DNA of 64,000 nucleotides, from positions 7,604 to 71,603 of the forward strand of contig CAYVZI010000004.1 in assembly GCA_964456475.1 (NCBI GenBank), written 5' to 3'. This stretch comes from an uncultured Candidatus Saccharibacteria bacterium. Its GTDB lineage: Bacteria > Patescibacteriota > Minisyncoccia > Phycocordibacterales > UBA9973. The position numbers and the translations under genes are program-made. Each line of letters starts with the position of its first letter. Position 1 is the first letter of the stretch. This document shows, piece after piece, positions 1 through 64,000 of the stretch. Under the pieces are notes generated by a model. That model saw nothing but the letters and a program-made list of their open reading frames with translations. It did no database searches and was not told where the DNA came from.

Positions 1-2
1 AC

Positions 3-380
3 TCGTTTCACAAAAATGGAGTTGCTGGGGGAGGTGAAGTATTTGACGGCAATGAATTTGTTATCAAAGAAATCGGCCAGATTAAAAAAGAAATTCAGGA
101 CGAGCTCAACCGAATCCGCCAAGAGAAGACTATTCCACTCCATCGCGTAGAAAAGAAAATTCTCGAAGATGGTCAAACGACAATCAAAGTACAATGGCTT
201 CCCGATGAAGCACAAGACAAAAAATTCACCGAGCGAAAAGTAGAGACGGTCACCAAAAAGAAATTATTCAAAAAGATAACGAACACTTCATCAACAATCA
301 AAAATCGTGCAACGAAAATACGAAGTAATACAGCAAAGAAACCAAATAGCGCGGTTGTGTACGATTATTCACAACAGTAG
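3..380 (+). CDS. 3' end of a gene that begins upstream of the window; hypothetical protein (partial)
   Basis: Frame open from window edge to TAG at 378-380 (hand translation ...VIKEIGQIKKEIQDELNRIRQEK...); Lys-rich tail; followed by hairpin + T-run. Confidence 0.3.
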   Translation, partial: SFHKNGVAGGGEVFDGNEFVIKEIGQIKKEIQDELNRIRQEKTIPLHRVEKKILEDGQTTIKVQWLPDEAQDKKFTERKVETVTKKKLFKKITNTSSTIKNRATKIRSNTAKKPNSAVVYDYSQQ

Positions 381-385
381 CAACA

Positions 386-424
386 AAAAAACTTGAACCT
401 AGTGGTTCAAGTTTTTTTGTTGCT
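386..424. terminator. bidirectional rho-independent terminator (aacttgaacc-tagt-ggttcaagtt flanked by A/T runs)
   Basis: Perfect 10-bp inverted repeat with A-run upstream and T-run downstream, between convergent genes. Confidence 0.5.
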
Positions 425-427
425 AAT

Positions 428-1525
428 TTAATGAGCACCTTGTGTTTTTTCTCGTTCAGTTTCACGCTTTGCATTCCAATGATCCATTGCCTGATCGAGC
501 GTTGCTGGATTTTCTGACATCATTGTTTTTACAAACAAGAAATTAGGGTCCGTGCGAAAATCGATTGGATCGTGTGGACCACCGCCATTTGTCCAGGATT
601 CGACTTCATTCATTTTGCTTTCAAGAAAGACGAATTTCTCTTGAACTTTCTGCCAAGTGCCGAGGTCCATGCGCCTCCAATTCTTCGCGTCCTCGATCCA
701 TCGATAGAATCGCATTGTGTTGTTCTGAATAAAAGCACGAGGATCTCCAGTCATCTCCTCGAGGTCTGGTCCAATCCCATTGTAAAAAATTTCGGCTTGT
801 TTCTCGGGAACACTCTCTTCTCCGACATCCATACTCGGTACTGGTGCCCGACCAGCAAAACCCCGAACACCTTCTTTCGATACACGAGGTGCATTTTCTA
901 TAATTATTCGCGGTCTTTTGATTTTGCCAGTAGCAAACAGGCTCGTTTCTTTTATTACAGGAATATCTGAGTTTACAACACCAAGATTTTTGGGGGCGTT
1001 CTTTCGAGGAGCGTTCGGAGAGGGGAGGATTTTAGTATATCGAATCGTGTCACCCTTTTTGCGAACAGCTTCAAAATCTTGCTCAAAGCTACCATCTTCG
1101 AGCTTTCTTGTTTGAGTTATCTTCAAATCCGGTTCTTTAATATCGATAGATGTTGTCGGTTCTTTGAAATATCCTTCATGGAACACGACCGGACCACCGA
1201 CTTGTGGACCAAAAATGTTGTTGACTACAGTATCGCCATTTTGAATATCGGTATATCGAACCCCTTCGGCAATTGGCTTACCATTCTGGGTAATATCTTT
1301 ATAACCCGAAACATCTTTTGTAGTTATCCATTCATTGTGAGCATTTTTCTTTTCTGAATGAGCCACATCTCCGCTCTGTGTTTGGGCGTCGGCGTTCATT
1401 CCGGCAAAAGCAGAAAGAGCTGCGAGACCAAGAGTCTTCAGCTTGTTTGTTTTAGTAATTTTGGAAGCAGGAACGCCAGGCGTTCCGAGTTCCTCTTCTT
1501 TTTTTGGATTCCAAGATTCTTGCAT
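428..1525 (-). CDS. secreted hypothetical protein (signal-peptide-like LKTLGLAALSAFAGMNA near N-terminus)
   Basis: 365-aa ORF; hydrophobic signal-like segment after a charged N-region; no recognisable catalytic motif. Confidence 0.45.
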   Translation of the reverse strand: MQESWNPKKEEELGTPGVPASKITKTNKLKTLGLAALSAFAGMNADAQTQSGDVAHSEKKNAHNEWITTKDVSGYKDITQNGKPIAEGVRYTDIQNGDTVVNNIFGPQVGGPVVFHEGYFKEPTTSIDIKEPDLKITQTRKLEDGSFEQDFEAVRKKGDTIRYTKILPSPNAPRKNAPKNLGVVNSDIPVIKETSLFATGKIKRPRIIIENAPRVSKEGVRGFAGRAPVPSMDVGEESVPEKQAEIFYNGIGPDLEEMTGDPRAFIQNNTMRFYRWIEDAKNWRRMDLGTWQKVQEKFVFLESKMNEVESWTNGGGPHDPIDFRTDPNFLFVKTMMSENPATLDQAMDHWNAKRETEREKTQGAH

Positions 1526-1676
1526 ATATATAGTATACGGGAGAGGGAATTACATTCAAAATAATTCCTCTTTTTTACATTTATATTATATAATAAATAT
1601 GATATACTGTCAAAGACAGTATACTTCATACTATGTATTTGTAACCCTTGTTGATATACTTATCATAGACACAACC

Positions 1677-3383
1677 ATGATAAATCCAAAAAACAGAATG
1701 GAAAATCTTACTCCACCTGCACTACGTGCAGACATGTACGAGCCAGTCGAACGCCCTTCTTTCAACAACGAGCGTTTTTTACCAAGCATCACGGGCAGCA
1801 AAAGAACCCTTACTGAAGGTGACTCTATCATTTTGCCAAAATCTATAACAGACACATTTCGACTCGACGAAATGAAAACTGCCAAAACAACTATCGGCAA
1901 AATAATTGTCCGCGACGACGGAATTACAATTCAAGTAATCATCAACACAGAGGGAAGTCCAATCACACGTGAATTTCCTGCAACAGATCCACTCTTTGAC
2001 CTTGGAGAAATTCCAAAGAGTTTCGGATTAGAAACCAAAGACATTACTGAAGCAAGAGAACTATCTTACACAGAAAAACGTGAACAACTGCTCGAAAAAA
2101 GCCAGGCTCTTGCCATAAGAGAAGCTGAAATCCGTAAAGAAATAACAAAACTCCAAGAAACCTTAAACATAACCTCAGGTGAGGTTGTTCCTGCTACTCC
2201 AATACTAGTTGAACAAAAAATGTCTCCGGCAGAGAAACTAGAGCGTAGGAATAAGCTCTATGGAGAAGCATGGTCTGTTATCAAAGAAAAAGGTATTGAC
2301 CGTATTGTTATTCATGGAAGCAGAGTCAAATACAACCCTACAGAATCAGAAGAGTCACTTGGGAAGACAGTTGCAAAAAACGAAAAAAGAGAACCTCTCA
2401 AAAAAGGAGATTTTGTTGATGTGATCGAACCTGACCTTGACGTAGAAAGTGCACTCTGGCTCCTCAATCTTAAAGATACAGAAAACAAGCCTCTTATCAA
2501 AATAAACGAAAATGCATACACTGAATCTACAAAAAAAGGTAACAGTGATATCAAAAAAACCACACCAGGACAAGTAGTCATTCACATTGATCGAGGCGGT
2601 AAAGACTTTGAAATCGAAGTCATTGATGGCGTGACACATATTTATTGTGATCACCACACAGAGGAGTTTGGAGACCCAACTTCAGCGACAGAAATTGTCG
2701 ACAAAATTATGTCGCGGGGGGAAGAATACCAGAATGTCAAAAAGGTAAAACCATGGATTGAGAATTATGTTTCATACGTCACCGCAATGGACAATTTGAG
2801 TTATGTTACTGCTACCGTACCGGGAGGAAAAAAAATGTTTGACAAAAACACATTTCTGCAAAAATGGCCTGGATCACTTTTTGCAATAGGAAATGCAATG
2901 AGCGTTGCCGAGATACAACGCTCATTCAGATTAAATGACAGTCCATGGAGACCAGAGCATGACATAATCAATACCAAAGAGATCGTGGAAAAGAAAAAGA
3001 CTGATGCACAAGCCGCATTATACGGAGCTGAAGAAGCAAGAAAAAGAGCAATAGAGAATGGTATCCCCGAAGAAACTCCCGAGATGGGAAAGCTTGTCTA
3101 TCATAGTTTTTCTCGAAAGGGTGGCTTGAATGTTATTCCAGACAAGCTCGGATTTATTGCAACACAAGCAATGGGTTGTGACACATTTATTCATTTCAAT
3201 CCTGAAACCGGCGGTTTTCGTATCAATTCATCAAAAGACATTACTCCTATTGCAGAACGTTTGAAAGAAATTTATCCTGGACTCGTCGTAGTACGCGGTG
3301 TTATGATTTTTCCTCCAAACAATCCCAAATTATTAAAAAGCATTTCCGAGGAACAGTTTTTGCACGCACTTGGATTGAAATAG
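1677..3383 (+). CDS. hypothetical protein with central coiled-coil; possible DHH-like motif (YCDHH)
   Basis: ORF track 1443..3383 trimmed to the in-frame ATG at 1677 (MINPKNRMENL...), because the upstream extension overlaps the divergent gene and promoter-like AT-rich region. DHH assignment is weak. Confidence 0.45.
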   Translation: MINPKNRMENLTPPALRADMYEPVERPSFNNERFLPSITGSKRTLTEGDSIILPKSITDTFRLDEMKTAKTTIGKIIVRDDGITIQVIINTEGSPITREFPATDPLFDLGEIPKSFGLETKDITEARELSYTEKREQLLEKSQALAIREAEIRKEITKLQETLNITSGEVVPATPILVEQKMSPAEKLERRNKLYGEAWSVIKEKGIDRIVIHGSRVKYNPTESEESLGKTVAKNEKREPLKKGDFVDVIEPDLDVESALWLLNLKDTENKPLIKINENAYTESTKKGNSDIKKTTPGQVVIHIDRGGKDFEIEVIDGVTHIYCDHHTEEFGDPTSATEIVDKIMSRGEEYQNVKKVKPWIENYVSYVTAMDNLSYVTATVPGGKKMFDKNTFLQKWPGSLFAIGNAMSVAEIQRSFRLNDSPWRPEHDIINTKEIVEKKKTDAQAALYGAEEARKRAIENGIPEETPEMGKLVYHSFSRKGGLNVIPDKLGFIATQAMGCDTFIHFNPETGGFRINSSKDITPIAERLKEIYPGLVVVRGVMIFPPNNPKLLKSISEEQFLHALGLK

Positions 3384-3417
3384 AAGATAGCATATTGTTT
3401 TTATCAAACATACAAGC

Positions 3418-5448
3418 ATGAACTCACTCGAAAATAATAAAAAAAATACCAAGCAAGAAAACGAAAACATACAAAAGTATCGTGCACTTAATCCTGTGGT
3501 TCGAACTGAGGTCAAAAAGGAATCTCCGGAGGAAGTCCGATTGAAAATTGAGCTTCTCGAGAAAGAACTCCGCACTGTCATCGCCGAGCAAAATATTATT
3601 GCAAACTACATCGAAAACGGAGACAAGGCACGTGTTGAATTCAATCAAGCACTTACAAAGCTCACCGACCGCGACGGGGAACTTGAGCAACTTTCGTCAA
3701 AACGAACCATTCTCGAAAGCGAACTTCAAGAAATCAAATCTCGGCTTGTCGAACAAGAGGAATTACACCACCATGGACGTGGTGATATTCTTGATTTGTA
3801 TGTTGATGAATACGAAAACCTTTTGAAGCAAATCAAAAAAGAAAAAAAGAAAGGTAAAAACGAAAACCCAACCATCACGAATGCCTTGGAAGAAAAGTCT
3901 CAATTGCTGTACAAACTGACTGAAGAATTACAACTTCCGGTAGAAGAATTAGAAGATCGACTCAACACACATCACTTAATGAAGTGGTTTATTGTTGAAA
4001 ATTTTTCTGAACAGACAAAAGAAAATATAAACCTTAAAGAATGGGCCTACGTTGAAGAAGATTTTTTACCTGAGCACATTGCGACTCTTTGTGAGACCGA
4101 AAAAGCCACTCAAAAAAATCATTTTACTGTCTCATTTATGCTTGGAGGCTTGCAATTGCAATTGGTAAACCCAAGTCAGGCAAGAAATGAAAAAGGGGAT
4201 ATTGACGTTCTGCATCCAGACGCACTTTTTAATGTTGTTGATGCCGATGATATGGTCATAAAAGCTGGCAACAATATACCTCTTCCGCAAGCCGAAAACC
4301 TTATGGAAATGCTCGCAAAAGAGCACGGGGAACAAACAATAAAAGCATTCGATTCAATTTCTGACAAAGATGCATGGAACGAACAAAAGATACGAAGGCT
4401 GGAAAAAGATATCGACGCAAAAATAGTAACGTATGCTCTTGCCGAACAAGAAATTACTTCATCAATAGAAAAAAATGGGTCTGCGGAAGATATTGAGAAG
4501 TGGTCACTTATTCAATCCAAAGAACTCGAGGCAAAAAATTTAGCAAAACAAGCTGTCCGTGAAAAAATTGAAGCTGACCCTATAATAGAAGCCATCAACG
4601 ATGAAATTGAAGCAAAGCAATACGAGCTGGACAAGAATCGTCACGAGATGGTCACTATAAATGCGCAGATTAAAATGCTCTCTAAAACAATAGAGAAGCT
4701 TGATTCTCTCTATCACTACGACAAGGAAGATTTCTCAACAACACCTGAGGACTACGGGCAAAAACATCCACAAAGAGTGGGGCCGGGGATATATCGACAA
4801 CATACGGCGCTAGTTCGCCCAAAGCGAAACATCTCGGAAGACGAATTGAAAATGCGCGCAGAGGGAATAACAGCGACAAGAGAAGAAATGCAAAGTGACA
4901 CTGACTTTCTTGCCGAACTCGAGCGACGCACACAAAACCGTATGAATATAGCCCAGGGTTTGCCTCCCATGTCCGAAGACGAACTCAAAAATGTACCAGC
5001 CAAAAATGTGGAATCTCCAATAACGCAAGCACCCGGATTATCTCCCGAAGAAAAAGCCGAAATCCAAAAACAAATAGACCAAATTGAAAAACGCAGAGCG
5101 GAACGCAAGATAGCAATAGAAAAGTTCAATAAGGATTTTGAAGAAAAAATAAAAGCACTTGAGGATCAATTAAAAAAACTCGAAAAAGAAAAAAACGAAG
5201 ACCGGCTGGGCACACTAAACAAGATGTACGAATTTTTGAAAGACTACGAAATTATTTCAAACGTTCCCATCGAAAAACAAATTGATATCCCAAAAGAACA
5301 ATTAGTAAAGATTGCAGAAGAGCTCAAGTACAAGAACGTTGAGACAATGCTCGGAGGAATCTCATTCGGCACGAACGAAAGCATTGCTAAGGCAAAAAAA
5401 GATCTCATTCAAAAAATAGAAAAAGTACTACCTGCTAACAAAATCTAG
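3418..5448 (+). CDS. large Glu/Lys-rich coiled-coil protein, hypothetical
   Basis: 676-aa ORF, long heptad-like E/K-rich stretches, no enzymatic motifs. Confidence 0.5.
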   Translation: MNSLENNKKNTKQENENIQKYRALNPVVRTEVKKESPEEVRLKIELLEKELRTVIAEQNIIANYIENGDKARVEFNQALTKLTDRDGELEQLSSKRTILESELQEIKSRLVEQEELHHHGRGDILDLYVDEYENLLKQIKKEKKKGKNENPTITNALEEKSQLLYKLTEELQLPVEELEDRLNTHHLMKWFIVENFSEQTKENINLKEWAYVEEDFLPEHIATLCETEKATQKNHFTVSFMLGGLQLQLVNPSQARNEKGDIDVLHPDALFNVVDADDMVIKAGNNIPLPQAENLMEMLAKEHGEQTIKAFDSISDKDAWNEQKIRRLEKDIDAKIVTYALAEQEITSSIEKNGSAEDIEKWSLIQSKELEAKNLAKQAVREKIEADPIIEAINDEIEAKQYELDKNRHEMVTINAQIKMLSKTIEKLDSLYHYDKEDFSTTPEDYGQKHPQRVGPGIYRQHTALVRPKRNISEDELKMRAEGITATREEMQSDTDFLAELERRTQNRMNIAQGLPPMSEDELKNVPAKNVESPITQAPGLSPEEKAEIQKQIDQIEKRRAERKIAIEKFNKDFEEKIKALEDQLKKLEKEKNEDRLGTLNKMYEFLKDYEIISNVPIEKQIDIPKEQLVKIAEELKYKNVETMLGGISFGTNESIAKAKKDLIQKIEKVLPANKI

Positions 5449-5452
5449 TCAT

Positions 5453-8400
5453 ATGGAAAAATCAATACAATCTCAAATAGATGAATTGAAAGCAGACCAT
5501 GCGAAAAAAATGGGCGATTTTATAGAGGCCGACGCAAAAGACGCCGAGATGTCGGCATCACTCCAAGAAAAACTGAACGAGGATTCAGTCGGGAGAGTTG
5601 TCGAACTTCCTCCACTTGTTGATGAATCAGCACCAACAAAAAGCTGGTTTGATACGATCAACGAAGAATATGATAGAAAAAAGGGACATTCTGCATCAAC
5701 TCCTGACTCTGGCTCTGTTGCAGCATTTGCACCAGAGCCAATACACAAACCTGCTTCAACTGCCAGCGAATCAATAAAAATTCCAGCTGGCTCTTTACGT
5801 TCACCAGAGACACCTGAAAGCCAGCCACAAGCCGAGTATGAGAGCTTCAAACAAGACTTCGTTAAAAAACACGGGGCAAAGGGTGGCCTCAGCACTATTT
5901 TTGACACGCTTGAATACCATCAGGATTTCCTTGACCTTTCACCGGGCAAAAAGATGCTTGTCGCACAGTCAGTGATCGAGGACTTGCACACAAAAGTCAA
6001 AACTGAAGCGCAAAAGACTTTTCAAAAGAAAGCTACTGAATCAACCTGGATGGGAAATGTTCCTGTTGTCGGCTGGCTTGGCAAAAAACTCAAAGCAGTA
6101 GCGTACGGACTCAACAAGAATGCGCTAACAAAAAAATACGAGCAAAACGCTCTCATGGATATGACATACATGAGCGACGGAGATTATATCAACGCGGTTG
6201 GTCAAAAATACATCAGAGGATACGCCGAGCAGAACCTCGATGCGATTTATCGCGGCAACGGAAAAGTGGAAATCGACTTCGCAAAGACAAAAGAGTTTGG
6301 CGAGAGCGATGCCGCAAAAGTATACAATGAGGCAGCTAATGTATTTGCTCGCATTCCACAGGCATGGGGCGTAGAAAAAACCGCCACAAAAGAACAGTAC
6401 CGTGCATGGCACAAAGCCAAAGTTAATTTTGATGATGCCGCGAACCTAATGACTCCACTATTCCGAGATCACGCAAAAGAAGGAGAGTTCAACAAACACA
6501 TGCAGGGAGCAATTGATGCCAACTTTGCGAAGCGACAAGTAGAATTCTTTTCCTTTATTTCTCAGAATCCTGACACTGCGAATGAACTTCGAAAAACTGC
6601 CACAAGCAACGGAATCACCCGAACCCTTGATTCATTAAAAAAATTCGGCCTTTCCTACACAAACTGGAATCGCATTGCCTCCTTGGTGACCGGTGCCGGA
6701 GTGCGCGTCGGAGTGGGGGCAGGGGTGAGTACAGCACTTGCAGGTACAGCTCTCGGTGGAGCAATGATAGCCGGAGCACCAATCGTGATTGGAGCTATCG
6801 CAGCCGCGGCGGCCGGAGGAACAGTAGGGTATTTCTTCCGCGGAGACAAGATTGCCAAGGATCGATTCAAACAGCAGGCAATCGACGCACGCACTGGGGA
6901 ACTCTCACTCAAAGCTCGACAAACACAGCCGGGTACACTCGCATCGGTTAGTCGTATCAAACGACGCACTGAACAAATGCAGAAGCTTACGAAAAAACTT
7001 TCGGATCTTGGTGCAAGCGACGGAAGTGCAATCGAGGTTGCCGAACTCTCAAACCAGCTTCAAGTTCATTTGAATTATATAAAACAAAAAATTGAGGATG
7101 GTGAAATGAACTTTGGCGATGCAGATAGTCAATACACAAACTATGTGAGCCTGATGATGGCACAGCAAGAAGCCGATATTGCACTTTCAATGACTGCTCG
7201 TAATTATTTTGGTTTGAGGTCGGATGCCGAGAGGGAAGAATTTGACTCGCTCAAGAAAAACGATAACAAAAACGATCGCCGTCTAGACTTGCTATCCGAA
7301 ATAGAAACGAAAGGAATAACGGCAGTAGAAGAAGCTCGAAAGGAAGCAGTCAAGATACAAAAAAAGGAGAGTGCACGAATTGGAGCACTCTTTGGAGCAA
7401 TCGGTTCATATGCTTCGCAATGGTTTTATTCTACTGACGCCGGACATGCAGTACGAGAAGCTACACAAGGAGTAGTCGGAGCAGTCAAAGGGGGAGCAAG
7501 TGTAGTTGAACCTGAAGTAAAACATATTCCATCAGCTGAGACCGCACATACACCAACAAATACTTCAACACAAAATATTCCCGCCCACAAAATCGAAACA
7601 GGAAAGCCAAGCCCAGCACCAGGAAGTGTCGCACGCGATTATGAACAGCCTACAGACGCTCCCGGAACAGGAGGCACTAAAATTGAAACTGCTCCAAATA
7701 AGATTACCGAGGGTGATATTGAAAACGCATTCACAAAAATCAAAATCAAAAAGGGTGAAGGAATGGGTGATGCACTACTCAAACTTCGCAATACTCCTTC
7801 GTTCAAAAATCTCATCAAGACCAATCCGAATGTAGCAAAATTCTTCCAAGGAAACATTTGGGAAAAAGCCGAGGCTCTCCATGCCTTCCGTCCAGGGAAC
7901 ACAGAAGGAGACAGTCTTGTAATCGGTGAAGGTTCAGAAATCGGTATCACCAAGAACGGAGATATCTTTGTCAAAAATACACAAGGTGGTGGCAAGACAC
8001 AAATACTTGGTCATATTGATCCTCAAACGGGAAAATTCAGCGAAGTATCACCAGATGATACTTTCCAGTATCGAAATCCGAAACAATATACACCTGCTGA
8101 ACGTCCCGTTCAGGCGACAGAGAATGAGTCACCTCGCCCTCAAAATGATGAAGAAGGTCCAGATAGTGTATTGAAACCATACCCGCACAATAAAGAAGAG
8201 GGACCAGTGGGTGAAAAAAATACAAAGCCAGAACAAGAAGTAAACGAAGAGGGACCGGATAGTGTCAAAGAACCCTATCCACACAACGGAGAAGAAGGTC
8301 CAGATAGTGTATTGAAACCATACCCTCACAATCGTGAGGAAGGGCCAGTAGTAGAAAATACAGCTCCTCAAATAAAGAATACGGACAATTTCACAAAATC

Positions 8401-8743
8401 TGATTGGAATCGCGTGCACAATATCTCATACCGAGATATGCACAACGATTTGAATCAATACTTTGGAAAACGAAATCTCATAGGAGAACCTTCTGGAGGA
8501 GAAAGATCTCTCATTTACAAGAGCCTTTCAAATCGAGATGCGGGATCGATCATGAAGCATTTCAAACAACACAGCAATGAATTCAAGCCGGAGGTGCAAA
8601 AGTTCTTGAAACACATACAAGCACTATCTGTAGCACATTCGCATATTTCTCCTGCTGGAAAGTTTGGACAATATATAGAAAATCTCTACAAGGCAGACGC
8701 AACAGAATTTGTCGCAAAGAATCCAAATTCTGACCCGCGATAA
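5453..8743 (+). CDS. very large hypothetical protein with a Gly/Ala-rich hydrophobic segment and C-terminal tandem EEGPDSVLKPYPHN repeats
   Basis: 1096-aa ORF 5 bp after the previous gene; hydrophobic GAGVRVGVGAGVSTALAGTALGGAMIAGAPIVIGAIAAAAAGG; three to four EEGP(D/V)...PYPHN repeats. Confidence 0.5.
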   Translation: MEKSIQSQIDELKADHAKKMGDFIEADAKDAEMSASLQEKLNEDSVGRVVELPPLVDESAPTKSWFDTINEEYDRKKGHSASTPDSGSVAAFAPEPIHKPASTASESIKIPAGSLRSPETPESQPQAEYESFKQDFVKKHGAKGGLSTIFDTLEYHQDFLDLSPGKKMLVAQSVIEDLHTKVKTEAQKTFQKKATESTWMGNVPVVGWLGKKLKAVAYGLNKNALTKKYEQNALMDMTYMSDGDYINAVGQKYIRGYAEQNLDAIYRGNGKVEIDFAKTKEFGESDAAKVYNEAANVFARIPQAWGVEKTATKEQYRAWHKAKVNFDDAANLMTPLFRDHAKEGEFNKHMQGAIDANFAKRQVEFFSFISQNPDTANELRKTATSNGITRTLDSLKKFGLSYTNWNRIASLVTGAGVRVGVGAGVSTALAGTALGGAMIAGAPIVIGAIAAAAAGGTVGYFFRGDKIAKDRFKQQAIDARTGELSLKARQTQPGTLASVSRIKRRTEQMQKLTKKLSDLGASDGSAIEVAELSNQLQVHLNYIKQKIEDGEMNFGDADSQYTNYVSLMMAQQEADIALSMTARNYFGLRSDAEREEFDSLKKNDNKNDRRLDLLSEIETKGITAVEEARKEAVKIQKKESARIGALFGAIGSYASQWFYSTDAGHAVREATQGVVGAVKGGASVVEPEVKHIPSAETAHTPTNTSTQNIPAHKIETGKPSPAPGSVARDYEQPTDAPGTGGTKIETAPNKITEGDIENAFTKIKIKKGEGMGDALLKLRNTPSFKNLIKTNPNVAKFFQGNIWEKAEALHAFRPGNTEGDSLVIGEGSEIGITKNGDIFVKNTQGGGKTQILGHIDPQTGKFSEVSPDDTFQYRNPKQYTPAERPVQATENESPRPQNDEEGPDSVLKPYPHNKEEGPVGEKNTKPEQEVNEEGPDSVKEPYPHNGEEGPDSVLKPYPHNREEGPVVENTAPQIKNTDNFTKSDWNRVHNISYRDMHNDLNQYFGKRNLIGEPSGGERSLIYKSLSNRDAGSIMKHFKQHSNEFKPEVQKFLKHIQALSVAHSHISPAGKFGQYIENLYKADATEFVAKNPNSDPR

Positions 8744-8799
8744 CTGCAACTCTCCAAAAAAATTACTCCCCTAAATCAGCTTGCGCTGATCGGGCGAAC

Positions 8800-8840
8800 A
8801 AAATTCCAAACATAAAATGTTTGGAATTTTGTTTTAGCCA
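8800..8840 (+). terminator. rho-independent terminator (caaaattccaaacat-aaa-atgtttggaattttg + T-run)
   Basis: Perfect 15-bp inverted repeat followed by ttttag, 57 bp after the 5453..8743 stop. Confidence 0.55.
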
Positions 8841-8860
8841 AACACATTTTTTTGTGCGGT

Positions 8861-8898
8861 AATTACTAAACCCTAGACCCTAAACCCTAGACCCTGTA
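8861..8898. repeat. C-rich telomere-like tandem (ctaaaccctagacc)x2.5; four CCC runs (G4 / i-motif potential on the complementary strand)
   Basis: Read directly: ctaaaccctagaccctaaaccctagaccctgtatc immediately upstream of uvrD; inverted relative of 19323-19356. Confidence 0.8.
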
Positions 8899-8911
8899 TC
8901 ATGAATTACTC

Positions 8912-10831
8912 ATGAACACTCACGACCTCTCTCATCTCAACCCCGCACAACGCGAAGCCGTACTCCATACTGAAGGACCGCTTCTTATCGTCGCAGGTGC
9001 TGGTGCTGGAAAGACAAAAACACTCACTGAGCGCATCGTACATTTAATTTTGGGTGGCGTTTCACCCGCACAGATCCTCGCAGTGACATTTACCAACAAG
9101 GCTTCAGGAGAAATGAGGGAACGAGTTGAGGGAGCTCTCATCAAAAACCGAATCGAGGGTCTTCCGACTGTCACTACTTTTCACAGACTCGGTGGAATGA
9201 TTATCCGAGAGAATGCTCATTATTTTGGTCTCACAAAACATTTCAGTATTTTTGACGAAGACGATGCCAAGAGCATCATTCGTGAATGCATGCGTGAATT
9301 CGGCATTGATCCAAAAGTGCTGGATCCAAAACGGGTGAAGCACATCATTTCTACTGCCAAGATGGCGGGGGATACGCCAGACACAATGTCAGATAAAATC
9401 GCGAGCCAGACCGAAAGCGACGCTGTGCGCATTTGGCGAAATTACGAAACAAAACTGCATGCATCAAAAGGAGTGGATTTTGACGACCTTATCGTCAAAG
9501 CAGTCCGATTGCTCGAAAAGAATTTAGAAGTTCGCACAATGTACCAAAAGCGGTTTCAGTATATTCACGTAGATGAATACCAAGACACGAACGAAATGGA
9601 ATACCGTATGGTGAAATTGCTCGCTGGAGAAAAAAAGAATATCTGTGTAGTAGGCGATACCGACCAAAACATCTATAGCTGGCGCGGGGCAAAGATAAAA
9701 AACATGCTTCATTTTGAAAAAGATTTTCCTGGCGCACACACAGTCTTCCTTGAACAGAATTACCGCTCTACTTCACGCATCCTCGACGCAGCAAACGCAA
9801 TTATTATCAAAAACACCGTTCGTATTCCAAAAAATCTGTTTACCGAACTTGGCACAGGTGAAAAACTTGTGCGCTATGAAGGATTCAGCGAAGTAGACGA
9901 AGCGGCATTCGTCGCCCGCGAATCAGAAAAATTGATTGCATCTGGAATTCCTCCGGAAGAAATCGCCGTACTTTTTCGCGCAAACTTCCAATCCCGCGCG
10001 CTCGAAGAAGCATTCCTTTTTGCCGATGTTCCGTACCGTGTTCTCGGTACACAATTCTTCGAACGCATGGAAGTCAAAGATATCATTTCGTATATTCGTG
10101 CTGCACTCAATCGTGACTCGCTTGCCGACTTAAAGCGCACCATCAATACACCAAAGCGTGGAATCGGTGATGCATCAATTGCAAAGATATTTGCCGGCAT
10201 GAGGGATACGCTCACCCCAAAAACACAAATTGCTTTTTCAAACTATGAAAAAATTCTCGATGCAATCAAAGAAGCAAGTGAGCAAGAATATCCATCATCA
10301 CTCATCCGATTTGTATTGGAACGCACAGGACTCAAAGAAGAGTACGAAAGCGAAGGTGAGCAGGGAATAGAACGTGTCGAAAACGTGGGAGAACTCGCAA
10401 CACTCGCATCCATATATGACACACTTCCTCTTGGTGAAGGTGTTCTCAAATTTCTCGAGGACGCAGTGCTTCGTTCCGATCAAGACGCACTGCGTGATTC
10501 ACCTGAGGGTGTTCGCATGCTCACCGTGCATGCATCAAAGGGGTTGGAATTCCGCGTAGTTTTCGTAGTAGGTCTTGAAGAGGGACTCTTTCCTCATGAG
10601 CGTTCGAGTCGTTCGACCAAAATTGAAGACTCTGAAGAAGAGCGCAGACTATTCTATGTGGCAGTCACCCGTGCAAAAGAAAAGCTCTATCTAGTCAATG
10701 CGCAAGCGCGCACTATTTTTGGACAACGCAATATTGCACTCCCTTCACAATTCCTCTACGACATACCCGGTGAACTCATCGAAATGCATTCGGATATTCC
10801 TCAATCATTGCCAAGCATCTACTTCGACTAA
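8912..10831 (+). CDS. uvrD: ATP-dependent DNA helicase, UvrD/PcrA/Rep family
   Basis: Walker A AGAGAGKTKTLTERI; DEYQDTN motif; full SF1 helicase layout, 639 aa. Confidence 0.85.
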   Translation: MNTHDLSHLNPAQREAVLHTEGPLLIVAGAGAGKTKTLTERIVHLILGGVSPAQILAVTFTNKASGEMRERVEGALIKNRIEGLPTVTTFHRLGGMIIRENAHYFGLTKHFSIFDEDDAKSIIRECMREFGIDPKVLDPKRVKHIISTAKMAGDTPDTMSDKIASQTESDAVRIWRNYETKLHASKGVDFDDLIVKAVRLLEKNLEVRTMYQKRFQYIHVDEYQDTNEMEYRMVKLLAGEKKNICVVGDTDQNIYSWRGAKIKNMLHFEKDFPGAHTVFLEQNYRSTSRILDAANAIIIKNTVRIPKNLFTELGTGEKLVRYEGFSEVDEAAFVARESEKLIASGIPPEEIAVLFRANFQSRALEEAFLFADVPYRVLGTQFFERMEVKDIISYIRAALNRDSLADLKRTINTPKRGIGDASIAKIFAGMRDTLTPKTQIAFSNYEKILDAIKEASEQEYPSSLIRFVLERTGLKEEYESEGEQGIERVENVGELATLASIYDTLPLGEGVLKFLEDAVLRSDQDALRDSPEGVRMLTVHASKGLEFRVVFVVGLEEGLFPHERSSRSTKIEDSEEERRLFYVAVTRAKEKLYLVNAQARTIFGQRNIALPSQFLYDIPGELIEMHSDIPQSLPSIYFD

Positions 10832-10862
10832 TGTTGGTGTGTAGTGTAGGATACAAAGAGAT

Positions 10863-11672
10863 ATGACACATCGAGCAAAAAAATCTTTGGGCCAGCATTT
10901 TCTTCGGAGTAATTCGGCAATCAAAGCCATGGTTTCGGCTGGAAAAGTCGAGTCGGGAGATACGGTACTTGAAATTGGACCAGGGGAGGGCGTGCTCACG
11001 CACGCCCTCCTTGAAACCGGAGCAAAAGTTATCGCCGTAGAATTCGACCAAGATCTCATCCCAAACCTAAATGAACGATTTCATGACCAAATTGATTCCG
11101 GCCAGCTCCGCATAATCGAGGCTGATATCATGCAATTCGATGTATCAAACTACAAATTACAAGCGAACAATTACAAGCTTATTGCCAACATTCCTTACTA
11201 TATTACTGGTGCAATATTTGAAAAATTCCTCACTGAAAAAAATCACCCGTCGTGCCTTGTAGTGCTAATTCAAAAAGAAGTAGCAACACGCATTGTCGCA
11301 CGCGACGGCAAAGAGAGCATTCTCTCACTTTCGGTCAAAGCTTTTGGAGTCCCAAAAATAATTACCAAAGTCCCCGCAAGTGCTTTTCGCCCAGCACCAA
11401 AGGTGGATTCGGCTGTGTTACTTGTCGAAAACATCTCAAACCAGCACTTCAAGAACAGTTCAGCAATTGCTCATTTTTTTGACGTGTTGCACGCAGGATT
11501 TGCACACAAAAGAAAGCTTGTTATACGCAATTTGGAAAAGATTGCGTCACTTGAAACAATTGCGTCTTTGTTTGCAAAACTCGGCATTGCAGAAAAAGCC
11601 AGAGCAGAAGATATTCATCTAGAAAAATGGCTTTTGATTGCAGAAAAAACTGCAGTCCACACACTCGAGTAG
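10863..11672 (+). CDS. rsmA: 16S rRNA (adenine1518/1519-N6)-dimethyltransferase RsmA/KsgA
   Basis: N-terminal KKSLGQHFL signature, SAM-binding LEIGPGEGVLT, 269 aa. Confidence 0.85.
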   Translation: MTHRAKKSLGQHFLRSNSAIKAMVSAGKVESGDTVLEIGPGEGVLTHALLETGAKVIAVEFDQDLIPNLNERFHDQIDSGQLRIIEADIMQFDVSNYKLQANNYKLIANIPYYITGAIFEKFLTEKNHPSCLVVLIQKEVATRIVARDGKESILSLSVKAFGVPKIITKVPASAFRPAPKVDSAVLLVENISNQHFKNSSAIAHFFDVLHAGFAHKRKLVIRNLEKIASLETIASLFAKLGIAEKARAEDIHLEKWLLIAEKTAVHTLE

Positions 11673-11698
11673 CGACTCAAAATGATATACTAGAGCGT

Positions 11699-12340
11699 AT
11701 GATGCCAAGCAAACGTTTTGTATACATAGCCCTCGGATTACTCATCCTTGTTTTCGGTGCCTTTTTGGTCAAACGGTATACAAAAGAGCAGACTATTCAA
11801 TCTGCACTCATTTCGGTCCAAAAAAATCTCCCTTTTCTATCATTTGACGAACCGAATGGTAATTTCGTCTCTCTACAAGACGCAGAAGCAGATACATCCA
11901 AACCAAAAAGCAAACCTACAACGAAACCAACGACGGTGCCATCCACAGAGGAGGTAATTACTTCTCCCGTTATTCACAGTCTTTCAAGAGATGTTTTTGG
12001 TAACGGAGACACAATCACAATCTATGGTGATCATTTTATGGAATCAAATGATGTCATTCTTTCGATCGATTTTAAGGACGCATTTACCGGAATTCGTTCA
12101 ACAGACGGCAAATCTATTACCTTTACGGCAAATCTGTCTCTTAGTCAGAAAGTATTTGAGGGGATTAGTCACCTCAGTCCAGAAATGAGGAAGTCAGTAT
12201 TAAAGCAAATGATTATTGATGCCTCAAAAGACTCTCCATACAAGGATGGTTGGTATATTCCTGCAACCATTAGCATCAAAACAGAGGCGGGATTGAGTAA
12301 TATAATCCCGATTACTGTAAACATTACTAAAGGAATTTGA
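11699..12340 (+). CDS. membrane-anchored hypothetical protein (N-terminal TM, Pro/Thr/Lys linker); first gene of T4SS-like block
   Basis: ORF 11627..12340 trimmed to the ATG giving MMPSKRFVYIALGLLILVFGAFLV (TM); KPKSKPTTKPTTVPSTEE linker. Confidence 0.4.
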   Translation: MMPSKRFVYIALGLLILVFGAFLVKRYTKEQTIQSALISVQKNLPFLSFDEPNGNFVSLQDAEADTSKPKSKPTTKPTTVPSTEEVITSPVIHSLSRDVFGNGDTITIYGDHFMESNDVILSIDFKDAFTGIRSTDGKSITFTANLSLSQKVFEGISHLSPEMRKSVLKQMIIDASKDSPYKDGWYIPATISIKTEAGLSNIIPITVNITKGI

Positions 12341-12822
12341 TGTATACTATCTATATGCAAGCTATGCGTATACGCGTATCAGTATTCGGAATTGTATTAC
12401 TTGGTGCATTTATTGCACCTCATTTTGCATTCGCGTTTGGGAGTAGCGCTCAATACTTTGGCGGAATGCAAACACTGATATACGACAGTAGTATGTGTAG
12501 TTGCAGCGGCACAAACGTTCACGTCATCAAAGACGAGGGTAGTCGGGGAATGCTTATGCTCTACGATAATGGTAGCGGGAAGGTTTTCAGCAACAACAAC
12601 CTCAACAATGTTGGTGGCTGGCAACTTGGATCATACACAACACAAACTACCCAATGTACGCAGACCGCGTATCCGAAATGCATTCTTATCGCGACAGCAA
12701 CCGGTGTATACAGCTCAGCACCAGGAACGGGGACTTCAATGATTGATGCGGCAAAAACACTCCTCGCTGGTGCGTTTACAAAAATTACAAAAAATCTCAC
12801 AAAACACTATGCCAATGTCTAG
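12337..12822 (+). CDS. small secreted Cys-containing protein, hypothetical
   Basis: Signal-like RIRVSVFGIVLLGAFIAPHFAFA; ATGA overlap with upstream gene (operon coupling). Confidence 0.4.
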   Translation: MMYTIYMQAMRIRVSVFGIVLLGAFIAPHFAFAFGSSAQYFGGMQTLIYDSSMCSCSGTNVHVIKDEGSRGMLMLYDNGSGKVFSNNNLNNVGGWQLGSYTTQTTQCTQTAYPKCILIATATGVYSSAPGTGTSMIDAAKTLLAGAFTKITKNLTKHYANV

Positions 12823-13711
12823 CTTTGAAAAAATAAAAAACAATCTACCAAGCAAAAAATTTGTGATGGTTATTGGAATCTGTGCCGGTCTTGTCACAAT
12901 TGTCCTTGTTGTGGGAAGCCTTTTTGGATCACATTCTATCTTTACCAAAAACAGGGGAAATCTCGTCGAAGCAGACGGTACAATCAAAGACCTCCTTACT
13001 CAAGACTCAAACGGCAATGGTATTTCTGACTGGGAAGAGTCTCTCTGGGGTGTTGACCCGAAAGGGGATGGTCCAACAAACAAAATAATTGTTGATGAAA
13101 AAAAGGCTCAAGCAAACGTTACTCCAATAGATCCGGGTATTCCTTCTACACAAACCGATACATTCAGCCAAGCACTCCTCTCTACAATCCTTGCTCTCAA
13201 CCAGTCAGGTGAGCTCAACACCGTGTCGCTTGCAAAAATAAGTGAGTCAATATCACAAGATATTGACTTGAAACGCGGAAATCCTACACCGTATAGCCTT
13301 AACGATCTGGCGACCGTTCCCTCAACCGAGAAATCTCGCGCTTCTTACAAAAAAAGTTTGGAAGATATTCTCGAACTGTATTCCGATCTTGAACTTGGGT
13401 CTGAACTAGGGATTATCTATCAGGGTACAAGCACAGGCGGTCAAGCAGCACTTGCAAAACTTGCTCCATACGCCGAAGCATATGCCGATATCAGCAAAAA
13501 AATGCTTAAACTGAAGACACCCAACGATCTCGGGGCAACTGCCCTCGATATTATCAATGCATCAAGCCTCATGAGTAACGCGATTCCAAGAATCGGAACT
13601 ATATACACTGATGCACTCTCTGGAATGACAGGGATTAGTGATTATATTGATGCGAGTGATAAGTCTGACAAAGCTGTCGAAAAAATGAACCTCTATTTCG
13701 ACATCGATTAA
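12809..13711 (+). CDS. membrane-anchored hypothetical protein
   Basis: Start at MPMSSFEKIKNNLPSKKFVMVIGICAGLVTIVLVVGSLF (TM); rest predicted extracytoplasmic. Confidence 0.4.
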   Translation: MPMSSFEKIKNNLPSKKFVMVIGICAGLVTIVLVVGSLFGSHSIFTKNRGNLVEADGTIKDLLTQDSNGNGISDWEESLWGVDPKGDGPTNKIIVDEKKAQANVTPIDPGIPSTQTDTFSQALLSTILALNQSGELNTVSLAKISESISQDIDLKRGNPTPYSLNDLATVPSTEKSRASYKKSLEDILELYSDLELGSELGIIYQGTSTGGQAALAKLAPYAEAYADISKKMLKLKTPNDLGATALDIINASSLMSNAIPRIGTIYTDALSGMTGISDYIDASDKSDKAVEKMNLYFDID

Positions 13712-13789
13712 GGTAAAAAACACCTCTGTTGCACTTTAGTAACAGAAAATCCTTTCAAAAATCAGTTCACCTAGGTATACTAGAATATA

Positions 13790-16588
13790 ATGATCAAACA
13801 AGGATTTCGTACAGTAACTATTCTCGGAACCATACTTATCATGTTTGGTTCTTTTGCAACAAACATCCAGACAGTAAGAGCACAAGGAGACCTCACCAGT
13901 CTTGTAGGTGGTGCGACAGGACCGGCACTCGGCGCTGCTATTTCATGCAACAAAGATGCAATCCATTCTGGTCTCTCAAAGTTGTTTGGCAAAAACAAAG
14001 AAAAAAGTACTGGAAAGGAAAATGCTAGCGGAACGGGATTTATCCCAGTCGGAGATGAATCTGTCAAAGCAAACACAGAAAGAGCTGCGGAAGAAGCTGC
14101 AAAGACCGCAAAAAAGCTCAACTGTACCAATGCAATCGCGAAAGCAGTCTCCCAAACAATCCTCAAAGAACTCACTGTCTCGACAATCAACTGGATCAAT
14201 AGCGGTTTTCAAGGTGGGGGACCACTCTACATCGGTGATACAGGCACTTTCCTCAAGAACATCGGTGATCAGTCAGTAAAACAATTTGCTTCGGTTATCG
14301 GATTTGACCCGATCAATTACCCCTTTGGAAAGACGTTTATTCAGGGGCTCGTCAAATCAAACAGCGCTACATTTGAGAGTGCAGCACGGTACAGTCTTAA
14401 CAACGTCATAGCTCAACAATCTCCAGGGATGACTTCAGCCAATTTTGCCGCCGATTTTAGGGTCGGGGGATGGGATGCGTTTCTCAGTCAGACAGAGTGG
14501 CAAAACAATCCTATCGGATTTAATCAGCGTGCATCGCAAACTATTGCAAGCAGAACAGCTGACACCAACTATAGTCCAGGACAAGACCTTCGAGATCAAA
14601 TCCAAAGAAATGGTGGTTTTCTTGACCTAAAACACTGTGTAAGCCCTTGGGACTACGACCCAAATTCTAATGATCCTACCAAAAACGTATGTAAACAATT
14701 CATGAACCAAACTCCGGGAAGTGTCGTTCAATCAACACTCAACAAAGCCCTAGGAAGTCCATTTGACCAGCTTGGACTCGGGCAGGACTTGTCGACCGAC
14801 CTTACAGCAATTTTCGACGCTCTCATCAATCACTTTGTTCAAAAAGGTCTCAATGCACTTTCTGAAGAAACCCAGGATGGAAATAATGGCACACCGGTTG
14901 ATTTCGATGCATTTAAAAATAATCAAGGATATGCGGATAATGAGATCAAAGGGGGTACCAGTTTTGGTTCTGGTACAAGCTTCCTCGATGCAGGTGACGC
15001 GTTCCAAACAAATATTTTTGACCTTCATTCATTGGGACGAGAAGCAAAAAGCTCCACAAAAGACGAAAATGGCGATCCTGTATATCGCGCAAACCTCGTC
15101 GGTATAATCAACCGTGAACTCCAGCTTATATCAAGCAAAGATATTGAAAGCTCTCTCACAACTTCCGATTCAAAAACTGGAACAACCGCATTCGGATGGA
15201 CGCCAACACAAGTCAACTTATGGAAAAATCTTATCCAGAGTCGTAATCCGCGATACATAGACATACTCGATAAACAAAATGAGCAAATCGAGAAGCTTAT
15301 CCCGGCAATCTACCAGCTCGACTACTGTATTCCAGGCCCACGCCCAACGTGGAAAAATGAAGTCTTTACCAATCTCGAGCGTGAGCTTGATGGCTGGCCA
15401 AAAGACTCGAGCAAAGTTGATCTCTGGCAAGCAAACTCGAAGTTCCAAAAAATCATGGACATGAGTGGTAATTTGAACAAATTTAGCCAAGCCATTAGTG
15501 ATCTAACTGCTGATGTTCGTGAAGAAAATTTCTACGGAATCATGGTGAGTGGTGCACTATCAAACAACAGCCCTGAAATAAAAAAGACACTGGGAATTGA
15601 TCGTTTGACGATTAACAATACAGTTCCTGTCGCTGTAAACGCAAAAGTAAATGGATACGACAAAGCTGTCGGCATCATCGCCGAACTCTTTAGTCGTTAT
15701 GAAAAAACGCTCACAAAAGAGTATGGTACGACAAACATTCGCAATACAGGAATGGATCAATCGATTATTACAATAAACAACACCGAGTATCCAAATATCC
15801 CTACTTACGAGAGATCAATTATAGATAACAAAGAACTCATCGAACGACAAAAGAGTACGGTCTATCAGCTCATCGCTCTCGGCAAGAAGATATATCGTCT
15901 ACAAAAAAACATCAATTTAGACCCAAAGAGTGATGGTACATTCCAAGGTTTTCCTGGGTCAAACACTTGTATCGACGAACAAGGCTCTACGGTAGAATGC
16001 CCAGACAACACCATTTCTGGATATGACTTCTATCAAAGCCAGATCAATCTCGTAAACCAGACAAGTATTAGCAAGCTTACTGAATACCAAAAAGAGCTCC
16101 GTCGTATCAATGATACGTTCAATATTCTTGCTCCTGATTTGCATTCTGATCAGGATATCAAAGAACAAGAAGCTCTCCTCGACACAATCATCGACAAGGT
16201 CGACAGTATCACTGACGACGGGGGATACCTTGATGTCTGTGTTGACCTAGTCAACGATTCCGAGACAAATGCTACAGAGGATAGTAATGGAAATAAGTTA
16301 TTTATCGCAGACGTCAATCTTATGCGATTGCCATATCCATCATCATTGAGCCCACAAATACCAGAATCTTTCAAAAGCCAGTTCAAAAAACCAGAAGGAA
16401 AGTCTTTTCTCCCTGATCATTACTACAGGAGGGGAGAAGACGCTGGAGAAGTCGCATACATGAAGAATCTGCTTGGCGCAAGATATAATCCTCTCAAAGA
16501 AATCAGAAACGACGATATTGTCACGATTGATGGTCAGCCGATTCCAAATGCACTAGCCACATTTGAACAGTTTTTGGGGATGTATTAA
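13790..16588 (+). CDS. large secreted protein (932 aa), hypothetical; possible T4SS surface/adhesin component
   Basis: N-terminal signal/TM MIKQGFRTVTILGTILIMFGSFATNIQTVRAQG; Cys-containing extracellular domain; co-directional with T4SS-like genes. Confidence 0.45.
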   Translation: MIKQGFRTVTILGTILIMFGSFATNIQTVRAQGDLTSLVGGATGPALGAAISCNKDAIHSGLSKLFGKNKEKSTGKENASGTGFIPVGDESVKANTERAAEEAAKTAKKLNCTNAIAKAVSQTILKELTVSTINWINSGFQGGGPLYIGDTGTFLKNIGDQSVKQFASVIGFDPINYPFGKTFIQGLVKSNSATFESAARYSLNNVIAQQSPGMTSANFAADFRVGGWDAFLSQTEWQNNPIGFNQRASQTIASRTADTNYSPGQDLRDQIQRNGGFLDLKHCVSPWDYDPNSNDPTKNVCKQFMNQTPGSVVQSTLNKALGSPFDQLGLGQDLSTDLTAIFDALINHFVQKGLNALSEETQDGNNGTPVDFDAFKNNQGYADNEIKGGTSFGSGTSFLDAGDAFQTNIFDLHSLGREAKSSTKDENGDPVYRANLVGIINRELQLISSKDIESSLTTSDSKTGTTAFGWTPTQVNLWKNLIQSRNPRYIDILDKQNEQIEKLIPAIYQLDYCIPGPRPTWKNEVFTNLERELDGWPKDSSKVDLWQANSKFQKIMDMSGNLNKFSQAISDLTADVREENFYGIMVSGALSNNSPEIKKTLGIDRLTINNTVPVAVNAKVNGYDKAVGIIAELFSRYEKTLTKEYGTTNIRNTGMDQSIITINNTEYPNIPTYERSIIDNKELIERQKSTVYQLIALGKKIYRLQKNINLDPKSDGTFQGFPGSNTCIDEQGSTVECPDNTISGYDFYQSQINLVNQTSISKLTEYQKELRRINDTFNILAPDLHSDQDIKEQEALLDTIIDKVDSITDDGGYLDVCVDLVNDSETNATEDSNGNKLFIADVNLMRLPYPSSLSPQIPESFKSQFKKPEGKSFLPDHYYRRGEDAGEVAYMKNLLGARYNPLKEIRNDDIVTIDGQPIPNALATFEQFLGMY

Positions 16589-16617
16589 ACCGATAGAATG
16601 ATACAATAGTATAGTAA

Positions 16618-19284
16618 ATGAAACGCATCGTTCCACTTATTTTTTCGATAGCAATTTTTGTTGGCATCGCTTTGCCTTTTTCAACAACGCTGTCACCTCA
16701 ACACGGAGTTCGCCTCACGGCGAACTCCGTGTTTGCTGCAGACACATACACTCCTGAAGCAAATGTTCATGGATATCTGGAAGATTGTGCCCTATTTAAC
16801 TGGGTTACAGGATCTGACGACGGGAGCATGGCCGGATGTATTGCTCAAATCGTCTACATTATCCCGTATCAACTTGGAGCGTGGGCCATGTCAGTAGCTG
16901 CAAAAGCATTCGACGTTGGAGCAAGTCTCACACTCTCGAGTGCCCTCTATACCAAAGGCGACCTTCTCACCAAGGGCTGGACTGTCACTCGTGACTTTGC
17001 CAACATCTTCTTCATTCTCATTCTGCTTTTTGCCGCACTCTCACTTGTACTCGACATGGATCTCGGCGGTGCCAATCCAAAAAAGATGCTAAGTTCTGTA
17101 GTGATTATTGCCATACTCATCAATTTCAGCTTCTTCCTGACAGAAGTAGTGGTAGATGTGTCCAATTCGCTTGCACTCGTTTTTTACAACCAAATCGGTA
17201 CAGTCCAAAAAGACAAAGTTACCGCCGTTGACACTACAGAAGAGGACAAGCAATTCAAAGACCACAACCTCATCAAAAAAATTCAACCAATCTCAACATC
17301 AATTGTTGCTGGATTCAAGCCTCAGATTTTCAGCAATCAGGATTTTTACAACAAACTTGCTTGTGCAAAAGAAAATGGTTTTTTCACAGACTTGAGCAGC
17401 AAAAAATGTACTCCAGCAGATGTCGCCAACAAAAAAGTCTCTTCTGGCGTTATAATTCCCGTACTAATCCTTGTGGGTTGTATGTATCTTGTGGTTGCAT
17501 ACAGTTTTGGAGTGGCACTCATTTCACTCATCGGGCGCATGATCAGCCTCTTTATCGCAATCATCTTTGCTCCATTTGCGTTTGTGTCCACAATTTTGCC
17601 TGCGACACAACACATGGCTGGATTCGGCTGGGACGAGTGGTTCTCAAATCTGATGAAAGCAGCATTTGCAGCACCAATATATTTTTTCTTGCTTCTCTTG
17701 GTGACGTTCATTGTAGATATTGATATTGTTCCAAAAAACACCACCAATATGTCTGCCGGCATCATTCTCGTTTTGGTAATGATCCAGTGTGCCATAGTCA
17801 TCACACTCCTCCTCAAAGCTACAAAAATAGTAGAAAGTGCTTCCGGAGAAATCGGCGGAATGATTTTGAAAGGCACCAAAGTCATCGCAGGTGGAGCAGC
17901 CGGACTCGTCGGTGGCGCCGCACTCGGTGGCCTTGCTCTTGCAGGGCAGGGAACTGTTGGATGGGTTGGGAAGAAAATTGCTGGAAGCGACCGTTTAAAT
18001 AGGTGGGCAATCAACGGCGGGGGAGTTAAAAATAATTTTATGAACGGTCTGCTTCAAAAAATTGGAAGAACTGGACTTGAAAGCGGTCAAAAACTGAGCA
18101 AGTCGAGTTTTGACGCTCGACACACAGGATTGGGAAATGCATTTACATCAGCAACAGGTATTAACCTTGGTAGTTTTGGTGCTCTCGCGGCAAAAAATAC
18201 GACTGGCGGCCTTGAGGGTGCTGCAGCACGCAAAGCAGCAAAAGATGAGGCATTTGCTGCAACATTAAAAAACGATGAGAAAAAGACCGAGAACCTTGAG
18301 GCTGAACTAAAGACTAAAAATAAAGAATTGGAAAGTGAAGAGAAAAAGAAGAGACTCTTGGAAAAAGAAAAGGAGATTCTTGATTTGGAAACAAAAAATC
18401 TTGAGTCCGAAAGACGTGAGGCTAGAGAAAAGATGAAAGACAATCAAGGCAATCAATCCTCTCTCGATTACATTAATGCAGAGAAAAAATTTAAAGATGC
18501 AGATGCAAAACTTAATGGTGGAAAGACAGCAAATGGAACAGTCATCGATCCTACAGATGCAAAAAGAACTCAACTTGCAGAAAAAGTGAAAGATATTAAT
18601 AAACAAAAAGAAAAAATACTTGAGATTGAAAAAGGCAAGAGGGACGCAAATGGTGATAAAATCAAAGCAGCAGATGGAGATACCCTTGCCGGTGGCAAGG
18701 TGGCAGATGCATTAGATGTAAAAAATGAGGCTATAGCAAAAGAAAGTTTGGGTATAAAAGACTACGAAAAAATAATAGAGGACAGTAAAAAAGGTGCTTC
18801 GAGAGCATTTCTCGCATACGAAGCGGAGCGTTCTGGATATCACACTAAAATCAAAACGGATAATTCAGGTACTGTTATCGGTCATCATGTTGACACTAAT
18901 CAGGCAGGCAAACGAAACGACTTCCGTACGTTCACTCGAATTGCTGGGGCATTTGCACTTGGTGGATTGACTGGTAATATCGCCAATCTTGCTACAACCC
19001 TCAGTTCTTTTAGTGGCGCTGTTAGTGCTTTTAGTGGCCAAGCAGCATTCGGTTTTGGGCTTGCTTCTACAATCAAAGAGGCACTCGGTGATTTTCAGGG
19101 ACGCAGTTTTGTAGCTGGTGAAGCAGGCCATCATACAGCAAATCCAGGCGGTAAACACGAACATGAACATGGCGTCTACCATACTCCAAACGCAGGATTC
19201 CTTGCTGAACTCGCTTCAATATTCAAATTCAAAGCAGGAGGAGGGGGTGGAGGCAGTGGCGGAGGAGGGGGTGGACATCATTAA
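16618..19284 (+). CDS. polytopic membrane protein, VirB6/TrbL-like candidate, with C-terminal coiled-coil and Gly-rich/His tail
   Basis: Signal peptide, at least 6 predicted TM helices in two clusters, coiled-coil EAELKTKNKELESEEKKKRLLEKEKEILDLETKNLESERREAREK, tail GGGGGGSGGGGGGHH. Assignment by architecture only. Confidence 0.45.
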   Translation: MKRIVPLIFSIAIFVGIALPFSTTLSPQHGVRLTANSVFAADTYTPEANVHGYLEDCALFNWVTGSDDGSMAGCIAQIVYIIPYQLGAWAMSVAAKAFDVGASLTLSSALYTKGDLLTKGWTVTRDFANIFFILILLFAALSLVLDMDLGGANPKKMLSSVVIIAILINFSFFLTEVVVDVSNSLALVFYNQIGTVQKDKVTAVDTTEEDKQFKDHNLIKKIQPISTSIVAGFKPQIFSNQDFYNKLACAKENGFFTDLSSKKCTPADVANKKVSSGVIIPVLILVGCMYLVVAYSFGVALISLIGRMISLFIAIIFAPFAFVSTILPATQHMAGFGWDEWFSNLMKAAFAAPIYFFLLLLVTFIVDIDIVPKNTTNMSAGIILVLVMIQCAIVITLLLKATKIVESASGEIGGMILKGTKVIAGGAAGLVGGAALGGLALAGQGTVGWVGKKIAGSDRLNRWAINGGGVKNNFMNGLLQKIGRTGLESGQKLSKSSFDARHTGLGNAFTSATGINLGSFGALAAKNTTGGLEGAAARKAAKDEAFAATLKNDEKKTENLEAELKTKNKELESEEKKKRLLEKEKEILDLETKNLESERREAREKMKDNQGNQSSLDYINAEKKFKDADAKLNGGKTANGTVIDPTDAKRTQLAEKVKDINKQKEKILEIEKGKRDANGDKIKAADGDTLAGGKVADALDVKNEAIAKESLGIKDYEKIIEDSKKGASRAFLAYEAERSGYHTKIKTDNSGTVIGHHVDTNQAGKRNDFRTFTRIAGAFALGGLTGNIANLATTLSSFSGAVSAFSGQAAFGFGLASTIKEALGDFQGRSFVAGEAGHHTANPGGKHEHEHGVYHTPNAGFLAELASIFKFKAGGGGGGSGGGGGGHH

Positions 19285-19322
19285 TTAAACTCTAAAAACT
19301 AAACTCGAAAATCAATACTGTA

Positions 19323-19356
19323 CTTATTAGAACTTAGGGTTTGAAGTTTAGGGTTT
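19323..19356. repeat. G-rich telomere-like repeat (ttagggtttgaagtttagggtttg), inverted relative of 8861-8898
   Basis: Read directly; both copies end in ...gtatc and sit just upstream of a gene start. Confidence 0.7.
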
Positions 19357-19374
19357 GTATCTTATACTATATAT

Positions 19375-20265
19375 ATGGCGGACGAAGTAAAAAAAATAAA
19401 TGTGGTTTCTTCTTCGACAGCTCAGGCTTCTGAGGCTGTAACAAAAGCGACTATCGACGAGCAATTTTCTGGAGTAAAGCAGGAACTATTTGCGCGTTTT
19501 GAACTTCTTCCTGATGACATCAAAAAAGCGATTACCGATGACGCCTACCAGCAAAAACTTTTTACAATTGCGAAAGAACAGAAGATGACATACGAAGAAC
19601 TTGGCATGATGGAGACAGAGACTACGATGGTACTTCTTGGAATGACCAAACCAGAAGATTTTCGCGATGAACTCCAACTTGAACTCAAGAAAAATGACGC
19701 TGAAATAGATTTGCTTGTAGGAAAAATCAACGAGCAAGTCTTTGCTCCGATCCGTGCCTCACTTGAGCGAGTATACGCTGCAAAAAAAGAACCTATCGAC
19801 TATTTGCAGAAGCCACCTGAGCAAGAGAATATTAAATCACAAGAACAGAATACATTCACCTCACCCCAGCCCTCTCCTAAATTAGGAGAGGGGGTAGTCC
19901 AAACTCAGCCAGTTGCCGTAGCACCAAATACCACTCCTCGAGTTATTCCTCCTACGACACATACTCCAGCAACAATCCAATCTGCATTTGCAAAATCTGG
20001 CGTGGTTCTCACCGAAACTCCAAAACCTGTTGCACCTATTCAAACCTCACAAATGCCAAATCGTAGCGATATTCTCAAGGGAATCGAAAATCCTCCTAAG
20101 ATACCTTCACTTGGAATGGTAGCCGACAAGCTCAATAGTACTGGTGTAATCATGCCAACAAAAACCACCGATTATTCCGTTCTTAAATCGACACCTCCAG
20201 CAAATCTCCCGACCACGCCAGCATCTCCAGCAAAAAACGATCCGTATCGAGAACCAATTGGGTAA
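19375..20265 (+). CDS. Pro/Thr-rich hypothetical protein
   Basis: 296-aa ORF, low-complexity P/T-rich C-terminal half, no TM. Confidence 0.4.
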   Translation: MADEVKKINVVSSSTAQASEAVTKATIDEQFSGVKQELFARFELLPDDIKKAITDDAYQQKLFTIAKEQKMTYEELGMMETETTMVLLGMTKPEDFRDELQLELKKNDAEIDLLVGKINEQVFAPIRASLERVYAAKKEPIDYLQKPPEQENIKSQEQNTFTSPQPSPKLGEGVVQTQPVAVAPNTTPRVIPPTTHTPATIQSAFAKSGVVLTETPKPVAPIQTSQMPNRSDILKGIENPPKIPSLGMVADKLNSTGVIMPTKTTDYSVLKSTPPANLPTTPASPAKNDPYREPIG

Positions 20266-20304
20266 CAAGCTTTTAAGCTTTCTAGCTGTTTAGCTTTTAA
20301 GGAA

Positions 20305-20670
20305 ATGCTTCATTCGTATAAAGAACTTATCGTCTGGCAAAAATCTATTGATTTAGGCGTGAAAGTATATTCAATCACCGAGAATTTCCCTCGAGATGAG
20401 ATTTATGGATTAACCTCTCAAATGAGGCGAGCGGCGATTTCTATTAGTTCAAACATCGCTGAGGGTAGAACACGAGGAAGCAAGCTTGAATTTATTCACT
20501 TTCTAAATATTGCCCATGGTTCGTGTGCAGAACTGGAATCCCAGGTTTTTATTGCTAAAAAACTAACTTTTTCAAGAGGTCTTAATTTCGACGAAATCGA
20601 AAAAAATATTCAGGAGATATTATTGATGTTAAGTGTTATGATTAGTAAATTAAGAAATAATAAAGCTTAA
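20305..20670 (+). CDS. four-helix-bundle protein (TIGR02436-like, formerly '23S rRNA intervening sequence protein'; Avd-related fold)
   Basis: Motifs EIYGLTSQMRRAAISISSNIAEG ... HGSCAELESQ typical of the family; flanked by inverted low-complexity repeats agcttttaagct / agcttaaaagct (20270-20304, 20667-20704). Confidence 0.8.
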   Translation: MLHSYKELIVWQKSIDLGVKVYSITENFPRDEIYGLTSQMRRAAISISSNIAEGRTRGSKLEFIHFLNIAHGSCAELESQVFIAKKLTFSRGLNFDEIEKNIQEILLMLSVMISKLRNNKA

Positions 20671-20704
20671 AAGCTCAAAAAGCTATAAAGCTATAAAGCT
20701 TCCT

Positions 20705-21109
20705 ATGAAATTCGCCGTTCCTCAATTTATCGATGTTGAAGATAAAGTTATTGGACCATTTACGTTCAAGCAATTTGCCTATCTCGTTGGGGCAGGTGGT
20801 ATGGTGTTTTTATGCTACAAGTTTTTGCCTTGGTATCTATATGTTCCACTTGGATTTGGGTTCGGAGCTCTGGGATTCGGATTGGCATTCTGGAAAGTAA
20901 ACGAGAAGCCCCTCATCAATACAATCGAGGCCATGTTCAACTATGCAATCAATGACAAATTGTATATTTGGAAAAAAGAAAAGAAAACAAAAAAAACTTC
21001 CGAACAAAAAACTGATGAGGAGATTAAGCAAATGCAGTACATTCCAAGAATATCTGAATCAAAGCTTCATGACATTGCGTGGGGGCTGGACGTATTAGAC
21101 AAAAGATAA
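20705..21109 (+). CDS. PrgI-like small membrane protein (VirB3 analog of Gram-positive T4SS)
   Basis: N-terminal AVPQFIDVEDKVIGPFTFKQFAYL followed by two TM helices, 134 aa, located just upstream of VirB4. Confidence 0.55.
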   Translation: MKFAVPQFIDVEDKVIGPFTFKQFAYLVGAGGMVFLCYKFLPWYLYVPLGFGFGALGFGLAFWKVNEKPLINTIEAMFNYAINDKLYIWKKEKKTKKTSEQKTDEEIKQMQYIPRISESKLHDIAWGLDVLDKR

Positions 21110-21118
21110 ACCGCTTTT

Positions 21119-21473
21119 GTCATACCGGACCCCGATCCGGTATCCATTCGCATGAATCATAATTCATACTATGTATATATACTTGCAAACAAAAAACGAG
21201 GCACGCTATACATAGGTGTAACAAATAATTTAAAACGTAGAATATACGAGCATAAAAACAAGCTTGCTGATGGATTCACAAAAATCCACAAAGTGAACAA
21301 CTTTGTACATTACGAAGAAACCAACGATGTTCGTTCAGCAATTACTCGAGAAAAACAATTAAAAAATTGGCAAAGAATTTGGAAGATAGATTTAATTGAG
21401 TCAACGAACCCTGAGTGGAAAGACTTGGAGTTATAAACGGCCCGCATGGATCCCGGATCGGAGTCCGGGATGA
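21119..21473. mobile_element. mini cassette: GIY-YIG nuclease gene bounded by 26-bp palindromic inverted repeats (gtcatMccggacYYSgatccggKatcc)
   Basis: Left copy 21119-21145 and right copy 21448-21473 are reverse complements (1-2 mismatches); a third solo copy lies at 56305-56330. Confidence 0.5.
21152..21436 (+). CDS. GIY-YIG nuclease family protein (small, UPF0213-like)
   Basis: YYVYILANKKRGTLYIGVTNNLKRRIYEH is a GIY-YIG core; 94 aa. Confidence 0.8.
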   Translation: MNHNSYYVYILANKKRGTLYIGVTNNLKRRIYEHKNKLADGFTKIHKVNNFVHYEETNDVRSAITREKQLKNWQRIWKIDLIESTNPEWKDLEL

Positions 21474-21572
21474 CAACATAGGGCAAAGTCCAGGATGACC
21501 ATTTTTATTTTTATATCATTCATTCCACTAAATTCACGTAATATTATCTGCTTCTAGTGCTATAATAATTTC

Positions 21573-22232
21573 ATGGCATTAAGTGCACAAGCAACTCAAG
21601 AATTTGTTCCCATCAAAGAGGTCCGAGAGGGGACTATTGTTTTGAAGGATGGTGGACTTCGAGCAATCGTAGCGGTATCTTCCGTAAACCTAGCCCTCAA
21701 ATCGAACGATGAACAAATTGCCACAATCAACCAGTTTCAATCGTTCCTCAACTCTGTTGATTTTCCTATTCAGATTGTTGTTCAGTCGCGCAGGCTCGAC
21801 ATTAGACCCTACCTCCTCATGCTTGAAGGCAAAATGAAAGACCAGCATGAACCACTCCTTAAACTCCAAACCGCAGGATACATAAGCTTCATCCGTGAAT
21901 TTACCGAGCAAGTTGCAATCATGCGTAAATATTTTTATGTAGTAATCCCATACGATGAAGCGATACTCTCCACAAAGAAAGGTTTCCTTGGGGGATTACT
22001 TGGAAACAACAAAACCAGCGGATCTCAAACAAAAGATGAGATTGCCGCATTTGAAGAAAAAAGAACTCAGCTCGACGAACGAGTAAACGTTATTTCTTCT
22101 GGACTTGGTTCATGTGGAGCACGTACAGAAAGACTACAAACAGAAGAGGTAATCGAATTATTTTATAAGACTTTCAACCCGGGAGATATTCAGCCCGTTA
22201 TTTCGCTTGGGGATATGCCCCAAGCGAAATAA
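21573..22232 (+). CDS. hypothetical soluble protein; possibly the detached N-terminal domain of a long Gram-positive-type VirB4
   Basis: 219 aa, no TM. The pattern REGTIVLKDGGLRAIVAVSSVNLALKSNDEQIATINQFQSFLNSVDFPIQIVVQS resembles, from memory, VirB4 N-terminal regions. Its stop codon sits inside a perfect 22-bp palindrome. Confidence 0.4.
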   Translation: MALSAQATQEFVPIKEVREGTIVLKDGGLRAIVAVSSVNLALKSNDEQIATINQFQSFLNSVDFPIQIVVQSRRLDIRPYLLMLEGKMKDQHEPLLKLQTAGYISFIREFTEQVAIMRKYFYVVIPYDEAILSTKKGFLGGLLGNNKTSGSQTKDEIAAFEEKRTQLDERVNVISSGLGSCGARTERLQTEEVIELFYKTFNPGDIQPVISLGDMPQAK

Positions 22233-22246
22233 CGGGCTGTTAATTA
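22199..22246. terminator. perfect 22-bp stem hairpin (cagcccgttatttcgcttgggg-atat-ccccaagcgaaataacgggctg) overlapping the stop of the 21573 ORF
   Basis: Read directly; no T-run follows, so function may be RNA processing rather than termination. Confidence 0.45.
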
Positions 22247-22301
22247 GGAATTACGAATTAAGAATTAGGAGTGCCGCCCAAACGCAATTTAATGCATAGC
22301 G

Positions 22302-22658
22302 ATGAAAGAAAACAATATAATACAACAGAAAAGCTATGCCTTTGCCTTAAAAATTATTGTTATATATCAACATCTAACAAGGGAACAAAAAGAATTCATT
22401 CTTTCAAAACAACTGATCCGATCTGGAACTTCTGTTGGTGCAAATGTGGAAGAGGCGATTGGAGCTCAATCAAAAAATGACTTTACTGCAAAAATGAGCA
22501 TTGCCTACAAAGAAGCTCGCGAAACCCTCTATTGGATTCGATTACTCACTGACGGTAAGTTCCTACAAGACCCTCAATCTGTTACACTATTAAAAGACTG
22601 CGACGAACTCTTGCGAATACTTGGTTCTATAATTGCGAGCAGTAAAATTCGTAAGTAA
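22302..22658 (+). CDS. four-helix-bundle protein (TIGR02436-like, Avd-related)
   Basis: LIRSGTSVGANVEEAIGAQSKNDFTAKMSIAYKEARETLYWIRLL family motifs; flanked by inverted repeats aattaggaatta (22233-22270) / taattcctaatt (22660-22712). Confidence 0.8.
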   Translation: MKENNIIQQKSYAFALKIIVIYQHLTREQKEFILSKQLIRSGTSVGANVEEAIGAQSKNDFTAKMSIAYKEARETLYWIRLLTDGKFLQDPQSVTLLKDCDELLRILGSIIASSKIRK

Positions 22659-22712
22659 TACTGTTTTCTCATTTTTAATTCCTAATTCCTAATTTTTAAT
22701 TTACTCTCATCT

Positions 22713-24551
22713 ATGGCACTCTTTGGATTATTCAACAAAAAAAAGGAGAATGGTGACAATTCTCGCATTCAGGCAAACGCCATGCCTATTTTTCCTGAGC
22801 AAATATATGAGGCGGCCTCACTCGAACTCAAAGACATCATTGCTCCCTCTGCACTCAAAATCGAACCTAAGTCTCTCAATCTCGGCGACAAAATTGCTCG
22901 CACCTATTTCGTCATTTCATATCCATCGATTCTCACTGACAACTGGCTCTCTCCAATCATCAACCTCGACAAAGTATTCGATATATCAATCACCATTCAC
23001 CCTGTCGAAACTGCTCAGATTCTTCGCACCTTCCAAAAGAAAGTAGCCGAAGTCCAGAGTCAGATAATGACCCGCGAAGCAAAGGGGATGGTGCGCGACC
23101 CAATGCTCGACATGGCAAACCGAAACCTGGAAGAACTTCGAGACCGTCTGACTCAAGCACAAGAAAAGATGTTTGATGTGGGACTCTACCTTACGATCTA
23201 CGCCGACAATGAGACCGAGCTCTTCAAAATCGAGAACGAAATCAAATCAATTCTCGAGGCGAAGCTCATCTACTTCAAGCCAGCCCTCTTCCAGCAAGAT
23301 GACGGATTCAAGAGCGTTATTCCGCTCGAAGACGACCATCTTCAAATCTATCAGAAACTCAACTCGGAACCGCTTTCGAGCTTCTTCCCGTTTGTATCAT
23401 TCGACCTCACCTCAGACAAAGGAATCCTCTACGGGGTGAATCGTCACAATTCCTCACTCATCATCTTCGACCGATTCAGTCTCGACAACTACAACTCAAT
23501 CATCTTCGCCACCTCTGGTGCCGGAAAATCATACGCGACAAAACTCGAAGTGATTCGCTGTCTCATGTTTGATACCGAAGTCATCGTAATCGACCCAGAA
23601 CGTGAATATGAACGCCTCGCAGAAGCTCTCGGTGGACGCTATTTCAATATCTCACTCAACTCTGGCTCACACATCAACCCATTCGACCTTCCACTTCCTG
23701 GTGAAGGGGAGACTGGAGCAGATATATTGCGCGGAAACGTGATCAATCTCGTTGGTCTTTTCCGCATCATGCTTGGAGGACTCTCTCCAGAAGAAGATGC
23801 GCTTGTTGATCGTGCAATTATGGAAACGTACGCCATCAAAGACATCACACCGGATTCTGATTTTTCACAAATTGAACCACCACTTCTTTCCGACTTCGAA
23901 ATGGTGCTTACCGGTATGGAGGGGACAGAATCAATCGTTTCCCGCCTTTCAAAATTCACTCACGGTTCATGGGCAGGATTCATCAACCAACCTTCAAACG
24001 TAGACATCAACAAAAAATTTGTAGTCTTCTCCGTGCGCGACATGGAAGACGACCTTAAGCCAGCAGCAATGTATATCGTGACCCACTTCATTTGGAACGA
24101 GGTTCGCAAAAACATCAAAAAACGTCTTTTGGTCGTGGATGAGGCATGGTGGATGATGAAATCAGACGATACGGCATCGTTCCTCTTCTCGATTGCCAAG
24201 CGTGGACGCAAATACTTCTTGGGACTCGCTACAATCACACAAGATGTGGGCGACTTCATGAAGAGTCCGTACGGAGTGCCAATCGTTACCAACTCATCAC
24301 TCCAACTCCTCCTGAAACAATCACCATCGACAGTAGATGTGCTTCAAAAGACGTTCAACCTCACTGATGAAGAAAAATATCTCTTGCTCGAGTGTAACAA
24401 GGGGGAGGGGATCTTCTTTGCCGGACTCAAACACGTGGCAATCAAGATTATTTCTTCATACACTGAAGACCAGCTCATCACGAGCGATCCTTCACAAATT
24501 CTCGCCCTCCAAAAATCTCGTACAGCTCTCACCGAGGCAGTAAAAAGCTAG
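22713..24551 (+). CDS. virB4: VirB4-family ATPase of a Gram-positive-type T4SS (TraE/PrgJ-like)
   Basis: N-terminal LKDIIAPSALKIEPKSLNLGDKIARTYFVISYP (VirB4-family signature), Walker A ATSGAGKSYATK, Walker B LLVVDEAWWMM, 612 aa. Confidence 0.85.
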   Translation: MALFGLFNKKKENGDNSRIQANAMPIFPEQIYEAASLELKDIIAPSALKIEPKSLNLGDKIARTYFVISYPSILTDNWLSPIINLDKVFDISITIHPVETAQILRTFQKKVAEVQSQIMTREAKGMVRDPMLDMANRNLEELRDRLTQAQEKMFDVGLYLTIYADNETELFKIENEIKSILEAKLIYFKPALFQQDDGFKSVIPLEDDHLQIYQKLNSEPLSSFFPFVSFDLTSDKGILYGVNRHNSSLIIFDRFSLDNYNSIIFATSGAGKSYATKLEVIRCLMFDTEVIVIDPEREYERLAEALGGRYFNISLNSGSHINPFDLPLPGEGETGADILRGNVINLVGLFRIMLGGLSPEEDALVDRAIMETYAIKDITPDSDFSQIEPPLLSDFEMVLTGMEGTESIVSRLSKFTHGSWAGFINQPSNVDINKKFVVFSVRDMEDDLKPAAMYIVTHFIWNEVRKNIKKRLLVVDEAWWMMKSDDTASFLFSIAKRGRKYFLGLATITQDVGDFMKSPYGVPIVTNSSLQLLLKQSPSTVDVLQKTFNLTDEEKYLLLECNKGEGIFFAGLKHVAIKIISSYTEDQLITSDPSQILALQKSRTALTEAVKS

Positions 24552-24595
24552 GGCTCCCTCTCCTTATTGAGAAGTATACATTCGTATTTCAGTTC

Positions 24596-25606
24596 ATGCT
24601 GTTATATAATAACTGTATGTTTCGCAAAGGATTACTACTGATTGTCTCTATCATATTTTTTTCGCTTCCATTCTCTGGAACTCTTTTTGCGCAGACTGCG
24701 GGGCAAATTTCTGTTGATATAATTCCTCAAAATCCAGGTCCGGATGAGACTGTTACCATCTATTTAAAAAGCTACTCTTTCAATATAAATACAGCATATA
24801 TTGAATGGTCTGCGGATGGCATTATGCAAAAAGGCGGAGTAGGAGTTACCTCATTCAAAGTTACAACAAAAAAACTGGGGGACACCACACAAGTCGCAGC
24901 AAAAATCACGCCAACAGGGTCAATTCCAATTATAAAAAATATCTCCATCACTCCAATGTCAGTAGATATACTCTGGCAAGCTACGGATTCGATCGTTCCA
25001 CCATTCTATAAAGGCAAGGCGATGCCTACATCAGAATCAAAAATCAAACTTGTGGCTCTTCCTCAAATCGTATCGGTATCAGGAAACCGCGTAGCACCTG
25101 AGGTTCTTGTATACAACTGGAAAGAAGAATATCAAAACAAACAAGCGAGTTCTGGATATGGAAAAAATTTTTTCTTTACAGAAATGGATTATTTGAATAC
25201 TCAAAAAAATGTCTCTGTTGATGTCTCTTCTCGAGATGGAGGTATTGCTACTAGAGGTTTTGTTGATGTTTCTTCAGTAGACCCAGAATTACGTCTGTAC
25301 GCTTCGAGCCCACTCTACGGACCGCTTACCGATACAGAACTCACTGATTCATTCACTGTATCGACTAGCGATATATCAATCGTTGCAATGCCATACTTCT
25401 TTTCACCAGGTAATCCATCCTCGTCACTTCTTGAATACAAGTGGCAATTGAATGGTTCACCAATTGGCACACCTGCCATTCCAAACGCGCTCTTTCTCCA
25501 TCGTGAATCAAATTCGACAGGGAACGCCACGCTTGAACTTGTCGTCACAAACATTACCAAGCTGTTCCAGTCCGGAACCGCACGTTTGAACCTAACCCTT
25601 CAATAG
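24596..25606 (+). CDS. secreted hypothetical protein
   Basis: Signal peptide LLLIVSIIFFSLPFSGTLFAQTA; 336 aa. Confidence 0.45.
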   Translation: MLLYNNCMFRKGLLLIVSIIFFSLPFSGTLFAQTAGQISVDIIPQNPGPDETVTIYLKSYSFNINTAYIEWSADGIMQKGGVGVTSFKVTTKKLGDTTQVAAKITPTGSIPIIKNISITPMSVDILWQATDSIVPPFYKGKAMPTSESKIKLVALPQIVSVSGNRVAPEVLVYNWKEEYQNKQASSGYGKNFFFTEMDYLNTQKNVSVDVSSRDGGIATRGFVDVSSVDPELRLYASSPLYGPLTDTELTDSFTVSTSDISIVAMPYFFSPGNPSSSLLEYKWQLNGSPIGTPAIPNALFLHRESNSTGNATLELVVTNITKLFQSGTARLNLTLQ

Positions 25607-25607
25607 T

Positions 25608-27395
25608 ATGAAGAAAAAAATATTTTCCTCGCTAGTGTGTGCACTATTGTTTTTTACAGGAGCATCTTTAGCAAAAGCTGAACTAACAGATATCAAAGGT
25701 GTTGTATCAGATCCAAAAATTACAATTTCAAGAATTGACGGGCAAATTATAGCAACCATTACAGGAACGCTCGATAGCAAAGGTGTCAAACTATACAACG
25801 ATACAAATGTATTAAGACCAATATACGCCCTTTATCAAAAACGTGATGTCAATACAAAAAACAGTGCTTGGAGTGACCGGGATGAGGCTGTTAGAGATCC
25901 AATAAGATGCAATCTTGACCCAGATACGCCACCAGAAGAAATTGGTGGATTGTCTTTTATTTGTACTGTTCCGAACTTAACCTATGGAACATACGTTTTT
26001 GACGTTGGTATTCTGTTTTCTTCTTTTAGCGATAGCTACAGTGTGCTAAATAATAATTTTATTATTGAAAACGTCACTGATGTTCCTTACAAGAGCGGTG
26101 TTGATGCGTCTGTTTCTATTACCCCAAACACCGACAGCTCGGTCAGTGTTACTGGATATTTAAATACCCCAGCCAAAGAAAGTTCAAAGGCTCTGAACAT
26201 AATCTATGGTGAAGTTTTTACATTTGACATACCGAACCAAAAAAGAACTCAAATCAAGGGTTATCAAGCTGACGTTTTGACAAAAGAGCCTGTGGTTGTT
26301 CATAAATCAGAAAATCCTCCTTCGTATAATGCAATTTTTACACCACCAGGTCCTGGAACTTATGTTTTGGCTGTTGTTGATAGCTCGGGTGCGCTTCTGA
26401 GCTCGTATAAGCAATTTACAGTTGTTGGAACGGGTATAAACCCAGATTCAGACAATGGTATCGGTCCAAATGCACTTGGCTGTGTCAACGAGAAAGACAA
26501 CAAGAGTTACTGTCTCCTCGCCCCACTGCCTGGAGTAGGGGACACTACGGGCAAGCTCGATGTAAGCACCGGAATTGGAAATTATTTCAACATGATTATC
26601 AAACTCGTCATGGGTATCATTGGTGTACTTGCCGTACTTATGGTGGTTGTGGGAGGTATTGAATACATGTCTACCGTCAACCTTGGCGAAAAGGAAGGTG
26701 CTCGCGCCCGAATTACCAGCGCTATTCTCGGTCTTCTCCTAGCTCTTGGTGCATTTCTCATCCTAAAAACAATCAATCCCGACCTCGTGAATGTAAATAT
26801 TGGAGTGCCAAAGGGGGTCATTGTGGAAGGAGACCCCGGAGATGATATTGACGAATCTGATGCGAAGATAGCAAACAGTGGTGCGATAACTCCCGGCGTG
26901 GTTGTCCCGACTGGAACAGCTCAGGAACTAGCAAAACAAATTCTCAATAGTTCAAAAATTACCTTGGCAACAGAATCTTGGAATGGCGGACCATCCGCAA
27001 CAGCAAGACAAAATATTTTAGACACAATCAACGGTCAAGGTGCGGTAACGAGTACAAGGGGATCAAAAGGTGGTGCTCGCGTGCCTCTCCAAACAAGTGT
27101 ACTTGCTGGAGCAATTGCTGTCTCAAACGTAACCCCGATTCAAATAAATGCATTTGTAAACGGAAGACATGATTCTTCGTTGTCTCGGCATTACATTGGA
27201 GCGGCGATGGACATTCAATCTGCGCCATCAGAGATACAGCGCACAAAGACAATTCTCGGTGCTTGTAAAGCAGCAGGAGCGACTGAATTTTTGGGACCAT
27301 GCAACAACAACCTTTCAAAAAAAATATGTGACGCAACCGGCTTTCCCACAAACAGTGGGCATCAAACTCACATACACTGTGGTTGGCCACGTTAA
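25608..27395 (+). CDS. T4SS-associated envelope protein: N-terminal secreted domain, internal VirB2/TrbC-like two-helix membrane hairpin, C-terminal M15 (LAS) metallopeptidase domain
   Basis: Signal peptide; VirB2-like MIIKLVMGIIGVLAVLMVVVGGIEYMSTVNLGEKEGARARITSAILGLLLALGAFLIL; M15 zinc motifs SRHYIGAAMD (SxHxxGxAxD) and HIH (HxH) near the C-terminus. Confidence 0.5.
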   Translation: MKKKIFSSLVCALLFFTGASLAKAELTDIKGVVSDPKITISRIDGQIIATITGTLDSKGVKLYNDTNVLRPIYALYQKRDVNTKNSAWSDRDEAVRDPIRCNLDPDTPPEEIGGLSFICTVPNLTYGTYVFDVGILFSSFSDSYSVLNNNFIIENVTDVPYKSGVDASVSITPNTDSSVSVTGYLNTPAKESSKALNIIYGEVFTFDIPNQKRTQIKGYQADVLTKEPVVVHKSENPPSYNAIFTPPGPGTYVLAVVDSSGALLSSYKQFTVVGTGINPDSDNGIGPNALGCVNEKDNKSYCLLAPLPGVGDTTGKLDVSTGIGNYFNMIIKLVMGIIGVLAVLMVVVGGIEYMSTVNLGEKEGARARITSAILGLLLALGAFLILKTINPDLVNVNIGVPKGVIVEGDPGDDIDESDAKIANSGAITPGVVVPTGTAQELAKQILNSSKITLATESWNGGPSATARQNILDTINGQGAVTSTRGSKGGARVPLQTSVLAGAIAVSNVTPIQINAFVNGRHDSSLSRHYIGAAMDIQSAPSEIQRTKTILGACKAAGATEFLGPCNNNLSKKICDATGFPTNSGHQTHIHCGWPR

Positions 27396-27452
27396 AAAAC
27401 AGAAATCCCAGACTTTCAACTTTGAGCTTTCTCCTTTATACTTAGCCTATAG

Positions 27453-29123
27453 ATGTCCCGCGGAAAACTTCTCATCATCATTGCAGTCGTAATACTCGTC
27501 ATTGGCGGGTGGATGTTTTTGTCTTCCAAAAAATCTAATACTGTAGATTCTGACGGTACCCAAAAAAGTCTTTTGAGTACATTGTTTCCTTTTGGAAAGA
27601 ACTCTACAATCGACAATCCAACGCAGAACACTGATGGAGGGGATAACGGCAACAGCGACCAATCATCAACTCCAAATGCTCAAAAATACTTAACCCAAAT
27701 AACAAGCATCGCAACAGCAGGATACACAACCCTTCCAACTGACACCAGGCCAATAGTACAACACGACGTGTCTGGTGAAGTAAGCACTGAGGTAATTCAA
27801 ACGATATTACCAGGCGTACGCTTTGCAGAACGTGGCACTGGATACTTATACGATACCGATGTAAAAGGTCAGAACCTAAAAAAGGTTTCGGGGACAATTA
27901 TTGCAAGAACAGCAGAAGCACTTTTTGCCGACAACGGAGCGACTGCTATTTTGCGATACATAAAGACTGACAACACAACGATTGCAACATTTTTGGGTAA
28001 ATATACTCCGTCAAAAAACACACTAGAGGCTGGGTCACTTACTGGGGCATTTCTTCCCGAAAAGATTTCGACTATTCTCGTTTCTGCAGACCAAAAGAGC
28101 CTCTTGTATCTACTTCCTACTCCAAATGGCTCAGCTGCAATATCAATCAAAACAGACGGAACCGGCAGAAAACAACTCTGGAGTAGTGCCTTTAGCGAAT
28201 GGATTCTCGACTGGGCAAACAAATCTATTCTCGCAACAACCAAAGCAAGTGGTTCCGTCCCAGGATACGCCTATACCATCGATACGGCTGGCACCTTTCA
28301 AAAAATAATCGGGGGTGTCGATGGACTCACAACAAAATCGAGTCCTAATGGAAAATATATTCTGTATAGTGTCTCAGGTGGTGATGGTTTGAGTCTTCGT
28401 ATTCATCGCACAAGCGAAGGAACGTCAATAAACACAGGACTACAAACCCTTCCCGAAAAATGTGTCTGGGGAACAGAGTCTTCGTATTTCTACTGTGCTG
28501 CTGGACAAACAATCCCAAAAGGGGAGTATCCTGATGATTGGTACAAAGGGGCTGTCCATTTTAATGACAGCTTCTGGAAAGTGCAGGCTGAAAACGGTAC
28601 AACCGAACAAGTAAATGATGGTGAAGGAAACTATCTTGATGCTACCAATCTGTCATTCGATCAAACAGGAAAATATCTTGTGTTCATCAACAAAAAAGAT
28701 ACTTCTCTCTGGTCTCTGGATACCAACCCAAACAAAGTACAGTCTAACACTTCAAAAAACGCTCCTAGTTTTAATACAACTAAAAACGAAATTGTGATAA
28801 ATGGAGATACGACTGAAACCAATAACTGTGGAAGTATTGGTTGTTTTCAAGAGAATTTCAAGTCTTGTACTCCAGCAAATAATACAGCCGATATGTCACC
28901 ATTAGGAACTTTTTCCTCTACTATAATAGGAAAAGTGACGGGAGGTTGCAGTGTTAAATTTGTGTATACCAAAAACATCAATCCTACATGGGTAAATCAA
29001 CCAATGACCTGCACCTTGGATAACACAAAGGATTTTGAGGCCGTAGAAAAAAAGGTTTTGAGCGATACAGTACAGGGGACAAGCAATTGTACTGGCCCCT
29101 TGGCTTCGCTTCTTAGACAATAG
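27453..29123 (+). CDS. membrane-anchored beta-propeller-like protein (TolB-like repeats), hypothetical
   Basis: N-terminal TM LLIIIAVVILVIGGWMFL; repeated SPNGKYILYS / DQTGKYLVFI motifs. Confidence 0.45.
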   Translation: MSRGKLLIIIAVVILVIGGWMFLSSKKSNTVDSDGTQKSLLSTLFPFGKNSTIDNPTQNTDGGDNGNSDQSSTPNAQKYLTQITSIATAGYTTLPTDTRPIVQHDVSGEVSTEVIQTILPGVRFAERGTGYLYDTDVKGQNLKKVSGTIIARTAEALFADNGATAILRYIKTDNTTIATFLGKYTPSKNTLEAGSLTGAFLPEKISTILVSADQKSLLYLLPTPNGSAAISIKTDGTGRKQLWSSAFSEWILDWANKSILATTKASGSVPGYAYTIDTAGTFQKIIGGVDGLTTKSSPNGKYILYSVSGGDGLSLRIHRTSEGTSINTGLQTLPEKCVWGTESSYFYCAAGQTIPKGEYPDDWYKGAVHFNDSFWKVQAENGTTEQVNDGEGNYLDATNLSFDQTGKYLVFINKKDTSLWSLDTNPNKVQSNTSKNAPSFNTTKNEIVINGDTTETNNCGSIGCFQENFKSCTPANNTADMSPLGTFSSTIIGKVTGGCSVKFVYTKNINPTWVNQPMTCTLDNTKDFEAVEKKVLSDTVQGTSNCTGPLASLLRQ

Positions 29124-29145
29124 GAGAAATCCTAAAACACGCAGC

Positions 29146-29178
29146 ATGATACCCGAATCGCTTTGCGGTTCGGGTATC
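29146..29178. terminator. bidirectional terminator hairpin (gatacccgaa-loop-ttcgggtatc) between convergent genes
   Basis: 10-bp perfect inverted repeat between the + strand gene ending 29123 and jag (-) ending 29193. Confidence 0.5.
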
Positions 29179-29192
29179 TCTAATAGTATCTA

Positions 29193-29702
29193 TTATATTT
29201 TTTCTGACTCTTTAAATCGAATCACAATATGGCGTTTTGGTCCGTCTCCTTGTGATTCTGTACATACATCAGGTATATCTTGGAGAAACTCGTGTACAAT
29301 CTTGCGATCGCGCGGGGACATTGGTTCAAGTTCAACACTCGATTTAAAATAGCGAGCTCGTTCTGCCATCATGTGAGCTACGGTTCGAAGACTTTCTATT
29401 TTTTTCTTTTCAAAATTATTGGCATCAATAACTATACGTGGGTATGCAGTATCTTCTTTTGACAATTGCTCAACGATTCGAGAAGAGAGATGGTTGAGTG
29501 CTGAGAGGGCTTCGGCATCACGTGCAAAAAGAAGGCGGGTGTGGGGAGAGGTGATAGAAAACCAAATAGTGTTTGATTTTTCATCAAACGAGATAGTGAC
29601 GTCTTGCTCGGTAAAACCAAAATGTTCAAGGAGTCCGCTTATATTTTTGTGTATCTCTGTATGATTCATATTAGGGGTTTCGGTTTGAAATTTGGCTCTC
29701 AC
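29193..29702 (-). CDS. jag: Jag/KhpB-like KH + R3H RNA-binding protein (SpoIIIJ-associated)
   Basis: Position immediately downstream of yidC plus R3H-like C-terminus (RDRKIVHEFLQ). Confidence 0.7.
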   Translation of the reverse strand: MRAKFQTETPNMNHTEIHKNISGLLEHFGFTEQDVTISFDEKSNTIWFSITSPHTRLLFARDAEALSALNHLSSRIVEQLSKEDTAYPRIVIDANNFEKKKIESLRTVAHMMAERARYFKSSVELEPMSPRDRKIVHEFLQDIPDVCTESQGDGPKRHIVIRFKESEKI

Positions 29703-29720
29703 GGTTTAAGACTTTGCAGT

Positions 29721-30449
29721 TTATGCTTCCTTTTCAACCTTAAACTTACGCTTTGTATACAATTCCTGGCCGATAGTAAAGATATTACTCGTAATCCAAT
29801 AAAGCGCAACAGCTGATGGGAAGAGGAAATACGAGAGTCCAGCGGTCATAATAGGAAGCCCATAAAGCATTTGGAGCTGCATATTACGAGCGAATTGCGC
29901 CTGCATACCATCACCAGTAGGTTTTGATTGGCGACCTTGCATGAGCTTTGCTTGAACGAACTGTGTTCCGCCGACCAATAGAGCAAAAATAATACTGTGT
30001 TTTGCTGAAAGATCTATGAGTCCGAGGAAGTTTAGATTGATAGATGCTGGTTGTTGTGCAAAAGAGTAGAGCGCCGCTGGCGTAATATCCCCAAGAACGC
30101 CCAAAAATGCGCGATAGAGAGCGATAAGTACCACAGCTTGAACAAGGAGGGGAAGACAACTTGAGAATGGGCTGATGTTCTTTTCTTTGTAGAGAGCAAA
30201 AATTTGTTTGTTTTGTTCAACCTTATCTGTAACACGCTGTTTGATTGCATCCACCTCTCCTTGCACACTATTCATCTTAATTTGACCCTCAATAGCCTTT
30301 TGGTTGAGGGGGAATAGAATCAATTTAATGATAATCGTGATAATAATGACAACGAGCCCAAAATCTCCGTTTGGCAAAAAGGCAATACCTACAATAAGTG
30401 CATTATAAAATGGCTGGTAAAAAACTGCGTTCCAAAAAGTTGATAACAT
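29721..30449 (-). CDS. yidC: membrane protein insertase YidC (short, Gram-positive/Oxa1-like form)
   Basis: 5 TM helices, conserved NQKAIEGQIKMNSVQGEVDAIKQR loop and C-terminal Lys-rich tail, in the rpmH-rnpA-yidD-yidC operon. Confidence 0.85.
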   Translation of the reverse strand: MLSTFWNAVFYQPFYNALIVGIAFLPNGDFGLVVIIITIIIKLILFPLNQKAIEGQIKMNSVQGEVDAIKQRVTDKVEQNKQIFALYKEKNISPFSSCLPLLVQAVVLIALYRAFLGVLGDITPAALYSFAQQPASINLNFLGLIDLSAKHSIIFALLVGGTQFVQAKLMQGRQSKPTGDGMQAQFARNMQLQMLYGLPIMTAGLSYFLFPSAVALYWITSNIFTIGQELYTKRKFKVEKEA

Positions 30450-30505
30450 AAGGACAGTATAGCACGATACCCCTGGAGCATTAAACCAAAAGATGGGTTT
30501 TGCTT

Positions 30506-30775
30506 TTATGTTTTCGTGTTTTTTTGATCTAGTGGTTCAGGTACCAAATCGACACCTGGCTCGTTTCTTGGATTACACCTCCAGATTCGCTGTGTTCCAA
30601 GCCAAAACCCCTTAAAAACACCGTACATAACGATGGCTTGCTTCATATACTCAGAACATGTTGGATAATACATACAGACCTTCTTTTGTACGCCAAAATA
30701 GCGGGGGAGCAACCCCTGATCGAAAGACAAATATTTCTGGTAGAAGGAAATTGTTTTGATTAAAAGATATCTCAT
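30506..30775 (-). CDS. yidD: membrane protein insertion efficiency factor YidD
   Basis: YYPTCSEYMKQAI ... WRCNP signature of the YidD/haemolytic-domain family; operon position. Confidence 0.8.
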   Translation of the reverse strand: MRYLLIKTISFYQKYLSFDQGLLPRYFGVQKKVCMYYPTCSEYMKQAIVMYGVFKGFWLGTQRIWRCNPRNEPGVDLVPEPLDQKNTKT

Positions 30776-31116
30776 TCTTTATAGATTTTTGCCTGAAGGA
30801 ATATATTTTTCAGTTCTTCTCTTAAAACGGGGATAGGAGTTGTCTGGTCGGCAACCCCATACGATATGAGAATTACCGCTCTTGGGGACAGGTGGGGTAT
30901 AAGTGGCGAAACCGCGCTATAGCCCCGTCGACGGAGTTTGTTTCTAAGAACTGCCTTGGGGGCTATCTTTTTTGAAGCTGAAAATGATACTTGTGGAGCA
31001 GTATTTCCAGGAATTTCAGTATATAAAACAAGAAAGCGCGAAGTTTTCAACCTTCGGCCTCTTAGGAGATGCTTTTCTATGGTTAGCTTCGAAACTCGAG
31101 AGATTTTAGGAAGCAT
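30772..31116 (-). CDS. rnpA: ribonuclease P protein component RnpA
   Basis: Basic 114-aa protein, KKIAPKAVLRNKLRRR motif, directly downstream of rpmH. Confidence 0.8.
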   Translation of the reverse strand: MLPKISRVSKLTIEKHLLRGRRLKTSRFLVLYTEIPGNTAPQVSFSASKKIAPKAVLRNKLRRRGYSAVSPLIPHLSPRAVILISYGVADQTTPIPVLREELKNIFLQAKIYKE

Positions 31117-31249
31117 ATAGTTTATGGGAGAAATTTCGCAGGTAGATGCAGTTCAAGGCGCGAGTGAGGCTTCCAACTAAAATGTACTTAGATATACATT
31201 GCAGGAGGAAACGAGTGAGCAACGCGGAAATGCGCTATCTGTGGAATTT

Positions 31250-31384
31250 CTAAACAGCTAGTTTAGCTCGACCCTTCTTACGGCGAGTAGCCAAGACTTT
31301 GCGTCCTGATGTTGTTTTTGATCGAACGAGGAAACCGTGAGTGGTTGCTCGCTTTCGCTTTTTTGGTTTATAGGTGAAAGACAT
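31250..31384 (-). CDS. rpmH: 50S ribosomal protein L34
   Basis: [44 protein letters not shown] is a near-canonical bL34; ORF-track N-terminal extension rejected. Confidence 0.9.
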
Positions 31385-31441
31385 GGAGCCAATATAGCAT
31401 AAAATCACCAGAACACAAGGAGGGTAGGGGCAAGGCGCCAA

Positions 31442-31596
31442 AAGGTGATTCTAGTGTTTTTTTGCTTTTATGTTCTCTTGTTAATTTGCTTTAGCGTTCT
31501 TTTGTTCTCGTGGTATATTATTTATCCCCATGTTATACACAGACTTACGCAGTTTTTCACATTAGTAATAATAATCACGACCTATATAATCGGCTT
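31442..31596. promoter_or_regulatory. rpmH/dnaA divergent intergenic region with DnaA-box-like sites (TTATCCCCA about 31522-31530; TTATACACA about 31533-31541)
   Basis: Two 8/9 matches to TTATCCACA in an AT-rich spacer upstream of dnaA. Confidence 0.4.
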
Positions 31597-32958
31597 ATGG
31601 ATACAAAAGAGCTCTGGGATCACTGTTTAGTTGAAATTGAGAGTGAGGTTTCTAAGGCAAATTTCAGTACCTGGTTCAAACAAACATCTCTTGTAAAAGA
31701 AGATGCGGGGACTGTCTATGTAGGTGTCCCAAATGAATTCGTCAAAGACTGGCTCTCAAACAAATTTCACAAGCTCATCATGCGCGTACTCCGAAACGCA
31801 TGGGAACATACACGAAATGTGGAATATATGGTGGTGAAAGGTGACCCAAAGACTCATCGTATAGAAACATCCACTCAACTAAAACCCGATTTTGCAGTAA
31901 ACACAGAACTTCCTCTCAAAGACCTCTACGTAAACAAAGATGACAACCTCAACCCTAGATATACGTTTGATACGTTTATTGTAGGCTCTTTCAATGAGCT
32001 TGCGTATGCAGCTACTCAAGCTGCTGTTGCTCGACCAGGCAAGCAATACAACCCTCTTTTTATTTATGGATCTTCTGGTCTAGGAAAAACCCACCTTATT
32101 CAAGCAGTGGGTAATGCAATCAAAGAAAAATATCCTGAAAAGAAAGTATATTACATAACTCAAGAAAAATTTGCGGTTGATTATATCAATTCAGTTCAAT
32201 CAAACCGTGGAGCAGGAAATACTTTTAAAGAAAAATATCGTAAATACGACGCTATTATCATTGACGACGTGCAATTGGTAGGGAAGACAGAAAAAACACA
32301 GGAGGAACTCTTTCACCTATTTAATAGTTACCACGAAGCGGGTAAGCAGATTGTATTTTCTTCTGATAAACACCCTAACTTTATTCCAGGACTCGAAGAT
32401 CGTATGCGCACTCGATTTGCTCAAGGTATGATTGTAGATATTACCGAGCCTGAATATGAGTCTCGTATCGCAATCCTTAAAGCAAAAACCCAAGAGCTTG
32501 GTATTAGTCTCCCAGACGAAATATTGGAATACATTGCTAGTGTTATAGCTGGTAATGTTCGCGAGCTCGAGGGGAGTTTAAATGCTATTGTCTTGCAATC
32601 CCAACTAAAAGGACGTTTTCCAACACTCTTAGAAACAAAGAATCTCCTTAAAAATAGCGTAAAACAAAAAAAGACTGCTTCCGTAAAAGAAGTGGTCAAG
32701 ACGATTGCTGATTTTTATAGTGTAGAAGAGGCTTCTATTTATGAAAAGACTCGTCGTAAAGAAATTGTAAAAGTCCGTCAGATAGTAATGTTTATCCTCC
32801 GAGAAGATTTTAATGTATCCTATCCTTTAATTGGTCAAAAACTTGGAGGAAAAGACCATACGACTGTGATTCACTCATGTTTGAAAATCAAGAATGATAT
32901 TAAGAATGATATGTTGATTGCCCAAGAAGTTGATCAAATACGTGCTTTGTTTAAATAA
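31597..32958 (+). CDS. dnaA: chromosomal replication initiator protein DnaA
   Basis: AAA+ Walker A GSSGLGKTHL, Walker B IIIDDVQ, domain IV GGKDHTTVIHSCLKI; start set at MDTKELWDHCLVEIE. Confidence 0.9.
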   Translation: MDTKELWDHCLVEIESEVSKANFSTWFKQTSLVKEDAGTVYVGVPNEFVKDWLSNKFHKLIMRVLRNAWEHTRNVEYMVVKGDPKTHRIETSTQLKPDFAVNTELPLKDLYVNKDDNLNPRYTFDTFIVGSFNELAYAATQAAVARPGKQYNPLFIYGSSGLGKTHLIQAVGNAIKEKYPEKKVYYITQEKFAVDYINSVQSNRGAGNTFKEKYRKYDAIIIDDVQLVGKTEKTQEELFHLFNSYHEAGKQIVFSSDKHPNFIPGLEDRMRTRFAQGMIVDITEPEYESRIAILKAKTQELGISLPDEILEYIASVIAGNVRELEGSLNAIVLQSQLKGRFPTLLETKNLLKNSVKQKKTASVKEVVKTIADFYSVEEASIYEKTRRKEIVKVRQIVMFILREDFNVSYPLIGQKLGGKDHTTVIHSCLKIKNDIKNDMLIAQEVDQIRALFK

Positions 32959-33181
32959 ATGTAAGTTAAACAGGTTTCAGTGTAAAAAAACAAAGAACTG
33001 GGTAAAAGTATGTGGAAAGGTGGTGTGAATAATTGTGTTTAGTGTGAATAAAGGAATCTATAATTTAGTAAAAAATAAAATGGTGTGTATAAACTACGAG
33101 TTTCAAAATGGTTACTAACAGTAAAATGTTATAAAGGTTATACACATGTATAAGTTTTGTGGATAAGTTACAATATATAAT
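32959..33181. promoter_or_regulatory. candidate oriC: AT-rich dnaA-dnaN intergenic region with at least 5 DnaA-box-like 9-mers
   Basis: TGTGGATAA (perfect, about 33158-33166), TTATACACA (about 33138-33146), TGTGAATAA x2 (about 33024-33032, 33043-33051), TGTGTATAA (about 33084-33092). Confidence 0.5.
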
Positions 33182-33745
33182 ATGATTGATTTCAACCAGC
33201 TATACAAATGGGTAAAAATTGAAACTGGTATTGATAGACAAGAGATTGTATCAAAAACCAGAAAACAGAAGGTTGTTACTGCTCGAGCGTTGTTTATTAC
33301 AATGGCTTCAAAAACTGGGTTCTCGTATAGTTCTATAGCAAAAGAATTAAAAAGAGATCATACTTCTATTTTACACCTTATAAATACACGCTCTGAATCA
33401 GAATTTATAAATAGAGTAGTAGGGAAATATGATTTAGAAATAAAAAAAAATTATTCCAATAATGAAGAAAAAATTAAACAACAATTACGATTTAGAGGAT
33501 TAACAAATGGTAAAAATTCTTATAAGTCGGTTTATGAGAAATATAATGGTAAATGTATGGTTTGTAGTTTTGATGAAGTTGTAGAAATTCATCATATAAT
33601 TCCAAGATATTTAGGTGGTAGTGATGAATTAGAAAATCTTGCATTGCTTTGTCCCAACCATCACGCATTAGCTGACAGGGGAGCAATTCAAATTAAAGGA
33701 AAATTGGAACTTATCCACCAAGAAATTGGTAATCCACAGGGTTAA
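33182..33745 (+). CDS. fusion of a DnaA domain-IV-like DNA-binding HTH with an HNH endonuclease
   Basis: N-terminus KVVTARALFITMASKTGFSYSSIAKELKRDHTSILHLIN parallels DnaA domain IV of the adjacent dnaA (KEIVKVRQIVMFILREDFNVSYPLIGQKLGGKDHTTVIHSCL); C-terminus CMVCSFDEVVEIHHIIPRYLGGSDELENLALLCPNHHALAD is an HNH motif. Confidence 0.65.
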   Translation: MIDFNQLYKWVKIETGIDRQEIVSKTRKQKVVTARALFITMASKTGFSYSSIAKELKRDHTSILHLINTRSESEFINRVVGKYDLEIKKNYSNNEEKIKQQLRFRGLTNGKNSYKSVYEKYNGKCMVCSFDEVVEIHHIIPRYLGGSDELENLALLCPNHHALADRGAIQIKGKLELIHQEIGNPQG

Positions 33746-33768
33746 TAGTAATAGTAATTTATATATAT

Positions 33769-34866
33769 ATGATATTCGAAACTACTGTTGAAAAGCTGAT
33801 TGGAGTAATAGAGAATGCAGATCGGGTAACAGCTCGAAACGCATCTCTTCCAGCACTTGGTACAATCCTACTTGTTGTTTCTGGAACAACCTTAAAAATA
33901 CGTGCGACCAACTTAAGCTTGGGTGTCGAGTTTGAACTTCAAATTAAAAAAGAAAAAGATGGAGTCACTGCAATTGATGGAAAAACACTTTACACATTTC
34001 TTAATACACTCCCAAAAAACGAAAAGATTAAAATAGCACAAGAGGATTCTATTCTTACACTCACTACGGCTCACAATAAAACCACAATCAAAACCCACCC
34101 ATACGAAGATTTTCCAACCCTCCCTTCAGTTTCGGGTACCACAATCCAAATTCCCCAGAAAGAATTTATTCGTGGAATAAAGAATACTTATTTTTCAGCA
34201 GCAGTTTCAGACATAAAACCCGAGATTGCGAGTGTGTATATGGCCTCAAATGAAAATGTTCTTTATTTTGTTGCTACAGACTCATTTCGACTTGCAGAGA
34301 AGAAAGAAAATTTAAAGAGAGCTGTAGAGTTTTCCCCAATTCTCATACCATACAAAAATTGTATTGAAATTGTGCGTATTCTTGAAAATACAACCGAAGA
34401 AATAACTCTTTCTATATCTGAAAACCAAATAGCAATTATGGTTTCTGGTGTATATATTACTTCAAGACTTACTTCAGGGAGTTTTCCGGATTACAAACAA
34501 ATTATCCCCAAAGAGTTTCAAACCGAAATTATTGTATTAAAACAAGATCTTCTTAATACTTTAAAAGCAGCAAATATTTTTTCCGACAAGTTTAATCAAG
34601 TAACTTTTTCTATCACCCCTTCAAAGAAAAAGTTTGAATGTATATCAAAAAACAGCGATGTAGGCGAATATTCCGGTGTTATAGACGCTACACTTACCGG
34701 AGATGACGTCTCAATCTCTCTCAATCAACGCTATTTGATTGAATGTCTCTCATTCATCCCTCAAGACAGTATTGCAATTGGATTGAATGGCGGGGCAAAA
34801 GCGGTCGTTATACGCGGTGTGGGAGATAACTCGTTTACATACCTTCTTATGCCGATGAATCGTTAG
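33769..34866 (+). CDS. dnaN: DNA polymerase III beta sliding clamp DnaN
   Basis: 365-aa three-domain clamp-like protein directly after dnaA; C-terminal LLMPMN-like end. Confidence 0.85.
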   Translation: MIFETTVEKLIGVIENADRVTARNASLPALGTILLVVSGTTLKIRATNLSLGVEFELQIKKEKDGVTAIDGKTLYTFLNTLPKNEKIKIAQEDSILTLTTAHNKTTIKTHPYEDFPTLPSVSGTTIQIPQKEFIRGIKNTYFSAAVSDIKPEIASVYMASNENVLYFVATDSFRLAEKKENLKRAVEFSPILIPYKNCIEIVRILENTTEEITLSISENQIAIMVSGVYITSRLTSGSFPDYKQIIPKEFQTEIIVLKQDLLNTLKAANIFSDKFNQVTFSITPSKKKFECISKNSDVGEYSGVIDATLTGDDVSISLNQRYLIECLSFIPQDSIAIGLNGGAKAVVIRGVGDNSFTYLLMPMNR

Positions 34867-34888
34867 AAAATAAAAAATTAAAAGAAAA

Positions 34889-35149
34889 ATGAAAAGATTA
34901 GGGGATTTTTTAGAACGATTTATTAAACTTGCTCAATCGAGTGATGATGCAAAACAAGCAGTTGTTGATTCTTTGGTAAAAAACGGGATTCGATACAGTG
35001 GGGGAATCGATACAATTACAGTTCGAGGAACTGTTGCTACACTGAAATTAAGTCCCATTCAAAAAAGTGAAATCGCAATGAAACAAAAAAAGATACTTGC
35101 GACACTAGCCGAAAATCCTATAACAAAACACATCACTATAGTGAGATAA
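34889..35149 (+). CDS. DUF721/DciA-like small protein (putative helicase-loading factor)
   Basis: 86 aa; pattern VRGTVATLKLSPIQKSEIAMKQKKILATLAEN...ITIV fits the DUF721 layout; position right after dnaN as in many genomes. Confidence 0.4.
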   Translation: MKRLGDFLERFIKLAQSSDDAKQAVVDSLVKNGIRYSGGIDTITVRGTVATLKLSPIQKSEIAMKQKKILATLAENPITKHITIVR

Positions 35150-35182
35150 AAAAACCAGCGCCTTAGGCGCTGGTTTTTAACT
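35150..35182. terminator. bidirectional rho-independent terminator (aaccagcgcc-ttag-gcgctggtt, A-run/T-run)
   Basis: Perfect 9-bp GC-rich stem flanked by aaaaa and ttttt between convergent genes. Confidence 0.6.
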
Positions 35183-35209
35183 TTATAAACTTTATAAACT
35201 TTATAACCT

Positions 35210-37729
35210 TCAACTTATAATAATGTTCACATTCGCCGTTCCTGTGGATTCTACAGTATCAGTTCCAATAATCATCAATGAGTTTATACCCACCTGGATA
35301 TTTGGAATTTGATTTGGGGTGAAGGTAAAAGTAGGGGACGTACCATTTGCTGTTCCTACATACACATTACTCAAAAAGACATCTATTTTTTTGAGTGGAA
35401 ACTTTCCATTTGATGTTACTGAAACAGTTACAAGACTGTTTTCTGAAACAATACTCCCTTCTATCGGGCTCACTATTGAAATGTGAGGCATGTTTTCTTG
35501 GGTATGTATATCATCAAATGATGTTGGTTTTTGAGCCTCTGTTATGATTGTGTATGCTGAACTGTTTACTCTCCACCAATCTTGTACAGCTGTTTCCCAG
35601 TTGTGGTACAACCCCTCATCACGGGAATTTCCAAGACTGCGAGGGTTTGATCTATTTACCCAATGGAGAATGTCGTGTACATCAGTTATTACGTATTCTT
35701 TTCTTGTTGTCTTAGGTGTAAAAGCAGTAGCGAGTTTGCCAGATATCGTATCAATAACATAACTTGTTCCACCCTGCCAGTATCCACGAAGTACTGGAGG
35801 TAGGGTTTCGTATTCTGGATCAATTTCTGGTTTTTCAAATGTTTCCAAAGGGTATGACTTTAATGCCTCAGCCATAAATTGGTGCCAAATTGGCGATCCT
35901 GTAATTCCTTTGTATAGCGGAGTATTGTCGTTTAATCCAGCCCACACACCAGCAACAAGTGACGGTGTATACCCAATTGTCCAAAGGTCTTTAAAATCGT
36001 TTGTAGTACCTGTTTTTGCCGCTACTTGCCGATCAGAGAAATAGAGAGGGGATGTTGGTCCGAATGTTAGTCGACGAGCATTGTTGTCTGAGAGAACATC
36101 ACTTATTTGCAAAGTCACATTTTTTGGAAGAACTTGAGTGGAGCTGTCTTTGTATGATTCAAGAATAGTTCCACTATTGTTTGTTACAGAAAGAATTCCA
36201 GTACTTTGACGCGCTGTTCCACCATTTGCAAAAACACTATACGCAGAAATTTGATCGACAAGTTTTACTTCTCCTCCTCCAAGAACAAGAGAAAGGCCGT
36301 ATCGACTTGCATCATTGAGAGAGGTGATACCCAGATCCTTTGCTGTTTTTATGGTATTTGGAATTCCAACCATATAAAGCATTTTCACCGCAGGAACGTT
36401 GATGGAGCTTCCGAGTGCTGTACGGATATCCATTGGGCCAGAGTACCTCTCATAATCAACTGGCATGTAACAAGCGCTCTGAGGAGCACCATTTAGGGGT
36501 CGGCTGTATGGGTCGCATCGTGTGCTAAATTCCGTAGGAACATCAAACAAGACAGTATCTGGAGTGTACCCTTGTTTGAAGGCTGTAGCATACATATATG
36601 GCTTAAATGAAGAGCCTGGTTGGCGAAGAGCTGTTGCAACATTGAAATTACCGTCGATTTCTTTGTCGAAGTAATCTCGCGATCCGACCATGACGAGAAT
36701 CTGCCCAGTTTTTGGGTCTGCCGCGACAAGTGCTGCATTGAGTTTTGCAACCGCTTGTTTGCGGGCTCCTATCGTGTAATCTGCAACAGCCTTTTCTGCA
36801 ATCTGTTGCAGATTGTAATCAAGAGTCGTAATCACTTTTAAACCTCCAGATTCAACCATATCTACACCGTATTTTTGTTCAAGATATCCCTTGATAAAAA
36901 AAACAAAATGAGGAGCTTTGATACCGTTTGATTTTTGGGGATTCCAGACCACTTGTTCTGCTTTGGCTTCTGTAAACTGTGCTTCGGTAATAAATCCAAG
37001 CTCGTATTCACGTGACAGAACCAAGTTTTTACGTTTTTCTAACTCGTCTTTGTGCGATCCGTATGGAGAGTAACGAGTCGGTGCATTTGGGATCGAAGCA
37101 AGATATGCTGACTCTGCAATCGTTAGGTCTGCTGGGTTTTTACCAAAAAATGCTTGAGATGCCTCTTGAATTCCAAAAATATTTCCACCATACGGAATTT
37201 GATTGAGATAAATTGCTAAAATATCTTCCTTTCCATATTCTCTCTCAAGTTTAAGAGCAAGAATTATTTCCTTGAGTTTTCGAATAATAGTTTTTTCGCT
37301 CGTGAGCAAAGTCTGCTTGATTACTTGCTGGGTGATAGTGGATCCTCCTTGTCCGATAACACCAGGAATAATGCGAAGGTTTACAAGAACAGCACGAAGA
37401 AATGATTTTGGACGGAAGCCTCGATGGTTGTAGAACTCTGAATCTTCAATAGCAACTGTCGCGTTTTTGATATGTACCCCCATCTCTGCGTTTGTGATAG
37501 AAGTACGTCTTGCATCAGAACCCAGGTCGTACAACACAATCTCTCCCGTGCGGTCATAAATTTTGGTGGAATTTACCTGTTTTCGCGTTTCGAAGGAAGT
37601 GAAGTCAGGGAGACGGATAAAGCTAATCCAAATGATTGCTATACCAAAAATAAAGGCTCCAACACCAAGCGTGGTAAAGAAAACATTACGAATATGATGT
37701 TTTGAAATTTTTTGTAAGTGCTGTTTCAT
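35210..37729 (-). CDS. ponA: class A penicillin-binding protein (bifunctional transglycosylase/transpeptidase, PBP1A-like) with extra C-terminal domain
   Basis: GT51 motifs EDSEFYNHRGF and RKLKE; transpeptidase SSFKP, SxN, KTGTT; N-terminal TM; start trimmed to MKQHLQKISKHH (37729) to avoid overlap with tyrS. Confidence 0.85.
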   Translation of the reverse strand: MKQHLQKISKHHIRNVFFTTLGVGAFIFGIAIIWISFIRLPDFTSFETRKQVNSTKIYDRTGEIVLYDLGSDARRTSITNAEMGVHIKNATVAIEDSEFYNHRGFRPKSFLRAVLVNLRIIPGVIGQGGSTITQQVIKQTLLTSEKTIIRKLKEIILALKLEREYGKEDILAIYLNQIPYGGNIFGIQEASQAFFGKNPADLTIAESAYLASIPNAPTRYSPYGSHKDELEKRKNLVLSREYELGFITEAQFTEAKAEQVVWNPQKSNGIKAPHFVFFIKGYLEQKYGVDMVESGGLKVITTLDYNLQQIAEKAVADYTIGARKQAVAKLNAALVAADPKTGQILVMVGSRDYFDKEIDGNFNVATALRQPGSSFKPYMYATAFKQGYTPDTVLFDVPTEFSTRCDPYSRPLNGAPQSACYMPVDYERYSGPMDIRTALGSSINVPAVKMLYMVGIPNTIKTAKDLGITSLNDASRYGLSLVLGGGEVKLVDQISAYSVFANGGTARQSTGILSVTNNSGTILESYKDSSTQVLPKNVTLQISDVLSDNNARRLTFGPTSPLYFSDRQVAAKTGTTNDFKDLWTIGYTPSLVAGVWAGLNDNTPLYKGITGSPIWHQFMAEALKSYPLETFEKPEIDPEYETLPPVLRGYWQGGTSYVIDTISGKLATAFTPKTTRKEYVITDVHDILHWVNRSNPRSLGNSRDEGLYHNWETAVQDWWRVNSSAYTIITEAQKPTSFDDIHTQENMPHISIVSPIEGSIVSENSLVTVSVTSNGKFPLKKIDVFLSNVYVGTANGTSPTFTFTPNQIPNIQVGINSLMIIGTDTVESTGTANVNIIIS

Positions 37730-37787
37730 ATACTCATAATAGCATGTTCGAAAGGACAAAAAAGACCTTTTGTGGTAAAGTGTTTTT

Positions 37788-39155
37788 ATGAAATCGATAG
37801 ATATTGAAGAGTTGTTTTCTCGCGGAGTTGCGAGCTTTATTGATCCCGACAATTCATTCCGAAAGAAAATTGAAGCCAAAATTGCCGGCACATACAACAA
37901 GGACATCATCATTAAGCTTGGTATGGATCCAACTCGTCCAGATATTCACCTCGGTCACGCAGTGATTCTGCGCAAACTTCGCCAATTTCAAGATGTGGGC
38001 TGTAAAGTTGTTTTTCTGATTGGTGACTATACAACAATGATTGGAGACCCTACAGGCAAAAACAAGACTCGACCAGAATTGAGTCAGCAAGAAATCGAGA
38101 GAAATATGAAGACATATCTTGAGCAAGCAGGGAAGATTCTATCCCTTGATGCGAAGGTTTTTTCTTGGATACGAAATTCTGATTGGTTTCTGAATGTGAC
38201 CGATATTATTCCCGGAGACCCCAATACTTCTATTCGTGTTGGTTCTGGACTTGGTTTTGTCAAAGCCGGCTCGTTTCTTGGTAAGGCAAAAATCTTTGAT
38301 GATTCACGAATGCAAGCTACTCATTTGAAAAAAGACAAAACCCTAACGGTTAGTTTTACAAATGTATTGTCTACTCTTCGTCATATTACTCACGCAAGAC
38401 TCATCGAGCGTGATATGTTTCAAGAAAGACTTTCAAACGGGGGAGAGTTGTACATGCACGAAATGCTCTACCCTGTGTTGCAAGGTATCGATTCATTCGC
38501 GCTTGCGAATATCTACGGCTCGTGCGACTTAGAAATTGGGGGAACCGATCAAACCTTCAACATGCTTATGGGTCGTGATGTAATGCGCATGAATAAGCAA
38601 GACGAACAGGGGGTTATGTCCCTCGATATCCTCGAAGGACTTGATGGAAATGAGAAGATGAGTAAGTCATTAGACAATTATGTGGGAATTACTGACGCGC
38701 CGAACGACATGTATGGTAAAATACTTTCAATTCCAGATACTCTTATTCCAAGATATTTTGCACTCGCAACCTACACACCCCTTTCTGAAGTCGAGGAGAT
38801 AGAAAAATCTCTCGCTTCAAAAAATCCACGTGACGCAAAAATGCGACTCGCTCGAGAAATCGTCGCAATATATCATGGAGAAGGAGCTTCTCAGTCTGCT
38901 GAGACTCACTTTGTTGAAACATTTTCAGAAAAAAAGATTCCCGAAAACGTTCCGGAAATAGAAGGTGATTTTACAACGATTATCGATGCTATGATGCAGG
39001 CGGAATGTGCAGATTCAAAATCTGAAGCACGACGACTGGTGGAGGCTGGTGCGGTGACACATCTTGAAAGCGATGTGAAAATAACCGACCCAAACCAAAA
39101 ACCCGAAAAAGGAACATATCGAGTAGGGAAGTTGCGGTTCTTTAGGATTCGATAA
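37788..39155 (+). CDS. tyrS: tyrosine--tRNA ligase (with C-terminal S4 domain)
   Basis: HIGH region GMDPTRPDIHLGHAV, KMSKS (EKMSKSLDN), C-terminal S4-like ARRLVEAGAVTHLE. Confidence 0.8.
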   Translation: MKSIDIEELFSRGVASFIDPDNSFRKKIEAKIAGTYNKDIIIKLGMDPTRPDIHLGHAVILRKLRQFQDVGCKVVFLIGDYTTMIGDPTGKNKTRPELSQQEIERNMKTYLEQAGKILSLDAKVFSWIRNSDWFLNVTDIIPGDPNTSIRVGSGLGFVKAGSFLGKAKIFDDSRMQATHLKKDKTLTVSFTNVLSTLRHITHARLIERDMFQERLSNGGELYMHEMLYPVLQGIDSFALANIYGSCDLEIGGTDQTFNMLMGRDVMRMNKQDEQGVMSLDILEGLDGNEKMSKSLDNYVGITDAPNDMYGKILSIPDTLIPRYFALATYTPLSEVEEIEKSLASKNPRDAKMRLAREIVAIYHGEGASQSAETHFVETFSEKKIPENVPEIEGDFTTIIDAMMQAECADSKSEARRLVEAGAVTHLESDVKITDPNQKPEKGTYRVGKLRFFRIR

Positions 39156-39157
39156 AT

Positions 39158-39192
39158 AAAAAGCCTCGCTTTAAGCGAGGCTTTTTATTTTA
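39158..39192. terminator. bidirectional rho-independent terminator (aaaaagcctcgctt-taa-gcgaggcttttt)
   Basis: Perfect stem flanked by A-run and T-run between tyrS (+) and the minus-strand operon. Confidence 0.6.
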
Positions 39193-39378
39193 GAGATCTG
39201 CAGTTGGCAAGTCACTCTCGTCATCATCTTCGTCATCAGCGAGAAGGTCGTCGTCTGCGACTCCGAGATCGTCTGCAAGGAACTCATCATCGATGTCAGT
39301 ATCGTCATCACTGAGAGCGCTACCTGTAAATTCTGGATCTTCGTCAGAAGGGCGAATGTTGTCTTCTTCAAATTGCAT
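39190..39378 (-). CDS. highly acidic small protein (Asp-rich, 62 aa), hypothetical; last gene of the ruvB-ruvC operon
   Basis: MQFEEDNIRPSDEDPEFTGSALSDDDTDIDDEFLADDLGVADDDLLADDEDDDESDLPTADL; co-directional 92 bp downstream of ruvC, terminator follows. Confidence 0.35.
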   Translation of the reverse strand: MQFEEDNIRPSDEDPEFTGSALSDDDTDIDDEFLADDLGVADDDLLADDEDDDESDLPTADL

Positions 39379-39470
39379 ACTATTTTTATAAGTTACTTAT
39401 AATATCCTCCATTTGTAACAGATAGTGATTTTCTCCGCAAGACATTTTTTTAACGAAAGTGTGGATAACA

Positions 39471-39947
39471 TCACCCCTTCTTTACGTATGCGAATGCAGT
39501 GAGTGCTACAGCTATTGCATCGACTTCGTCATCGATCATTTTTCGAGTGGGGAGCTTGATTAGTCGAGGCACCATATCCATAATTGCTCTCTTGTCGCTC
39601 TTGCCATATCCAGTCACTGCAACTTTGATTTCAAGTGGAGTGTATTCGTGTATCGAGAGTTTTGCACGTGCTCCTTCATAGAGAATCACTCCTCGAGCTT
39701 CGGCTACCACCATCGCCGTTTTTGTATTGGTTTCAAAAAAAAGTTTTTCAATTGCCATGCCATCAGGCTTGTATTCGGAGATAATTTTTGCGATTTCTTC
39801 TCCTACTAAAACGAGGCGGTCGGTATGTGAAAGCTTGGAAGATGTCTTGAAGCACTCAGAAAAAAGGAATGTTTCCTTCCCGGCGATTCGTTCTATCACT
39901 GCGATTCCAACACGTTCTATACCAGGATCTATTCCGAGGATAATCAT
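39471..39947 (-). CDS. ruvC: crossover junction endodeoxyribonuclease RuvC
   Basis: MIILGIDPGIERVGIAVIE N-terminus and RNase-H-like catalytic layout, 158 aa. Confidence 0.85.
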   Translation of the reverse strand: MIILGIDPGIERVGIAVIERIAGKETFLFSECFKTSSKLSHTDRLVLVGEEIAKIISEYKPDGMAIEKLFFETNTKTAMVVAEARGVILYEGARAKLSIHEYTPLEIKVAVTGYGKSDKRAIMDMVPRLIKLPTRKMIDDEVDAIAVALTAFAYVKKG

Positions 39948-39956
39948 AGTTCAATT

Positions 39957-40369
39957 TCTAATATCTAATTTCTAATGTCTAAGGAATTCAATTTTGACTT
40001 GCGAGCAACGGAAACAAAAATCTTTCTGAGTTCCTCTGCCTCGTTGAATAAGTTTAATAATTCGTCTTGATTTTCTTCTATCTCGATAAGAAGCTTTAAC
40101 CAGTATTCGGTTTCTTGTGCTTCTTTCTTGCAAATTCCTATCTTGTGTTCAAAATCTTTTCTTGATTCGGCACCGTCTGCCTCGTGGTAATTAGCTCCAA
40201 TACTCGTTCCGGAACGAATACATTGAAGTATACAATTTTGGTTTATAGTCGTTCTCTTTATTCTTTTAAAACACGAAAGAAGATTTTTGCTAAACGAAAA
40301 AGTTCGTTCTTTCAAATCATATTTTTTTGGATTTTCATTAGACATTAGAAATTAGAACTTAGACATTGG
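39957..40369. mobile_element. cassette: four-helix-bundle gene bounded by about 19-bp inverted repeats (tctaatttctaatgtctaa / ttagacattagaaattaga) that overlap the ruvB stop and the cassette gene start
   Basis: Left IR 39957-39984, right IR 40336-40369; related same-family copies flank ruvB on its other side (41365-41390, 41440-41475). Confidence 0.45.
39965..40345 (-). CDS. four-helix-bundle protein (TIGR02436-like, Avd-related), inserted between ruvB and ruvC
   Basis: IRSGTSIGANYHEADGAESRKDFEHKIGICKKEAQETEYWLKLL family motifs; 126 aa. Confidence 0.75.
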   Translation of the reverse strand: MSNENPKKYDLKERTFSFSKNLLSCFKRIKRTTINQNCILQCIRSGTSIGANYHEADGAESRKDFEHKIGICKKEAQETEYWLKLLIEIEENQDELLNLFNEAEELRKIFVSVARKSKLNSLDIRN

Positions 40370-41357
40370 ATTCAGGCATGTCGAATCCCAAATGCTCATA
40401 GGCTTTCTTTGTTACCGTTCGTCCGCGTGGTGTCCGTTCGAGCAAGCCGCGCTGAATGAGGTAGGGCTCAGTCACTTCTTCGATTGTAGCTTCTTCTTCG
40501 CTCGTTGCCGCTGCGATGGTGCCGAGGCCGACTGGCCCACCACCGAATTTTTCGATGATTACTTGCAACACTTGTCTGTCGGATTCCGAAAGACCGAGTT
40601 CGTCGATTCCGAGGAGGGAAAGCGCCAGAAAGACTGTTTTCTTATCCAAATCCTTTTTGTGGACTTGTGCGTAGTCGCGACAACGTTTGAGAAAATAGTT
40701 GGCAGTACGAGGTGTGAAGCGCGAACGCTTTGAAATTTCGGTAATTGCTTCGTCGTCAATAGTTACGCCGAGTACTTTTGCTGAGCGGCGAATAATCTTC
40801 GCGATTTCTTCTTCGGTATAAAACTCAAGACGATATGTTCCACCAGAAAAACGTGATCGAAGCGGGGAAGAGAGAAGGGCGATGCGAGTGGTCGCAGCGA
40901 TCAGGGTGAATGCTGGAAGGTCGAGCTGGATTGTGCGAGCTGATGGTCCTTTGCCGATGATTATATCGAGCACACCGGACTCCATTGCGGGATATAGCAC
41001 TTCTTCGATTGTTTTGTTGAGACGATGAATTTCGTCGACAAAAAGAATATCGCCAGGTTGAAGATTGGTAAGTATTGATGCAAGGTCGCCGACTTTTTCG
41101 ATTGCAGGACCTGATGTTGCTTTGAGTGAGCGACCGGTTTCTTTCGCAATCAAATGAGCGAGCGTGGTCTTCCCAAGCCCTGGTGGTCCATAAAAAAGAA
41201 TATGTTCGGCAGGATGATTGCGCTCACTCGCTGCTTGGAGGAGAATTTTGAGATTTTGTTTGATAGATTCTTGTCCGATGTAGTCGTCAAAAGTGCTTGG
41301 ACGGAGTGTGTGGTCCAAATACGCATCGAATTCTTTTTTATTTTCTGCTGGTTCCAT
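40359..41357 (-). CDS. ruvB: Holliday junction branch migration ATPase RuvB
   Basis: AAA+ GPPGLGKTTLAH, sensor motifs, 332 aa. Confidence 0.9.
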   Translation of the reverse strand: MEPAENKKEFDAYLDHTLRPSTFDDYIGQESIKQNLKILLQAASERNHPAEHILFYGPPGLGKTTLAHLIAKETGRSLKATSGPAIEKVGDLASILTNLQPGDILFVDEIHRLNKTIEEVLYPAMESGVLDIIIGKGPSARTIQLDLPAFTLIAATTRIALLSSPLRSRFSGGTYRLEFYTEEEIAKIIRRSAKVLGVTIDDEAITEISKRSRFTPRTANYFLKRCRDYAQVHKKDLDKKTVFLALSLLGIDELGLSESDRQVLQVIIEKFGGGPVGLGTIAAATSEEEATIEEVTEPYLIQRGLLERTPRGRTVTKKAYEHLGFDMPESNV

Positions 41358-41364
41358 AATTATT

Positions 41365-41475
41365 ATGTTTCAATATCTAAGTTCTAATGTCTTTTTTTTA
41401 AAAAATACTATTTTTTTGTTTTTTGTGCCCGTATCTCGTTAGACATTAGAAATTAGGTCTTAGGATTTGGGTCAA
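41365..41475. repeat. empty or solo inverted-repeat pair of the ctaatgtctaa family enclosing only about 50 bp
   Basis: caatatctaagttctaatgtct (41365-41390) and gttagacattagaaattaggtcttagg (41440-41475) in inverted orientation. Confidence 0.4.
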
Positions 41476-41483
41476 AAATGCGC

Positions 41484-41512
41484 TTGACATTTTTGACTGG
41501 ACATGCTAGACT
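41484..41512 (+). promoter_or_regulatory. sigma70-like promoter candidate (TTGACA-17-TAGACT)
   Basis: cgcttgacatttttgactggacatgctagact, upstream of a structured non-coding segment. Confidence 0.3.
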
Positions 41513-41637
41513 AGTTGTAATTCAGTTAATACCCACTTTATGCACAGGGTATACACACAGTATACCACTTTCACGAGATGTGCATTTTTTTATTGGTTGT
41601 ACTATATAACTGAAGCTAATTGTGCGAATTAATAAAG

Positions 41638-41801
41638 GCATAAATCTCTAAGTGATCAGGTTCTCGGACCGTATAGGATCTCGTAAAGGGCGTTTTGGCC
41701 CCCAGGCTCGTTTCTGGGACCGCTGCAGCCACCCTCCGCGGCCTCCTTACTTTTGACACCCAGTTGTTGAAAGGATTGTTTAGAGATTTATGCTTTTTTT
41801 T
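41638..41801 (+). ncRNA. candidate structured small RNA (about 165 nt) closed by a 14-bp terminal stem and a T-run; GC-rich core in an AT-rich spacer
   Basis: gcataaatctctaa (41638-41651) pairs perfectly with ttagagatttatgc (41780-41793) followed by tttttttt; enclosed core about 60% GC; contains a GCAGCCA (SRP-like) motif but identity is unresolved. Confidence 0.25.
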
Positions 41802-41922
41802 GTTGGCTGTTTAGGTATATACTTTATTTGAACTGTTCTTTTTCCTACGCATTTGAATAGTTTGACTTTTCTGGCGCTCGACTTCTGTCGGGCGTTTTTT
41901 TGTTTGACACGATTGTGAAGTA

Positions 41923-42420
41923 TTGTTAATCTTCGAACAAAACAACACTCTTATGGCAACAAATCACAGAGATTCGGGAACTGATGTGCCATGCTGGCAT
42001 ATCCCTAAAGACAATACGTTTGTAGTAAATATTTCAAAAAGCGATACACGCATATTCAATAATACATCTGTATGGATTGTTATTACTTCAATAAAAAATC
42101 AAAAGTTTCGGCTGGGTTGGAAAAAAACAACACCACACGGAACTCTTGAAGGGAATATTCTTCTCTCCGAAGATCAATTGAAAGCCGCATTCGGGGTTTG
42201 TAACCAGGAAGAAATGGGACAAATGAAGAATTTGGACAGGTGCACAACAATGATGAGTGAGTATGCTGCGGATATTTGCTGCACTGGCCGTTTTTTGAGA
42301 TATACAAACTTTCTCAACATTCCAGCTCCTTCAACAAGATTTGCAAACGATCCAAATATTTCCATTTTGATTACTGACGAAATAAAGGAAGCAATACGGA
42401 GTTTGGTTGAAAGAAAATAA
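41923..42420 (+). CDS. hypothetical Cys-containing protein
   Basis: 165-aa ORF after the non-coding region; followed by a terminator. Confidence 0.4.
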   Translation: MLIFEQNNTLMATNHRDSGTDVPCWHIPKDNTFVVNISKSDTRIFNNTSVWIVITSIKNQKFRLGWKKTTPHGTLEGNILLSEDQLKAAFGVCNQEEMGQMKNLDRCTTMMSEYAADICCTGRFLRYTNFLNIPAPSTRFANDPNISILITDEIKEAIRSLVERK

Positions 42421-42427
42421 ACGTTGT

Positions 42428-42470
42428 ATTTGAATATTAAAAAACGGCTTGCCTATGCAAACCGTTTTTT
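42428..42470. terminator. bidirectional terminator (aaaaaacggcttgcctatgcaaaccgtttttttt)
   Basis: Imperfect 8-10-bp stem with flanking A/T runs between convergent genes. Confidence 0.5.
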
Positions 42471-42522
42471 TTGTTTACTTTGTATTTCCTGACACCAAAA
42501 ACCAAATAGCAGAAACAAATTC

Positions 42523-44217
42523 TTATTCTTCGTTAAGGTCTACCACGCTCTGCACTTCTTCAATACTCGTAATCCCTGAAAGGATCTTCACAACGCCGTC
42601 TTCCTGCATGTTGAATATTCCTTGCTTGTTGGCGACGCGTTTGATTTCGCGTTCGGACGGGTTTGTTGGAATGATCTTTTCAATTTCTTCATCAGTCTTG
42701 ATTGCTTCAAATATTCCCATGCGTCCTTTGAATCCGGTTTTGTTGCACTTGTCGCAACCTGGTGCAGTGTAAAGTTTGATTGGCATGTCGACAGTGAGAT
42801 TGTACCCGGCAATATTTTTGCCCGCATCTCCTGCGCCTTTCAATATTTTTCGAAGCAACGCTTCTTCCTCAGGTGTGACTGGTCGTTCAACTTTACATAC
42901 GGTGCAGAGTTTTCGCACAAGACGTTGCGCGATTGAGAGTGTGAGTGCAGACACCATAATCTTTGGATTTACATCGAGGTCGATGAGGCGGGGAATCACG
43001 CCGGCAGCATTGTTGGTGTGAAGTGTGGAGAACACGATGTGTCCAGTGAGTGCAGACTCAACTGCAATCTTGGCTGTCTCGCTATCGCGAATTTCTCCCA
43101 CCATGATTACATCTGGGTCTTGGCGCAGAGCGGCACGAAGTCCATCGAGGAACGTATAACCCGGTTCAACCTGTGTCTGTGTGATTCCTTGTAAATGGTA
43201 TTCCACTGGATCTTCAATAGTAATCATCTTAATCTCCGGAGAGTAGATTTTGCGCAAGAATGCGTACAAGGTAGTGGTCTTACCGGATCCAGTCGGACCA
43301 GTAATGAGAATAAGACCATTCGGTTTTTTGATTTCGGCGTCAATAATAGAGAAGAGGCGAGGTTCGATACCCATGTTGGCCAAATCGACCTGAATCGACT
43401 TTGGATCAAGAATACGCATGACGATGCTTTCGCCGTATTCGCCGGGTACTGTAGATGTACGCATAGAGATTTCAGTATCTTCGAGAAAAATACTGAAGCG
43501 CCCGTCTTGAGCCTTGGTTATAATCGTGAGCTTGAGTCCGGCGATGAGCTTGATACGTGATGAGAGTGTATGAAAAAATTTTGGATCAAGGAAAAGAATA
43601 TCTTGAAGTACTCCGTCGAGACGAAAACGCACGCGCATACGTTTTTCTTCTGGTTCTATGTGAACATCGGAACATTGGAGTGAGATTGCGCCAGCAAGAA
43701 TGACTTCGAGTAGACGAGAGGTGGTGTGTGTGTCGTGACTGCTGATGATTTCATCAACAATACTTTTCACGTCATCCATTGTGTTGATTTTACTCTTCAG
43801 TTCGAGCAGTGTTTCTGATGATACATCGAGACCGCCACGACGAGACTCTTCGGCAAAAGAAATTTCTTTATAGCGTGCCCAGGCATGTTCAAGTGAGGCA
43901 TGAGAAGCCATGTGAGGAATAGCTTTGTATCCTTTACGCTCAAGGTCTTCCAAAAAAATGCGAGTTTCATCAGATTCTGGATTGAGTACAGCAATATGTG
44001 CTTCTTTTCCAAAAATTTTGAATGGCGCGACGCTGATTCGACGTGCTTCTTCTTCGTCAATCAATCTGAGGGCTTGATTTTCGACTGCCGTAGCCGAAAG
44101 ATCGACATAGGGGATGTTGTAGCGAGCGCTGGCAAGCACGGAAGCGAGGGCTTCCTCCTCTTGAGCTCGATATTCTTCTACTTTTTTACCAATTTTGTCG
44201 TCGTAATCTTGTGGCAT
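42523..44217 (-). CDS. pilB: type IV pilus / type II secretion assembly ATPase (PilB/GspE family)
   Basis: N-terminal T2SSE_N-like domain, Walker A GPTGSGKTTTL, Asp/His boxes, C-terminal Zn-finger CDKCNKTG, 564 aa. Confidence 0.85.
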   Translation of the reverse strand: MPQDYDDKIGKKVEEYRAQEEEALASVLASARYNIPYVDLSATAVENQALRLIDEEEARRISVAPFKIFGKEAHIAVLNPESDETRIFLEDLERKGYKAIPHMASHASLEHAWARYKEISFAEESRRGGLDVSSETLLELKSKINTMDDVKSIVDEIISSHDTHTTSRLLEVILAGAISLQCSDVHIEPEEKRMRVRFRLDGVLQDILFLDPKFFHTLSSRIKLIAGLKLTIITKAQDGRFSIFLEDTEISMRTSTVPGEYGESIVMRILDPKSIQVDLANMGIEPRLFSIIDAEIKKPNGLILITGPTGSGKTTTLYAFLRKIYSPEIKMITIEDPVEYHLQGITQTQVEPGYTFLDGLRAALRQDPDVIMVGEIRDSETAKIAVESALTGHIVFSTLHTNNAAGVIPRLIDLDVNPKIMVSALTLSIAQRLVRKLCTVCKVERPVTPEEEALLRKILKGAGDAGKNIAGYNLTVDMPIKLYTAPGCDKCNKTGFKGRMGIFEAIKTDEEIEKIIPTNPSEREIKRVANKQGIFNMQEDGVVKILSGITSIEEVQSVVDLNEE

Positions 44218-44306
44218 AGGATTGTGTGATTTTAGGCCTAAAAATAAGGGTGAAAACGTGTGTCTCTAGTATACCGCACAAAAGGAAAGTAGGCGATAGG
44301 GGGCTA

Positions 44307-44335
44307 TTGACTTTTGGTATGAAATGATATATAAT
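44307..44335 (+). promoter_or_regulatory. strong sigma70 promoter (TTGACT-N17-TATAAT with TGn extension)
   Basis: gggggctattgacttttggtatgaaatgatatataatatata; near-identical to the promoter at 58533-58562. Confidence 0.45.
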
Positions 44336-44385
44336 ATATACAAATTTCAAAAACTTTTCATTTCATTTATAAAAAAACAAAAACT

Positions 44386-45513
44386 ATGAAAATTGTGTTT
44401 ATTGCCATCGTGATGATGGTTTCGTTGAATTCTTTTGCCCCAACAGCGGGTTATAACCCTTACTTCGGACACGAATACCACCACAAGATTGGTGATGTTT
44501 GGACAGATCTTGATACCGGCTGTTCCAAGGAGTTATTTAAGGACCACCATGCAAATGGCTGGAACTTTACACTCATCAAGGTGGCAAAACACTTTGGTGG
44601 CGGTCCGACATCAGATGGTGAAGGGGTTCAGTTCGTTTCAGGCGGAAAGTCTAAATACTTTAATTATATTAATGGAGATGATTACGAGAACATTATAAAT
44701 TCTTCAGTAATAATCCCTGTCAATTTAAAAAGTATAAGAACTTCAGCTAGGGTAAGCTGGGATCCAGGTTACGTATATTACAATCGGCCGCTACGTTCAG
44801 CAGAAGGGATACAAGAAATGTTTTTTGCGAAAAGCATGGGGGATTATTATAACGACCCAGAATTTGCAAATATTATTTTCTTGCATTGCGGAGATATTTG
44901 CGGAAATCCTAACAACGAGTTCATTTTTAAGGAACAGGTGTCTGCTCAAATTCAAGAAGAAGGCAGGCCAAAAAAAGAACTTGTAAAAACGATTACTACT
45001 GCCGATGGGACTACTATTAACGTCTATGTTGATAATAGTAATAACGGTGGAAATGTTAGTAATTCTGGCAATTCTAGCCAAAACCAGAACCAAAAACAGG
45101 CTTCGAGTGGTGGCGGAGGAGGTGTTATGCCTCCATTAGGTGGCGGTGGTTGTGGTGGTACTGTCGGAACGTACGGTTACGGAGCCCCATGGCTCAGCGC
45201 TGGAATTAGTGCTAGTTATTATGACAATGGTTGTTACAACACACCTATTCCGCAAAGAGGAGGTGGGTGCAACAATGATTGGCAAGTCGGACGTCGCGGT
45301 TATAGTAGCGGTTGGGGAAGTAGTCCTAGACCACGTAGTGATCGTGGATCTGTAAATCCAGGTATAAGTCGTCGGCCGATTATTAATGGCGGAGGATTGA
45401 CTCCTAGAGGTCACAACAACGGTCAAGGTGGTCAACTCGCTCCTCGTAATTTTAATCCTGGAAATCAGGGTGGAGGAATGAACGGTCGCGGTTTCAATCG
45501 CGGCGGTCAATAA
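44386..45513 (+). CDS. secreted protein with Gly-rich and RGG/NGG-rich C-terminal tail, hypothetical
   Basis: Signal MKIVFIAIVMMVSLNSFAPTAG; C-terminal GGGGGVMPPLGGGGCGG ... NGRGFNRGGQ low complexity. Confidence 0.5.
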   Translation: MKIVFIAIVMMVSLNSFAPTAGYNPYFGHEYHHKIGDVWTDLDTGCSKELFKDHHANGWNFTLIKVAKHFGGGPTSDGEGVQFVSGGKSKYFNYINGDDYENIINSSVIIPVNLKSIRTSARVSWDPGYVYYNRPLRSAEGIQEMFFAKSMGDYYNDPEFANIIFLHCGDICGNPNNEFIFKEQVSAQIQEEGRPKKELVKTITTADGTTINVYVDNSNNGGNVSNSGNSSQNQNQKQASSGGGGGVMPPLGGGGCGGTVGTYGYGAPWLSAGISASYYDNGCYNTPIPQRGGGCNNDWQVGRRGYSSGWGSSPRPRSDRGSVNPGISRRPIINGGGLTPRGHNNGQGGQLAPRNFNPGNQGGGMNGRGFNRGGQ

Positions 45514-45544
45514 TTTTCATCATTTTGTTTTTAAGTATCAAACC

Positions 45545-45582
45545 TAGAAGATTTTTGTAAACAAAAATCTTCTAGGCATTAT
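45545..45582. terminator. terminator hairpin (ctagaagattttt-gtaaac-aaaaatcttctag)
   Basis: Perfect 13-bp inverted repeat 32 bp after the stop. Confidence 0.5.
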
Positions 45583-45622
45583 TTAAGTCTTGAATATACA
45601 GAGAATATTAAAGATTTAATCG

Positions 45623-48316
45623 ATGTCGTTTATTAGTATGAAAAATAATTATATGAAAAATATATATACATATCTCGCAGGTATCCTTATGGTTGCCGGC
45701 TTCGTTGCGTTTGCACCGAGTGCACACGCAGCATTCAATGACGGTTCTCTTGGGTACGATTGTCAGACAATTGGTGTTTCAGTCGAATCAACTTCGACTT
45801 CTGATGGCTGTGACCCAACGTACGTAAGTACAACACCAGGGTCAGTTATCAACGTGTCGTTTTATATTCACAATACAAATGTGAATGCAGCCAACAATGT
45901 TGTCTTGCGCTTGTCGCCTCAGACAACAGGAACTGTGTCTTCACAGACATATTCTGGAAGTATCACATCAAGTAATGCAGGAAGCGTCTCAGGGTCTGGA
46001 GCTATTTCTATCAGCTCTCCTGCGTCACTCACATTTTTGACTCTTGAGAAGACAGATCATAATGGAGTAGTGACACAGATTCCAAACGCGTCAGCGCTCT
46101 TTAGTGGTGGACTCAATATTGGAACTGTCGAAGGATATGGAACATGTGGAGTTTCTGGTGGGGTGCGCGATGCATTCTGTCATCAGCAATGGTATGTCGC
46201 TGCTTTCAAGGTTTCAAACCCTGTAGTAGTAACTCCTAATCCATGTGTCATTTCTGGTCTTACGACATCTACTCCGACCGTAGCGTCTGGATCATATGGA
46301 ACACTTAATTGGTCAAGCTCAAACTGTTCTTCAGTTTCTGTAACTGGACCAAACGGAGTTGTGAGTTCTGCCCTAAACGGTCCTGTGACTGTCGGTCCAC
46401 TTACATACTCGATCAACAACTACAACATCATCGGTTATAACTCTGCAGGTACTGCTACAACAGGAAATCCTGTATCAATCTCTGTAAATTCAGTTACTCC
46501 TAGCCTTTGTACAATCAGTAATTTTTCTCCATCACAATATCAAGTGCAGTCTGGTGGAACAGTTTCACTTTCTTGGACAACAAATAATTGTACAAGCGTA
46601 ACTGTGTCAGGATCAAATGTGTCATACACAACTTCAAATCTAAGCACCGTACAATCTGGCACGACTTATACAGGTGCTATCTATGGCCCAACAACATATA
46701 CAATTTCAGCAACGAATGGTACAAGTACTGATACTCGAACAACGAGTGTAACAGCTACAGCCACTCAAAATTATTGTACTGCAAGCATTAGTGCGTATCA
46801 GACATCTGTTCCAGTTGGGTCAACAACTACGCTTTCTTGGACAAGTTCAAACTGTAATTACATTACAATTTCAGGACCAAACGGAAATCTTTTTTCAGGA
46901 GCGCAGTCTTCAGGAACAGTTCAGTCTTCAGCTATCAACAGTAATCCAACAATCTTCAACCTTGTTGCAACAGGAACAAACACAGTAAATCAATCTATCT
47001 CAATCTATACGACAGGGGGAAGTACTGGAACTGTACCAAACGTTACAACTCAGGCTGCGACAGGAGTTGCAGGTTCTACTGCAACGCTCAATGGATACAT
47101 GAACGCAAATACTGGATGTTCATATCCGTACTACAACTGTAATAATTCATATACAAATTATTACTTCCAATACGGTACAAGTCAGTACGCCATGAATCAG
47201 CAGACTCCAACTCAGTCATTTGGACAAACTTCAGGTGCCGTATCTGCATACGTGGCAAACCTTTTGCCAAACACAACATATTATTTTCAGCTTATTGGAA
47301 GTAACAGTTATGGACTTGGATACGGAGGTGTTCAGTCATTCTACAGTACAGGCACAACTACTACTGCGATCAGCGCAATCACTTCGGTTGCAACAAACGT
47401 GAACGCAAACTCAGCACGTCTCAATGGTGTGGTCACTGCCAATGGTTCTGTAAATCCGGTAACTGCTCATTTTGAGTATGGAACATCAACCAATCTTGGA
47501 TTCCGTACTTCAACCCAAACCGTATCTACAAATGTGATAACAAACTACTTTGACACAATCACAACGTCTCCAAACACTACGTACTATTATCGTATCGTTG
47601 GTACATCAAACGGACAGGTATACAACGGATCTATCGTTTCGTTTACGACTCCTGCGGCAAACAATGGAGGACCAGTTGTAATTACCCGTGTGACAGGTAC
47701 TGGAGGTGGTTCGACATACGTATCACTCTCTATTGATGACTCGGTTCAGACTGTAGCGCCAGGCGATTTGCTTATTTACACAATCAAATACCAAAATATT
47801 TCGACTGTAAATTTGAGTAATGCGATTTTGAACGTAATCCTTCCTGAGGGCGTAACATTCCGACAGGCATCACAAGGTGTGCTTACAACAAGCAACACAG
47901 TAACTGCAACACTCGGAACACTTACTCCATCACAAGAAGGTGTAATTACTATCCAAGCGATCGCAGATACACGAATCATTGCCGGCAACAATCTTGTAGC
48001 GACAGCGACACTTGCATTTACTATTCCAAATAAGGCACAAGATACAGCAATTGCATACGATCTTGATAGTATTATGAATCGTAACAACCTTGCAGGTCTC
48101 GCGCTCTTCGGAGATGGATTCTGGCCAAACTCACTTCTTGGATGGATCATTTTGCTCCTCCTTATCCTTATCCTTGTTCTTATCGCACGATATTTCTACC
48201 ACCGTGGAAATGCACAGCGAGGAAATGGTACATCAGCGACTCATGTTCACTACGGTGCTGAAACAAACAATCAGCACGGACATGGTGGTTACCCAGGTAA
48301 CAACTTGCCTCACTAA
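45623..48316 (+). CDS. large cell-surface protein: signal peptide, repeated Ig/Fn3-like Ser/Thr-rich domains, DUF11-like domain, C-terminal TM anchor
   Basis: Signal ...AGFVAFAPSAHA; about 95-aa repeats carrying SS(S/N)NC..V(S/T)V(T/S)GPNG; Fn3-like TTYYFQL / TTYYYRIVG; C-terminal LLGWIILLLLILILVLIARYF. Confidence 0.6.
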   Translation: MSFISMKNNYMKNIYTYLAGILMVAGFVAFAPSAHAAFNDGSLGYDCQTIGVSVESTSTSDGCDPTYVSTTPGSVINVSFYIHNTNVNAANNVVLRLSPQTTGTVSSQTYSGSITSSNAGSVSGSGAISISSPASLTFLTLEKTDHNGVVTQIPNASALFSGGLNIGTVEGYGTCGVSGGVRDAFCHQQWYVAAFKVSNPVVVTPNPCVISGLTTSTPTVASGSYGTLNWSSSNCSSVSVTGPNGVVSSALNGPVTVGPLTYSINNYNIIGYNSAGTATTGNPVSISVNSVTPSLCTISNFSPSQYQVQSGGTVSLSWTTNNCTSVTVSGSNVSYTTSNLSTVQSGTTYTGAIYGPTTYTISATNGTSTDTRTTSVTATATQNYCTASISAYQTSVPVGSTTTLSWTSSNCNYITISGPNGNLFSGAQSSGTVQSSAINSNPTIFNLVATGTNTVNQSISIYTTGGSTGTVPNVTTQAATGVAGSTATLNGYMNANTGCSYPYYNCNNSYTNYYFQYGTSQYAMNQQTPTQSFGQTSGAVSAYVANLLPNTTYYFQLIGSNSYGLGYGGVQSFYSTGTTTTAISAITSVATNVNANSARLNGVVTANGSVNPVTAHFEYGTSTNLGFRTSTQTVSTNVITNYFDTITTSPNTTYYYRIVGTSNGQVYNGSIVSFTTPAANNGGPVVITRVTGTGGGSTYVSLSIDDSVQTVAPGDLLIYTIKYQNISTVNLSNAILNVILPEGVTFRQASQGVLTTSNTVTATLGTLTPSQEGVITIQAIADTRIIAGNNLVATATLAFTIPNKAQDTAIAYDLDSIMNRNNLAGLALFGDGFWPNSLLGWIILLLLILILVLIARYFYHRGNAQRGNGTSATHVHYGAETNNQHGHGGYPGNNLPH

Positions 48317-48351
48317 CTAGAAAGTAGAAAATAGTTAGTAGAAAGTAGAAC
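48317..48351. repeat. stop-codon-rich low-complexity element (ctagaaagtagaaaatagttagtagaaagtagaac); inverted partner at 61614-61649
   Basis: Shares the 16-mer tactaactattttcta (as reverse complement) with 61614-61649. Confidence 0.6.
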
Positions 48352-48387
48352 ACACGCCCCGCTTTCCTTCGGAAAGCGGGGCGTGTT
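48352..48387. terminator. strong 16-bp GC-rich hairpin (acacgccccgctttcc-ttcg-ggaaagcggggcgtgt)
   Basis: Perfect stem directly after the surface-protein gene and overlapping the tsaE upstream region; no clear T-run. Confidence 0.45.
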
Positions 48388-48403
48388 AGTATCTAAAAAC
48401 AGT

Positions 48404-48841
48404 ATGAAAAAATATTTTACCCAAAATGAAATACCGGAAATCGCAAAAGAAATTCTCTCTTCGTTAAAGAGTGAGGAGAAGGCAACTGTTCTTGCGCTCT
48501 CTGGCGATCTTGGAGCAGGGAAGACCACACTTACACAAGCGATTGCTCGTGAAGTTGGCGTGGAAGAAAATGTCATCTCTCCCACATTTGTCATTATGAA
48601 AAGCTATAATCTGCCTAATAAGCTTGAAGGTTTGAAAGCTAAAAAGCTTATACACATCGATGCTTATCGCCTCAATTCGAGTGCTGAACTCGAACGACTT
48701 GGCTGGGCAGAGCTTGTTGTGAACCCAGAAAATTTTATTCTCATCGAATGGCCAGAACGAGTACCAGAAAGTATTCCATCCCACGCGAAGCGCATTACTC
48801 TTTCTCACAAAGACGACGAAACCCGAGAGATTGAATTTTGA
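48404..48841 (+). CDS. tsaE: tRNA threonylcarbamoyladenosine biosynthesis protein TsaE (YjeE)
   Basis: P-loop SGDLGAGKTTLTQAIAR, about 145 aa, typical YjeE size; start trimmed to MKKYFTQ. Confidence 0.75.
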   Translation: MKKYFTQNEIPEIAKEILSSLKSEEKATVLALSGDLGAGKTTLTQAIAREVGVEENVISPTFVIMKSYNLPNKLEGLKAKKLIHIDAYRLNSSAELERLGWAELVVNPENFILIEWPERVPESIPSHAKRITLSHKDDETREIEF

Positions 48842-48889
48842 CATTAGGTATCAAATGTTGTAATTTAATTACAATTAAAACTTTAACAG

Positions 48890-49918
48890 ATGAATATGAG
48901 ACCTCACAAAAGGACGCTCTCAACGGTTGTGACCGGTATGGCGTTTTTGGGAGCTCTCGTGATGGGGGTTCCTTGGATTATTGCGAGTTGCATTTACAGG
49001 CACGAAAATACTACCGAAACTACTAAATGGGTCTTGTTGGGTTACGGGGCATTTTTTCTGCTATTTGTAGGAATAATTACACCTTTTGTAAGAATGGTGT
49101 GGAAATTTTTGCGTATCTCGAACACTAGCCCGCTCGATGCTGTAGTAACAGTATTAATTTGTATTGTTTCCGCAGTGCCACTCGCTATTGTTTGGGGTGT
49201 GGCACTACCTACAATGCGATTCAATTTTTTTGGATGGAAGTATGCTGTTTATAATCATACAATTTCCATAACCTTGTTTTTGGTGGGAGCACTTGTTCGT
49301 CATATTGGCGAACTTCCACCAGAGGATGAACAATATATTATGGTTGCAAATCATGTGAGCCCACTCGATTACGAGCTTGCGTCGCAAGCCGCTGGAAGAA
49401 AACCATGGAATATTGTTGCAGGGATTAATCTCCGTAAATCAAATAAAACAATTGGTGATAAGGCCATTGCTGCAACAATTGGAAGAGTGGTTGAAGAACA
49501 TTCGATTTTTGTTGATCGTTCTGATGAACAATCGAAAGTACTTTGCTTAAGGCGTATAATTAAAGAAATTGATGAAGGAAAAAATATTGTAATTTTTCCT
49601 GAAGGGACTCGAACGATATATAAAAATATCGTTGATAACAAAATTTTGTTACAAGAGTTTTGGGATTCAATTTTTAAGATTGCGTATGAGAAAAGTATTC
49701 CAATTAAACCAGTCGTTTTTGATTGGCCCGTAATTTGGAGAGGAAAAGCCGATCCTCGTTTTGGACTCCGGCCTTGTGTAATTAATACGCACTATCTTCC
49801 AATGATTTATCCAAAAGATTTTTCTTCGTTTGAAGAAATGAAAAAATACTGTTGGAATCTTATGTATTCGAAACTTGCAGCTTCAAAAAAAGTGAAACGG
49901 TTTTTAAATTTAAATTAG
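48890..49918 (+). CDS. membrane-bound lysophospholipid acyltransferase (PlsC family) with N-terminal TM extension
   Basis: HX4D motif VANHVSPLDYE and FPEGTRT motif; 4 N-terminal TM helices. Confidence 0.65.
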   Translation: MNMRPHKRTLSTVVTGMAFLGALVMGVPWIIASCIYRHENTTETTKWVLLGYGAFFLLFVGIITPFVRMVWKFLRISNTSPLDAVVTVLICIVSAVPLAIVWGVALPTMRFNFFGWKYAVYNHTISITLFLVGALVRHIGELPPEDEQYIMVANHVSPLDYELASQAAGRKPWNIVAGINLRKSNKTIGDKAIAATIGRVVEEHSIFVDRSDEQSKVLCLRRIIKEIDEGKNIVIFPEGTRTIYKNIVDNKILLQEFWDSIFKIAYEKSIPIKPVVFDWPVIWRGKADPRFGLRPCVINTHYLPMIYPKDFSSFEEMKKYCWNLMYSKLAASKKVKRFLNLN

Positions 49919-49919
49919 T

Positions 49920-49947
49920 AAAGTCCCGGTATATACCGGGCTTTTTT
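49920..49947 (+). terminator. rho-independent terminator (aagtcccggtatataccgggcttttttt)
   Basis: 8-bp GC stem + T7. Confidence 0.55.
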
Positions 49948-49949
49948 TA

Positions 49950-52436
49950 TTGTCTCTCACCGCGTATACTTTGCGTATGTCCGAAAAAACCCCCAAAGCC
50001 GTTAAGTCAAAGATCAAAAAAGCTCCCACCACCCCGTCTCGAGTACGAGCCACCCCTCCTCGGGCAGGAGGGGATAAAAAACGCCTTGTTTTGCTTGATT
50101 CTCACGCCATAATCCACCGCGCCTATCATGCCATGCCCGAGTTCTCAAGCTCTAATGGCGAGCCTACGGGGGCCCTGTACGGCATTTGCGCCATGCTCAT
50201 GAAGATTGTGACCGACCTCAAGCCTGACTATATTGTGGCAGCCTACGACCTTCCGCAGAAGACATTTCGCCATGAGGCCTATGATGCGTACAAGGGTACT
50301 CGAGGCAAAGCCGACGACAATCTCATTTCTCAAATCAAACGCTCACGAGATATATTTTCTGCATTTAGTATTCCAATGTATGAAGTACCAGGATTCGAAG
50401 CCGATGATATTTTGGGAACAATTGTCGAGCAGACAAGCGCCGACAAAAACGTGAATGTTGTTATTGCCTCTGGTGATATGGATACATTACAGCTCGTTGA
50501 TGACAAAAAAGTGCAAGTCTTCACTTTGAAAAAGGGGTTGAATGACACAATTATGTACGACGAAGAGGCTGTTCGCACGCGATTCGGTTTTGGTCCGAAA
50601 CTGTTGCCAGACTACAAAGGACTTCGCGGTGACCCGTCGGACAACATCATTGGAATTTCTGGTATCGGTGAAAAGACCGCGACAGATCTTATTGTTCAAT
50701 TTGGATCAATCGAAGATATGTACAAAAAATTGAAGAAGGATGAGAGCGCTGTGCTTGCTGTTGTAAAGCCACGCATTGTCGAACTTCTCAAAAACGGGGA
50801 AGAGGAGGCGCTTTTTTCAAAAACACTTGCCACAATTCGTCATGACGCACCGATTACATTTATTCTTCCAGAAAAAGAATTTATGGATGGTGTTGATGTT
50901 TCAAAAATTCAAGATCTTTTCCGTGAGCTCGAATTTCGTGGACTTACTCCACGCGTGAATACGATTTTTGGCAAAGGTGAAAATGTGGTGACACATAGTG
51001 AGGAGGCCAACGAACTCATAGATCCAGTAGAAATAAAAAAAATCGGACTTGGGCTATGGCTCCTCAATTCTGAACTCACCAATATTGGTTACGGAGATAT
51101 TTCTTCATACAAGGGCTCAAAGAACTTTGCTGAAGGAAAGGAAAAAATTCTTGCTGATATCAAAGAGCGAAATCTGACCTACGTGTATGAGAATATTGAA
51201 CTTCCAATTATGCCAATCGTTGAATCGATGGAAAAGCATGGTATTACGCTCGATGTCAAAAAGATGGAAACGCTTGCCGTGGAGGGACACAAAAATCTAT
51301 CTGCAATTGAAAAAAAGATTTACGGCTATGCTGGACGAGAATTCAATATTAATTCTCCAAAGCAACTTGGCGAGATTCTTTTTGACGAACTCAAGGTGGG
51401 GGAGGGTTCAGGTGTGAAGATGAAGAAGACAGAAGGAGGCGCACGCTCCACTCGTGAAAGTGAACTCGTGAAGCTTCAAGGAATTCACCCTATCATCGAC
51501 GAGATTCTGCAATACCGTGAACTCTCAAAATTACTCTCAACATATATAGACACGTTGCCGGCGCTCGCTGGGGAAGACAAGCGCATTCATGCCACATTCA
51601 ATCAAGCTGGCACGACGACTGGTCGATTTAATTCGGCCAATCCAAACATGCAAAATATTCCGGCTGGCGATGGATTTGCCAAAGAAATTCGAACTGCGTT
51701 CGTAGCACCAAAGGGCAAAAAGTTTGTCGCGTTCGACTATTCTCAAATCGAACTTCGCGTCGCCGCTCTTATGTCGGGAGACGATTATCTTATCGATACA
51801 TTTGAAGCAGGGAAGGATATTCACTCGGCCGTAGCGAGTCGTGTGTTTGGTGTTGCCGAAAACGCAGTCACACAAGATATGCGCCGCAAAGCCAAGGTGA
51901 TCAACTTCGGAATCCTCTACGGAATGGGTGTGACCGCACTTCAGCAAAATCTCGGAACATCCCGCAAGGAAGCTCAAGAATTCCATGATGGCTATTTTGC
52001 GAGCTTCCCATCAATCGCAGGGTATATGGATAGCACGACTGAATTTGCCAAGAAGAATGGCTATACCGAAACGCTCTTTGGTCGCCGAAGATATTTTCCA
52101 CTGCTCAAATCTCCGCTTCCATTCCTTCGTGCTGGTGCAGAACGCCAGGCGGGCAATGCTCCGCTCCAGGGTACAGCCGCCGACCTCATCAAGATTGCGA
52201 TTCGTGAAGCTGATGAGGCTCTTTGCAAAGCGGGTCTTATTGATCAAGCTCACCTTATCCTTCAAGTGCATGATGAACTCGTGTATGAAGTTGATGAATC
52301 CGCAGTTGAAAAAGTATCAACTATTGTCGAGCAGGCAATGAAGGACGTTGTTCCACAAGAATTTCTCAAGGGTAAACGCACTGTACCGCTTGAAGTGCAT
52401 GTAGCTATCGGCAACAACTGGGGCGAACTAAAATAA
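49950..52436 (+). CDS. polA: DNA polymerase I (5'-3' exonuclease + polymerase domains)
   Basis: FEN-like N-terminus (LLDSHAIIHRAYHA), motif A DYSQIELR, motif B KVINFGILYG, motif C HDELVYE; 828 aa. Confidence 0.9.
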   Translation: MSLTAYTLRMSEKTPKAVKSKIKKAPTTPSRVRATPPRAGGDKKRLVLLDSHAIIHRAYHAMPEFSSSNGEPTGALYGICAMLMKIVTDLKPDYIVAAYDLPQKTFRHEAYDAYKGTRGKADDNLISQIKRSRDIFSAFSIPMYEVPGFEADDILGTIVEQTSADKNVNVVIASGDMDTLQLVDDKKVQVFTLKKGLNDTIMYDEEAVRTRFGFGPKLLPDYKGLRGDPSDNIIGISGIGEKTATDLIVQFGSIEDMYKKLKKDESAVLAVVKPRIVELLKNGEEEALFSKTLATIRHDAPITFILPEKEFMDGVDVSKIQDLFRELEFRGLTPRVNTIFGKGENVVTHSEEANELIDPVEIKKIGLGLWLLNSELTNIGYGDISSYKGSKNFAEGKEKILADIKERNLTYVYENIELPIMPIVESMEKHGITLDVKKMETLAVEGHKNLSAIEKKIYGYAGREFNINSPKQLGEILFDELKVGEGSGVKMKKTEGGARSTRESELVKLQGIHPIIDEILQYRELSKLLSTYIDTLPALAGEDKRIHATFNQAGTTTGRFNSANPNMQNIPAGDGFAKEIRTAFVAPKGKKFVAFDYSQIELRVAALMSGDDYLIDTFEAGKDIHSAVASRVFGVAENAVTQDMRRKAKVINFGILYGMGVTALQQNLGTSRKEAQEFHDGYFASFPSIAGYMDSTTEFAKKNGYTETLFGRRRYFPLLKSPLPFLRAGAERQAGNAPLQGTAADLIKIAIREADEALCKAGLIDQAHLILQVHDELVYEVDESAVEKVSTIVEQAMKDVVPQEFLKGKRTVPLEVHVAIGNNWGELK

Positions 52437-52472
52437 TTTGTACCTAGATACACCTTGGTGTAGACTTCACTT

Positions 52473-52952
52473 ATGGAATCAACTCAATCAGAAGGGAGAG
52501 CAGGGCTTTCGGTGCATCAGATCCTGGCCCAGGGATACCTCATTTATTTAGCGGCTATTGTCGTGGGTTTTGGGGTGAGCTACATCTGGCCAGAAAACAT
52601 CTCTATCCCATACGAAGGGTCGTGGGGAATGCTTGGAATTGTCCTCGGAACTCTCCTTATATATTGGGCACAACACGCTTCAGGTAGAACTTCTCCGCTT
52701 CGTAGTGGACAAGTTATTGAACCGCACCATTTTTGTGTGGGTCCTTACAAATGGACACGCAGCCCAACGCAATACGGACTTTTTCTCATGTCACTCGGGC
52801 TTGCACTTCTCTATGGCTCTCTCTATATGGTGATTGGCACGGTGATTGCACTTCTCGTTGGGAAATTCGTAATCATCAAAGCTGAAGAAAAGAAATTGGC
52901 GGAAAAATATGGACAGCCATATTTGGATTATCAGAAAGAAGTAAAATTTTAG
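52473..52952 (+). CDS. isoprenylcysteine carboxyl methyltransferase (ICMT/PEMT) family membrane protein
   Basis: 4 TM helices, C-terminal GPYKWTRSPTQYG ... E motif characteristic of the ICMT family. Confidence 0.55.
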   Translation: MESTQSEGRAGLSVHQILAQGYLIYLAAIVVGFGVSYIWPENISIPYEGSWGMLGIVLGTLLIYWAQHASGRTSPLRSGQVIEPHHFCVGPYKWTRSPTQYGLFLMSLGLALLYGSLYMVIGTVIALLVGKFVIIKAEEKKLAEKYGQPYLDYQKEVKF

Positions 52953-53036
52953 GGGATAGGGTACAGGGTTTAGGGTATAGAAATTCCTAACCCCTAACCC
53001 CTAACCCCTAACCCCTAACCCCTAACCCCTAACCCC
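52951..53036. repeat. G-quadruplex-type G-rich tract (aggggatagggtacagggtttagggtatag) followed by perfect (CCCCTAA)x7 microsatellite
   Basis: Read directly: cctaa(cccctaa)6cccct at about 52986-53036; imperfectly complementary to the preceding G-rich tract and to 53771-53800. Confidence 0.9.
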
Positions 53037-53041
53037 TCGCA

Positions 53042-53770
53042 ATGCTCACAGTCTTAGTTGGAAATGATAGTGCAAAAAGAAAGAAGCGCTTCGAAGCGCT
53101 TCTTTTGCCGTTTCAAAAAAACGGGACGGATGTACAGTCATTCACTGATGTGAATTTTGATCCGAATGTGTTTCGAACTCTTGCGGAAAGTATGTCGCTC
53201 TTTGGCGGAGTAAGTGTCGTGACACTTACCGGTATTTGCGACATTGCAGAACTTCGTGATGAATTTGAAAAAATAATTCCAATACTATCTGAATCACCGA
53301 ATCAATTCATCATTTGCGAAAATAGTTTTCTCGCACCATTTTTGCAAAAAGTACAAAAGAAGGGTGGTGTTGTAGAAAAATTTGAACTCGCTGAAAAAAT
53401 AAAAAAAGAAGAAGCGTTCAATTCATTTCTTTTGACGGATGCGTTTTCTGCGCGAACACGATCGAGTGTATGGGGACTTTATCGTAAAGCAATTGAACTC
53501 GGAGTGGAACCACGCGAACTTGCCGGCAAACTTTTTTGGGCGACAAAAAATATGCTGATCGCAAAAAAAACAAATGGAGCGGGGGAGAGTGGAATCAATC
53601 CTTTTGTGTATCAGAAAGCGAAAACAGGAAGTAAAAATTTTTCTGATGCCGAGCTCGAAAAAATCGCATTTGATCTCACAACACTCTTTCATGAATCAAT
53701 GCTTTCTGGAATTGAATTCGAACCAGCACTTGAAGCGTTACTTTTGAGATCGTTGGAAAAAACTAAGTAA
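53042..53770 (+). CDS. holA: DNA polymerase III delta subunit (HolA)-like
   Basis: 242 aa; N-terminal LTVLVGND...; C-terminal DAFSARTRSSVWGLYRKAIELGVEPRELAGKLFWATKNMLIAKK resembles HolA domain III. Confidence 0.5.
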   Translation: MLTVLVGNDSAKRKKRFEALLLPFQKNGTDVQSFTDVNFDPNVFRTLAESMSLFGGVSVVTLTGICDIAELRDEFEKIIPILSESPNQFIICENSFLAPFLQKVQKKGGVVEKFELAEKIKKEEAFNSFLLTDAFSARTRSSVWGLYRKAIELGVEPRELAGKLFWATKNMLIAKKTNGAGESGINPFVYQKAKTGSKNFSDAELEKIAFDLTTLFHESMLSGIEFEPALEALLLRSLEKTK

Positions 53771-53800
53771 GGGTTTAGGTGATAGGGGTTAGGGTCTAGT
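53771..53800. repeat. G-rich telomere-like element (gggtttaggtgataggggttagggtctag), inverted relative of the C-rich repeat upstream of holA
   Basis: Read directly; together with 52986-53036 it brackets holA. Confidence 0.7.
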
Positions 53801-54227
53801 TAATACGAATCACAGTTCAAAACACATTTTTATTTTTTTTTGTTATAAAAAAAAGAGCCTGGAATTTATTTTTGAATTTTTCAAAAACAAGTTCCAGGCT
53901 CTTTAGATATTCGCACTAGCCTTTAGTTGGAGTTATTAACTCCGGTTTATTTTAGAATGTACCGTACAAAGAGTAAGGAGAAAAATTTTCAAAAGTTTTA
54001 ATGGGTGAGTCGATAGCCACTTACTTCTATCTTTCATACCATTATCTCTAATAGAACAAAATGTTCCTAAACAATTGAAATCTCTTTGCGAAATGCAGAA
54101 GCAATAGTTTGTATAAAACCCTAAGTGGGTAACTTCACAATTGCAACAACCTGCTATCTCTATTTGTAATTAGTATACCTCGAATTTTGGAGACAAAAGG
54201 GGATATTAGAAGATTCTTGGGGATAAC

Positions 54228-54258
54228 TAAAAATCCCCATACGGGGATTTGTAGAAAA
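54228..54258 (-). terminator. terminator for the minus-strand dsbB-like/trx operon (aaatcccc-atac-ggggattt)
   Basis: 8-bp perfect stem with A/T-rich flanks just beyond the 54262 stop. Confidence 0.5.
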
Positions 54259-54261
54259 CCT

Positions 54262-54798
54262 TTATTTTACAGTCTTTTTTGCGAGGAGGAGAAGAAGGAG
54301 TAGTGAGGCAAAACTCACAAGTCCCATTACTGGTATGGTAATAAATCCATACTCGTGGACATACTTGATGAGACACGATGGACCTGATGCTTCACAAGGA
54401 AGAACTGATTTGCCTATACTTTCTGATACTACGTGGAAGATAGAAACAGCGAGTCCAAATAATGTTAGACCAATCGCATAGTCAGTAATCTTGAAATCTT
54501 TTTTCCAAAGTGCGATGCCAAACAAAATTACTTGAGGATAAAATGCAATGCGTGTGTACCAACAAAGTAGACATGGTGGGTAGCCAATCACATTTGAGTA
54601 GATAAGACTTGAGATTGCTGCAGCGAGTGCAATAAAAAATCCGATAAACAAAATATTTTTTTGGACGACAAAATGTATTTTTTTTGAAAATGCATTTTCT
54701 GGAATAAGAAGACAGTAGATCAAAACAATACTCAATAGTATTCCAGCAAAAACTGAGATACTCATAATTTGATTGAAGAAAAAAGTAAATGTTTCCAT
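54262..54798 (-). CDS. DsbB/BdbC (or VKOR)-like disulfide bond formation membrane protein
   Basis: 4 TM helices; CXXC (PPCLLCWY) at a membrane boundary plus loop Cys pair (CEASGPSC); adjacent thioredoxin-fold partner. Confidence 0.5.
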   Translation of the reverse strand: METFTFFFNQIMSISVFAGILLSIVLIYCLLIPENAFSKKIHFVVQKNILFIGFFIALAAAISSLIYSNVIGYPPCLLCWYTRIAFYPQVILFGIALWKKDFKITDYAIGLTLFGLAVSIFHVVSESIGKSVLPCEASGPSCLIKYVHEYGFITIPVMGLVSFASLLLLLLLAKKTVK

Positions 54799-54803
54799 AT
54801 AGA

Positions 54804-55427
54804 TTAGTTGGATACTTTTTCCTCGTCGCTAAGAGATGTTGTTTCTGTAGGTGAGGGGATGCCCGCTTGTCGAGCTAATTCATCAAGAGCAATTTTTCCA
54901 CGAAGTTGTGACCCGGGAACAAAGCTCCATACATCTCCCGTCTGGATTGGATCTGTGTCGCTCGCGACCACACCCACTCCTTTGAAAATATGAACACGGA
55001 ATGTTTTTGATCGAACATTTTTACACGATGCATCTTCGCCTTCTTGTGCGGTTGTCTCACAAATTGCAGGTTTGCCCGCGTACGTTATTTTGATACCATT
55101 GGGAAATTTCCATGTTGGATAACTCTCAATTTTTTCGTCATCACAAATTTGTTTTTGATCTCTTCCATCGGGTGTAGAACATTCCACATAGAGTCCTGCT
55201 CTCTCAAGTGATTGGCGAGAAGCATCAAGCGCTTTCTCTTGTTCTTGGCAGTGAGGACACCAGAATGCTCCGTAGAATTTTGCACCGCTATCTTTGAGTG
55301 CTGTGACGAACGTAGAATATTTTCCCGCAGTTCCTGAACCGCGAACGACAAGGGTCATTAGAGTGGTAATTGCAACGAGTATGAGCACAAAGATAATAAT
55401 GCGAGTTTTTGTTGATTTGTTTTCCAT
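54804..55427 (-). CDS. membrane-anchored thioredoxin-fold thiol-disulfide oxidoreductase (DsbA/BdbD-like)
   Basis: N-terminal TM; active-site FWCPHCQEQ (CXXC); 207 aa. Confidence 0.65.
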   Translation of the reverse strand: MENKSTKTRIIIFVLILVAITTLMTLVVRGSGTAGKYSTFVTALKDSGAKFYGAFWCPHCQEQEKALDASRQSLERAGLYVECSTPDGRDQKQICDDEKIESYPTWKFPNGIKITYAGKPAICETTAQEGEDASCKNVRSKTFRVHIFKGVGVVASDTDPIQTGDVWSFVPGSQLRGKIALDELARQAGIPSPTETTSLSDEEKVSN

Positions 55428-55529
55428 ACTTTGGATTATACCCCTTTTCTTTAGCCGGGGACAGCATTCTTTTTTCTTGATTTATAAGCCGATTTATGGT
55501 ATTTTCGATTGTACTTGTGCTTTCAATAT

Positions 55530-55602
55530 CCACCCGTAGCTCAGTCGGTAGAGCAGCTCCCTTTTAAGGAGAGGGTCGTTGGTTCGATTCCAACCGGGTG
55601 GA
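55530..55602 (+). tRNA. tRNA-Lys (anticodon UUU)
   Basis: Hand-folded cloverleaf: acceptor ccacccg/cgggtgg, D-arm gctc..gagc, anticodon loop cTTTtaa, T-arm gttgg-ttcgatt-ccaac; no encoded CCA. Confidence 0.85.
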
Positions 55603-55616
55603 CGATTAGAAAAATG

Positions 55617-55650
55617 AGCCGGTCTCTTCAGGAGGCCGGCCGTTTTTCTT
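55617..55650 (+). terminator. hairpin + T-run downstream of tRNA-Lys (gccggtctcttcaggaggccggc cgttttt)
   Basis: Imperfect GC-rich stem followed by cgtttttcttt. Confidence 0.4.
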
Positions 55651-55651
55651 T

Positions 55652-55800
55652 CGCCCACCCGAGCAAGCAAACTTCTTTGCTTGCGGGTTGGAATCGAAGC
55701 CCGCAGTCATATTTTTTCAGCAGAAAAAATGGCGAGGGCAGGCCCTAGCAAAAATTTGAGTGGCGACGAAAATTTTATGCAGGGCGATTCCTGCTGAACA
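55652..55800. repeat. tRNA-Lys-derived partial duplication: direct copy of acceptor 5' strand (ccacccg) plus inverted copy of T-arm (ggaatcgaagccc), and shared 15-mer ttttcagcagaaaaa
   Basis: Reverse complement of about 55681-55704 reads gggcttcgattccaaccc (tRNA T-loop/stem); the 15-mer recurs at about 62722-62736. Confidence 0.45.
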
Positions 55801-55821
55801 AAATGTATATTTTCATGTAGT

Positions 55822-56301
55822 ATGCAATGTATGACTACCGCCGTCCTCATCCTTCCCGATATCCGAAGCACTCATAACGTGGGGGCTATTTTCCGTACCG
55901 CTGATGCTGTCGGAATAACAAAAATATACCTTGTGGGAATTACGCCGTCACCGCTTGATCGGTTTGGACGACCCCGACCGGATATTGCCAAATCGGCTCT
56001 TGGAGCAGAAAAGACCGTACCATATGAATCTCGTGAAGAAATTGGCTCACTCTTGGACGAACTTAAAAAAGATGGATACACAATCGTTGCAATCGAACAA
56101 TCAAAAAATTCTGTTGATTATAAAGAGGTGAAGAAAAAAGAAAAAATGGCCTTTGTCCTCGGTCCTGAAGTAACAGGACTACCCAAAACTATCTTAAATC
56201 AATGCGATGTTATCGCGGAGATTCCAATGGCAGGGGAGAAAGAATCACTGAATGTTTCGGTTGCAACTGGAGTCGCGCTCTTTCGAATTTTAAATCGTTA
56301 G
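55822..56301 (+). CDS. SpoU/TrmH-family RNA 2'-O-methyltransferase
   Basis: SPOUT motifs ...HNVGAIFRTADAVG..., 159 aa. Confidence 0.7.
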   Translation: MQCMTTAVLILPDIRSTHNVGAIFRTADAVGITKIYLVGITPSPLDRFGRPRPDIAKSALGAEKTVPYESREEIGSLLDELKKDGYTIVAIEQSKNSVDYKEVKKKEKMAFVLGPEVTGLPKTILNQCDVIAEIPMAGEKESLNVSVATGVALFRILNR

Positions 56302-56304
56302 ATT

Positions 56305-56369
56305 GTCATCCCGGACTTGATCCGGGATCCACGGAAAATTTGAATGGATTCCGGCTCGGAGGCCGGAAT
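56305..56369. repeat. solo copy of the 26-bp CCGG-core palindromic element (gtcatcccggacttgatccgggatcc) plus a second related hairpin (attccggctcggaggccggaat)
   Basis: Matches both TIRs of the GIY-YIG cassette at 21119-21473 with 1-2 mismatches. Confidence 0.55.
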
Positions 56370-56381
56370 AACACAAGATGA

Positions 56382-57338
56382 CTACACAAACAATTTCTGA
56401 TGCACTTCGCAGAAGTGAGCACTGCGTCCGCCAACGATTATTCTTTTTATACTTCCGTTACATCCACGTTTTTTGCATTTGCTCCCGGTGAGCCGATAGG
56501 CATTATGCTGATGGCTGAATTTTCCGCGCGTGCCATCTATCTGGCGATAGTCACTTGTGGAATCTCCACCGAAATCGATGCCTTTGTTGAGCACTGTTTG
56601 TACTGCAGGGAATAGTTCCCCCATACTTTTTTCAGGAATTTTTGAAACGATGGAATTCGGATGGATGCCGGCAAGCCACAATGCTTCGTCAGAATAAATA
56701 TTGCCGACTCCAGAAATCACCGACTGGTCCATTAGTACCGATTTTATTTTCCCAGATTTCTTTTGGTTGGTTCGCTCGGCGAATTCCTTATAGCTGAAAC
56801 TTTTTTCTAACGGCTCAGGTCCAAGAGTATCAAGATGTTTTGTTTGATGGGCATCTTTTGTGGAGAGGAGGGTGACTTTGGCAAATTTGCGGACGTCAGA
56901 AAGCACGAGTTGTTTGCCGTTGGTAAATGAAATCACAAAATGGAGGAATCGATTGTATGGATCGCGGAGCGCTTCATTTTTTTCTTTTGGGCTCGGTTCC
57001 CAGCATTCCATCTCTTTTCCTTTTTCATTTTTACTTTTTATTTTCATGTATGTCCCAAACATCACATGGCCGGTCATTTTCATGTGAATGAGGATTGTGT
57101 GATTATCTGACAAATTAATCAGAATGTTTTTTGCGCGACGTTCGGCAGAAATGATTTTTTTGCCACACACGGCTTTTTGCATTGCATCAAAGAAGGGGAG
57201 GTATTTGATACTCTCTTTATAATCAGGTCTTGAAACCGTCTTTTTTGCCAAGTCTGTCCAGATCTCTTTGATTGTGAGACCTCGGGCCACCATATTGATA
57301 CCATTGACGGTAGTTTGGACTTCAGGAAGTTCAGGCAT
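56382..57338 (-). CDS. mutM: formamidopyrimidine-DNA glycosylase (Fpg/MutM, or Nei-like) with C-terminal zinc finger
   Basis: N-terminal MPELPEVQTTVNG (catalytic Pro2/Glu3), H2TH region, C-terminal CKKRGCNGSIKRIIVGGRSAHFCEVHQ. Confidence 0.8.
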   Translation of the reverse strand: MPELPEVQTTVNGINMVARGLTIKEIWTDLAKKTVSRPDYKESIKYLPFFDAMQKAVCGKKIISAERRAKNILINLSDNHTILIHMKMTGHVMFGTYMKIKSKNEKGKEMECWEPSPKEKNEALRDPYNRFLHFVISFTNGKQLVLSDVRKFAKVTLLSTKDAHQTKHLDTLGPEPLEKSFSYKEFAERTNQKKSGKIKSVLMDQSVISGVGNIYSDEALWLAGIHPNSIVSKIPEKSMGELFPAVQTVLNKGIDFGGDSTSDYRQIDGTRGKFSHQHNAYRLTGSKCKKRGCNGSIKRIIVGGRSAHFCEVHQKLFV

Positions 57339-57404
57339 AAAAACATAGTAGCATAAATTGACAAATGATAATTTTTATGTCAGTTTATATTCAAACTATA
57401 GAAA

Positions 57405-57890
57405 ATGAGAAAAATTATGTTGGTTGATGAGACCGTTCTCTCCGATATTCGGATCAATGGAGGCACAGATGCTCAATTAATGAAAAAAATACAAAGCGTA
57501 CGCCTTGGTGATGGCACTGAATATTTGCTTCATGGCCAAAAACTATATGCCGTTGCAAGTACTCAAATTATGCATCCAGTAATAATTACACCCCAGGATC
57601 TGGGTTTTACAGAAGAACCTACCTATATGGAGCTTATCAAGAAGTTACATTCGAGCACTGCATACCATCCATGCAGGCACGAGTTAGCCCTTGCCTTGTA
57701 TGAAGCACCTCTCGCAGAAGAGTTGCCAATTGCAATGTGGCCATTTGTGTTCAATGATGGTTCAGAAACCTCCTATTTCTTTTATATTAAAAAAAATAAG
57801 GGACAGAATATTCTTGACCATGAAGCAATGCGCAAGGATGCCAAGATTTCGTTAGAAAGAGAATTTATTGCCATAGAATGGGCAGAATAA
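57405..57890 (+). CDS. hypothetical protein
   Basis: 161-aa ORF with no recognisable motifs. Confidence 0.35.
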   Translation: MRKIMLVDETVLSDIRINGGTDAQLMKKIQSVRLGDGTEYLLHGQKLYAVASTQIMHPVIITPQDLGFTEEPTYMELIKKLHSSTAYHPCRHELALALYEAPLAEELPIAMWPFVFNDGSETSYFFYIKKNKGQNILDHEAMRKDAKISLEREFIAIEWAE

Positions 57891-57894
57891 TAAA

Positions 57895-57920
57895 AAACCC
57901 CAACCGGGGTTTTTATTTTT
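57895..57920. terminator. bidirectional terminator (aaaacccc-aacc-ggggtttt + T-run)
   Basis: Perfect 8-bp stem between convergent 57405 (+) and ruvA (-). Confidence 0.55.
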
Positions 57921-58491
57921 GACCAAGAATTTTTAGAGCTTCCTTGATTCGAGCGTTCGTTCCTACAATTTCCACAGGAACTTCTTTGAGTGCGTCGCGG
58001 GCTTCGTTCTGAGAATAGCCGAGAGACTTGAGTGCTTCTACGACGTCCGATTCAGCGCGGAGCTCGTGAGGGTTTTCTTTGGTATCGACATGTGCCTTGA
58101 GTTTGTCGCGGAGTTCAAGTACCACTTTTTCGGCGGTCTTGCGACCAATACCAGAAACTTTGGTGAGATAGCTTGTGTCACCAGTAGCGATGGCTTTTTT
58201 GAGAATGTTGGTTGATGTGGCACTCAAGATGCCAAGTGCACCTTTTGGTCCAATACCAGAAACAGAAATGAGAAGCTGAAAAAAATCTTCTTCTTCGCGT
58301 GAAGCAAATCCATACAAGTCGAGTGCATCTTCTCTGACGACGAGATAAGTAAAGAGGGAAGTCGGGGTGTCCTCACGAAGACTGGCGAGTGTCTCGGTCG
58401 AGCAATATACTTTGTACCCCACGCCATTTACATCGACGACGACGAACTTTTCGGAAAGCTCAATAATGGTGCCACTGAGGTGGGAAATCAT
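57913..58491 (-). CDS. ruvA: Holliday junction DNA helicase subunit RuvA
   Basis: MISHLSGTIIELSEKFVVVDVNGVGYKV OB-fold N-terminus, two HhH motifs (SGIGPKGA, SGIGRKTAEKV), C-terminal domain III. Confidence 0.85.
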   Translation of the reverse strand: MISHLSGTIIELSEKFVVVDVNGVGYKVYCSTETLASLREDTPTSLFTYLVVREDALDLYGFASREEEDFFQLLISVSGIGPKGALGILSATSTNILKKAIATGDTSYLTKVSGIGRKTAEKVVLELRDKLKAHVDTKENPHELRAESDVVEALKSLGYSQNEARDALKEVPVEIVGTNARIKEALKILGQK

Positions 58492-58532
58492 ATGAACAGT
58501 ATATAGCTTATAGAGTATAGCGTATAGGGGTA

Positions 58533-58562
58533 TTGACTTTTAGCACAGATATGTGATATAAT
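58533..58562 (+). promoter_or_regulatory. strong sigma70 promoter driving the DGR target gene (TTGACT-N18-TGaTATAAT)
   Basis: ggggtattgacttttagcacagatatgtgatataatatacaag; near-identical to 44307-44335. Confidence 0.45.
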
Positions 58563-58619
58563 ATACAAGATACATTCATTTCAAACAAGGCTGTCAAAAG
58601 CCTTTAAAAACACATTGTC

Positions 58620-59315
58620 ATGGCAGAAAAATTCAATGTCACAGGCGAACAAGATCTCAACATCGACAAACAGATGTTTGAAATCAAGAGGCAGATCCGT
58701 CAGAAAGGCGGTAGCCCAATTGACCCAAAACTTGTCGCCCTTGCATTGCAAGACGTAGTTATGGGGAAGTTCCATTCTGAAATTATGAAAGACAAGGTTG
58801 TATCGCAACCGAATTTTTCATTTTTAGAAATCAAGCAAACAGGAATTGTTATTCCCTGTCTTACCGAGCAGTTTATTCCAAACGATATATTTCGGAATAA
58901 CTCAAAAGTAAAATACTATTTGGGGGATAATTACAAAAAGTATTTGGTTGATAAAACGCAACCATTTAATACTCTACCTGAAGCCATTGTTGATAAGTCT
59001 GTCTTGAAGAAGCAGACAACCGATAAGGACATTATGACAGCAATAGGCGTGAGCGAGACCGAAAATCTGCTTTCTGAAGAGGAAATCTTGTATCGCACAA
59101 GTTACTTAACGGAACAACAGCCAAATGGTGAAAAAGGATTACTTCTTACAGATGGAAGCTGGACCATTATTGGTTACTTTCTTTGTAGTGATGGAGTGGT
59201 TCGCGTTGCGGACGTCCGCTGGCTTGGTGGCAGCTGGGACTGTTTCGTGAGCGACCTCGGCTACTGGGGCGAGGGCCTTGAGGTGCTTTCTCGCAACGGT
59301 ATCTTAAAACCTTAA
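58620..59315 (+). CDS. diversity-generating retroelement (DGR) target protein with C-terminal variable region
   Basis: 231 aa; last about 35 codons (VVRVADVRWLGGSWDCFVSDLGYWGEGLEVLSRN) are the VR copy of the TR-encoded VVRVANVNWNGDSWNCNVNDLDNWNKGNEVLSRN (AAC-codon diversification). Confidence 0.8.
   Translation: MAEKFNVTGEQDLNIDKQMFEIKRQIRQKGGSPIDPKLVALALQDVVMGKFHSEIMKDKVVSQPNFSFLEIKQTGIVIPCLTEQFIPNDIFRNNSKVKYYLGDNYKKYLVDKTQPFNTLPEAIVDKSVLKKQTTDKDIMTAIGVSETENLLSEEEILYRTSYLTEQQPNGEKGLLLTDGSWTIIGYFLCSDGVVRVADVRWLGGSWDCFVSDLGYWGEGLEVLSRNGILKP
59195..59300 (+). repeat. DGR variable region (VR)
   Basis: About 106 bp aligned to TR at offset 420 with 18 mismatches, every one at an adenine in TR; ends in conserved gaggtgctttctcg (IMH-like). 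Confidence 0.85.
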
Positions 59316-59344
59316 TTTTCTTGATACTTATAATCTTAAATACT

Positions 59345-59380
59345 TGGACTCTTTGTCCAGGTATTTTTTTTATTACAATA
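59345..59380 (+). terminator. hairpin + T-run downstream of VR (cttggac-tcttt-gtccagg tattttttt)
   Basis: 7-bp stem with G-U, then T8; DGR target genes typically carry a hairpin just 3' of VR. Confidence 0.5.
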
Positions 59381-59614
59381 AGATCATTACCATTGTAATA
59401 AAGAATGCTCACGGGTTTTCTTTCAGTGGCTCAAATCTTGTCGCTCGAGAATAACTATCGGTATGCTGATAGTTAGGGTGGGTGGTTGGATTTTTTAAAA
59501 AAGATATTTTGTTGGTATCGTCATCTAGTGGAGTACGATTCTCTCCCAAATACTATACAGCACAGTCTTTGCATATCTTCGGCTGGCAGTGACACTGATG
59601 GGTGATGGTACGAA

Positions 59615-59720
59615 AGTGGTTCGCGTTGCGAACGTCAACTGGAATGGTGACAGCTGGAACTGTAACGTGAACGACCTCGACAACTGGAACAAGGGCAATG
59701 AGGTGCTTTCTCGAAACACA
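59615..59720 (+). repeat. DGR template repeat (TR)
   Basis: Invariant, adenine-rich partner of VR; the ORF-track ORF 59589..59942 spanning it is considered non-coding. Confidence 0.85.
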
Positions 59721-59737
59721 ACACTTTCTCCTGCAAG

Positions 59738-60079
59738 TTATTTTGTGGGAGTTTTCTTTTCTAGTCCTTTTTTCCATCCGCCGAGCATTTTTCCGATTTC
59801 ATCGAGCTGTGCTGAGAGAGCCATATATTTTTCGTTCGGTACGCATTTGTTTTCCCAGGCGAGTTGCAGAAAGAATTTTACACCGTCGAGTTTGCTGATA
59901 GACATTTCTATTCGCGGAATTTTGCGTTCAACGGGAAGATAGAGCGTCGTAAAGATGCACTCAAGCAGCTCAAGAAAATATGCGTCAATCTTTCCGCCTA
60001 GGCTGTAACGGTAGGCTTTGGGAAAATCTAATAAAATCTTAAACCATAAAGCATAGGAATCTTTTGCTTTCAAAAGCAC
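59738..60079 (-). CDS. avd: Avd-like DGR accessory protein (four-helix bundle), encoded antisense between TR and RT
   Basis: 113 aa, basic; C-terminal EIGKMLGGWKKGLEKK resembles the Bordetella bAvd C-terminus (VGRILGSWIARVNRKGQ) as recalled; pattern LLDFPKAYRYSLGGKID. Confidence 0.6.
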   Translation of the reverse strand: MLLKAKDSYALWFKILLDFPKAYRYSLGGKIDAYFLELLECIFTTLYLPVERKIPRIEMSISKLDGVKFFLQLAWENKCVPNEKYMALSAQLDEIGKMLGGWKKGLEKKTPTK

Positions 60080-60089
60080 GCTCGGGCTA

Positions 60090-60123
<34 letters not shown>

Positions 60124-60133
60124 AAGTTCCGAC

Positions 60134-61222
60134 ATGATACGATGCAGTATAGTGAAAAAGTTTGATAAACGCTACTCGAATATATTTACCTTGGAACTGC
60201 TAATGACCGCTTGGCGGGTATTTTTGAACGGCAAGCGGAAACGAGCGGATGTTATCTTGTTCCAGTCACGATTGATGAATAATATATTTTCCCTGCATCG
60301 CGATATTTCAGAAAGAACATATGTACACGGTGGATATACTGCATTCAATATTTCCGATCCCAAGCCTCGCAGTATTCATAAAGCAACCGTTCGTGACCGA
60401 TTGCTGCATCATCTGATATATCAAGAATTGTATCGGTACTTCGACTCAAAATTCATCTTTGATTCATATTCATGTAGGGTGGAAAAGGGGACACATAAGG
60501 CCATTGATCGATTTCGGGATTTTGGACGGGTTGTTTCAAAGAACAACACTCGGACATGTTTTGTTTTGAAATGCGATATTAGGAAATTCTTTGCCAATAT
60601 AGATCATGTGATCCTGAAAGAAATTTTGGCGAAGCATATTGAGGATGAGGATATTCTTCAGCTTCTTGGAACGGTGATTGATAGTTTTGATACTTCGGAA
60701 CCACCCCGTTTTGACTACAAAACACCCCTCCTTAGTAAAGGAGGGGAAAAAGCCCGAGGTTTACCACTCGGTAACCTTACGAGTCAGCTTTTGGTAAACA
60801 TTTATATGAATGAATTCGACCATTTTATGAAGCGCGAAATGAAAGCGAAGTACTATATTCGTTATGCTGACGATTTCGTTATTTTGAGCGAAGACAAGGC
60901 ATACCTAGAAAATTTGCTTCCGAAAATCGCGGAATTTTTGGAGACAAGACTCAAGCTCTCGCTTCATCCTGACAAAGTCTTCATCAAGACGCTTTCATCA
61001 GGTGTAGATTTTCTTGGTTGGATTCATTTCTCGCATCATCGGGTCTTGCGAACTGCGACAAAGCGGAGAATGTGGAAGCGTTTGGTTGAGATGGAAGGAA
61101 AAATGGAAGTAGTCCATTCATACCTAGGTTTGCTGAGTCACGGAAATGCAGTCATGCTATCAAATGATATTATTTCAACATATGCAACAGAATCATTGCA
61201 AAAAAACCATTTTCTGGTATAG
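60134..61222 (+). CDS. DGR reverse transcriptase
   Basis: RT motifs incl. GLPLGNLTSQLLVNIY (DGR-specific [IVL]GxxxSQ in place of group II QGxxxSP) and YIRYADDFVIL (YADD); about 362 aa; start set at MIRCSIV after the (TG)n tract. Confidence 0.85.
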   Translation: MIRCSIVKKFDKRYSNIFTLELLMTAWRVFLNGKRKRADVILFQSRLMNNIFSLHRDISERTYVHGGYTAFNISDPKPRSIHKATVRDRLLHHLIYQELYRYFDSKFIFDSYSCRVEKGTHKAIDRFRDFGRVVSKNNTRTCFVLKCDIRKFFANIDHVILKEILAKHIEDEDILQLLGTVIDSFDTSEPPRFDYKTPLLSKGGEKARGLPLGNLTSQLLVNIYMNEFDHFMKREMKAKYYIRYADDFVILSEDKAYLENLLPKIAEFLETRLKLSLHPDKVFIKTLSSGVDFLGWIHFSHHRVLRTATKRRMWKRLVEMEGKMEVVHSYLGLLSHGNAVMLSNDIISTYATESLQKNHFLV

Positions 61223-61309
61223 TTTGCGGGTATTGCTCCTTAGCTGTGTCTCGGCGGGAACAAGAAATCTTTACATTATATAGACCATTAATTAACTATT
61301 TAGAATACT

Positions 61310-61564
61310 ATGGCAATCACCAGTTCAGCAAAAAAGGCCATTCGCGTTTCAGCTCGTAAGAAAGTTCTCAACGATCGCCGAAACAAGAATATGAAAGAGG
61401 CTATCAAGAAGCTCGAAAAGTCTGTAAAGGCAGAAGGGAAGGAAGCAGGGGCAAAGATGCTCTCTGCGGCATTCCAAGCTGTCGACAAGGCTGCAAAGCG
61501 CGGAATCATCAAGAAGAATACCGCATCTCGCAAAAAGGCTCGTCTTTCACGTCTCGTAAAATAA
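61310..61564 (+). CDS. rpsT: 30S ribosomal protein S20
   Basis: MAITSSAKKAIRVSARKKVLNDRRNK... basic 84 aa, typical bS20. Confidence 0.85.
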   Translation: MAITSSAKKAIRVSARKKVLNDRRNKNMKEAIKKLEKSVKAEGKEAGAKMLSAAFQAVDKAAKRGIIKKNTASRKKARLSRLVK

Positions 61565-61567
61565 CAA

Positions 61568-61592
61568 AAATCGCCCCTCCGGGCGATTTTTG
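61568..61592 (+). terminator. rho-independent terminator (atcgccc-ctcc-gggcgat + T-run)
   Basis: GC stem followed by ttttgtt. Confidence 0.55.
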
Positions 61593-61613
61593 TTATACTG
61601 TGTCCGGTCTTGA

Positions 61614-61649
61614 TTTTCTACTTACTACTAACTATTTTCTATCAACTAG
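61614..61649. repeat. inverted partner of the 48317-48351 low-complexity element (ttttctacttactactaactattttctatcaactag)
   Basis: Shares the 16-mer tactaactattttcta. Confidence 0.55.
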
Positions 61650-61652
61650 TTT

Positions 61653-61910
61653 ATGGCATTAATCAATTTCTACGGACAGGAATGTCCACATTGTGAAAAA
61701 ATGGAATCAGTCATCCAGAAACTCGAACATGACACGGGTGTGAAAGTTGAACGTCGCGAAGTCTGGCACAGCGACGAAAATATGAAAACTCTCGAAAATT
61801 ATGACAAGGGTGTTTGTGGGGGAGTGCCGTACTTTTATAACACTGAAACTGGAAAATCAATCTGTGGCGAAGCAACGATCGAAGAATTAAAAGAGTGGAG
61901 TGGTAAATAA
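61653..61910 (+). CDS. small thioredoxin/glutaredoxin-like protein (CPHC active site)
   Basis: YGQECPHCEKMESVIQKLE at the N-terminus of an 85-aa protein. Confidence 0.6.
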   Translation: MALINFYGQECPHCEKMESVIQKLEHDTGVKVERREVWHSDENMKTLENYDKGVCGGVPYFYNTETGKSICGEATIEELKEWSGK

Positions 61911-61924
61911 ACATAATTAATATT

Positions 61925-61955
61925 AAAAAATACCTGCATTGACAGGTATTTTTTA
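61925..61955 (+). terminator. rho-independent terminator (aaaaaatacctg-cattga-caggtatttttt)
   Basis: Perfect stem + T-run. Confidence 0.55.
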
Positions 61956-61985
61956 ATATGTTAATATATAATCAAACTTAAAAAA

Positions 61986-62405
61986 ATGAATACAGCAGAA
62001 ACTATAAGTAGCGTGATGCAGGTAATCAACGCTTCAGGATGTTCGCCACTCGCGAACAAAATTTGCACAACGCTCCTTGCGGGTTCGGACGAGCTTACAA
62101 AAGGGTGTTATATTACACTCAGTAGTCCTACTAATTCACCATTTGTTTTTCGTGCTATTCAACATGCTTGGAGAGATATCGAGGATCTGGCTGGTGGTTA
62201 TGGAAAGCTTAATGAAATTCTTACCGCAAGCGGTTTAGAGTTGGAGTTTTTTGCAGCCAACGGACTCCTTGAGGGAGGTAAGTATATAAACAGGGTTTCT
62301 AGCGATACAGCTTGGGCTACTTATTGGCTTTGCAAAAGAAGCGACCAGCAAAAACAGGATTTATTAAAGGAAATACCAGTAAATTACATTCAATTGATTT
62401 CCTGA
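61986..62405 (+). CDS. hypothetical protein
   Basis: 139-aa ORF, no motifs recognised; terminator 62433-62460 follows. Confidence 0.35.
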   Translation: MNTAETISSVMQVINASGCSPLANKICTTLLAGSDELTKGCYITLSSPTNSPFVFRAIQHAWRDIEDLAGGYGKLNEILTASGLELEFFAANGLLEGGKYINRVSSDTAWATYWLCKRSDQQKQDLLKEIPVNYIQLIS

Positions 62406-62501
62406 TAGATAATTTTGCTCAAAAATTGAACGACCTCATAAGGGTCGTTTTTTCTTTACTAATTCTCTAAAATACCGTATAGTTCTAGGCGTTAATTAAA
62501 T

Positions 62502-62573
62502 GATTCTGTCGTTCAACGGATAGGACACTCCCCTGCGAAGGGAGAAATGCAGGTTCGATTCCTGCCAGAATCA
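62502..62573 (+). tRNA. tRNA-Arg with anticodon GCG (unusual for bacteria)
   Basis: Hand-folded: acceptor gattctg/cagaatc, D-arm gttc..ggac, anticodon stem ctccc/gggag with loop cTGCGaa, T-arm gcagg-ttcgatt-cctgc. Confidence 0.7.
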
Positions 62574-62581
62574 CAAAATAC

Positions 62582-62607
62582 AAAACAGCCCCACCCGGGG
62601 CTGTTTT
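62582..62607 (+). terminator. rho-independent terminator after tRNA-Arg (aaaacagcccc-accc-ggggctgtttt)
   Basis: Perfect stem + T-run. Confidence 0.6.
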
Positions 62608-62615
62608 GTATTTTG

Positions 62616-62925
62616 TGATTCTGGAGCGACTGAACTGCTCATTCAGCAGGATGACTCTTGGAGGAAGTCGCGGCAGGAATCGAAAGCCGGAGCACGACGG
62701 TGCGAGGCGGGGTCGCGAACTTTTTCAGCAGAAAAAGATTCGTGACCGATACGTGTACCCACTTCCTGCCAGGAATCGAAAAGGTTCTCCGTTATATTTT
62801 GAAAATTCATTTTCAAAATATCGGAAACCTGTACTGACCCAGTAGGGGTCGATAAGGCTACTGCCGGTCCTGCCAAAGTTGTTATGTAATGACCGATAAG
62901 CGTACTCGCGATCCTGCCAGTATCG
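62616..62925. repeat. array of tRNA-Arg-derived fragments: direct acceptor copy (gattctg), inverted T-arm copy (ggcaggaatcgaaagcc) and three degenerate direct copies of the tRNA 3' end (tcctgccag...), att-site-like
   Basis: cctgccag recurs at about 62765, 62868 and 62913 in addition to the genuine tRNA 3' end at 62561; 15-mer ttttcagcagaaaaa shared with the tRNA-Lys downstream region. Confidence 0.45.
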
Positions 62926-62975
62926 TATTTTCGATCTTCCTGCTCGATTTTGTATCGGCATGCTATATTTTACCT

Positions 62976-63353
62976 ATGACACCTATCACAAAAATACTTC
63001 TTCGTATCGAAGAAAAAGCACGAAAATTTTTTGAACAATTTCCTTTTGCACAGGCATTTCTTGCTGGGGTTGGAATTATATTATTTTGGCGTGGCGTTTG
63101 GCACGGATTTGATGAATTAGGATTATCGTCTCTCTCTTCAATTATTATCGGAGCTCTGCTTCTGGGCGGAGTGGGCGTGTTTATTCAGACAATGATTGGT
63201 AACACTATTATCATCAAAAAAGTGAAGCAAGAAGAACAGATTGAAAAACAGGCAATCAAAAAAATGGAAAAGGAAGTTGTCACTGAAGAAATAACACTGC
63301 TTCAGTTGTCACAAAAGCTCGATCAGTTGATATCCCAGTCAAAAAAGGAGTAA
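62976..63353 (+). CDS. small membrane protein with C-terminal coiled-coil, hypothetical
   Basis: Start trimmed to MTPITKILL; two TM helices. Confidence 0.35.
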   Translation: MTPITKILLRIEEKARKFFEQFPFAQAFLAGVGIILFWRGVWHGFDELGLSSLSSIIIGALLLGGVGVFIQTMIGNTIIIKKVKQEEQIEKQAIKKMEKEVVTEEITLLQLSQKLDQLISQSKKE

Positions 63354-63356
63354 TCA

Positions 63357-63388
63357 AAAAACCGCCCGTATGGGCGGTTTTAAAATCC
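63357..63388. terminator. bidirectional terminator (aaaaaccgccc-gtat-gggcggtttt)
   Basis: Perfect stem with A/T-rich flanks between convergent genes. Confidence 0.55.
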
Positions 63389-63925
63389 GATGTGTTCCAT
63401 TATGCGATGTGTAGCATGCTCGCGCATATCTTCTTTGTGTGGAATCTTTGTTTCAAGTATCTGTACTATTTCTTCTGTGCTAATCGAATTTGGAATGGGG
63501 ATTGAAATGAGTGGAGCAATGATGCGGTCTGATTCAATGAGGAGCTGGTTGCCCATCGTGTGCTCGTCAATCGCAAAACCTTTGATCTTTTTGTATTGAT
63601 AGAGAAAGTTTTTGATTTTGATCCCTTCATTGCTTATGGCAATCTCAATAATTTTCGGAATGCGAGCTGCATAATATCCAAGAAGGACTGACGCCAAAAT
63701 GATAAGAATGGCAAAGAGAACATTGTCGTAGATGACTGCAACAGTAGCACTCGCAAGTGCAATCAGGCCAAGTGCCCAAAACCAATCAGGGGTCTTTTCT
63801 CGGTGCACGTATTCTTCAGTTTGCCACGCAATGTAAATTTTTGAGTCCGCCATATTGCTATGGATTATTGTATCATGTTTTGAGGTGTAGAATATACGAA
63901 GATACATTTCTATGCGAATACTCAA
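63380..63925 (-). CDS. membrane protein, hypothetical
   Basis: 181 aa, two central TM helices. Confidence 0.4.
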   Translation of the reverse strand: MSIRIEMYLRIFYTSKHDTIIHSNMADSKIYIAWQTEEYVHREKTPDWFWALGLIALASATVAVIYDNVLFAILIILASVLLGYYAARIPKIIEIAISNEGIKIKNFLYQYKKIKGFAIDEHTMGNQLLIESDRIIAPLISIPIPNSISTEEIVQILETKIPHKEDMREHATHRIMEHIGF

Positions 63926-64000
63926 GTCTTTTTTGAATATGATTTTTCCAGACCGTTGTGTCGGGTGTGGTATTCGTGGGTTTTTGCTGTGTCGCGAGTG

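Follow-up and report, generated by a model that had tools for sequence, protein, structure and literature searches.

The locus considered here raises the question of whether its type IV secretion system (T4SS) genes belong to a conjugative element or to a machine of the cell that carries them. The window, i.e., the whole 64-kb stretch of DNA that was analysed, stems from a Paceibacteria/Nomurabacteria-type CPR bacterium, and ORF calls place an unbroken string of genes, all on the + strand, at 11.7-29.1 kb. The ORFs named in a preliminary description of this block, made from the DNA letters alone, were all present on that strand and at the coordinates it gave. The upstream flank consists of ksgA and uvrD (uvrD lies two genes 5' of the block, with ksgA in between) and the downstream flank of jag-yidC-yidD-rnpA, dnaA and dnaN; the block adjoins the chromosomal origin, and the cumulative GC-skew reaches its minimum at about 26-30 kb of the window. 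The GC content of the block is that of the rest of the window. Gene order and strand are kept for ten genes across 80 GTDB species (Paceibacteria/Nomurabacteria), with a median VirB4 identity of 77%. Because of this origin-adjacent site and the ten-gene synteny in 80 species, the block is a vertically inherited chromosomal machine and not an integrative conjugative element (ICE).

The ATPase of the machine (22713..24551, + strand) is a VirB4 of CD1110/MPF-FATA type that lacks the N-terminal domain. The preliminary description had called it VirB4, and this is borne out by a conju_CD1110 match above cut-off (NCBIfam, 377.6 bits vs. 325, model positions 181-733 of 752) and by intact Walker A (SGAGKS) and Walker B (LLVVDEAW) motifs; in Pfam it matches P-loop_TraG (88 bits), AAA_10 and DUF87, and its identity to relatives is 72-93%. 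Overlooked at that stage was a TrsD-like protein of 219 aa (21573..22232, + strand), which is the VirB4 N-domain. In NCBIfam it matches VirB4_plasma (E 5.8e-11, model positions 102-232), TrsD (E 7.2e-8) and VirB4_CagE (positions 4-150), its precomputed Pfam assignment is PF26593 (TraC-like), and 80 related loci have a homolog of it (59% identity). Coverage of the VirB4 model by the two proteins is complementary (1-180 for the TrsD-like protein, 181-733 for the ATPase), and VirB4 is split in two: the TrsD-like protein of 219 aa makes up the N-domain, and the 612-aa protein the ATPase.

Two membrane proteins encoded upstream had been proposed as further T4SS parts. The small one (20705..21109, + strand) is PrgI/VirB3-like as described, scoring 32 bits with the Pfam model PrgI, for which the gathering score is 27, with homologs in 76 related loci at 44% identity. 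The larger one (16618..19284, + strand) has about seven hydrophobic segments and consists of an N-terminal helical membrane domain of ~470 aa followed by a long C-terminal extension of Gly-rich, coiled-coil and His/Gly character. Its polytopic nature stood, while the VirB6-like call found no direct model match: in profile searches, neither the protein itself nor 44 relatives matched VirB6/TrbL models, and the link runs through a homolog (P0141, E 3.5e-18) that matches Pfam TrbL at 26.5 against a gathering score of 25.9. Foldseek matched its AF2 model (pLDDT 75) weakly to R388 TrwI/VirB6 (8rt9_F, prob 0.94, E 0.1). Taken with the transitive TrbL match, this weak fold match suggests that the protein is VirB6-like.

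The one less ordinary feature of the locus is a pilin-like hairpin fused to cell-wall-cutting domains that vary between species. The protein of 25608..27395 (+ strand) is composed, in order, of a signal peptide, a variable, presumably extracellular N-domain of ~300 aa, the hairpin at ~300-391 and a C-domain at ~430-595. A VirB2-like hairpin joined to a cell-wall peptidase had been claimed here, and pilin-model matches and a homolog profile agree with it. Residues 319-388 match T4SS_pilin (Pfam) with 22.9 bits, short of the gathering score (26.6), and the Mbov_0395 pilin-like model is matched at E 2.3e-5, below its curated cut-off (NCBIfam); among syntenic relatives, 60/69 match T4SS_pilin and 20 match TrbC. 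The C-domain carries the motifs SRHYIGAAMD and HTHIH and by itself matches no Pfam model, M15 included. A profile of its family reaches the zinc D-Ala-D-Ala carboxypeptidase of Streptomyces albus G (PDB 1LBU; MEROPS M15A, LAS superfamily) at E 3.3e-11, with the catalytic stretch at 3.6e-6 and hedgehog N-domains at 3e-4, and family members match Peptidase_M15_3, M15_4 and U40. The alignment with 1LBU runs over the zinc-ligand motifs S-x-H-x2-G-x-A-x-D and G-P-G..H-x-T-H-V, the former kept in 123/149 C-domain homologs. 1LBU has a PG_binding_1 domain, whereas the C-domain has none and sits behind a membrane hairpin. Foldseek found no LAS fold for the AF2 model of the C-domain (pLDDT 63). From the family profile, the C-domain is predicted to be a LAS-type (M15-like) zinc peptidase. 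Across 69 related loci the hairpin is kept, and the presumably extracellular domains on either side of it are exchanged between ~20 types unrelated to each other, with many peptidoglycan hydrolases among them; 21 unrelated C-terminal types occur in 66 proteins and 34 unrelated N-terminal types in 53.

Three proteins had been set down as possible lineage-specific components (13790, 24596, 27453), and their conservation in 44/~53, 77/77 and 67/68 relatives, respectively, bears that out. The first (13790..16588, + strand) is a large secreted protein of 932 aa with a conserved N-terminal domain (~80-360) containing invariant Cys (C283 and C301 in alignment A6) and a variable C-terminal two thirds; Pfam and PDB searches returned coiled-coil noise only. 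The second (24596..25606, + strand), a secreted 336-aa protein with a signal peptide and beta-rich by eye (alignment A3), is located directly 3' of virB4 in all 77 relatives and has no match in Pfam, NCBIfam or PDB. The third (27453..29123, + strand) is a membrane-anchored protein (TM segment at residues 6-24) with a TolB-like beta-propeller at ~90-440 and a Cys-rich, lineage-specific C-terminal ~120 aa; the 12 best PDB matches of its family profile are all TolB (E 0.002-0.03). Two further conserved proteins accompany them. One (12743..13711, + strand; true start probably near 12809) is membrane-anchored through a TM segment at residues 40-58 and bears a nearly invariant calcium-binding-like motif, D-x-D-G-D-G..DWEE, ahead of a helical region; homologs stand at the same position in 36/~48 relatives, and Pfam, NCBIfam and PDB gave no match. 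The other (19375..20265, + strand) is a soluble 296-aa protein without a TM segment (alignment A9), in which a conserved N-terminal helical part and a Pro-rich linker precede a nearly invariant C-terminal DPYRE motif; it has homologs in 31/~67 relatives and no match in Pfam or PDB.

The start of the block has to be moved, as the first two ORFs that had been counted in are without conservation in relatives. The protein of 11699..12340 (+ strand) is membrane-anchored, with one hydrophobic segment and a weak IPT/TIG match (Pfam TIG, under the gathering score at 19.8 bits); a homolog was found in one related locus, and relatives have no room for it because only ~700 nt separate ksgA from the 12743 homolog. 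The second ORF (12337..12822, + strand) encodes a small protein that is rich in Cys, has a hydrophobic segment at its N terminus and gives no family match, and no homolog appeared among the related loci, whose fetched flanks stop short of the positions of both ORFs. The two are variable extras outside the conserved core.

As had been claimed, VirD4 and relaxase are absent from the window: across the 64 kb, no ORF of at least 100 aa encodes a domain typical of a T4CP, a relaxase or an integrase, and the unannotated large ORFs contain no Walker A motif. The locus is a textbook non-conjugative, origin-adjacent CPR/Patescibacteria T4SS cluster. A survey of Patescibacteria (Quinonero-Coronel et al. 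2025, Microb Genom, PMC12102498) describes a T4SS clade without relaxases that lies near dnaA/ksgA/rnpA in Paceibacteria, and in comparison with it we see no essential difference: both systems have an MPF-FATA-related VirB4 with TrsD-like and PrgI/VirB3 genes directly upstream, VirB6-like and VirB2-like genes nearby, neither a relaxase nor a T4CP in the vicinity of virB4, and dnaA, dnaN, rnpA and ksgA adjoining. The T4SS of Southlakia epibionticum ML1 (SEML1_0006-0019; Wang et al. 2023, Cell, PMC10633639), a member of another class (Saccharimonadia), likewise combines Gram-positive-like subunits with in-cluster pilin-like subunits and lacks a recognisable coupling protein or relaxase. It differs in having ~6 separate small VirB2-like pilins in an array, where the window has one hairpin, and in encoding a peptidase and a lysozyme on their own 3' of virB4, where the window has the peptidase fused to the hairpin. 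CD1110/CD1115-type conjugation modules found on plasmids and ICEs of Firmicutes, e.g., on Clostridium perfringens pSXP-169_2, share the succession of PrgI, CD1110-family VirB4 and cell-wall hydrolase at 28-37% VirB4 identity. In contrast to the window, pSXP-169_2 has genes for MobC, a relaxase and a CD1115 protein resembling VirD4 directly 5' of PrgI-VirB4, has VirB4 as one 783-aa protein (219 + 612 aa here) and its hydrolase as a separate SLT-domain protein, and lacks a pilin-like gene.

The suggestion of a Gram-positive-type, VirB4-centred CPR machine rather than a conjugative element therefore holds, given the CD1110/MPF-FATA VirB4, the chromosomal setting and the synteny in 80 species; that the block 'looks like' such machines understates the case because the system is already in print (Wang et al. 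2023; Quinonero-Coronel et al. 2025), and the interpretation is correct and not new. What is added here are the split VirB4, the TolB-like protein of 27453, the swapped pilin-flanking domains and three inverted-repeat cassettes; the searched text of PMC12102498 mentions no hairpin-hydrolase fusion, TolB-like component or PF05635/GIY-YIG cassettes. As to function, we consider it likely that this is a FATA-derived, vertically inherited T4SS without a DNA-processing module that serves contact-dependent exchange with a host and not plasmid or ICE conjugation. The host-exchange part is an extrapolation from one Saccharibacteria species with a differing locus, S. epibionticum, in which the T4SS was measured to be essential for epibiotic growth and in which protein export or an alternative role was proposed (PMC10633639), as we do for the window.

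Uptake or host interaction had both been put forward. A competence machine like Helicobacter ComB or archaeal Ced, pulling in environmental or host DNA for nucleotide scavenging or recombination, would fit the lack of T4CP and relaxase in the window, the nearby uvrD, ruvABC within the same 64 kb, and the comF/recG/radA genes that adjoin the T4SS in class ABY1 (PMC12102498). VirB4 also weakly matches CedB (31.5 bits, E 7e-8) and CedD, but the CedB score is tiny against the 377 bits for the conjugative CD1110 family, and the window holds no comEC, comF or dprA. According to PMC12857230, which summarises PMC10633639, competence in S. epibionticum needs T4P and ComEC, and a comEC deletion abolishes it while the cells stay viable; since the T4SS is essential there, its essential role is not DNA import. 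This published result weakens the uptake half of the earlier suggestion, and we regard DNA uptake as unlikely.

A conventional conjugative or chromosome-transfer system, with coupling protein and relaxase encoded outside the window and acting in trans, seems more improbable still. The closest non-CPR relatives of the machine are conjugative, and VirD4-like genes are carried elsewhere by most Patescibacteria genomes (5,713 in 2,918 genomes, mostly far from virB4; PMC12102498). Against this stand the fixed dnaA-side position between housekeeping flanks in 80 species, the lack of an integrase or compositional break in the window and, from the same survey, relaxases in only 103 Patescibacteria genomes and a distal t4cp of S. 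epibionticum that is non-essential, unlike the T4SS genes. Least credible of all is an organelle chiefly for adhesion, in which the VirB2-like protein would polymerise into a filament on the cell surface and the variable domains at its two ends would attach to the host wall and digest it locally, with nothing translocated. The conserved hairpin with hypervariable flanks would suit it, yet known VirB2 pilins measure about 70-120 aa, compared with 595 aa including 300-aa and 200-aa appendages here. Only a single pilin-like gene is present in the window and a VirB5-like tip protein is absent. Reviews single out potential pilus formation as what is unusual about these systems (PMC12857230), but adhesion is already served by a type IV pilus system in related organisms, and a PilB-like ATPase of such a system is encoded at 42523..44217 of the window.

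Under the reading that we favour, contact-dependent host exchange, the machine would have arisen from monoderm conjugation machinery (MPF-FATA, CD1110-type VirB4) by loss of the DNA-processing module, with the operon inherited vertically in a housekeeping-like manner. The VirB6-like channel protein, PrgI/VirB3 and the two-piece VirB4 would assemble into a translocon of the cytoplasmic membrane, with energy from the TrsD-like N-domain protein and the 612-aa motor. The two membrane helices of the VirB2-like hairpin may lead into the channel or into a short pilus, or decorate either of them, leaving both ends of the protein, with their accessory domains, outside the cell, where the fused zinc D,D-/L,D-type peptidase would cut peptidoglycan cross-links. 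The TolB-like propeller, the 336-aa and 932-aa secreted proteins and the Ca-motif anchor protein may build an extracellular part that substitutes for the missing outer-membrane core, and on host contact the whole would export protein and/or breach the cell wall and attach.

Three small genes that lie in the block (20305, 21152, 22302) are no T4SS parts; they are sporadic cassettes within inverted repeats, all on the + strand. Cassette 1 (20256..20712) holds a PF05635 gene (23S_rRNA_IVP, four-helix-bundle; 20305..20670, Pfam 127 bits) between 36-nt arms at 20256-20291 and 20677-20712, and its gene occurs in 10/~70 relatives. Cassette 2 (21117..21476) holds a GIY-YIG gene (21152..21436, Pfam 60 bits) between 34-nt arms at 21117-21150 and 21443-21476 (88% complementary); it is found in 2/~72 relatives, and the site is empty in the closest relative, L003. 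Cassette 3 (22242..22694), with a second PF05635 gene (22302..22658, Pfam 94 bits) between 27-nt arms at 22242-22268 and 22668-22694 (89% complementary), sits between the TrsD-like and ATPase genes into which VirB4 is split; its gene is shared by 4/80 relatives, L003 not being one of them. At its left edge, a perfect hairpin with a 20-bp stem (22193..22237, + strand) takes in the stop codon at which the TrsD-like gene ends, and homology with L003 stops where this palindrome starts.

The T4SS cluster forms a continuous series of plus-strand ORFs between 11.7 and 29.1 kb of the window, with short or overlapping gene junctions and a GC content (0.39–0.44) that is the same as in the remainder of the window. 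Family scans identified uvrD and ksgA on its 5′ side, while on its 3′ side, in convergent orientation, lie jag(R3H)-yidC-yidD-rnpA followed by dnaA and dnaN. With dnaA and dnaN alongside and the cumulative GC skew reaching its minimum at ~26–30 kb, the cluster adjoins the chromosomal origin. Homologs of its VirB4 number in the thousands, the best being 78–93% identical and the named ones originating from Nomurabacteria or Paceibacterota, and the exact sequence was matched on two short Logan contigs only. A genome scan retrieved 80 species-level loci (VirB4 72–88% identical), nearly all labelled as Paceibacteria, Nomurabacteria or unclassified Patescibacteria MAGs, against which each window protein was searched using tblastn. 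The gene set was conserved and co-oriented in these loci, again with jag...dnaA...dnaN on the 3′ side. Naming genes by their start coordinate, homologs were found for the TrsD-like 21573 and the VirB4 gene 22713 in 80 relatives each, the PrgI gene 20705 in 76, the pilin-like fusion 25608 in 69 of 73, the TolB-like 27453 in 67 of 68 and the VirB6-like 16618 in 65, as well as for four genes of unknown identity, namely 24596 (77/77), 13790 (44/53), 12743 (36 of the ~48 loci reaching that far) and 19375 (31/67). The core of the block, which the preliminary description had delimited as 11699–29123, is thus conserved, but its first two ORFs (11699..12340 and 12337..12822) have essentially no counterparts in the related loci; the fetched flanks stop short of that far upstream, and in relatives ksgA and the 12743 homolog lie too close together to accommodate them.

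The T4SS cluster is a chromosomal operon inherited vertically. Its reading as something other than a conjugative element was borne out by the same flanks in 80 species, the lack of an integrase and the lack of a GC shift. Two readings were rejected: that of an ICE on the ground of the fixed synteny and housekeeping flanks across the 80 species, and that of a decayed remnant on the ground of the intactness of every ORF and the 72–93% conservation of VirB4.

The ATPase proposed at 22713 was confirmed, as the encoded protein (22713..24551) scored 377.6 bits against the NCBIfam model conju_CD1110 (cut-off 325), matched the Pfam families P-loop_TraG (88 bits), AAA_10 and DUF87, and has intact Walker A and Walker B motifs. 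Its closest plasmid relatives are CD1110 proteins from Firmicutes and Actinobacteria, and we assign it, as predicted from these similarities, to the monoderm FATA/CD1110 lineage. The PrgI-like (VirB3-like) identity suggested for 20705..21109 likewise held, its Pfam score being 32 bits (gathering score 27). The 612-aa VirB4 matches the VirB4_plasma, TrsD and VirB4_CagE models only from about position 181–290 on, and the 219-aa 21573 protein matches N-terminal parts of VirB4 models (VirB4_plasma 102–232, E 5.8e-11; VirB4_CagE 4–150). The VirB4 of a clostridial plasmid, which belongs to this family, is one 783-aa protein, and the match of the window VirB4 starts ~204 aa into it. The complementary model coverage and the alignment to the plasmid VirB4 therefore indicate that two separate genes together encode the ATPase, in agreement with what the literature says of TrsD. 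The 21573 protein itself scored 32.5 bits against NCBIfam TrsD (E 7.2e-8), far under the curated cut-off of 200; the exact 219-aa sequence has a recorded PF26593 (TraC-like) annotation, and its BLASTP alignment to the plasmid VirB4 was colinear and not significant. No match was obtained when its family was compared with the window VirB4 family using hhalign, nor when the PDB was searched by phmmer and with the family profile. The 21573 protein and the 612-aa VirB4 are complementary parts and not paralogs.

The 16618..19284 protein is polytopic, as had been described, with ~7 hydrophobic segments, and its VirB6-like character is probable only. Direct profile checks failed here: no TrbL/VirB6 Pfam match was present in the protein or in 44–45 relatives, NCBIfam was also negative on the window protein, and a profile search of the PDB returned low-complexity coiled-coil matches only. 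Searching for homologs of the membrane domain led to a protein (P0141, E 3.5e-18) that matches Pfam TrbL at 26.5 bits (gathering score 25.9), and three further homologs match TrbL under the gathering score. The AF2 model is an all-helical bundle (pLDDT 75, pTM 0.71), for which Foldseek returned R388 TrwI/VirB6 as the highest-probability matches (prob 0.94), at E ~0.1 and low TM-scores (0.26–0.38). The transitive TrbL match and the weak fold match make 16618 a probable VirB6-like protein. The preliminary description, judging by eye, had recognised no homologs of 13790, 24596 and 27453 and suggested that they may be lineage-specific components. The families of 12743, 13790, 19375 and 24596 had no match in Pfam, NCBIfam or the PDB. 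The family profile of 27453 had TolB proteins as all 12 of its best PDB matches (E 0.002–0.03, several PD40-like repeats), and this protein is predicted to be a membrane-anchored TolB-like propeller.

The protein encoded by 25608..27395 carries a two-helix hairpin at residues 319–388. In the window protein itself the hairpin falls under the cut-offs, both for Pfam T4SS_pilin (22.9 bits, gathering score 26.6) and for the NCBIfam Mbov_0395 pilin-like model (E 2.3e-5, 24 bits, curated cut-off 40), but T4SS_pilin was matched in 60 of the 69 syntenic orthologs (best E 9e-10) and TrbC/VirB2 in 20, and the proposed VirB2-like hairpin is upheld. Conservation across the orthologs is confined to residues ~280–420 of the window protein. 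More than 100 aa lie C-terminal of the hairpin in 64/69 orthologs and N-terminal of it in 43/69, and all-against-all BLAST resolved the C-terminal extensions into 21 unrelated clusters (66 proteins) and the N-terminal extensions into 34 (53 proteins). The syntenic 25608 protein is a conserved hairpin with interchangeable ends. Many of the extensions matched peptidoglycan-active Pfam domains, namely NlpC/P60 (13), VanY (9), YkuD (5), Amidase_5 (5), Peptidase_M15_4 (3), SLT (3), CHAP (2), Amidase_2 and 3D. Because the protein has a signal peptide and two transmembrane helices, both of its ends would be extracytoplasmic.

The cell-wall peptidase said to be fused to this hairpin became recognizable at the family level. 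With the window sequence alone, Pfam (E<=5) and phmmer against the PDB gave no match for the domain, and a word-indexed search retrieved 3 relatives only. The AF2 model built from these (pLDDT 63) matched histidine kinases of hairpin-plus-alpha/beta architecture and no LAS enzyme in a Foldseek search of the PDB, BFVD was uninformative, and hhalign against VanY-type relatives aligned the motif weakly (E 0.013). An exhaustive representative search with residues 420–595 retrieved 268 homologs, and the motif S-x-H-x2-G-x-A-x-D was retained in 123 of the best 149 of them. Zinc-ligand motifs occur in the right order (H-x6-D, H-x-H) as SRHYIGAAMD at residue 526 and HIH at 588, and are invariant in the 4 closest homologs. 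A family profile built from 131 homologs of residues 420–595 matched 1LBU, the zinc D-Ala-D-Ala carboxypeptidase of Streptomyces albus (E 3.3e-11), with the catalytic stretch aligned as SNSRH..D and GPG..H.THV (i-E 3.6e-6), as well as Sonic hedgehog N-domains (E ~3e-4), and family members match Peptidase_M15_3 (11), Extensin-like_C (5), M15_4 (4) and Peptidase_U40 (3). The C-terminal domain of 25608 is accordingly predicted to be a divergent zinc peptidase of the LAS superfamily, in line with the cell-wall peptidase of the preliminary description.

Much of this system has been described before. In Saccharibacteria, Wang et al. 2023 (PMC10633639) reported a Gram-positive-like T4SS with pilin subunits and no recognisable coupling protein or relaxase, which is essential for epibiotic growth, a requirement established by Tn-seq in Southlakia epibionticum only. 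Quinonero-Coronel et al. 2025 (PMC12102498) analysed 2,474 virB4 genes and described a Patescibacteria VirB4 clade related to MPF-FATA, TrsD, PrgI, VirB6 and VirB2-like genes close to virB4, scarce relaxases, and Paceibacteria systems near dnaA, dnaN, rnpA and ksgA; our locus has exactly the Paceibacteria arrangement given there. A 2025 review (PMC12857230) summarises the same points. The system, its monoderm ancestry, the lack of a relaxase and the position near dnaA are thus already published and their novelty is low, and as a system the locus adds little beyond a clean, complete Paceibacteria example.

The best-supported reading is that of a host-contact translocon, whose assembly, substrate and direction of transport we infer. 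The VirB6-like protein, PrgI and the two-piece VirB4 would form a membrane translocon, the hairpin-peptidase fusion and the lineage-specific envelope proteins would complete the machine outside the membrane, and the whole would serve contact-dependent interaction with the host cell and not conjugation. A rival is conjugation by means of trans-acting transfer genes. Consistent with the preliminary description, no coupling protein or relaxase, and likewise no integrase, was found by Pfam in nearly all ORFs of at least 100 aa in the 64 kb, no oriT is linked to the MPF genes there, and no Walker A motif occurs in the large unannotated ORFs of the window; the plasmid reference, in contrast, has MobC, relaxase and VirD4 less than 5 kb from its virB4. 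On the other side, the virB4 survey (PMC12102498) counts 5,713 VirD4-like genes in 2,918 genomes, mostly distant from virB4, and the absence of a coupling protein therefore holds for the 64-kb window only. DNA import is a second rival, against which stand the absence of comEC, comF, dprA or any other competence gene from the window and the NCBIfam scores for CedB (31.5 bits) and CedD (16 bits), far under their cut-offs of 700 and 600. As an essential role, import is further opposed by the report that comEC deletion abolishes competence and not viability (PMC12857230). The third rival is a purely adhesive pilus, in which the pilin-like hairpin would serve attachment. As a starting point for structural studies, the locus supplies a conserved ten-gene set for this class, with the split VirB4 and the TolB-like protein included, of a monoderm T4SS that is possibly pilus-building.

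Only the modular pilin-hydrolase fusion and the cassettes inserted into the operon might go beyond what a specialist already expects. The fusion with interchangeable ends seems under-described: the searched text of PMC12102498 treats VirB1 and VirB2 homologs separately and leaves pilin-hydrolase fusions unmentioned. Whereas the core machine is strongly conserved, VirB4 being ~77% identical from species to species, the extracellular domains on the hairpin are replaced wholesale between related species and include many unassigned types besides the peptidoglycan-active ones. It is conceivable, though rather unlikely, that the hairpin-enzyme fusion is a host-directed tool and not a self-directed VirB1 substitute. 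On this reading, with which the wholesale end-swapping would agree, the T4SS would bear a ‘drill bit’ suited to the peptidoglycan chemistry or the surface of the epibiont's particular host, and the fused domain would be a readable host-range marker in uncultivated Paceibacteria. That hairpin-hydrolase fusions recur suggests a seat for host specificity or for the breaching of the wall, and gives a way, open to testing, of approaching the host range of uncultivated CPR bacteria.

Four single small genes, at 20256–20712, 21117–21476, 22242–22694 and 39952–40368, are bracketed by imperfect inverted repeats of 27–36 nt, and each of the four cassettes precisely occupies an intergenic spacer in a conserved operon. 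The repeat arms are 75–89% complementary, those of the PF05635 cassettes consisting of 7–8 nt tandem units. Three cassettes encode PF05635 ‘23S rRNA intervening sequence protein’ four-helix proteins and one a GIY-YIG protein. The GIY-YIG gene and two of the PF05635 genes interrupt the T4SS operon, and the remaining PF05635 gene separates ruvC from ruvB. The in-operon genes are sporadic among relatives (PF05635 in 10/70 and 4/80, GIY-YIG in 2/72), and two of the sites are empty in the closest relative (L003). Across the 80 loci, flanking inverted repeats accompany 10 of 18 such genes, as compared with 0.5% of 597 control small ORFs. By appearance, the PF05635 and GIY-YIG genes are IVS-like mobile cassettes of one gene each, similar to rRNA intervening sequences, and small mobile elements of this sort may be general in these genomes. 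Immediately left of one PF05635 cassette, the stop codon of the TrsD-like gene falls within a perfect hairpin (22193–22237; 20-bp stem, 12 G-C pairs), by which the last ~11 residues of the TrsD-like protein are recoded. Similarity to L003 stops exactly at the start of this palindrome, for which an insertion scar, a site of RNA processing and a terminator are candidate explanations.

Several other features of the window were observed. With the origin at dnaA, as per the cumulative GC skew, the plus-strand run 1443–29123 would be transcribed toward the origin and the T4SS operon would face the replication fork head-on, an orientation that is the same in relatives and is odd for an operon proposed to gain from origin-proximal gene dosage. 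Upstream of uvrD on the same strand, 1443–8743 holds three large hydrophilic, coiled-coil-rich ORFs (646, 676 and 1096 aa) with a strong A-over-T skew (AT skew 0.25–0.31). Neither a Pfam match nor a Walker A motif was found in them, and hydrophobic segments are almost lacking. In a 187-aa ORF (33182–33745) between dnaA and dnaN, a DnaA C-terminal helix-turn-helix domain is joined to an HNH endonuclease domain. This ORF is absent from 54/54 related loci covering the site, was found only on a near-identical Logan contig, and might represent a homing-type insertion at the origin. Within 42523–48316, a minus-strand gene for a PilB-type T2SSE ATPase (42523..44217, 381 bits) has two neighbours, one encoding a secreted protein of 375 aa rich in Gly/Asn and one a Ser/Thr-rich repeat protein of 897 aa that carries a C-terminal membrane anchor. 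All of these are probably genes of a type IV pilus or of surface adhesins, the other means of host contact in CPR bacteria. Finally, 58620–61222 contains a diversity-generating retroelement, with a variable repeat (59195–59297) at the 3′ end of ORF 58620..59315, a template repeat (59615–59717) that is 83% identical to it with all mismatches at template adenines, and a reverse transcriptase gene (60092..61222; RVT_1, 79 bits).

Follow-up and report, generated by a model that had tools for sequence, protein, structure and literature searches.

Four-helix-bundle gene cassettes between inverted tandem-repeat arms as insertions in operons of a Candidatus Saccharibacteria contig

Why should three small four-helix-bundle (4HB) genes, each bracketed by its own inverted repeats (IRs), lie inside operons of one contig of an uncultured Candidatus Saccharibacteria bacterium? 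An earlier note, made from the letters of the window alone (the whole 64,000-nt stretch of DNA analysed here), proposed that the genes at 20305, 22302 and 39965 are Avd-fold genes carried by very small elements of an IVS-like or MITE-like kind. Empty sites and the anatomy of the Coxiella 23S IVS support this proposal. The cassettes are composed as follows.

20267..20701, plus strand: cassette 1, whole, 435 nt
20267-20301, plus strand: cassette 1 5' arm, 8-mers AAGCTTTT x4.4
20305-20670, plus strand: cassette 1 4HB ORF, 121 aa
20662-20701, plus strand: cassette 1 3' arm, AAAGCTAA x4.8, overlapping the stop codon
22242..22702, plus strand: cassette 2, whole
22242-22270, plus strand: cassette 2 5' arm, 7-mers AATTAGG/AATTACG/AATTAAG
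22302-22658, plus strand: cassette 2 4HB ORF, 118 aa
22665-22702, plus strand: cassette 2 3' arm
39952..40368, minus strand: cassette 3, whole
40334-40368, minus strand: cassette 3 5' arm (sense direction), within which RuvB ends (stop codon) and the 4HB gene starts (TAATG)
39965-40345, minus strand: cassette 3 4HB ORF, 126 aa
39952-39986, minus strand: cassette 3 3' arm, holding the 4HB stop, with the RuvC ATG 17 nt further on

All three ORFs matched Pfam family PF05635 (E = 4e-37, 1e-26 and 7e-15 for cassettes 1, 2 and 3) and NCBIfam model TIGR02436 'four helix bundle protein' (123, 106 and 76 bits, respectively; cut-off 24), which bears out their identification as 4HB genes; relatives in the PDB were 2GSC (E = 6e-24) and 2RLD. 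Pairwise identity among the three proteins was only 16-22%. Strong purifying selection keeps the cassette protein: dN/dS of the ORFs ranged from 0.02 to 0.18, with 0.024 for cassette 1 against that of related locus L178. Neighbouring genes encoded PrgI, a VirB4/TraG-like ATPase, RuvB and RuvC, in agreement with the claim that the cassettes sit inside prgI-virB4 and ruvB-ruvC operons; the host junctions were 296aa/PrgI for cassette 1, TraC-like/VirB4 for cassette 2 and ruvB/ruvC for cassette 3.

The inverted repeats described around each gene were recovered with lengths of 27-36 nt and 75-89% complementarity, namely 20256-20291 / 20677-20712 in cassette 1 (36 nt, 75%; core 20275-20298 / 20678-20701, 88%), 22242-22268 / 22668-22694 in cassette 2 (27 nt, 89%) and 39952-39986 / 40334-40368 in cassette 3 (35 nt, 89%). 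The arms are tandem arrays (TRF), with a period of 8 in cassette 1 and of 7 in cassettes 2 and 3, and the repeat families do differ as stated, three unrelated arm families occurring within 20 kb. The 39965 copy had been said to overlap both the ruvB stop and the start of its own gene, and both indeed fall inside the 5' arm (RuvB stop codon 40359-40361; TAATG 40343-40345). Seven period-7 arrays were observed in the window versus 0.17 expected in Markov-1 simulations, and the family-3 pattern TCTAANNTCTAANNTCTAA had 11 matches versus 0.33 expected, located only at the four family-3 arms. Arm-arm pairing was present in the MFE and centroid RNA folds of all three cassettes, with arm duplex energies of -26 to -37 kcal/mol. 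The stop-codon richness attributed to the arms is accurate as a description, and is due to the base composition of the units, over which there was no excess (71% of upstream units contained a sense stop, versus 67% of base-shuffled units).

Comparison with related loci revealed that the cassettes are insertions into otherwise compact operons. Loci L169-L174 (VirB4 91-93% aa identical) had the gene order 280aa, PrgI, TraC-like, VirB4 and no cassette, the successive genes being separated by 3-12, 43-47 and 4-15 nt. At junction 1, TAAcctATG in L173 corresponds to TAAc(435 nt)cctATG in the window, which places the insert boundaries exactly at the outer IR ends. Cassette 1 occupied the same site in L178 (cassette protein 95% aa), the nearest relative, and in L179 (67% aa); both carried cassette 1 only, giving a nested pattern, and cassette 2 was missing in all relatives examined (TraC-like/VirB4 spacer of 3-15 nt in L169-L174, L178 and L179). 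Positional orthologues of cassette 3 (70-82% aa) were found directly 5' of ruvC in L175-L177 (RuvB 90-92% identical), and none in relatives with RuvB identity of 80% or less, in which the ruvB-ruvC gap can be 8-22 nt. An independent case was provided by L006 and L007 (thiolase 91% nt identical), where a whole cassette after the thiolase TAA in one stands against a 26-nt spacer in the other; in further Bacteroidota this site was occupied by a complete cassette or by a solo hairpin, or was empty. Insertion polymorphism, for which comparative genomics had been suggested, is thus evident from empty sites in close relatives, and the cassette is gained or lost as a whole unit, arms included, landing in tiny intra-operon spacers. 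No target-site duplication was visible at junction 1 or between L006 and L007, and no transposase domain was found within or beside the cassettes in the 64-kb window, where family 3 was present twice and each of the other families once. Arm differences between close relatives (window versus L178; cassette 3 versus L175-L177) resembled unit turnover by slippage, not compensatory substitution.

Repeats of the same kind were also present in the window away from 4HB genes:

41358..41478, minus strand: solo hairpin, family 3, arms 41441-41461 and 41372-41392
52952..53037, plus strand: solo heptamer hairpin between PEMT-like and holA-like genes
53767..53799, plus strand: third arm of the holA hairpin family, directly 3' of the holA-like stop codon
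8866..8895, plus strand: single heptamer array CTAAACC/CTAGACC x4.3, 5' of a helicase-like ORF
48318..48350, plus strand: single heptamer array TAGAAAG x4.7, closely flanked by a stop codon (5') and a terminator-like GC hairpin (3')

The solo hairpin 5' of ruvB (21-nt arms, 86%, 48 nt between them; duplex energy -17.8 kcal/mol) had been described as an empty copy at 41365-41475, like an empty site or a MITE. The MITE alternative fits, but this is not an empty target site: the ~120-nt hairpin is itself an insertion between the conserved leader ATGTCAAGC / ATGTCAAGCGCA and the RuvB start at 41357, missing in both nearest relatives, L175 and L176 (RuvB 92% and 90% aa). Its loop bears a weak likeness to the start (~21 nt) of the cassette-3 ORF, in a region that is A-rich. 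Solo hairpins, with two arms and no gene, share cassette-type sites and are insertion-polymorphic too. In the hairpin at 52952-53037 (-37.6 kcal/mol), an arm of TAGGGGA/TAGGGTA/CAGGGTT/TAGGGTA (52952-52980) faces a 100% perfect (CCTAACC)x7.4 array (52983-53037; TRF); the third arm is complementary to that array (-39.6 kcal/mol), so that the holA-like gene (53042-53770) is bracketed. The array at 8866-8895 shares its word family with the holA arms, and no partner arm was found nearby. Since heptamer arms bracket ordinary genes as well (ruvB, holA-like), they are not exclusive to 4HB genes.

The same cassette design recurs in other bacterial phyla. The analysis covered ~97 cassettes from Bacteroidota, CPR, Cyanobacteria, Chloroflexota, Spirochaetota and Bacillota. 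The median IR score was 18, compared to 8 for mismatched flanks, and 75% of loci exceeded the 95th percentile of this control. Array periods were 7 in 163/228 and 8 in 24/228 cases, and period-7/8 arrays were 19-fold enriched at 4HB ORF ends (3.3/kb versus 0.18/kb elsewhere); the Cyanobacteria, Chloroflexota, Spirochaetota and Bacillota examples had arms alike. The cassette is almost always in sense orientation, co-oriented with both neighbours in 72 of 79 instances. Arm similarity followed protein similarity (Mantel r = 0.145, 1 of 300 permutations), and for cassette 2 the best arm match was also the best protein match, from another phylum (Monoglobus, the best match in plasmids, 48%; similar arms AATTAGG/AATGAGG).

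A close known counterpart is the S23p IVS of Leptospira and Coxiella burnetii (Warrier et al. 2016, PMC4990558). In Coxiella 23S rRNA, an S23p ORF is enclosed by a 28-bp terminal-IR stem that RNase III cuts mid-stem, and tandem GACAGAT heptamers (x2-3, copy number variable) directly precede the S23p ATG (PMC4990558). The IVS and the cassettes have in common a PF05635 pentameric four-helix bundle, a size class of ~430 nt, terminal IRs that enclose the ORF in a ~28-bp stem, tandem heptamers whose copy number varies at the ORF start (period 7 in cassettes 2 and 3, albeit period 8 in cassette 1) and the standing of a selfish insertion. They differ in host, helix 45 of 23S rRNA for the IVS versus protein-coding operons (T4SS-like, ruvB-ruvC) for the cassettes, and an Rfam search found no rRNA in the window. 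Furthermore, the Coxiella ORF is reported to be decaying and probably untranslated, in contrast to the dN/dS values above, and RNase III cutting, shown in Coxiella, would extend to the cassettes by inference only. PF05635 ORFs occur in CPR 16S and 23S insertions as well (10.1101/2024.02.27.582315).

Solo hairpins made of two inverted arms and a short spacer, intergenic and insertion-polymorphic between relatives, with 'cargo-carrying' and empty versions coexisting, recall REPINs and MITEs (Bertels & Rainey 2011, PMC3116915). Unlike these, the cassettes had no evident RAYT or transposase in the 64-kb window and no target-site duplication, and their arms are tandem 7-8-mers that differ within one genome, not one high-copy family. 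The cyanobacterial STRR, reportedly described by Mazel and co-workers in 1990, are said to be intergenic heptamer arrays. The TAACTGA repeats are also such arrays (MacGregor 2015, PMC4679880). Both kinds resemble the cassette arms in having tandem 7-nt units at gene boundaries, in Cyanobacteria and Bacteroidota, with variable copy number and unexplained function. Those reports, however, treat direct arrays 5' of genes and make no connection with PF05635 genes or with inverted arms paired around a gene. Integron cassettes, too, carry a single gene without a promoter, read in the direction of host transcription, and each has its own imperfect inverted-repeat site conserved in structure rather than sequence. 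We rejected this identity: attC lies on one side only and requires an integrase and an attI platform, whereas 4HB cassettes are armed on both sides and scattered over ordinary, unrelated operons.

Taken together, we consider it fairly probable that these are IVS-type promoterless gene cassettes living in mRNA operons. Each unit, of ~420-460 nt, opens with a 5' arm of 3-5 tandem 7-8-nt units; a short leader and a PF05635 gene of ~120 aa follow, and a 3' arm in reverse complement to the 5' arm closes it. Host operon transcription would cover the cassette, and the arms would pair in the transcript to form a ~25-35-bp stem enclosing the ORF. By analogy with the homologous S23p-encoding IVS of Coxiella 23S rRNA, RNase III may cut this stem, which would set the cassette free as RNA and break the polycistronic mRNA in two there. 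Stop codons of the A/T-rich units would close upstream frames inside the arm, as for RuvB here, potentially making insertion at a gene boundary more tolerable. The obvious candidate role for the pentamer-type 4HB protein is putative binding of the repeat arms, as RNA or DNA. The insert comprises complete arms, whereas an RNase III product would be without the outer half of the stem, and an RNA cut alone therefore cannot explain mobility.

The alternative that deserves most weight, possible albeit clearly less probable, is that the arms act at the DNA level, as terminal IRs or iterons for a trans recombinase or for the 4HB pentamer itself (in insertion/excision or cassette regulation), the RNA stem being incidental. 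This would fit the insert boundaries at the outer IR ends, the gain or loss of the whole unit and the MITE- or REPIN-like behaviour of solo hairpins, while perfect arrays, (CCTAACC)x7.4 among them, suggest slippage at the DNA level and arm similarity follows protein similarity, as in cassette 2. Arm mismatches, too, were 73 of G:U type versus 97 of A:C type (p = 0.08), with no G:U-compatible excess on the sense strand, so that selection specifically on a sense-RNA stem is not demonstrated. On the other side, the cassette is without transposase, integrase or nuclease, and we know of no catalytic activity in PF05635 proteins; three unrelated arm families within 20 kb speak against one sequence-specific enzyme, no target-site duplication was visible, and the sense-orientation bias is not expected of a purely DNA-level element. 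It is unlikely that the heptamer arrays are instead generic intergenic regulatory repeats, independent at operon junctions as STRR or the Beggiatoaceae TAACTGA, in or beside which 4HB genes merely accumulate. Arrays or hairpins unlinked to a 4HB gene do exist (8866, 48318, 52952-53037 and 53767, plus 76 places in related loci), and roles in translation or transcription have been proposed for heptamer arrays (PMC4679880; 10.1101/2022.06.06.494920); yet at the empty sites of relatives the arms are missing along with the ORF, array density at 4HB ends is 19 times that in the rest of these loci, and the arms are complementary pairs specific to each cassette. As for chance low-complexity sequence or ordinary intrinsic terminators, the A/T-rich, intergenic nature of the arms would suit them, but the array and pattern statistics given above rule this origin out; the arms lie 350-400 nt apart without a U-tract and the design is repeated in ~97 cassettes of at least six phyla, leaving a negligible probability.

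The window also holds a DGR, to whose avd at 59738 the cassettes had been suggested to be related:

59738-60079: DGR Avd ORF, PF22296 bAvd (8e-12), adjoining the RT
60092-61222: DGR RT, with its own bAvd alongside

Avd forms pentamers that bind nucleic acid and the RT. The relation holds at the level of the four-helix-bundle superfamily, to which PF05635 and bAvd (PF22296 / NF033474) both belong, and nothing closer was seen: the Avd at 59738 had no heptamer arms, and its profile-profile comparison with the three cassette proteins gave no signal (probability 0.8%). Sub-threshold NF033474 matches were reported for all three proteins (23.7 and 18.5 bits for cassettes 1 and 2, none given for cassette 3; cut-off 80), as were PF22296 matches for cassettes 1 and 2 (18.7 and 19.4 bits; cut-off 40; no match for cassette 3). 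That the cassette genes are extra Avd paralogues serving the DGR at 59.7-61.2 kb is nevertheless very improbable: the DGR owns a bAvd adjoining its RT, the cassettes score at most 23.7 bits against the Avd cut-off of 80, they lie 20-40 kb away in unrelated operons with no RT, TR or VR adjoining, and homologous cassettes occur in many loci without a nearby RT.

A bolder extension of the cassette reading, which we regard as rather doubtful, is that PF05635 genes with inverted heptamer arms form a widespread, so far unrecognised class of promoterless mobile cassettes, in which the 4HB pentamer would recognise 7-nt arrays (RNA or DNA) and aid its own spread or retention, possibly in partnership with a polymerase or RT of the host, in the manner of Avd in DGRs, and decay would yield intergenic heptamer arrays. 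If true, cassette decay would be the source of long-unexplained heptamer arrays and hairpins in Cyanobacteria (STRR), Bacteroidota, Beggiatoaceae and CPR, and the 'association' of PF05635 with CRISPR, BREX/DISARM and R-M operons would reflect an insertion habit, not function.

A companion insertion of a different kind lies between cassettes 1 and 2:

21117..21476, plus strand: GIY-YIG ORF with IR, arms not heptamer-based

It was missing from the PrgI/TraC-like spacer in all relatives (L169-L174, L178, L179), and its 94-aa ORF (21152-21436) is enclosed by a 34-nt, 88% IR (21117-21150 / 21443-21476).

The three four-helix-bundle (4HB) ORFs of the window are each enclosed by an inverted repeat (IR) of 27–36 nt (75–89% complementary), and every arm of these cassettes is a tandem array of short units. 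The encoded proteins match PF05635 (Pfam '23S rRNA-intervening sequence protein') and TIGR02436 (NCBIfam 'four helix bundle protein').

20267–20701 (+), cassette 1; ORF 20305–20670 (+), 121 aa, PF05635 E = 4e-37, TIGR02436; arm units 8-mers, AAGCTTTT / AAAGCTAA
22242–22702 (+), cassette 2; ORF 22302–22658 (+), 118 aa, PF05635 E = 1e-26, TIGR02436; arm units 7-mers, AATTAGG ...
39952–40368 (−), cassette 3; ORF 39965–40345 (−), 126 aa, PF05635 E = 7e-15, TIGR02436; arm units 7-mers, TTTCTAA / TTAGAAA

Seven period-7 arrays were observed in the window versus 0.17 expected, and 11 matches to the cassette 3 word pattern (0.33 expected) were confined to the four arms of that family. Together with the PF05635 matches and the IRs, these counts, far over chance, confirm the three IR-bounded 4HB genes proposed in the earlier note. 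An HMM built from the three cassette proteins detected no fourth 4HB copy in the 64-kb window. Pairwise identity among the three proteins was only 16–22%, and they therefore represent three lineages rather than recent duplicates; their closest solved structures were 2GSC (XCC0516, E = 6e-24) and 2RLD. The dN/dS of 4HB ORFs was 0.02–0.18, with a value of 0.024 for cassette 1 against its homologue on contig L178, similar to that of VirB4 (0.012). Neither PADLOC nor Rfam at gathering threshold returned a match to cassettes or arms.

Comparison with relatives indicates that the window cassettes are insertions. Contigs L169–L174, with VirB4 homologues 91–93% identical to the window's at amino acid level, carry the operon as 280-aa protein gene, PrgI, TraC-like gene and VirB4, with spacers of 3–12, 43–47 and 4–15 nt, and lack both 4HB genes as well as a GIY-YIG gene present in the window. 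At the first junction, TAAcctATG in L173 corresponds to TAAc-(435 nt)-cctATG in the window, and the insert spans the IR exactly from one outer end to the other. In L178 the nearest homologue of the cassette 1 protein (95% aa identity), and in L179 a 67% homologue, are encoded at the same site; neither contig has cassette 2 or the GIY-YIG cassette, which makes cassette 1 older than both of these. Such relatives without cassettes at the same junctions support the core reading of the earlier note, namely IVS-like or MITE-like elements carrying Avd-fold genes and inserted in operons.

Two further small features were seen in this operon. The GIY-YIG ORF (21152–21436, 94 aa), located between cassettes 1 and 2 and between PrgI and the TraC-like gene, lies inside a 34-nt, 88% IR that is GC-rich and not heptamer-based (element 21117–21476); it was missing from every relative examined and represents a second type of small insertion delimited by an IR. 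A perfect 22-bp hairpin at 22191–22239 (CAGCCCGTTATTTCGCTTGGGG / CCCCAAGCGAAATAACGGGCTG) extends over the final ~ 13 codons plus stop of the TraC-like gene, where the C-terminal codons of relatives are unrelated; this looks like another small insertion by which the gene end was re-written.

Packing of cassette 3 between ruvB and ruvC is very tight: the first TAA of its 5' arm is the RuvB stop codon, TAATG at that arm's end provides the 4HB start, and a TAG within the 3' arm is the 4HB stop, with the RuvC ATG 17 nt beyond. The closest homologues of its protein (70–82%) were all found directly upstream of ruvC in the order ruvB-yebC-4HB-ruvC, on contigs (L175–L177) with RuvB 90–92% identical to the window's and arms of the same TCTAA/TTAGA family. 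Presence at the same site in these relatives implies that cassette 3 is old and vertically kept, not recent. Remoter relatives (RuvB 80% or less) displayed ruvB-yebC-ruvC, or ruvB adjoining ruvC (8–22 nt), with neither cassette nor heptamers at ruvB-ruvC. A metagenome scan with RuvB recovered relatives at most 80% identical, with 4HB genes absent, and an exact look-up of the window RuvB found nothing on record; the uniqueness of cassette 3 suggested by that scan alone was overturned by look-ups from the 4HB homologues. The yebC gene, present between ruvB and the cassette in L175–L177, is missing in the window. This deletion borders directly on the 5' arm at its outer end, and the window RuvB ends in ...DMPESNV*, its last codons and stop being derived from the arm (40359–40368).

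A second arm pair of the same family (41372–41392 / 41441–41461, separated by 48 nt) is located at the opposite end of ruvB and had been described as an empty copy. At this site L176 reads ATGTCAAGCCCAGTGCACACTATGGAC versus ATGTCAAGCGCA, ~ 120 nt with both arms, then ATGGAA in the window, where RuvB starts at the ATG directly after the hairpin insert; L175 likewise lacks the insert. The pair is thus not an empty site. The alternative offered in the same note, a MITE, agrees with an insert missing from both relatives and with a loop that aligns weakly to the first ~ 21 nt of the cassette 3 ORF, and the solo hairpin would fit an internally deleted, MITE-like derivative. Also upstream of ruvB, a ~ 130-nt segment inside a 28-nt IR (…GGCATAAATCTCTAA / TTAGAGATTTATGC…; 41624–41807) is kept in L175 and L176 and matched no Rfam family at gathering threshold; an undescribed or divergent small RNA may be encoded there.

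A one-genome-per-species scan yielded 80 loci with PF05635 relatives (L001–L080), mostly from Bacteroidota but also from Acidobacteriota, Desulfobacterota, Spirochaetota, Bacillota, Verrucomicrobiota, Elusimicrobiota and several CPR lineages. Nearly all carried tandem 7–8-mers upstream and their reverse complement downstream, with locus-specific unit sequences. The median Smith-Waterman IR score was 18 versus 8 in mismatched flanks (75% of loci above the control's 95th percentile). TRF arrays had a period of 7 in 163 of 228 cases and of 8 in 24, and period-7/8 array density was 3.3/kb at 4HB ORF ends compared to 0.18/kb elsewhere (19-fold). Plasmid matches added Nostoc, Anabaena, Planktothrix, Euhalothece, Pseudanabaena, Chlorohelix (Chloroflexota), Treponema and Monoglobus, with cassettes between cas2/cas1, csx2/cas1, DrmD/PglX, helicase/methylase and hsdS/hsdR. 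In plasmid loci L161–L168, the PF05635 genes at the cas2/cas1, csx2/cas1, DrmD/PglX and hsdS/hsdR junctions and beside TnsA invariably had heptamer arms. Cassettes are sense-oriented within operons (same orientation as both neighbours in 72/79) and their protein is conserved.

Two Bacteroidota loci, L006 and L007, with thiolase genes 91% identical in nucleotide sequence, differ by one whole cassette after the thiolase TAA, which by this comparison is an independent gain or loss; in other species the same junction is occupied by an entire cassette, by a heptamer hairpin alone or by nothing but a spacer. The cassette is gained and lost as a whole unit, and there is good comparative evidence for both insertion polymorphism and cross-phylum generality. 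Arm similarity followed protein similarity down to ~ 45% identity (Mantel r = 0.145, 1/300 permutations), which fits arms and ORF travelling together, albeit confounded by host relatedness. For cassette 2, Monoglobus, of another phylum, provided both the best arm match among 97 cassettes and the best protein match.

Separately, L031 and L050 (~ 2950–2975 in each) share an 8-bp hairpin across the stop of the gene that precedes the cassette (cttcgcaa-ctag-ttgcgaag vs cttcgtaa-ttaag-ttacgaag), preserved by compensatory change between the two species. Across L001–L080, upstream arms read in ORF direction on the sense strand were C-poor (8% C vs 22% G) and downstream arms G-poor (9% G vs 19% C), with cassette 3 of the window showing the opposite polarity; this asymmetry could reflect a strand-specific role, or may merely stem from the abundance of related Bacteroidota among the sampled loci.

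The architecture resembles that of the 23S rRNA intervening sequence (IVS) of Coxiella, a selfish element of 428 nt that carries an S23p (PF05635) ORF, two or three tandem GACAGAT heptamers right before the ATG in strain-variable number, and a 28-bp stem of terminal inverted repeats cut in its middle by RNase III (Warrier et al. 2016, PMC4990558). PF05635 ORFs are also known in insertions of CPR 16S and 23S genes (10.1101/2024.02.27.582315). One defining feature differs: the IVS family as described resides in rRNA, whereas the window cassettes reside in mRNA operons. Because the architecture matches, we regard them as IVS-like in working, minus the rRNA site, and the data support S23p-type IVS cassettes living in protein-coding operons. 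Our literature search found PF05635 or IVS proteins linked with heptamers only in the Coxiella note, and none outside rRNA with inverted heptamer arms. Heptamer arrays have been treated alone for Beggiatoaceae, Cyanobacteria and Bacteroidetes (PMC4679880) and for Nostoc (10.1101/2022.06.06.494920).

The suggested relation to the accessory gene avd of the diversity-generating retroelement (DGR) held at superfamily level and not closer. The ORF at 59738–60079 (−) is bAvd (PF22296, 8e-12), adjoining a reverse transcriptase (RT) ORF at 60092–61222 (+); it has no heptamer arms, and profile-profile comparison with the cassette proteins revealed no similarity. A DGR link was rejected on that comparison, on model scores (cassette proteins fall far under the DGR Avd cut-off) and on distance. 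A (GT)15.5 run (60092–60122) lies exactly between the divergent avd and RT ORFs and overlaps the RT's listed GTG start.

In silico, the arms pair as a long stem. By analogy with Coxiella, such a stem in the operon transcript would be an RNase III site, and cutting would free the cassette RNA and split the polycistron; operon mRNAs are accordingly predicted to be punctuated at cassette stems in an RNase III-dependent manner. A serious rival is that the arms act at the DNA level. Arm mismatches, examined for the sense-strand G:U excess that an RNA stem would leave, displayed none (73 vs 97) and lend no support to RNA-specific selection; orthologous arms showed no strict compensatory covariation and diverge through turnover of units and shifts in register. 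The stop-codon richness of the arms, considered as a possible design feature, was not above that of base-shuffled units and is therefore dropped as an adaptive claim. It is the lack of support from these three quarters that gives the DNA-level role its weight. Intrinsic termination was rejected, given an arm spacing of 350–400 nt and the absence of a U-tract.

Among the small gene families of bacteria that still lack an explanation, PF05635/TIGR02436 is one of the commonest, and guilt-by-association screens repeatedly place its members beside cas1/cas2, BREX/DISARM and restriction genes (PMC3936711, PMC10910872). If they are self-contained cassettes entering any operon spacer, these associations are insertion artefacts, and published links to CRISPR adaptation and defence may reflect the cassette's operon-insertion habit. 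The architecture would bring together three separate bodies of literature, on 23S rRNA IVS, on intergenic heptamers such as STRR and TAACTGA, and on proteins of the Avd fold. For streamlined CPR genomes with 3–15-nt spacers, it illustrates how a foreign gene can be accommodated between essential cistrons without apparent harm.

Other arrays were present in the window, three of them forming one family of heptamer arms at a holA-like gene.

53042–53770, holA-like gene with heptamer arms on both sides
52952–53037, tight hairpin beside the holA-like gene, including a 100% perfect (CCTAACC)x7.4 array
53767–53799, third arm of the holA-like gene's family
8866–8895, single array, same word family as the holA-like gene's arms
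48318–48350, single array

The (CCTAACC)x7.4 array is telomere-like in sequence and was probably expanded recently by slippage. Finally, a perfect 28-nt IR with a 4-nt loop (62565–62624) begins inside the 3'-terminal part of a tRNA gene (62502–62573).

Follow-up and report, generated by a model that had tools for sequence, protein, structure and literature searches.

Homology and Gene Order Point to a Natural Two-Gene VirB4 with an Optional Four-Helix-Bundle Cassette in Its Spacer in Patescibacteria

The window, which is the whole stretch of 64,000 nucleotides that was analysed, includes a chromosomal, type-IV-secretion-like operon conserved in Paceibacteria. The operon encodes a putative VirB6-like protein (an 888-aa ORF), p296, a PrgI/VirB3-like protein, a TraC-like protein, VirB4, p336, and a pilin-like protein, and the gene order p296-PrgI-TraC-like-VirB4-p336 is kept in ~80 loci. 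VirB4 is thus co-encoded with other type IV secretion system (T4SS) parts: PrgI lies upstream, and a 595-aa ORF downstream shows a weak T4SS_pilin match. The Rfam scan of the window revealed two tRNAs only and no rRNA gene, and no meaningful match was obtained with the PADLOC defence-system models. VirB4 is represented by two ORFs, of 219 and 612 aa, and 480 nt separate the stop codon of the former from the start codon of the latter. The features of the locus are listed in Table 1.

Table 1. Positions of the VirB4 genes, the cassettes and the neighbouring features in the window.
Feature	Position	Strand	Basis
Second cassette, with a 121-aa 4HB gene (20305-20670; hb121)	20267..20701	+	
PrgI-family (VirB3-like) membrane protein, preceding the VirB4 pieces	20705..21109	+	Pfam PrgI PF12666, E 1.8e-7
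Third cassette, with a 94-aa GIY-YIG nuclease gene (21152-21436)	21117..21476	+	
219-aa stand-alone VirB4 N-terminal-domain protein (TraC-like; distant TrsD/TraD homologue)	21573..22232	+	NCBIfam, Foldseek, BLASTP
Perfect 22-bp-stem hairpin with a 5-nt loop, over the last codons and TAA stop of the 219-aa gene	22191..22239	+	
Left cassette arm, tandem heptamers AATTAGG AATTACG AATTAAG AATTAGG	22242..22268	+	
118-aa four-helix-bundle (4HB) gene, PF05635 / TIGR02436, hb118 subfamily	22302..22658	+	
Right cassette arm, inverted heptamers (TAATTCC TAATTCC TAATTTT ...)	22665..22702	+	
612-aa VirB4 core: second half of the N-terminal domain and P-loop ATPase; CD1110-type short VirB4	22713..24551	+	
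Fourth cassette, with a 126-aa 4HB gene (39965-40345; hb126), between ruvC and ruvB	39952..40368	-	

With 377.6 bits, the 612-aa ORF passes the curated cut-off of 325 for NF045971, the CD1110-type VirB4 family in NCBIfam (E 1.2e-112; positions 181-733 of the 752 in the profile). The signature LKDIIAP...ARTYFVISYP and the ATPase, both ascribed to this ORF in an earlier note made from the DNA alone, were recognized at residues 39-71 and through the Walker A motif GAGKS, respectively. The Pfam domains P-loop_TraG, AAA_10, and DUF87 were found, and residues 235-590 are similar to the structure of the VirB4 C-terminal ATPase 4ag5 (E 1e-39); TrwK was matched with E 1e-4.

Profile and sequence comparisons identify the 219-aa protein as a homologue of the N-terminal portion found in long VirB4 proteins, as the earlier note had supposed. 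Profile NF045975 (VirB4_plasma) aligns with the 219-aa ORF at positions 102-232 (E 6e-11), and the same profile aligns with the 612-aa ORF at positions 292-891. In BLASTP, an 830-aa VirB4 from Bacillus cereus covers both ORFs, aligning with the 219-aa ORF through its residues 26-198 and with the 612-aa ORF through its residues 236-829. The best 12 Foldseek matches in the PDB are all TrwK/VirB4, with a structure model of moderate quality (pLDDT 67.5, TM 0.35-0.43); the sequence search against the PDB gave nothing useful. The match to the TrsD/TraD family NF041427 (32.5 bits, E 7.2e-8, profile positions 13-142 of 201) stays below the cut-off of 200, and therefore, the protein is a distant TrsD/TraD homologue and not a member by the NCBI threshold; its scores with both the TrsD/TraD and the VirB4 family models are far under the curated cut-offs. 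As in the TrsD/TraD family, it is encoded by a small gene directly upstream of a VirB4 ATPase gene. The Pfam family PF26593 ("TraC-like") is precomputed for the identical database protein (P0001) and for all 120 listed homologues. Our Pfam scan of the 219-aa protein assigned no family, presumably because the copy used lacks the PF26593 model. The homology search yielded 6260 homologues, and the best 120 of the 6260 are all stand-alone proteins of 137-232 aa. Relative to 25 homologues, the C-terminus of the 219-aa protein is natural and full length.

The age of the split was examined in related loci. Two ORFs, each with its own stop and start codons, were found in 87 of the 87 related Patescibacteria (Paceibacteria) loci. 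The spacer between them is shorter than 40 nt in 65 of these loci and usually 1-7 nt, and this adjacency suggests translational coupling. No uninterrupted single VirB4 gene was found in close relatives without the cassette among the 87 loci. The split is kept with a spacer of ~30 nt in L007, whose 219-aa protein is 99% identical; L096 and L097 (92% identical) have two ORFs 3 nt apart, and L002 (84% identical) has two separate genes. The cassette is absent from all of these, as well as from 60 or more other two-ORF loci. Since relatives without the cassette are equally two-gene, the split predates the cassette and was not caused by it. Split forms without a cassette are also found on Firmicutes plasmids, with 274 + 621 aa in Pontibacillus and 259 + 646 aa in Thermoanaerobacterium. 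There are fused forms as well, in B. cereus pJ62_2 (830 aa) and in the relative P0235 (898 aa), where a Pro/Ala-rich linker of ~110 aa separates the two VirB4 parts. These comparisons indicate that the 219-aa and 612-aa ORFs are a natural two-gene VirB4, jointly equal to one long VirB4; this was one of the two possibilities raised in the earlier note.

The two-gene modules of Gram-positive conjugation systems, composed of TrsD/TraD followed by the VirB4 ATPase TrsE/TraE (NF041427; pSK41/pGO1 and pIP501), and the split forms on the Pontibacillus and Thermoanaerobacterium plasmids are similar to this pair in that a homologue of the VirB4 N-terminus of ~200-270 aa is encoded directly upstream of a VirB4 of ~610-650 aa. 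The genes of these Gram-positive modules adjoin or overlap, whereas the pair in the window is parted by the 480-nt spacer with the cassette. The similarity is distant (32.5 versus 200 bits), and the operon here belongs to a Patescibacteria chromosome, not to a plasmid. The long VirB4 proteins of Firmicutes and Mollicutes (the DUF87 protein of pJ62_2; CD1110, NF045971; Mbov_0397, NF045975) show the same order of segments, but in one polypeptide instead of two.

The stop codon of the 219-aa gene was correctly placed inside a perfect palindrome by the earlier note. The two arms of the hairpin, 22191-22212 and 22218-22239, are 22 nt long and 100% complementary, and the TAA stop at 22230-22232 is included in the right arm, which repeats the 3' coding sequence of the gene in inverted orientation. 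In L001, a compensatory pair change is observed: a synonymous change of GTT to GTC is paired with a change of the stop codon from TAA to TGA. The hairpin of L007 has a 15-bp stem with one mismatch and no cassette alongside, which rules out the hairpin as a part of the cassette. The hairpin is absent in L002, L096, and L098.

The 480-nt spacer contains a 4HB gene bounded by inverted repeats, in agreement with the earlier note. The 118-aa protein matches Pfam 23S_rRNA_IVP (PF05635; E 9.5e-27), TIGR02436 "four helix bundle protein" (E 1.6e-30), and the structure 2rld (E 2.9e-28), which has 5 chains. The inverted repeat, 22242-22268 and 22668-22694, is 27 nt long and 89% complementary, with its halves 399 nt apart, and both arms are tandem by TRF, with 3.7 copies at 22242-22267 and 5.4 copies at 22665-22702. 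The right arm ends 10 nt before the ATG of VirB4. In the whole window, 5 occurrences of the heptamer pattern were counted, every one of them within the two arms, while 0.02 are expected from shuffles. BLASTN comparison with L007 delimits the insert to ~22236-22691, about 456 bp. The predicted RNA fold of 22185-22712 contains the hairpin and a closing stem formed by the arms, in both the MFE and centroid structures (z = -5.7 versus shuffles). No intron or other Rfam model was matched in 20000-23000 at E up to 1, except for a spurious miRNA match on the hairpin, and neither a group I nor a group II intron is thus indicated. The comparison with rRNA intervening sequences (IVSs) drawn in the earlier note is fair with respect to the PF05635 ORF and the stem, but the location is an operon for mRNA.

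Four cassettes are present in the window, with four different arm sequences. The arms of the hb121 cassette are inverted AAGCTTTT-type 8-mer arrays (20267-20301 and 20662-20701), those of the GIY-YIG cassette are 34-nt inverted repeats, 88% complementary (fold z = -6.8), and those of the hb126 cassette are 35-nt inverted TCTAAT-type heptamer arrays. Cassette presence varies between near-identical strains. The GIY-YIG cassette is common to the window and L007. The hb121 cassette is absent from L007 and L096 and present in L097, although L096 and L097 have identical TraC-like proteins and 98.7% identical downstream DNA; the whole spacer is replaced between these two alleles, and the identity falls from 98.7% to 92.8% across it. 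L001, whose 219-aa protein is 87% identical, has another 4HB gene at the spot of the hb118 cassette, with different, perfect arms of 30 nt. Any 4HB gene is found in ~15% of the operon loci, and 18 of 19 cassettes in these loci are co-oriented with the operon. For the flanking inverted-repeat score, cassette genes have medians of 12.5-17, compared with a median of 7 among neighbouring genes.

The arm motif follows the 4HB subfamily. AATTAnn arrays flank all of the 10 examined hb118 copies, which are 50-100% identical and include copies from other phyla; two of the 10, with proteins 64-65% identical, lie on non-CPR contigs. The hb121 subfamily is accompanied by AGCT-type arrays, which change as the protein identity drops to 31-54%, and other 4HB subfamilies have other array motifs. 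The size of an array is ~4-6 units. At 22 independent 4HB loci on IMG/VR contigs, the arm score is at least 20 in 11, 11-13 in 5, and at most 8 in 6. The hb118 cassette is a recent, optional insert of a widespread class, which consists of a 4HB gene and subfamily-specific inverted heptamer arrays and has members in several phyla.

Arrays are also found apart from the genes. Gene-less arrays of one motif fill several spacers within one genome in L056, L064, and L086, a dispersal observed over a few kb only. Among 120 metagenomic (AATTAGG)3 arrays, only 3 have an hb118-subfamily gene at a distance of 120 nt or less, and thus AATTAGG arrays are not diagnostic of the gene; the ORFs downstream of these metagenomic arrays show no recurrent family. 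A few of the metagenomic matches are eukaryotic telomere-like repeats. In the literature, no description was found of the array sequences or of 4HB genes with heptamer repeats, the nearest being the paired arrays of Geobacter (PMC2700814).

It is highly probable that the locus combines an ancestral, separately translated VirB4 pair with a recent 4HB cassette insert, which may be excised from the transcript. The cassette was inserted recently into the VirB4 spacer, directly 3' of the stop-codon hairpin. The 4HB gene runs in the same direction as the operon, and no promoter-like site was found on the plus strand inside the cassette with an E. coli-type consensus, which may miss Patescibacteria promoters; the cassette is therefore probably co-transcribed with the operon. 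In the RNA, the arms would pair into a stem of ~27-35 bp, a substrate of the RNase III type. Cleavage by RNase III would release the 4HB message and part the upstream from the downstream message, leaving the 22-bp hairpin as a cap at the 3' end of the former.

The IVS of Coxiella, with a length of 428 nt and inverted-repeat borders, contains the gene for the 4HB protein S23p and is a target of RNase III cleavage (PMC4990558). ORF-bearing 23S IVSs (S23p of Coxiella burnetii; Leptospira) share with the window cassette a length of ~430-480 nt, a PF05635 ORF, a closing stem from inverted repeats, and a sporadic distribution among strains. RNase III cleavage is known for the Coxiella IVS, whereas for the window cassette it is proposed. 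The window cassette also differs from 23S IVSs in that a spacer between protein-coding genes, instead of a helix of 23S rRNA, is its site, and in having tandem heptamer arrays as arms. The rRNA genes of CPR bacteria contain non-intron insertions with 23S_rRNA_IVP and GIY-YIG ORFs (PMC11270868), so that both cargo families of the window cassettes recur there within one radiation. Those insertions lie inside 16S and 23S genes, while the window cassettes lie between protein-coding genes, and no flanking heptamer arrays are described in PMC11270868.

Some properties of the arms are not needed by a model in which any stem serves RNase III. The conservation of AATTAGG between phyla and the periodicity of the arms suggest sequence-specific recognition. 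Among stem mismatches on the sense strand, 29 are of the G.U type versus 40 of the A.C type, in a set that includes chance repeats, and without an excess of G.U, selection on the arms specifically as sense RNA is not signalled. The heptamer arrays may be sequence-specific DNA or RNA binding sites for the pentameric 4HB protein that they bracket, a self-recognising unit loosely similar to RAYT/REP, with gene-less arrays as dispersed sites and RNase III cutting secondary or irrelevant. This is a possibility to be taken seriously, though we do not favour it. The motif tracks the protein subfamily, always AATTAnn for hb118 and AGCT-type for hb121; the unit number of ~4-6 can be set beside the pentameric state of solved 4HB homologues, S23p being cited as a homopentamer in PMC4990558, and gene-less arrays of the same motif occupy several spacers. 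Against the proposal, no nucleic-acid-binding motif was identified in the 4HB protein, part of the association could stem from joint inheritance of the gene with its flanks, and most arrays have no cognate gene nearby.

Two systems offer parallels to such binding. In REP/RAYT, a transposase gene is bracketed by an inverted short repeat that is also dispersed intergenically, and the repeat type tracks the protein subfamily. As an analogy only, the cassettes likewise have a gene between inverted repeats, a dispersed repeat, and a match between motif and subfamily; in contrast to RAYT, no catalytic fold is known for the 4HB protein, and the repeats are tandem heptamer arrays, not single palindromes. 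Operon spacers of Geobacter metallireducens contain paired tandem hepta- and octanucleotide arrays, classes 1-3 of "global regulator binding sites", proposed to bind an unknown regulator (PMC2700814). They have 3-5 tandem units of 7-9 nt in opposite-strand pairs and are located, for example, between proB and proA and between moaA and mosC; the gene-less arrays of L029, L057, L082, and L084 are similar to them. The motifs differ, and no link to 4HB genes is made in the main text of PMC2700814 or in the supplements consulted. A wider proposal, in which PF05635 proteins and their own heptamer arrays would be cognate self-recognising units that colonise operon spacers and rRNA helices across phyla and leave gene-less arrays behind, is rather speculative.

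It is unlikely that the cassette is a non-autonomous, MITE-like DNA transposon, whose arms would be terminal inverted repeats for a transposase or nuclease encoded elsewhere, such as the GIY-YIG proteins. The presence/absence polymorphism among near-identical strains and the conservation of the arm motif across phyla would fit such an element, and so would shared termini: GIY-YIG cassettes with the same TCCCGTTAGAGAT termini occur at two different spacers in L082 and L086, and ORF-less elements of 110-130 nt in L004, L025, L037, and L041 have common TCCCGTTAGAAG termini. In the window, each cassette has its own arm sequence instead; several copies with the same termini were not found in the 64 kb, and AATTAGG arrays are confined to the hb118 cassette. 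There is no transposase in or beside the cassettes. No target-site duplication was evident by eye at the filled and empty junctions of the window, L007, and L001, the spacers of which are strongly diverged. The spacer replacement between L096 and L097 fits allele exchange by homologous recombination, not transposition.

It is very improbable that the 4HB gene is more than a passenger and serves the T4SS-like operon as an accessory or regulator. The closest three homologues in an unbiased look-up (70-74% identity) do lie in the same operon, in three different spacers, in other Paceibacteria. Most operon loci are without any 4HB gene, however, and cassette presence varies even between strains whose neighbouring proteins are identical or 99% identical. 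Homologues of 64-65% identity are encoded in unrelated operons, PGM/aminotransferase and imuB/dnaE2, and another 4HB cassette of the window is inserted between ruvC and ruvB. The other possibility of the earlier note, that a selfish IVS-like element bisected a once-continuous VirB4 gene of ~831 aa, would suit the colinearity of both ORFs with single long VirB4s and the position of the cassette exactly at their junction, but it is refuted to near certainty by the orthologous loci, mostly without an insert and two-gene down to the closest relative L007, by the cassette-free split forms in Firmicutes, and by the full-length C-terminus of the 219-aa protein.

In hundreds of Patescibacteria genomes (573 genome stretches were matched), a VirB4 N-terminal domain made as a protein of its own is the normal state, with split and fused counterparts in Firmicutes; the 219-aa genes are mostly annotated as "hypothetical". 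The two-piece form is relevant to models of the docking of VirB4 onto VirB3. The cassette bears on what the members of the "IVS protein" family do and on the origin of rRNA IVSs, questions dating from the early 1990s: it is an IVS-type unit in mRNA operons, polymorphic among strains, with an arm sequence that tracks the protein subfamily across phyla. The vague label of a selfish element can thus be replaced with concrete questions about binding of the protein to the arrays, RNase III cleavage, and allele turnover. If PF05635 proteins and their arrays were indeed cognate units, the origin of 23S rRNA IVSs would be explained, as would the paired heptamer arrays in genomes such as Geobacter.

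The 612-aa protein is assigned as a VirB4 ATPase from its sequence: it scores 377.6 bits against the curated cut-off of 325 for the CD1110 VirB4 family (NCBIfam), and it aligns to 4ag5, the solved VirB4 C-terminal domain, with the e-value 1e-39. For the 219-aa protein, a Pfam scan and a PDB sequence search gave no match, and PF26593 ("TraC-like") is the precomputed Pfam annotation of an identical database protein. The 219-aa protein corresponds to positions 102-232 (E 6e-11) and the 612-aa protein to positions 292-891 of the same 894-position Mycoplasma ICE VirB4 profile (NCBIfam). The 219-aa protein also matches TIGR00929 VirB4 weakly (positions 4-150) and the TrsD/TraD family profile (E 7e-8); it falls below NCBI's TrsD/TraD cut-off and is therefore called a homologue, not a member. 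With its AlphaFold model, which is moderate (pLDDT 67.5), the 12 best PDB matches in Foldseek were all TrwK/VirB4 chains (probability up to 0.99, TM 0.35-0.43). The tblastn search against plasmids returned 75 records, and in B. cereus pJ62_2 the match falls at the N-terminal end of a DUF87/VirB4 protein of 830 aa, whose residues 26-198 align with the 219-aa ORF (E 1e-14) and residues 236-829 with the 612-aa ORF (E 3e-65). The resemblance of the 219-aa ORF to the N-terminus of long VirB4s, proposed in the earlier note, therefore holds, as does its sum 219 + 612 = 831; judged by alignment, the pair is colinear with a single long VirB4. The TraC-like domain also has tblastn matches on Haladaptatus and Haloprofundus plasmids (E 2e-6 and 2e-3), and therefore it may extend to archaeal conjugation-like systems.

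The three ORFs, the 480-nt unit from the stop of the 219-aa ORF to the start of the 612-aa ORF, the inverted repeats and the palindrome with the stop codon, all noticed in the earlier note, are present in the window.

Features of the VirB4 locus and of the other small genes with inverted-repeat flanks
Feature	Position	Strand	Remarks
4HB (four-helix-bundle) gene hb121	20305-20670		arms of AAGCTTTT-type 8-mers
GIY-YIG gene	21152-21436		34-nt arms, fold z = -6.8
219-aa ORF	21573-22232	+	ORF call
Perfect hairpin	22191-22239		22-bp arms, 5-nt loop; the TAA stop codon of the 219-aa ORF lies within it
Arms around the 118-aa ORF	22242-22268 and 22668-22694		27 nt, 89% complementary
118-aa 4HB ORF (hb118)	22302-22658	+	PF05635 / TIGR02436
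612-aa ORF	22713-24551	+	ORF call
4HB gene hb126	39965-40345	-	between ruvC and ruvB, 35-nt TCTAAT-type arms

The comparison of orthologous loci drew on 80 representative genomes, which carry the names Nomurabacteria, Paceibacterota or Patescibacteria, and on other contigs. All 87 loci contain p296, PrgI, TraC-like, VirB4 and p336 in this order, with TraC-like and VirB4 as separate ORFs, and the spacer between these two is shorter than 40 nt in 65 of the 87, most commonly 1-7 nt. Homologues of the 219-aa protein number 6260; the best 120 are all stand-alone (137-232 aa), and the 150 representatives at 50% clustering are all short except P0235 (898 aa), a true fusion. The closest relative, contig L007 (219-aa protein 99% identical, DNA identity about 88-90%), has about 30 nt and no 4HB gene between TraC-like and VirB4, and by BLASTN against it the insert spans about 22236-22691 in window coordinates. 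The spacer is 3 nt in L096/L097 (92%), 1 nt in L098 (91%) and 4 nt in L002 (84%). The C-terminus of the 219-aa protein is normal and full length. Split pairs without a cassette are also found on Firmicutes plasmids of Pontibacillus (274 + 621 aa) and Thermoanaerobacterium (259 + 646 aa). The suggestion that a selfish element bisected VirB4 is ruled out by these plasmid pairs and by the cassette-free split relatives, L007 being empty yet split, while the other suggestion, a naturally two-piece VirB4, is borne out. By sequence comparison, the split is therefore a long-standing fusion/fission polymorphism of VirB4 that predates the arrival of the cassette. The gene pair works in the manner of the modules that combine TrsD/TraD with TrsE/TraE, and of the split forms on plasmids; such a two-gene VirB4 is ordinary and natural. 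In L030 (4647-6495), VirB4 itself consists of two overlapping ORFs, which may represent a frameshift, a pseudogene or a sequencing error.

The final codons of the 219-aa gene recur, inverted, as the right arm of the stop-codon hairpin. The hairpin was rejected as a part of the cassette, because L007 keeps it (15-bp stem with one mismatch) with no cassette beside it. In L001 the hairpin survives because a synonymous GTT to GTC change on one side is compensated by the stop change TAA to TGA on the other; a comparison of three sequences allows no firm claim of covariation. Analogous stop-codon-spanning hairpins were found in L082 and L084, and the hairpin itself is missing from the examined relatives with tightly abutting TraC-like and VirB4 genes. 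Two different cassettes, those of the window and L001, start within a few bases of the hairpin 3' end. Elsewhere in the window, a perfect hairpin with 28-bp arms (62565-62624), whose left arm overlaps the 3'-terminal 9 nt of a tRNA gene (62502-62573), shares this layout of an inverted copy of the gene's 3' end.

The arms of the hb118 cassette are tandem heptamers (AATTAGG, AATTACG, AATTAAG, AATTAGG) and their inverse. The window holds 5 occurrences of the heptamer pattern, every one of them within these two arms, against an expectation of 0.02. The RNA fold of 22185-22712 includes the stop-codon hairpin and a closing stem from the arms (z = -5.7). The closest homologues of the 118-aa protein (69-74% identity) reside in other spacers of the same operon in other Paceibacteria, and their arms are all AATTAnn / nnTAATT arrays. 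Homologues of 64-65% identity on non-CPR contigs, in a PGM/aminotransferase spacer and an imuB-like/dnaE2 spacer, keep AATTAGG/AATTACG arrays. AATTA-type arms accompany 10 of the 10 hb118 copies examined, at protein identities as low as 50%; in the hb121 subfamily the arms are of AGCT type and shift as the proteins diverge. Among 22 independent 4HB loci taken from IMG/VR contigs, arm scores were at least 20 in 11, 11-13 in 5 and at most 8 in 6, and the motifs of the 16 higher-scoring loci are diverse (CAATTGA, GAGTAAT, AGAAAAT, TAATTCG, GGATTGC and others). The association fails in the reverse direction: only 3 of 120 metagenomic (AATTAGG)3 arrays lie within 120 nt of an hb118-type gene, and thus arrays outnumber genes; the ORFs downstream of these arrays are mutually unrelated.

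Several related arrangements were observed on other contigs. L102 (2586-3372), from a non-CPR bacterium, carries two tandem 4HB genes between an imuB-like (IMS) gene and dnaE2, a LexA-linked mutagenesis cassette, with AATTAGG / CGTAATT arrays on either side of the second 4HB gene. In the unrelated metagenome contigs L104, L109 and L127 (58-64% G+C), (AATTAGG)n is followed by GAATGCCGCCCA or GAATGTCGCCCA, which resemble AGGAGTGCCGCCCAAACGC directly 3' of the window left arm (22263-22283). In L104 and L132, the AATTAGG array is paired with a second, different heptamer array (ATTTCGG).

Four small genes with inverted-repeat flanks, including hb118, were found in the window. Across the operon loci, the median flanking inverted-repeat score is 12.5-17 for cassette genes versus 7 for ordinary genes. 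L007 lacks both 4HB cassettes and shares the GIY-YIG cassette with the window. The hb121 cassette, between p296 and PrgI (20267-20701), is present in the window and L097 and absent from L007 and L096. The TraC-like proteins of L096 and L097 are identical; the downstream DNA is 98.7% identical and the upstream DNA falls to 92.8% (L096 2440-2560 versus L097 2050-2560). This change across the spacer suggests allele exchange by recombination. In place of the cassette, the empty L096 allele carries a terminator-like hairpin together with a TGATATAAT promoter-like box, both wholly missing from the cassette allele. At the TraC-like/VirB4 site of L001 there is another 4HB gene, of 128 aa, whose 30-nt AATGACC-type arms are perfect. 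In 22 loci this spacer is at least 53 nt, and in many of them it contains gene-less inverted arrays or ORF-less 110-130-nt elements with TCCCGTTAGAAG termini (L004 5641-5778; L025, L037, L041). The same termini are common to GIY-YIG cassettes at two different spacers (L082 3179-3470, L086 4655-4945), and the two kinds look like miniature and full-length versions of one element. In L001 (4261-4920) and L079 (3165-3602), PrgI points against the operon, and in L001 the GIY-YIG cassette is turned round along with it; recombination between flanking inverted arrays would explain these inversions.

Other repeats were also observed in the window. Solitary tandem arrays of 7-9-mers (8866-8895, 34867-34897, 35179-35210 and 48318-48350; units CTAAACC, AAAATGA, AACTTTATA and TAGAAAG) are intergenic with no 4HB gene nearby. 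TCTAAT-type array copies of the hb126 cassette (39952-40368, - strand) also lie upstream of ruvB (41371-41469), and therefore inverted arrays bracket this housekeeping gene too. A gene resembling holA (242 aa, weak DNA_pol3_delta_C match) is bracketed by a perfect, telomere-repeat-like (CCTAACC)x7.4 array (52951-53037), which has a local hairpin with TAGGG-type units directly upstream, and its inverted partner downstream of the gene (53767-53810). The long spacer upstream of an ORF (41923-42420) includes a G+C-rich stretch (41624-41807) with a 28-nt inverted repeat at its ends, and an Rfam search with this stretch matched no family.

The likeness to rRNA intervening sequences proposed in the earlier note stands in every tested respect except location, which here is the spacer of a protein-coding operon. 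ORF-bearing rRNA intervening sequences equal the hb118 cassette in size and cargo; the 428-nt intervening sequence of Coxiella encodes the same protein family, and its stem is cut by RNase III (PMC4990558). CPR rRNA insertions carry both cargo families of the window cassettes, 4HB and GIY-YIG (PMC11270868). The observations on record are the co-orientation of the cassettes with the operon (18 of 19; the exception adjoins an inverted PrgI gene), a consensus promoter scan of the + strand inside the hb118 cassette that detected none, the long arm stem and the strain-level polymorphism. An Rfam search found no family for the hb118 cassette. The cassette would be co-transcribed with the operon, and its 27-35-bp arm stem would be a plausible RNase III substrate, whose cleavage could free the 4HB message and part the upstream from the downstream messages. 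Enrichment of G.U on the sense strand of the arm stems was not found (29 G.U-type versus 40 A.C-type mismatches, in a set that includes chance repeats). The arm periodicity and the cross-phylum motif conservation are not needed for a mere stem. They are consistent with a multimeric protein recognising the arms, a rather unlikely reading and one compatible with RNA processing; about 4-6 units make up an array, and solved family members are pentamers (2rld; PMC4990558). A 2009 paper reported pairs of arrays with 3-5 tandem 7-9-mers in operon spacers of Geobacter and took them for putative regulator sites; its accessible text draws no link to 4HB genes (PMC2700814). A search of the available papers for AATTAGG or AATTACG array sequences found none. 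The cassette itself is a variant not previously described, of a known cassette type. The VirB4 pair is already known in kind, and the part worth following up is the link between 4HB subfamilies and inverted heptamer arrays.
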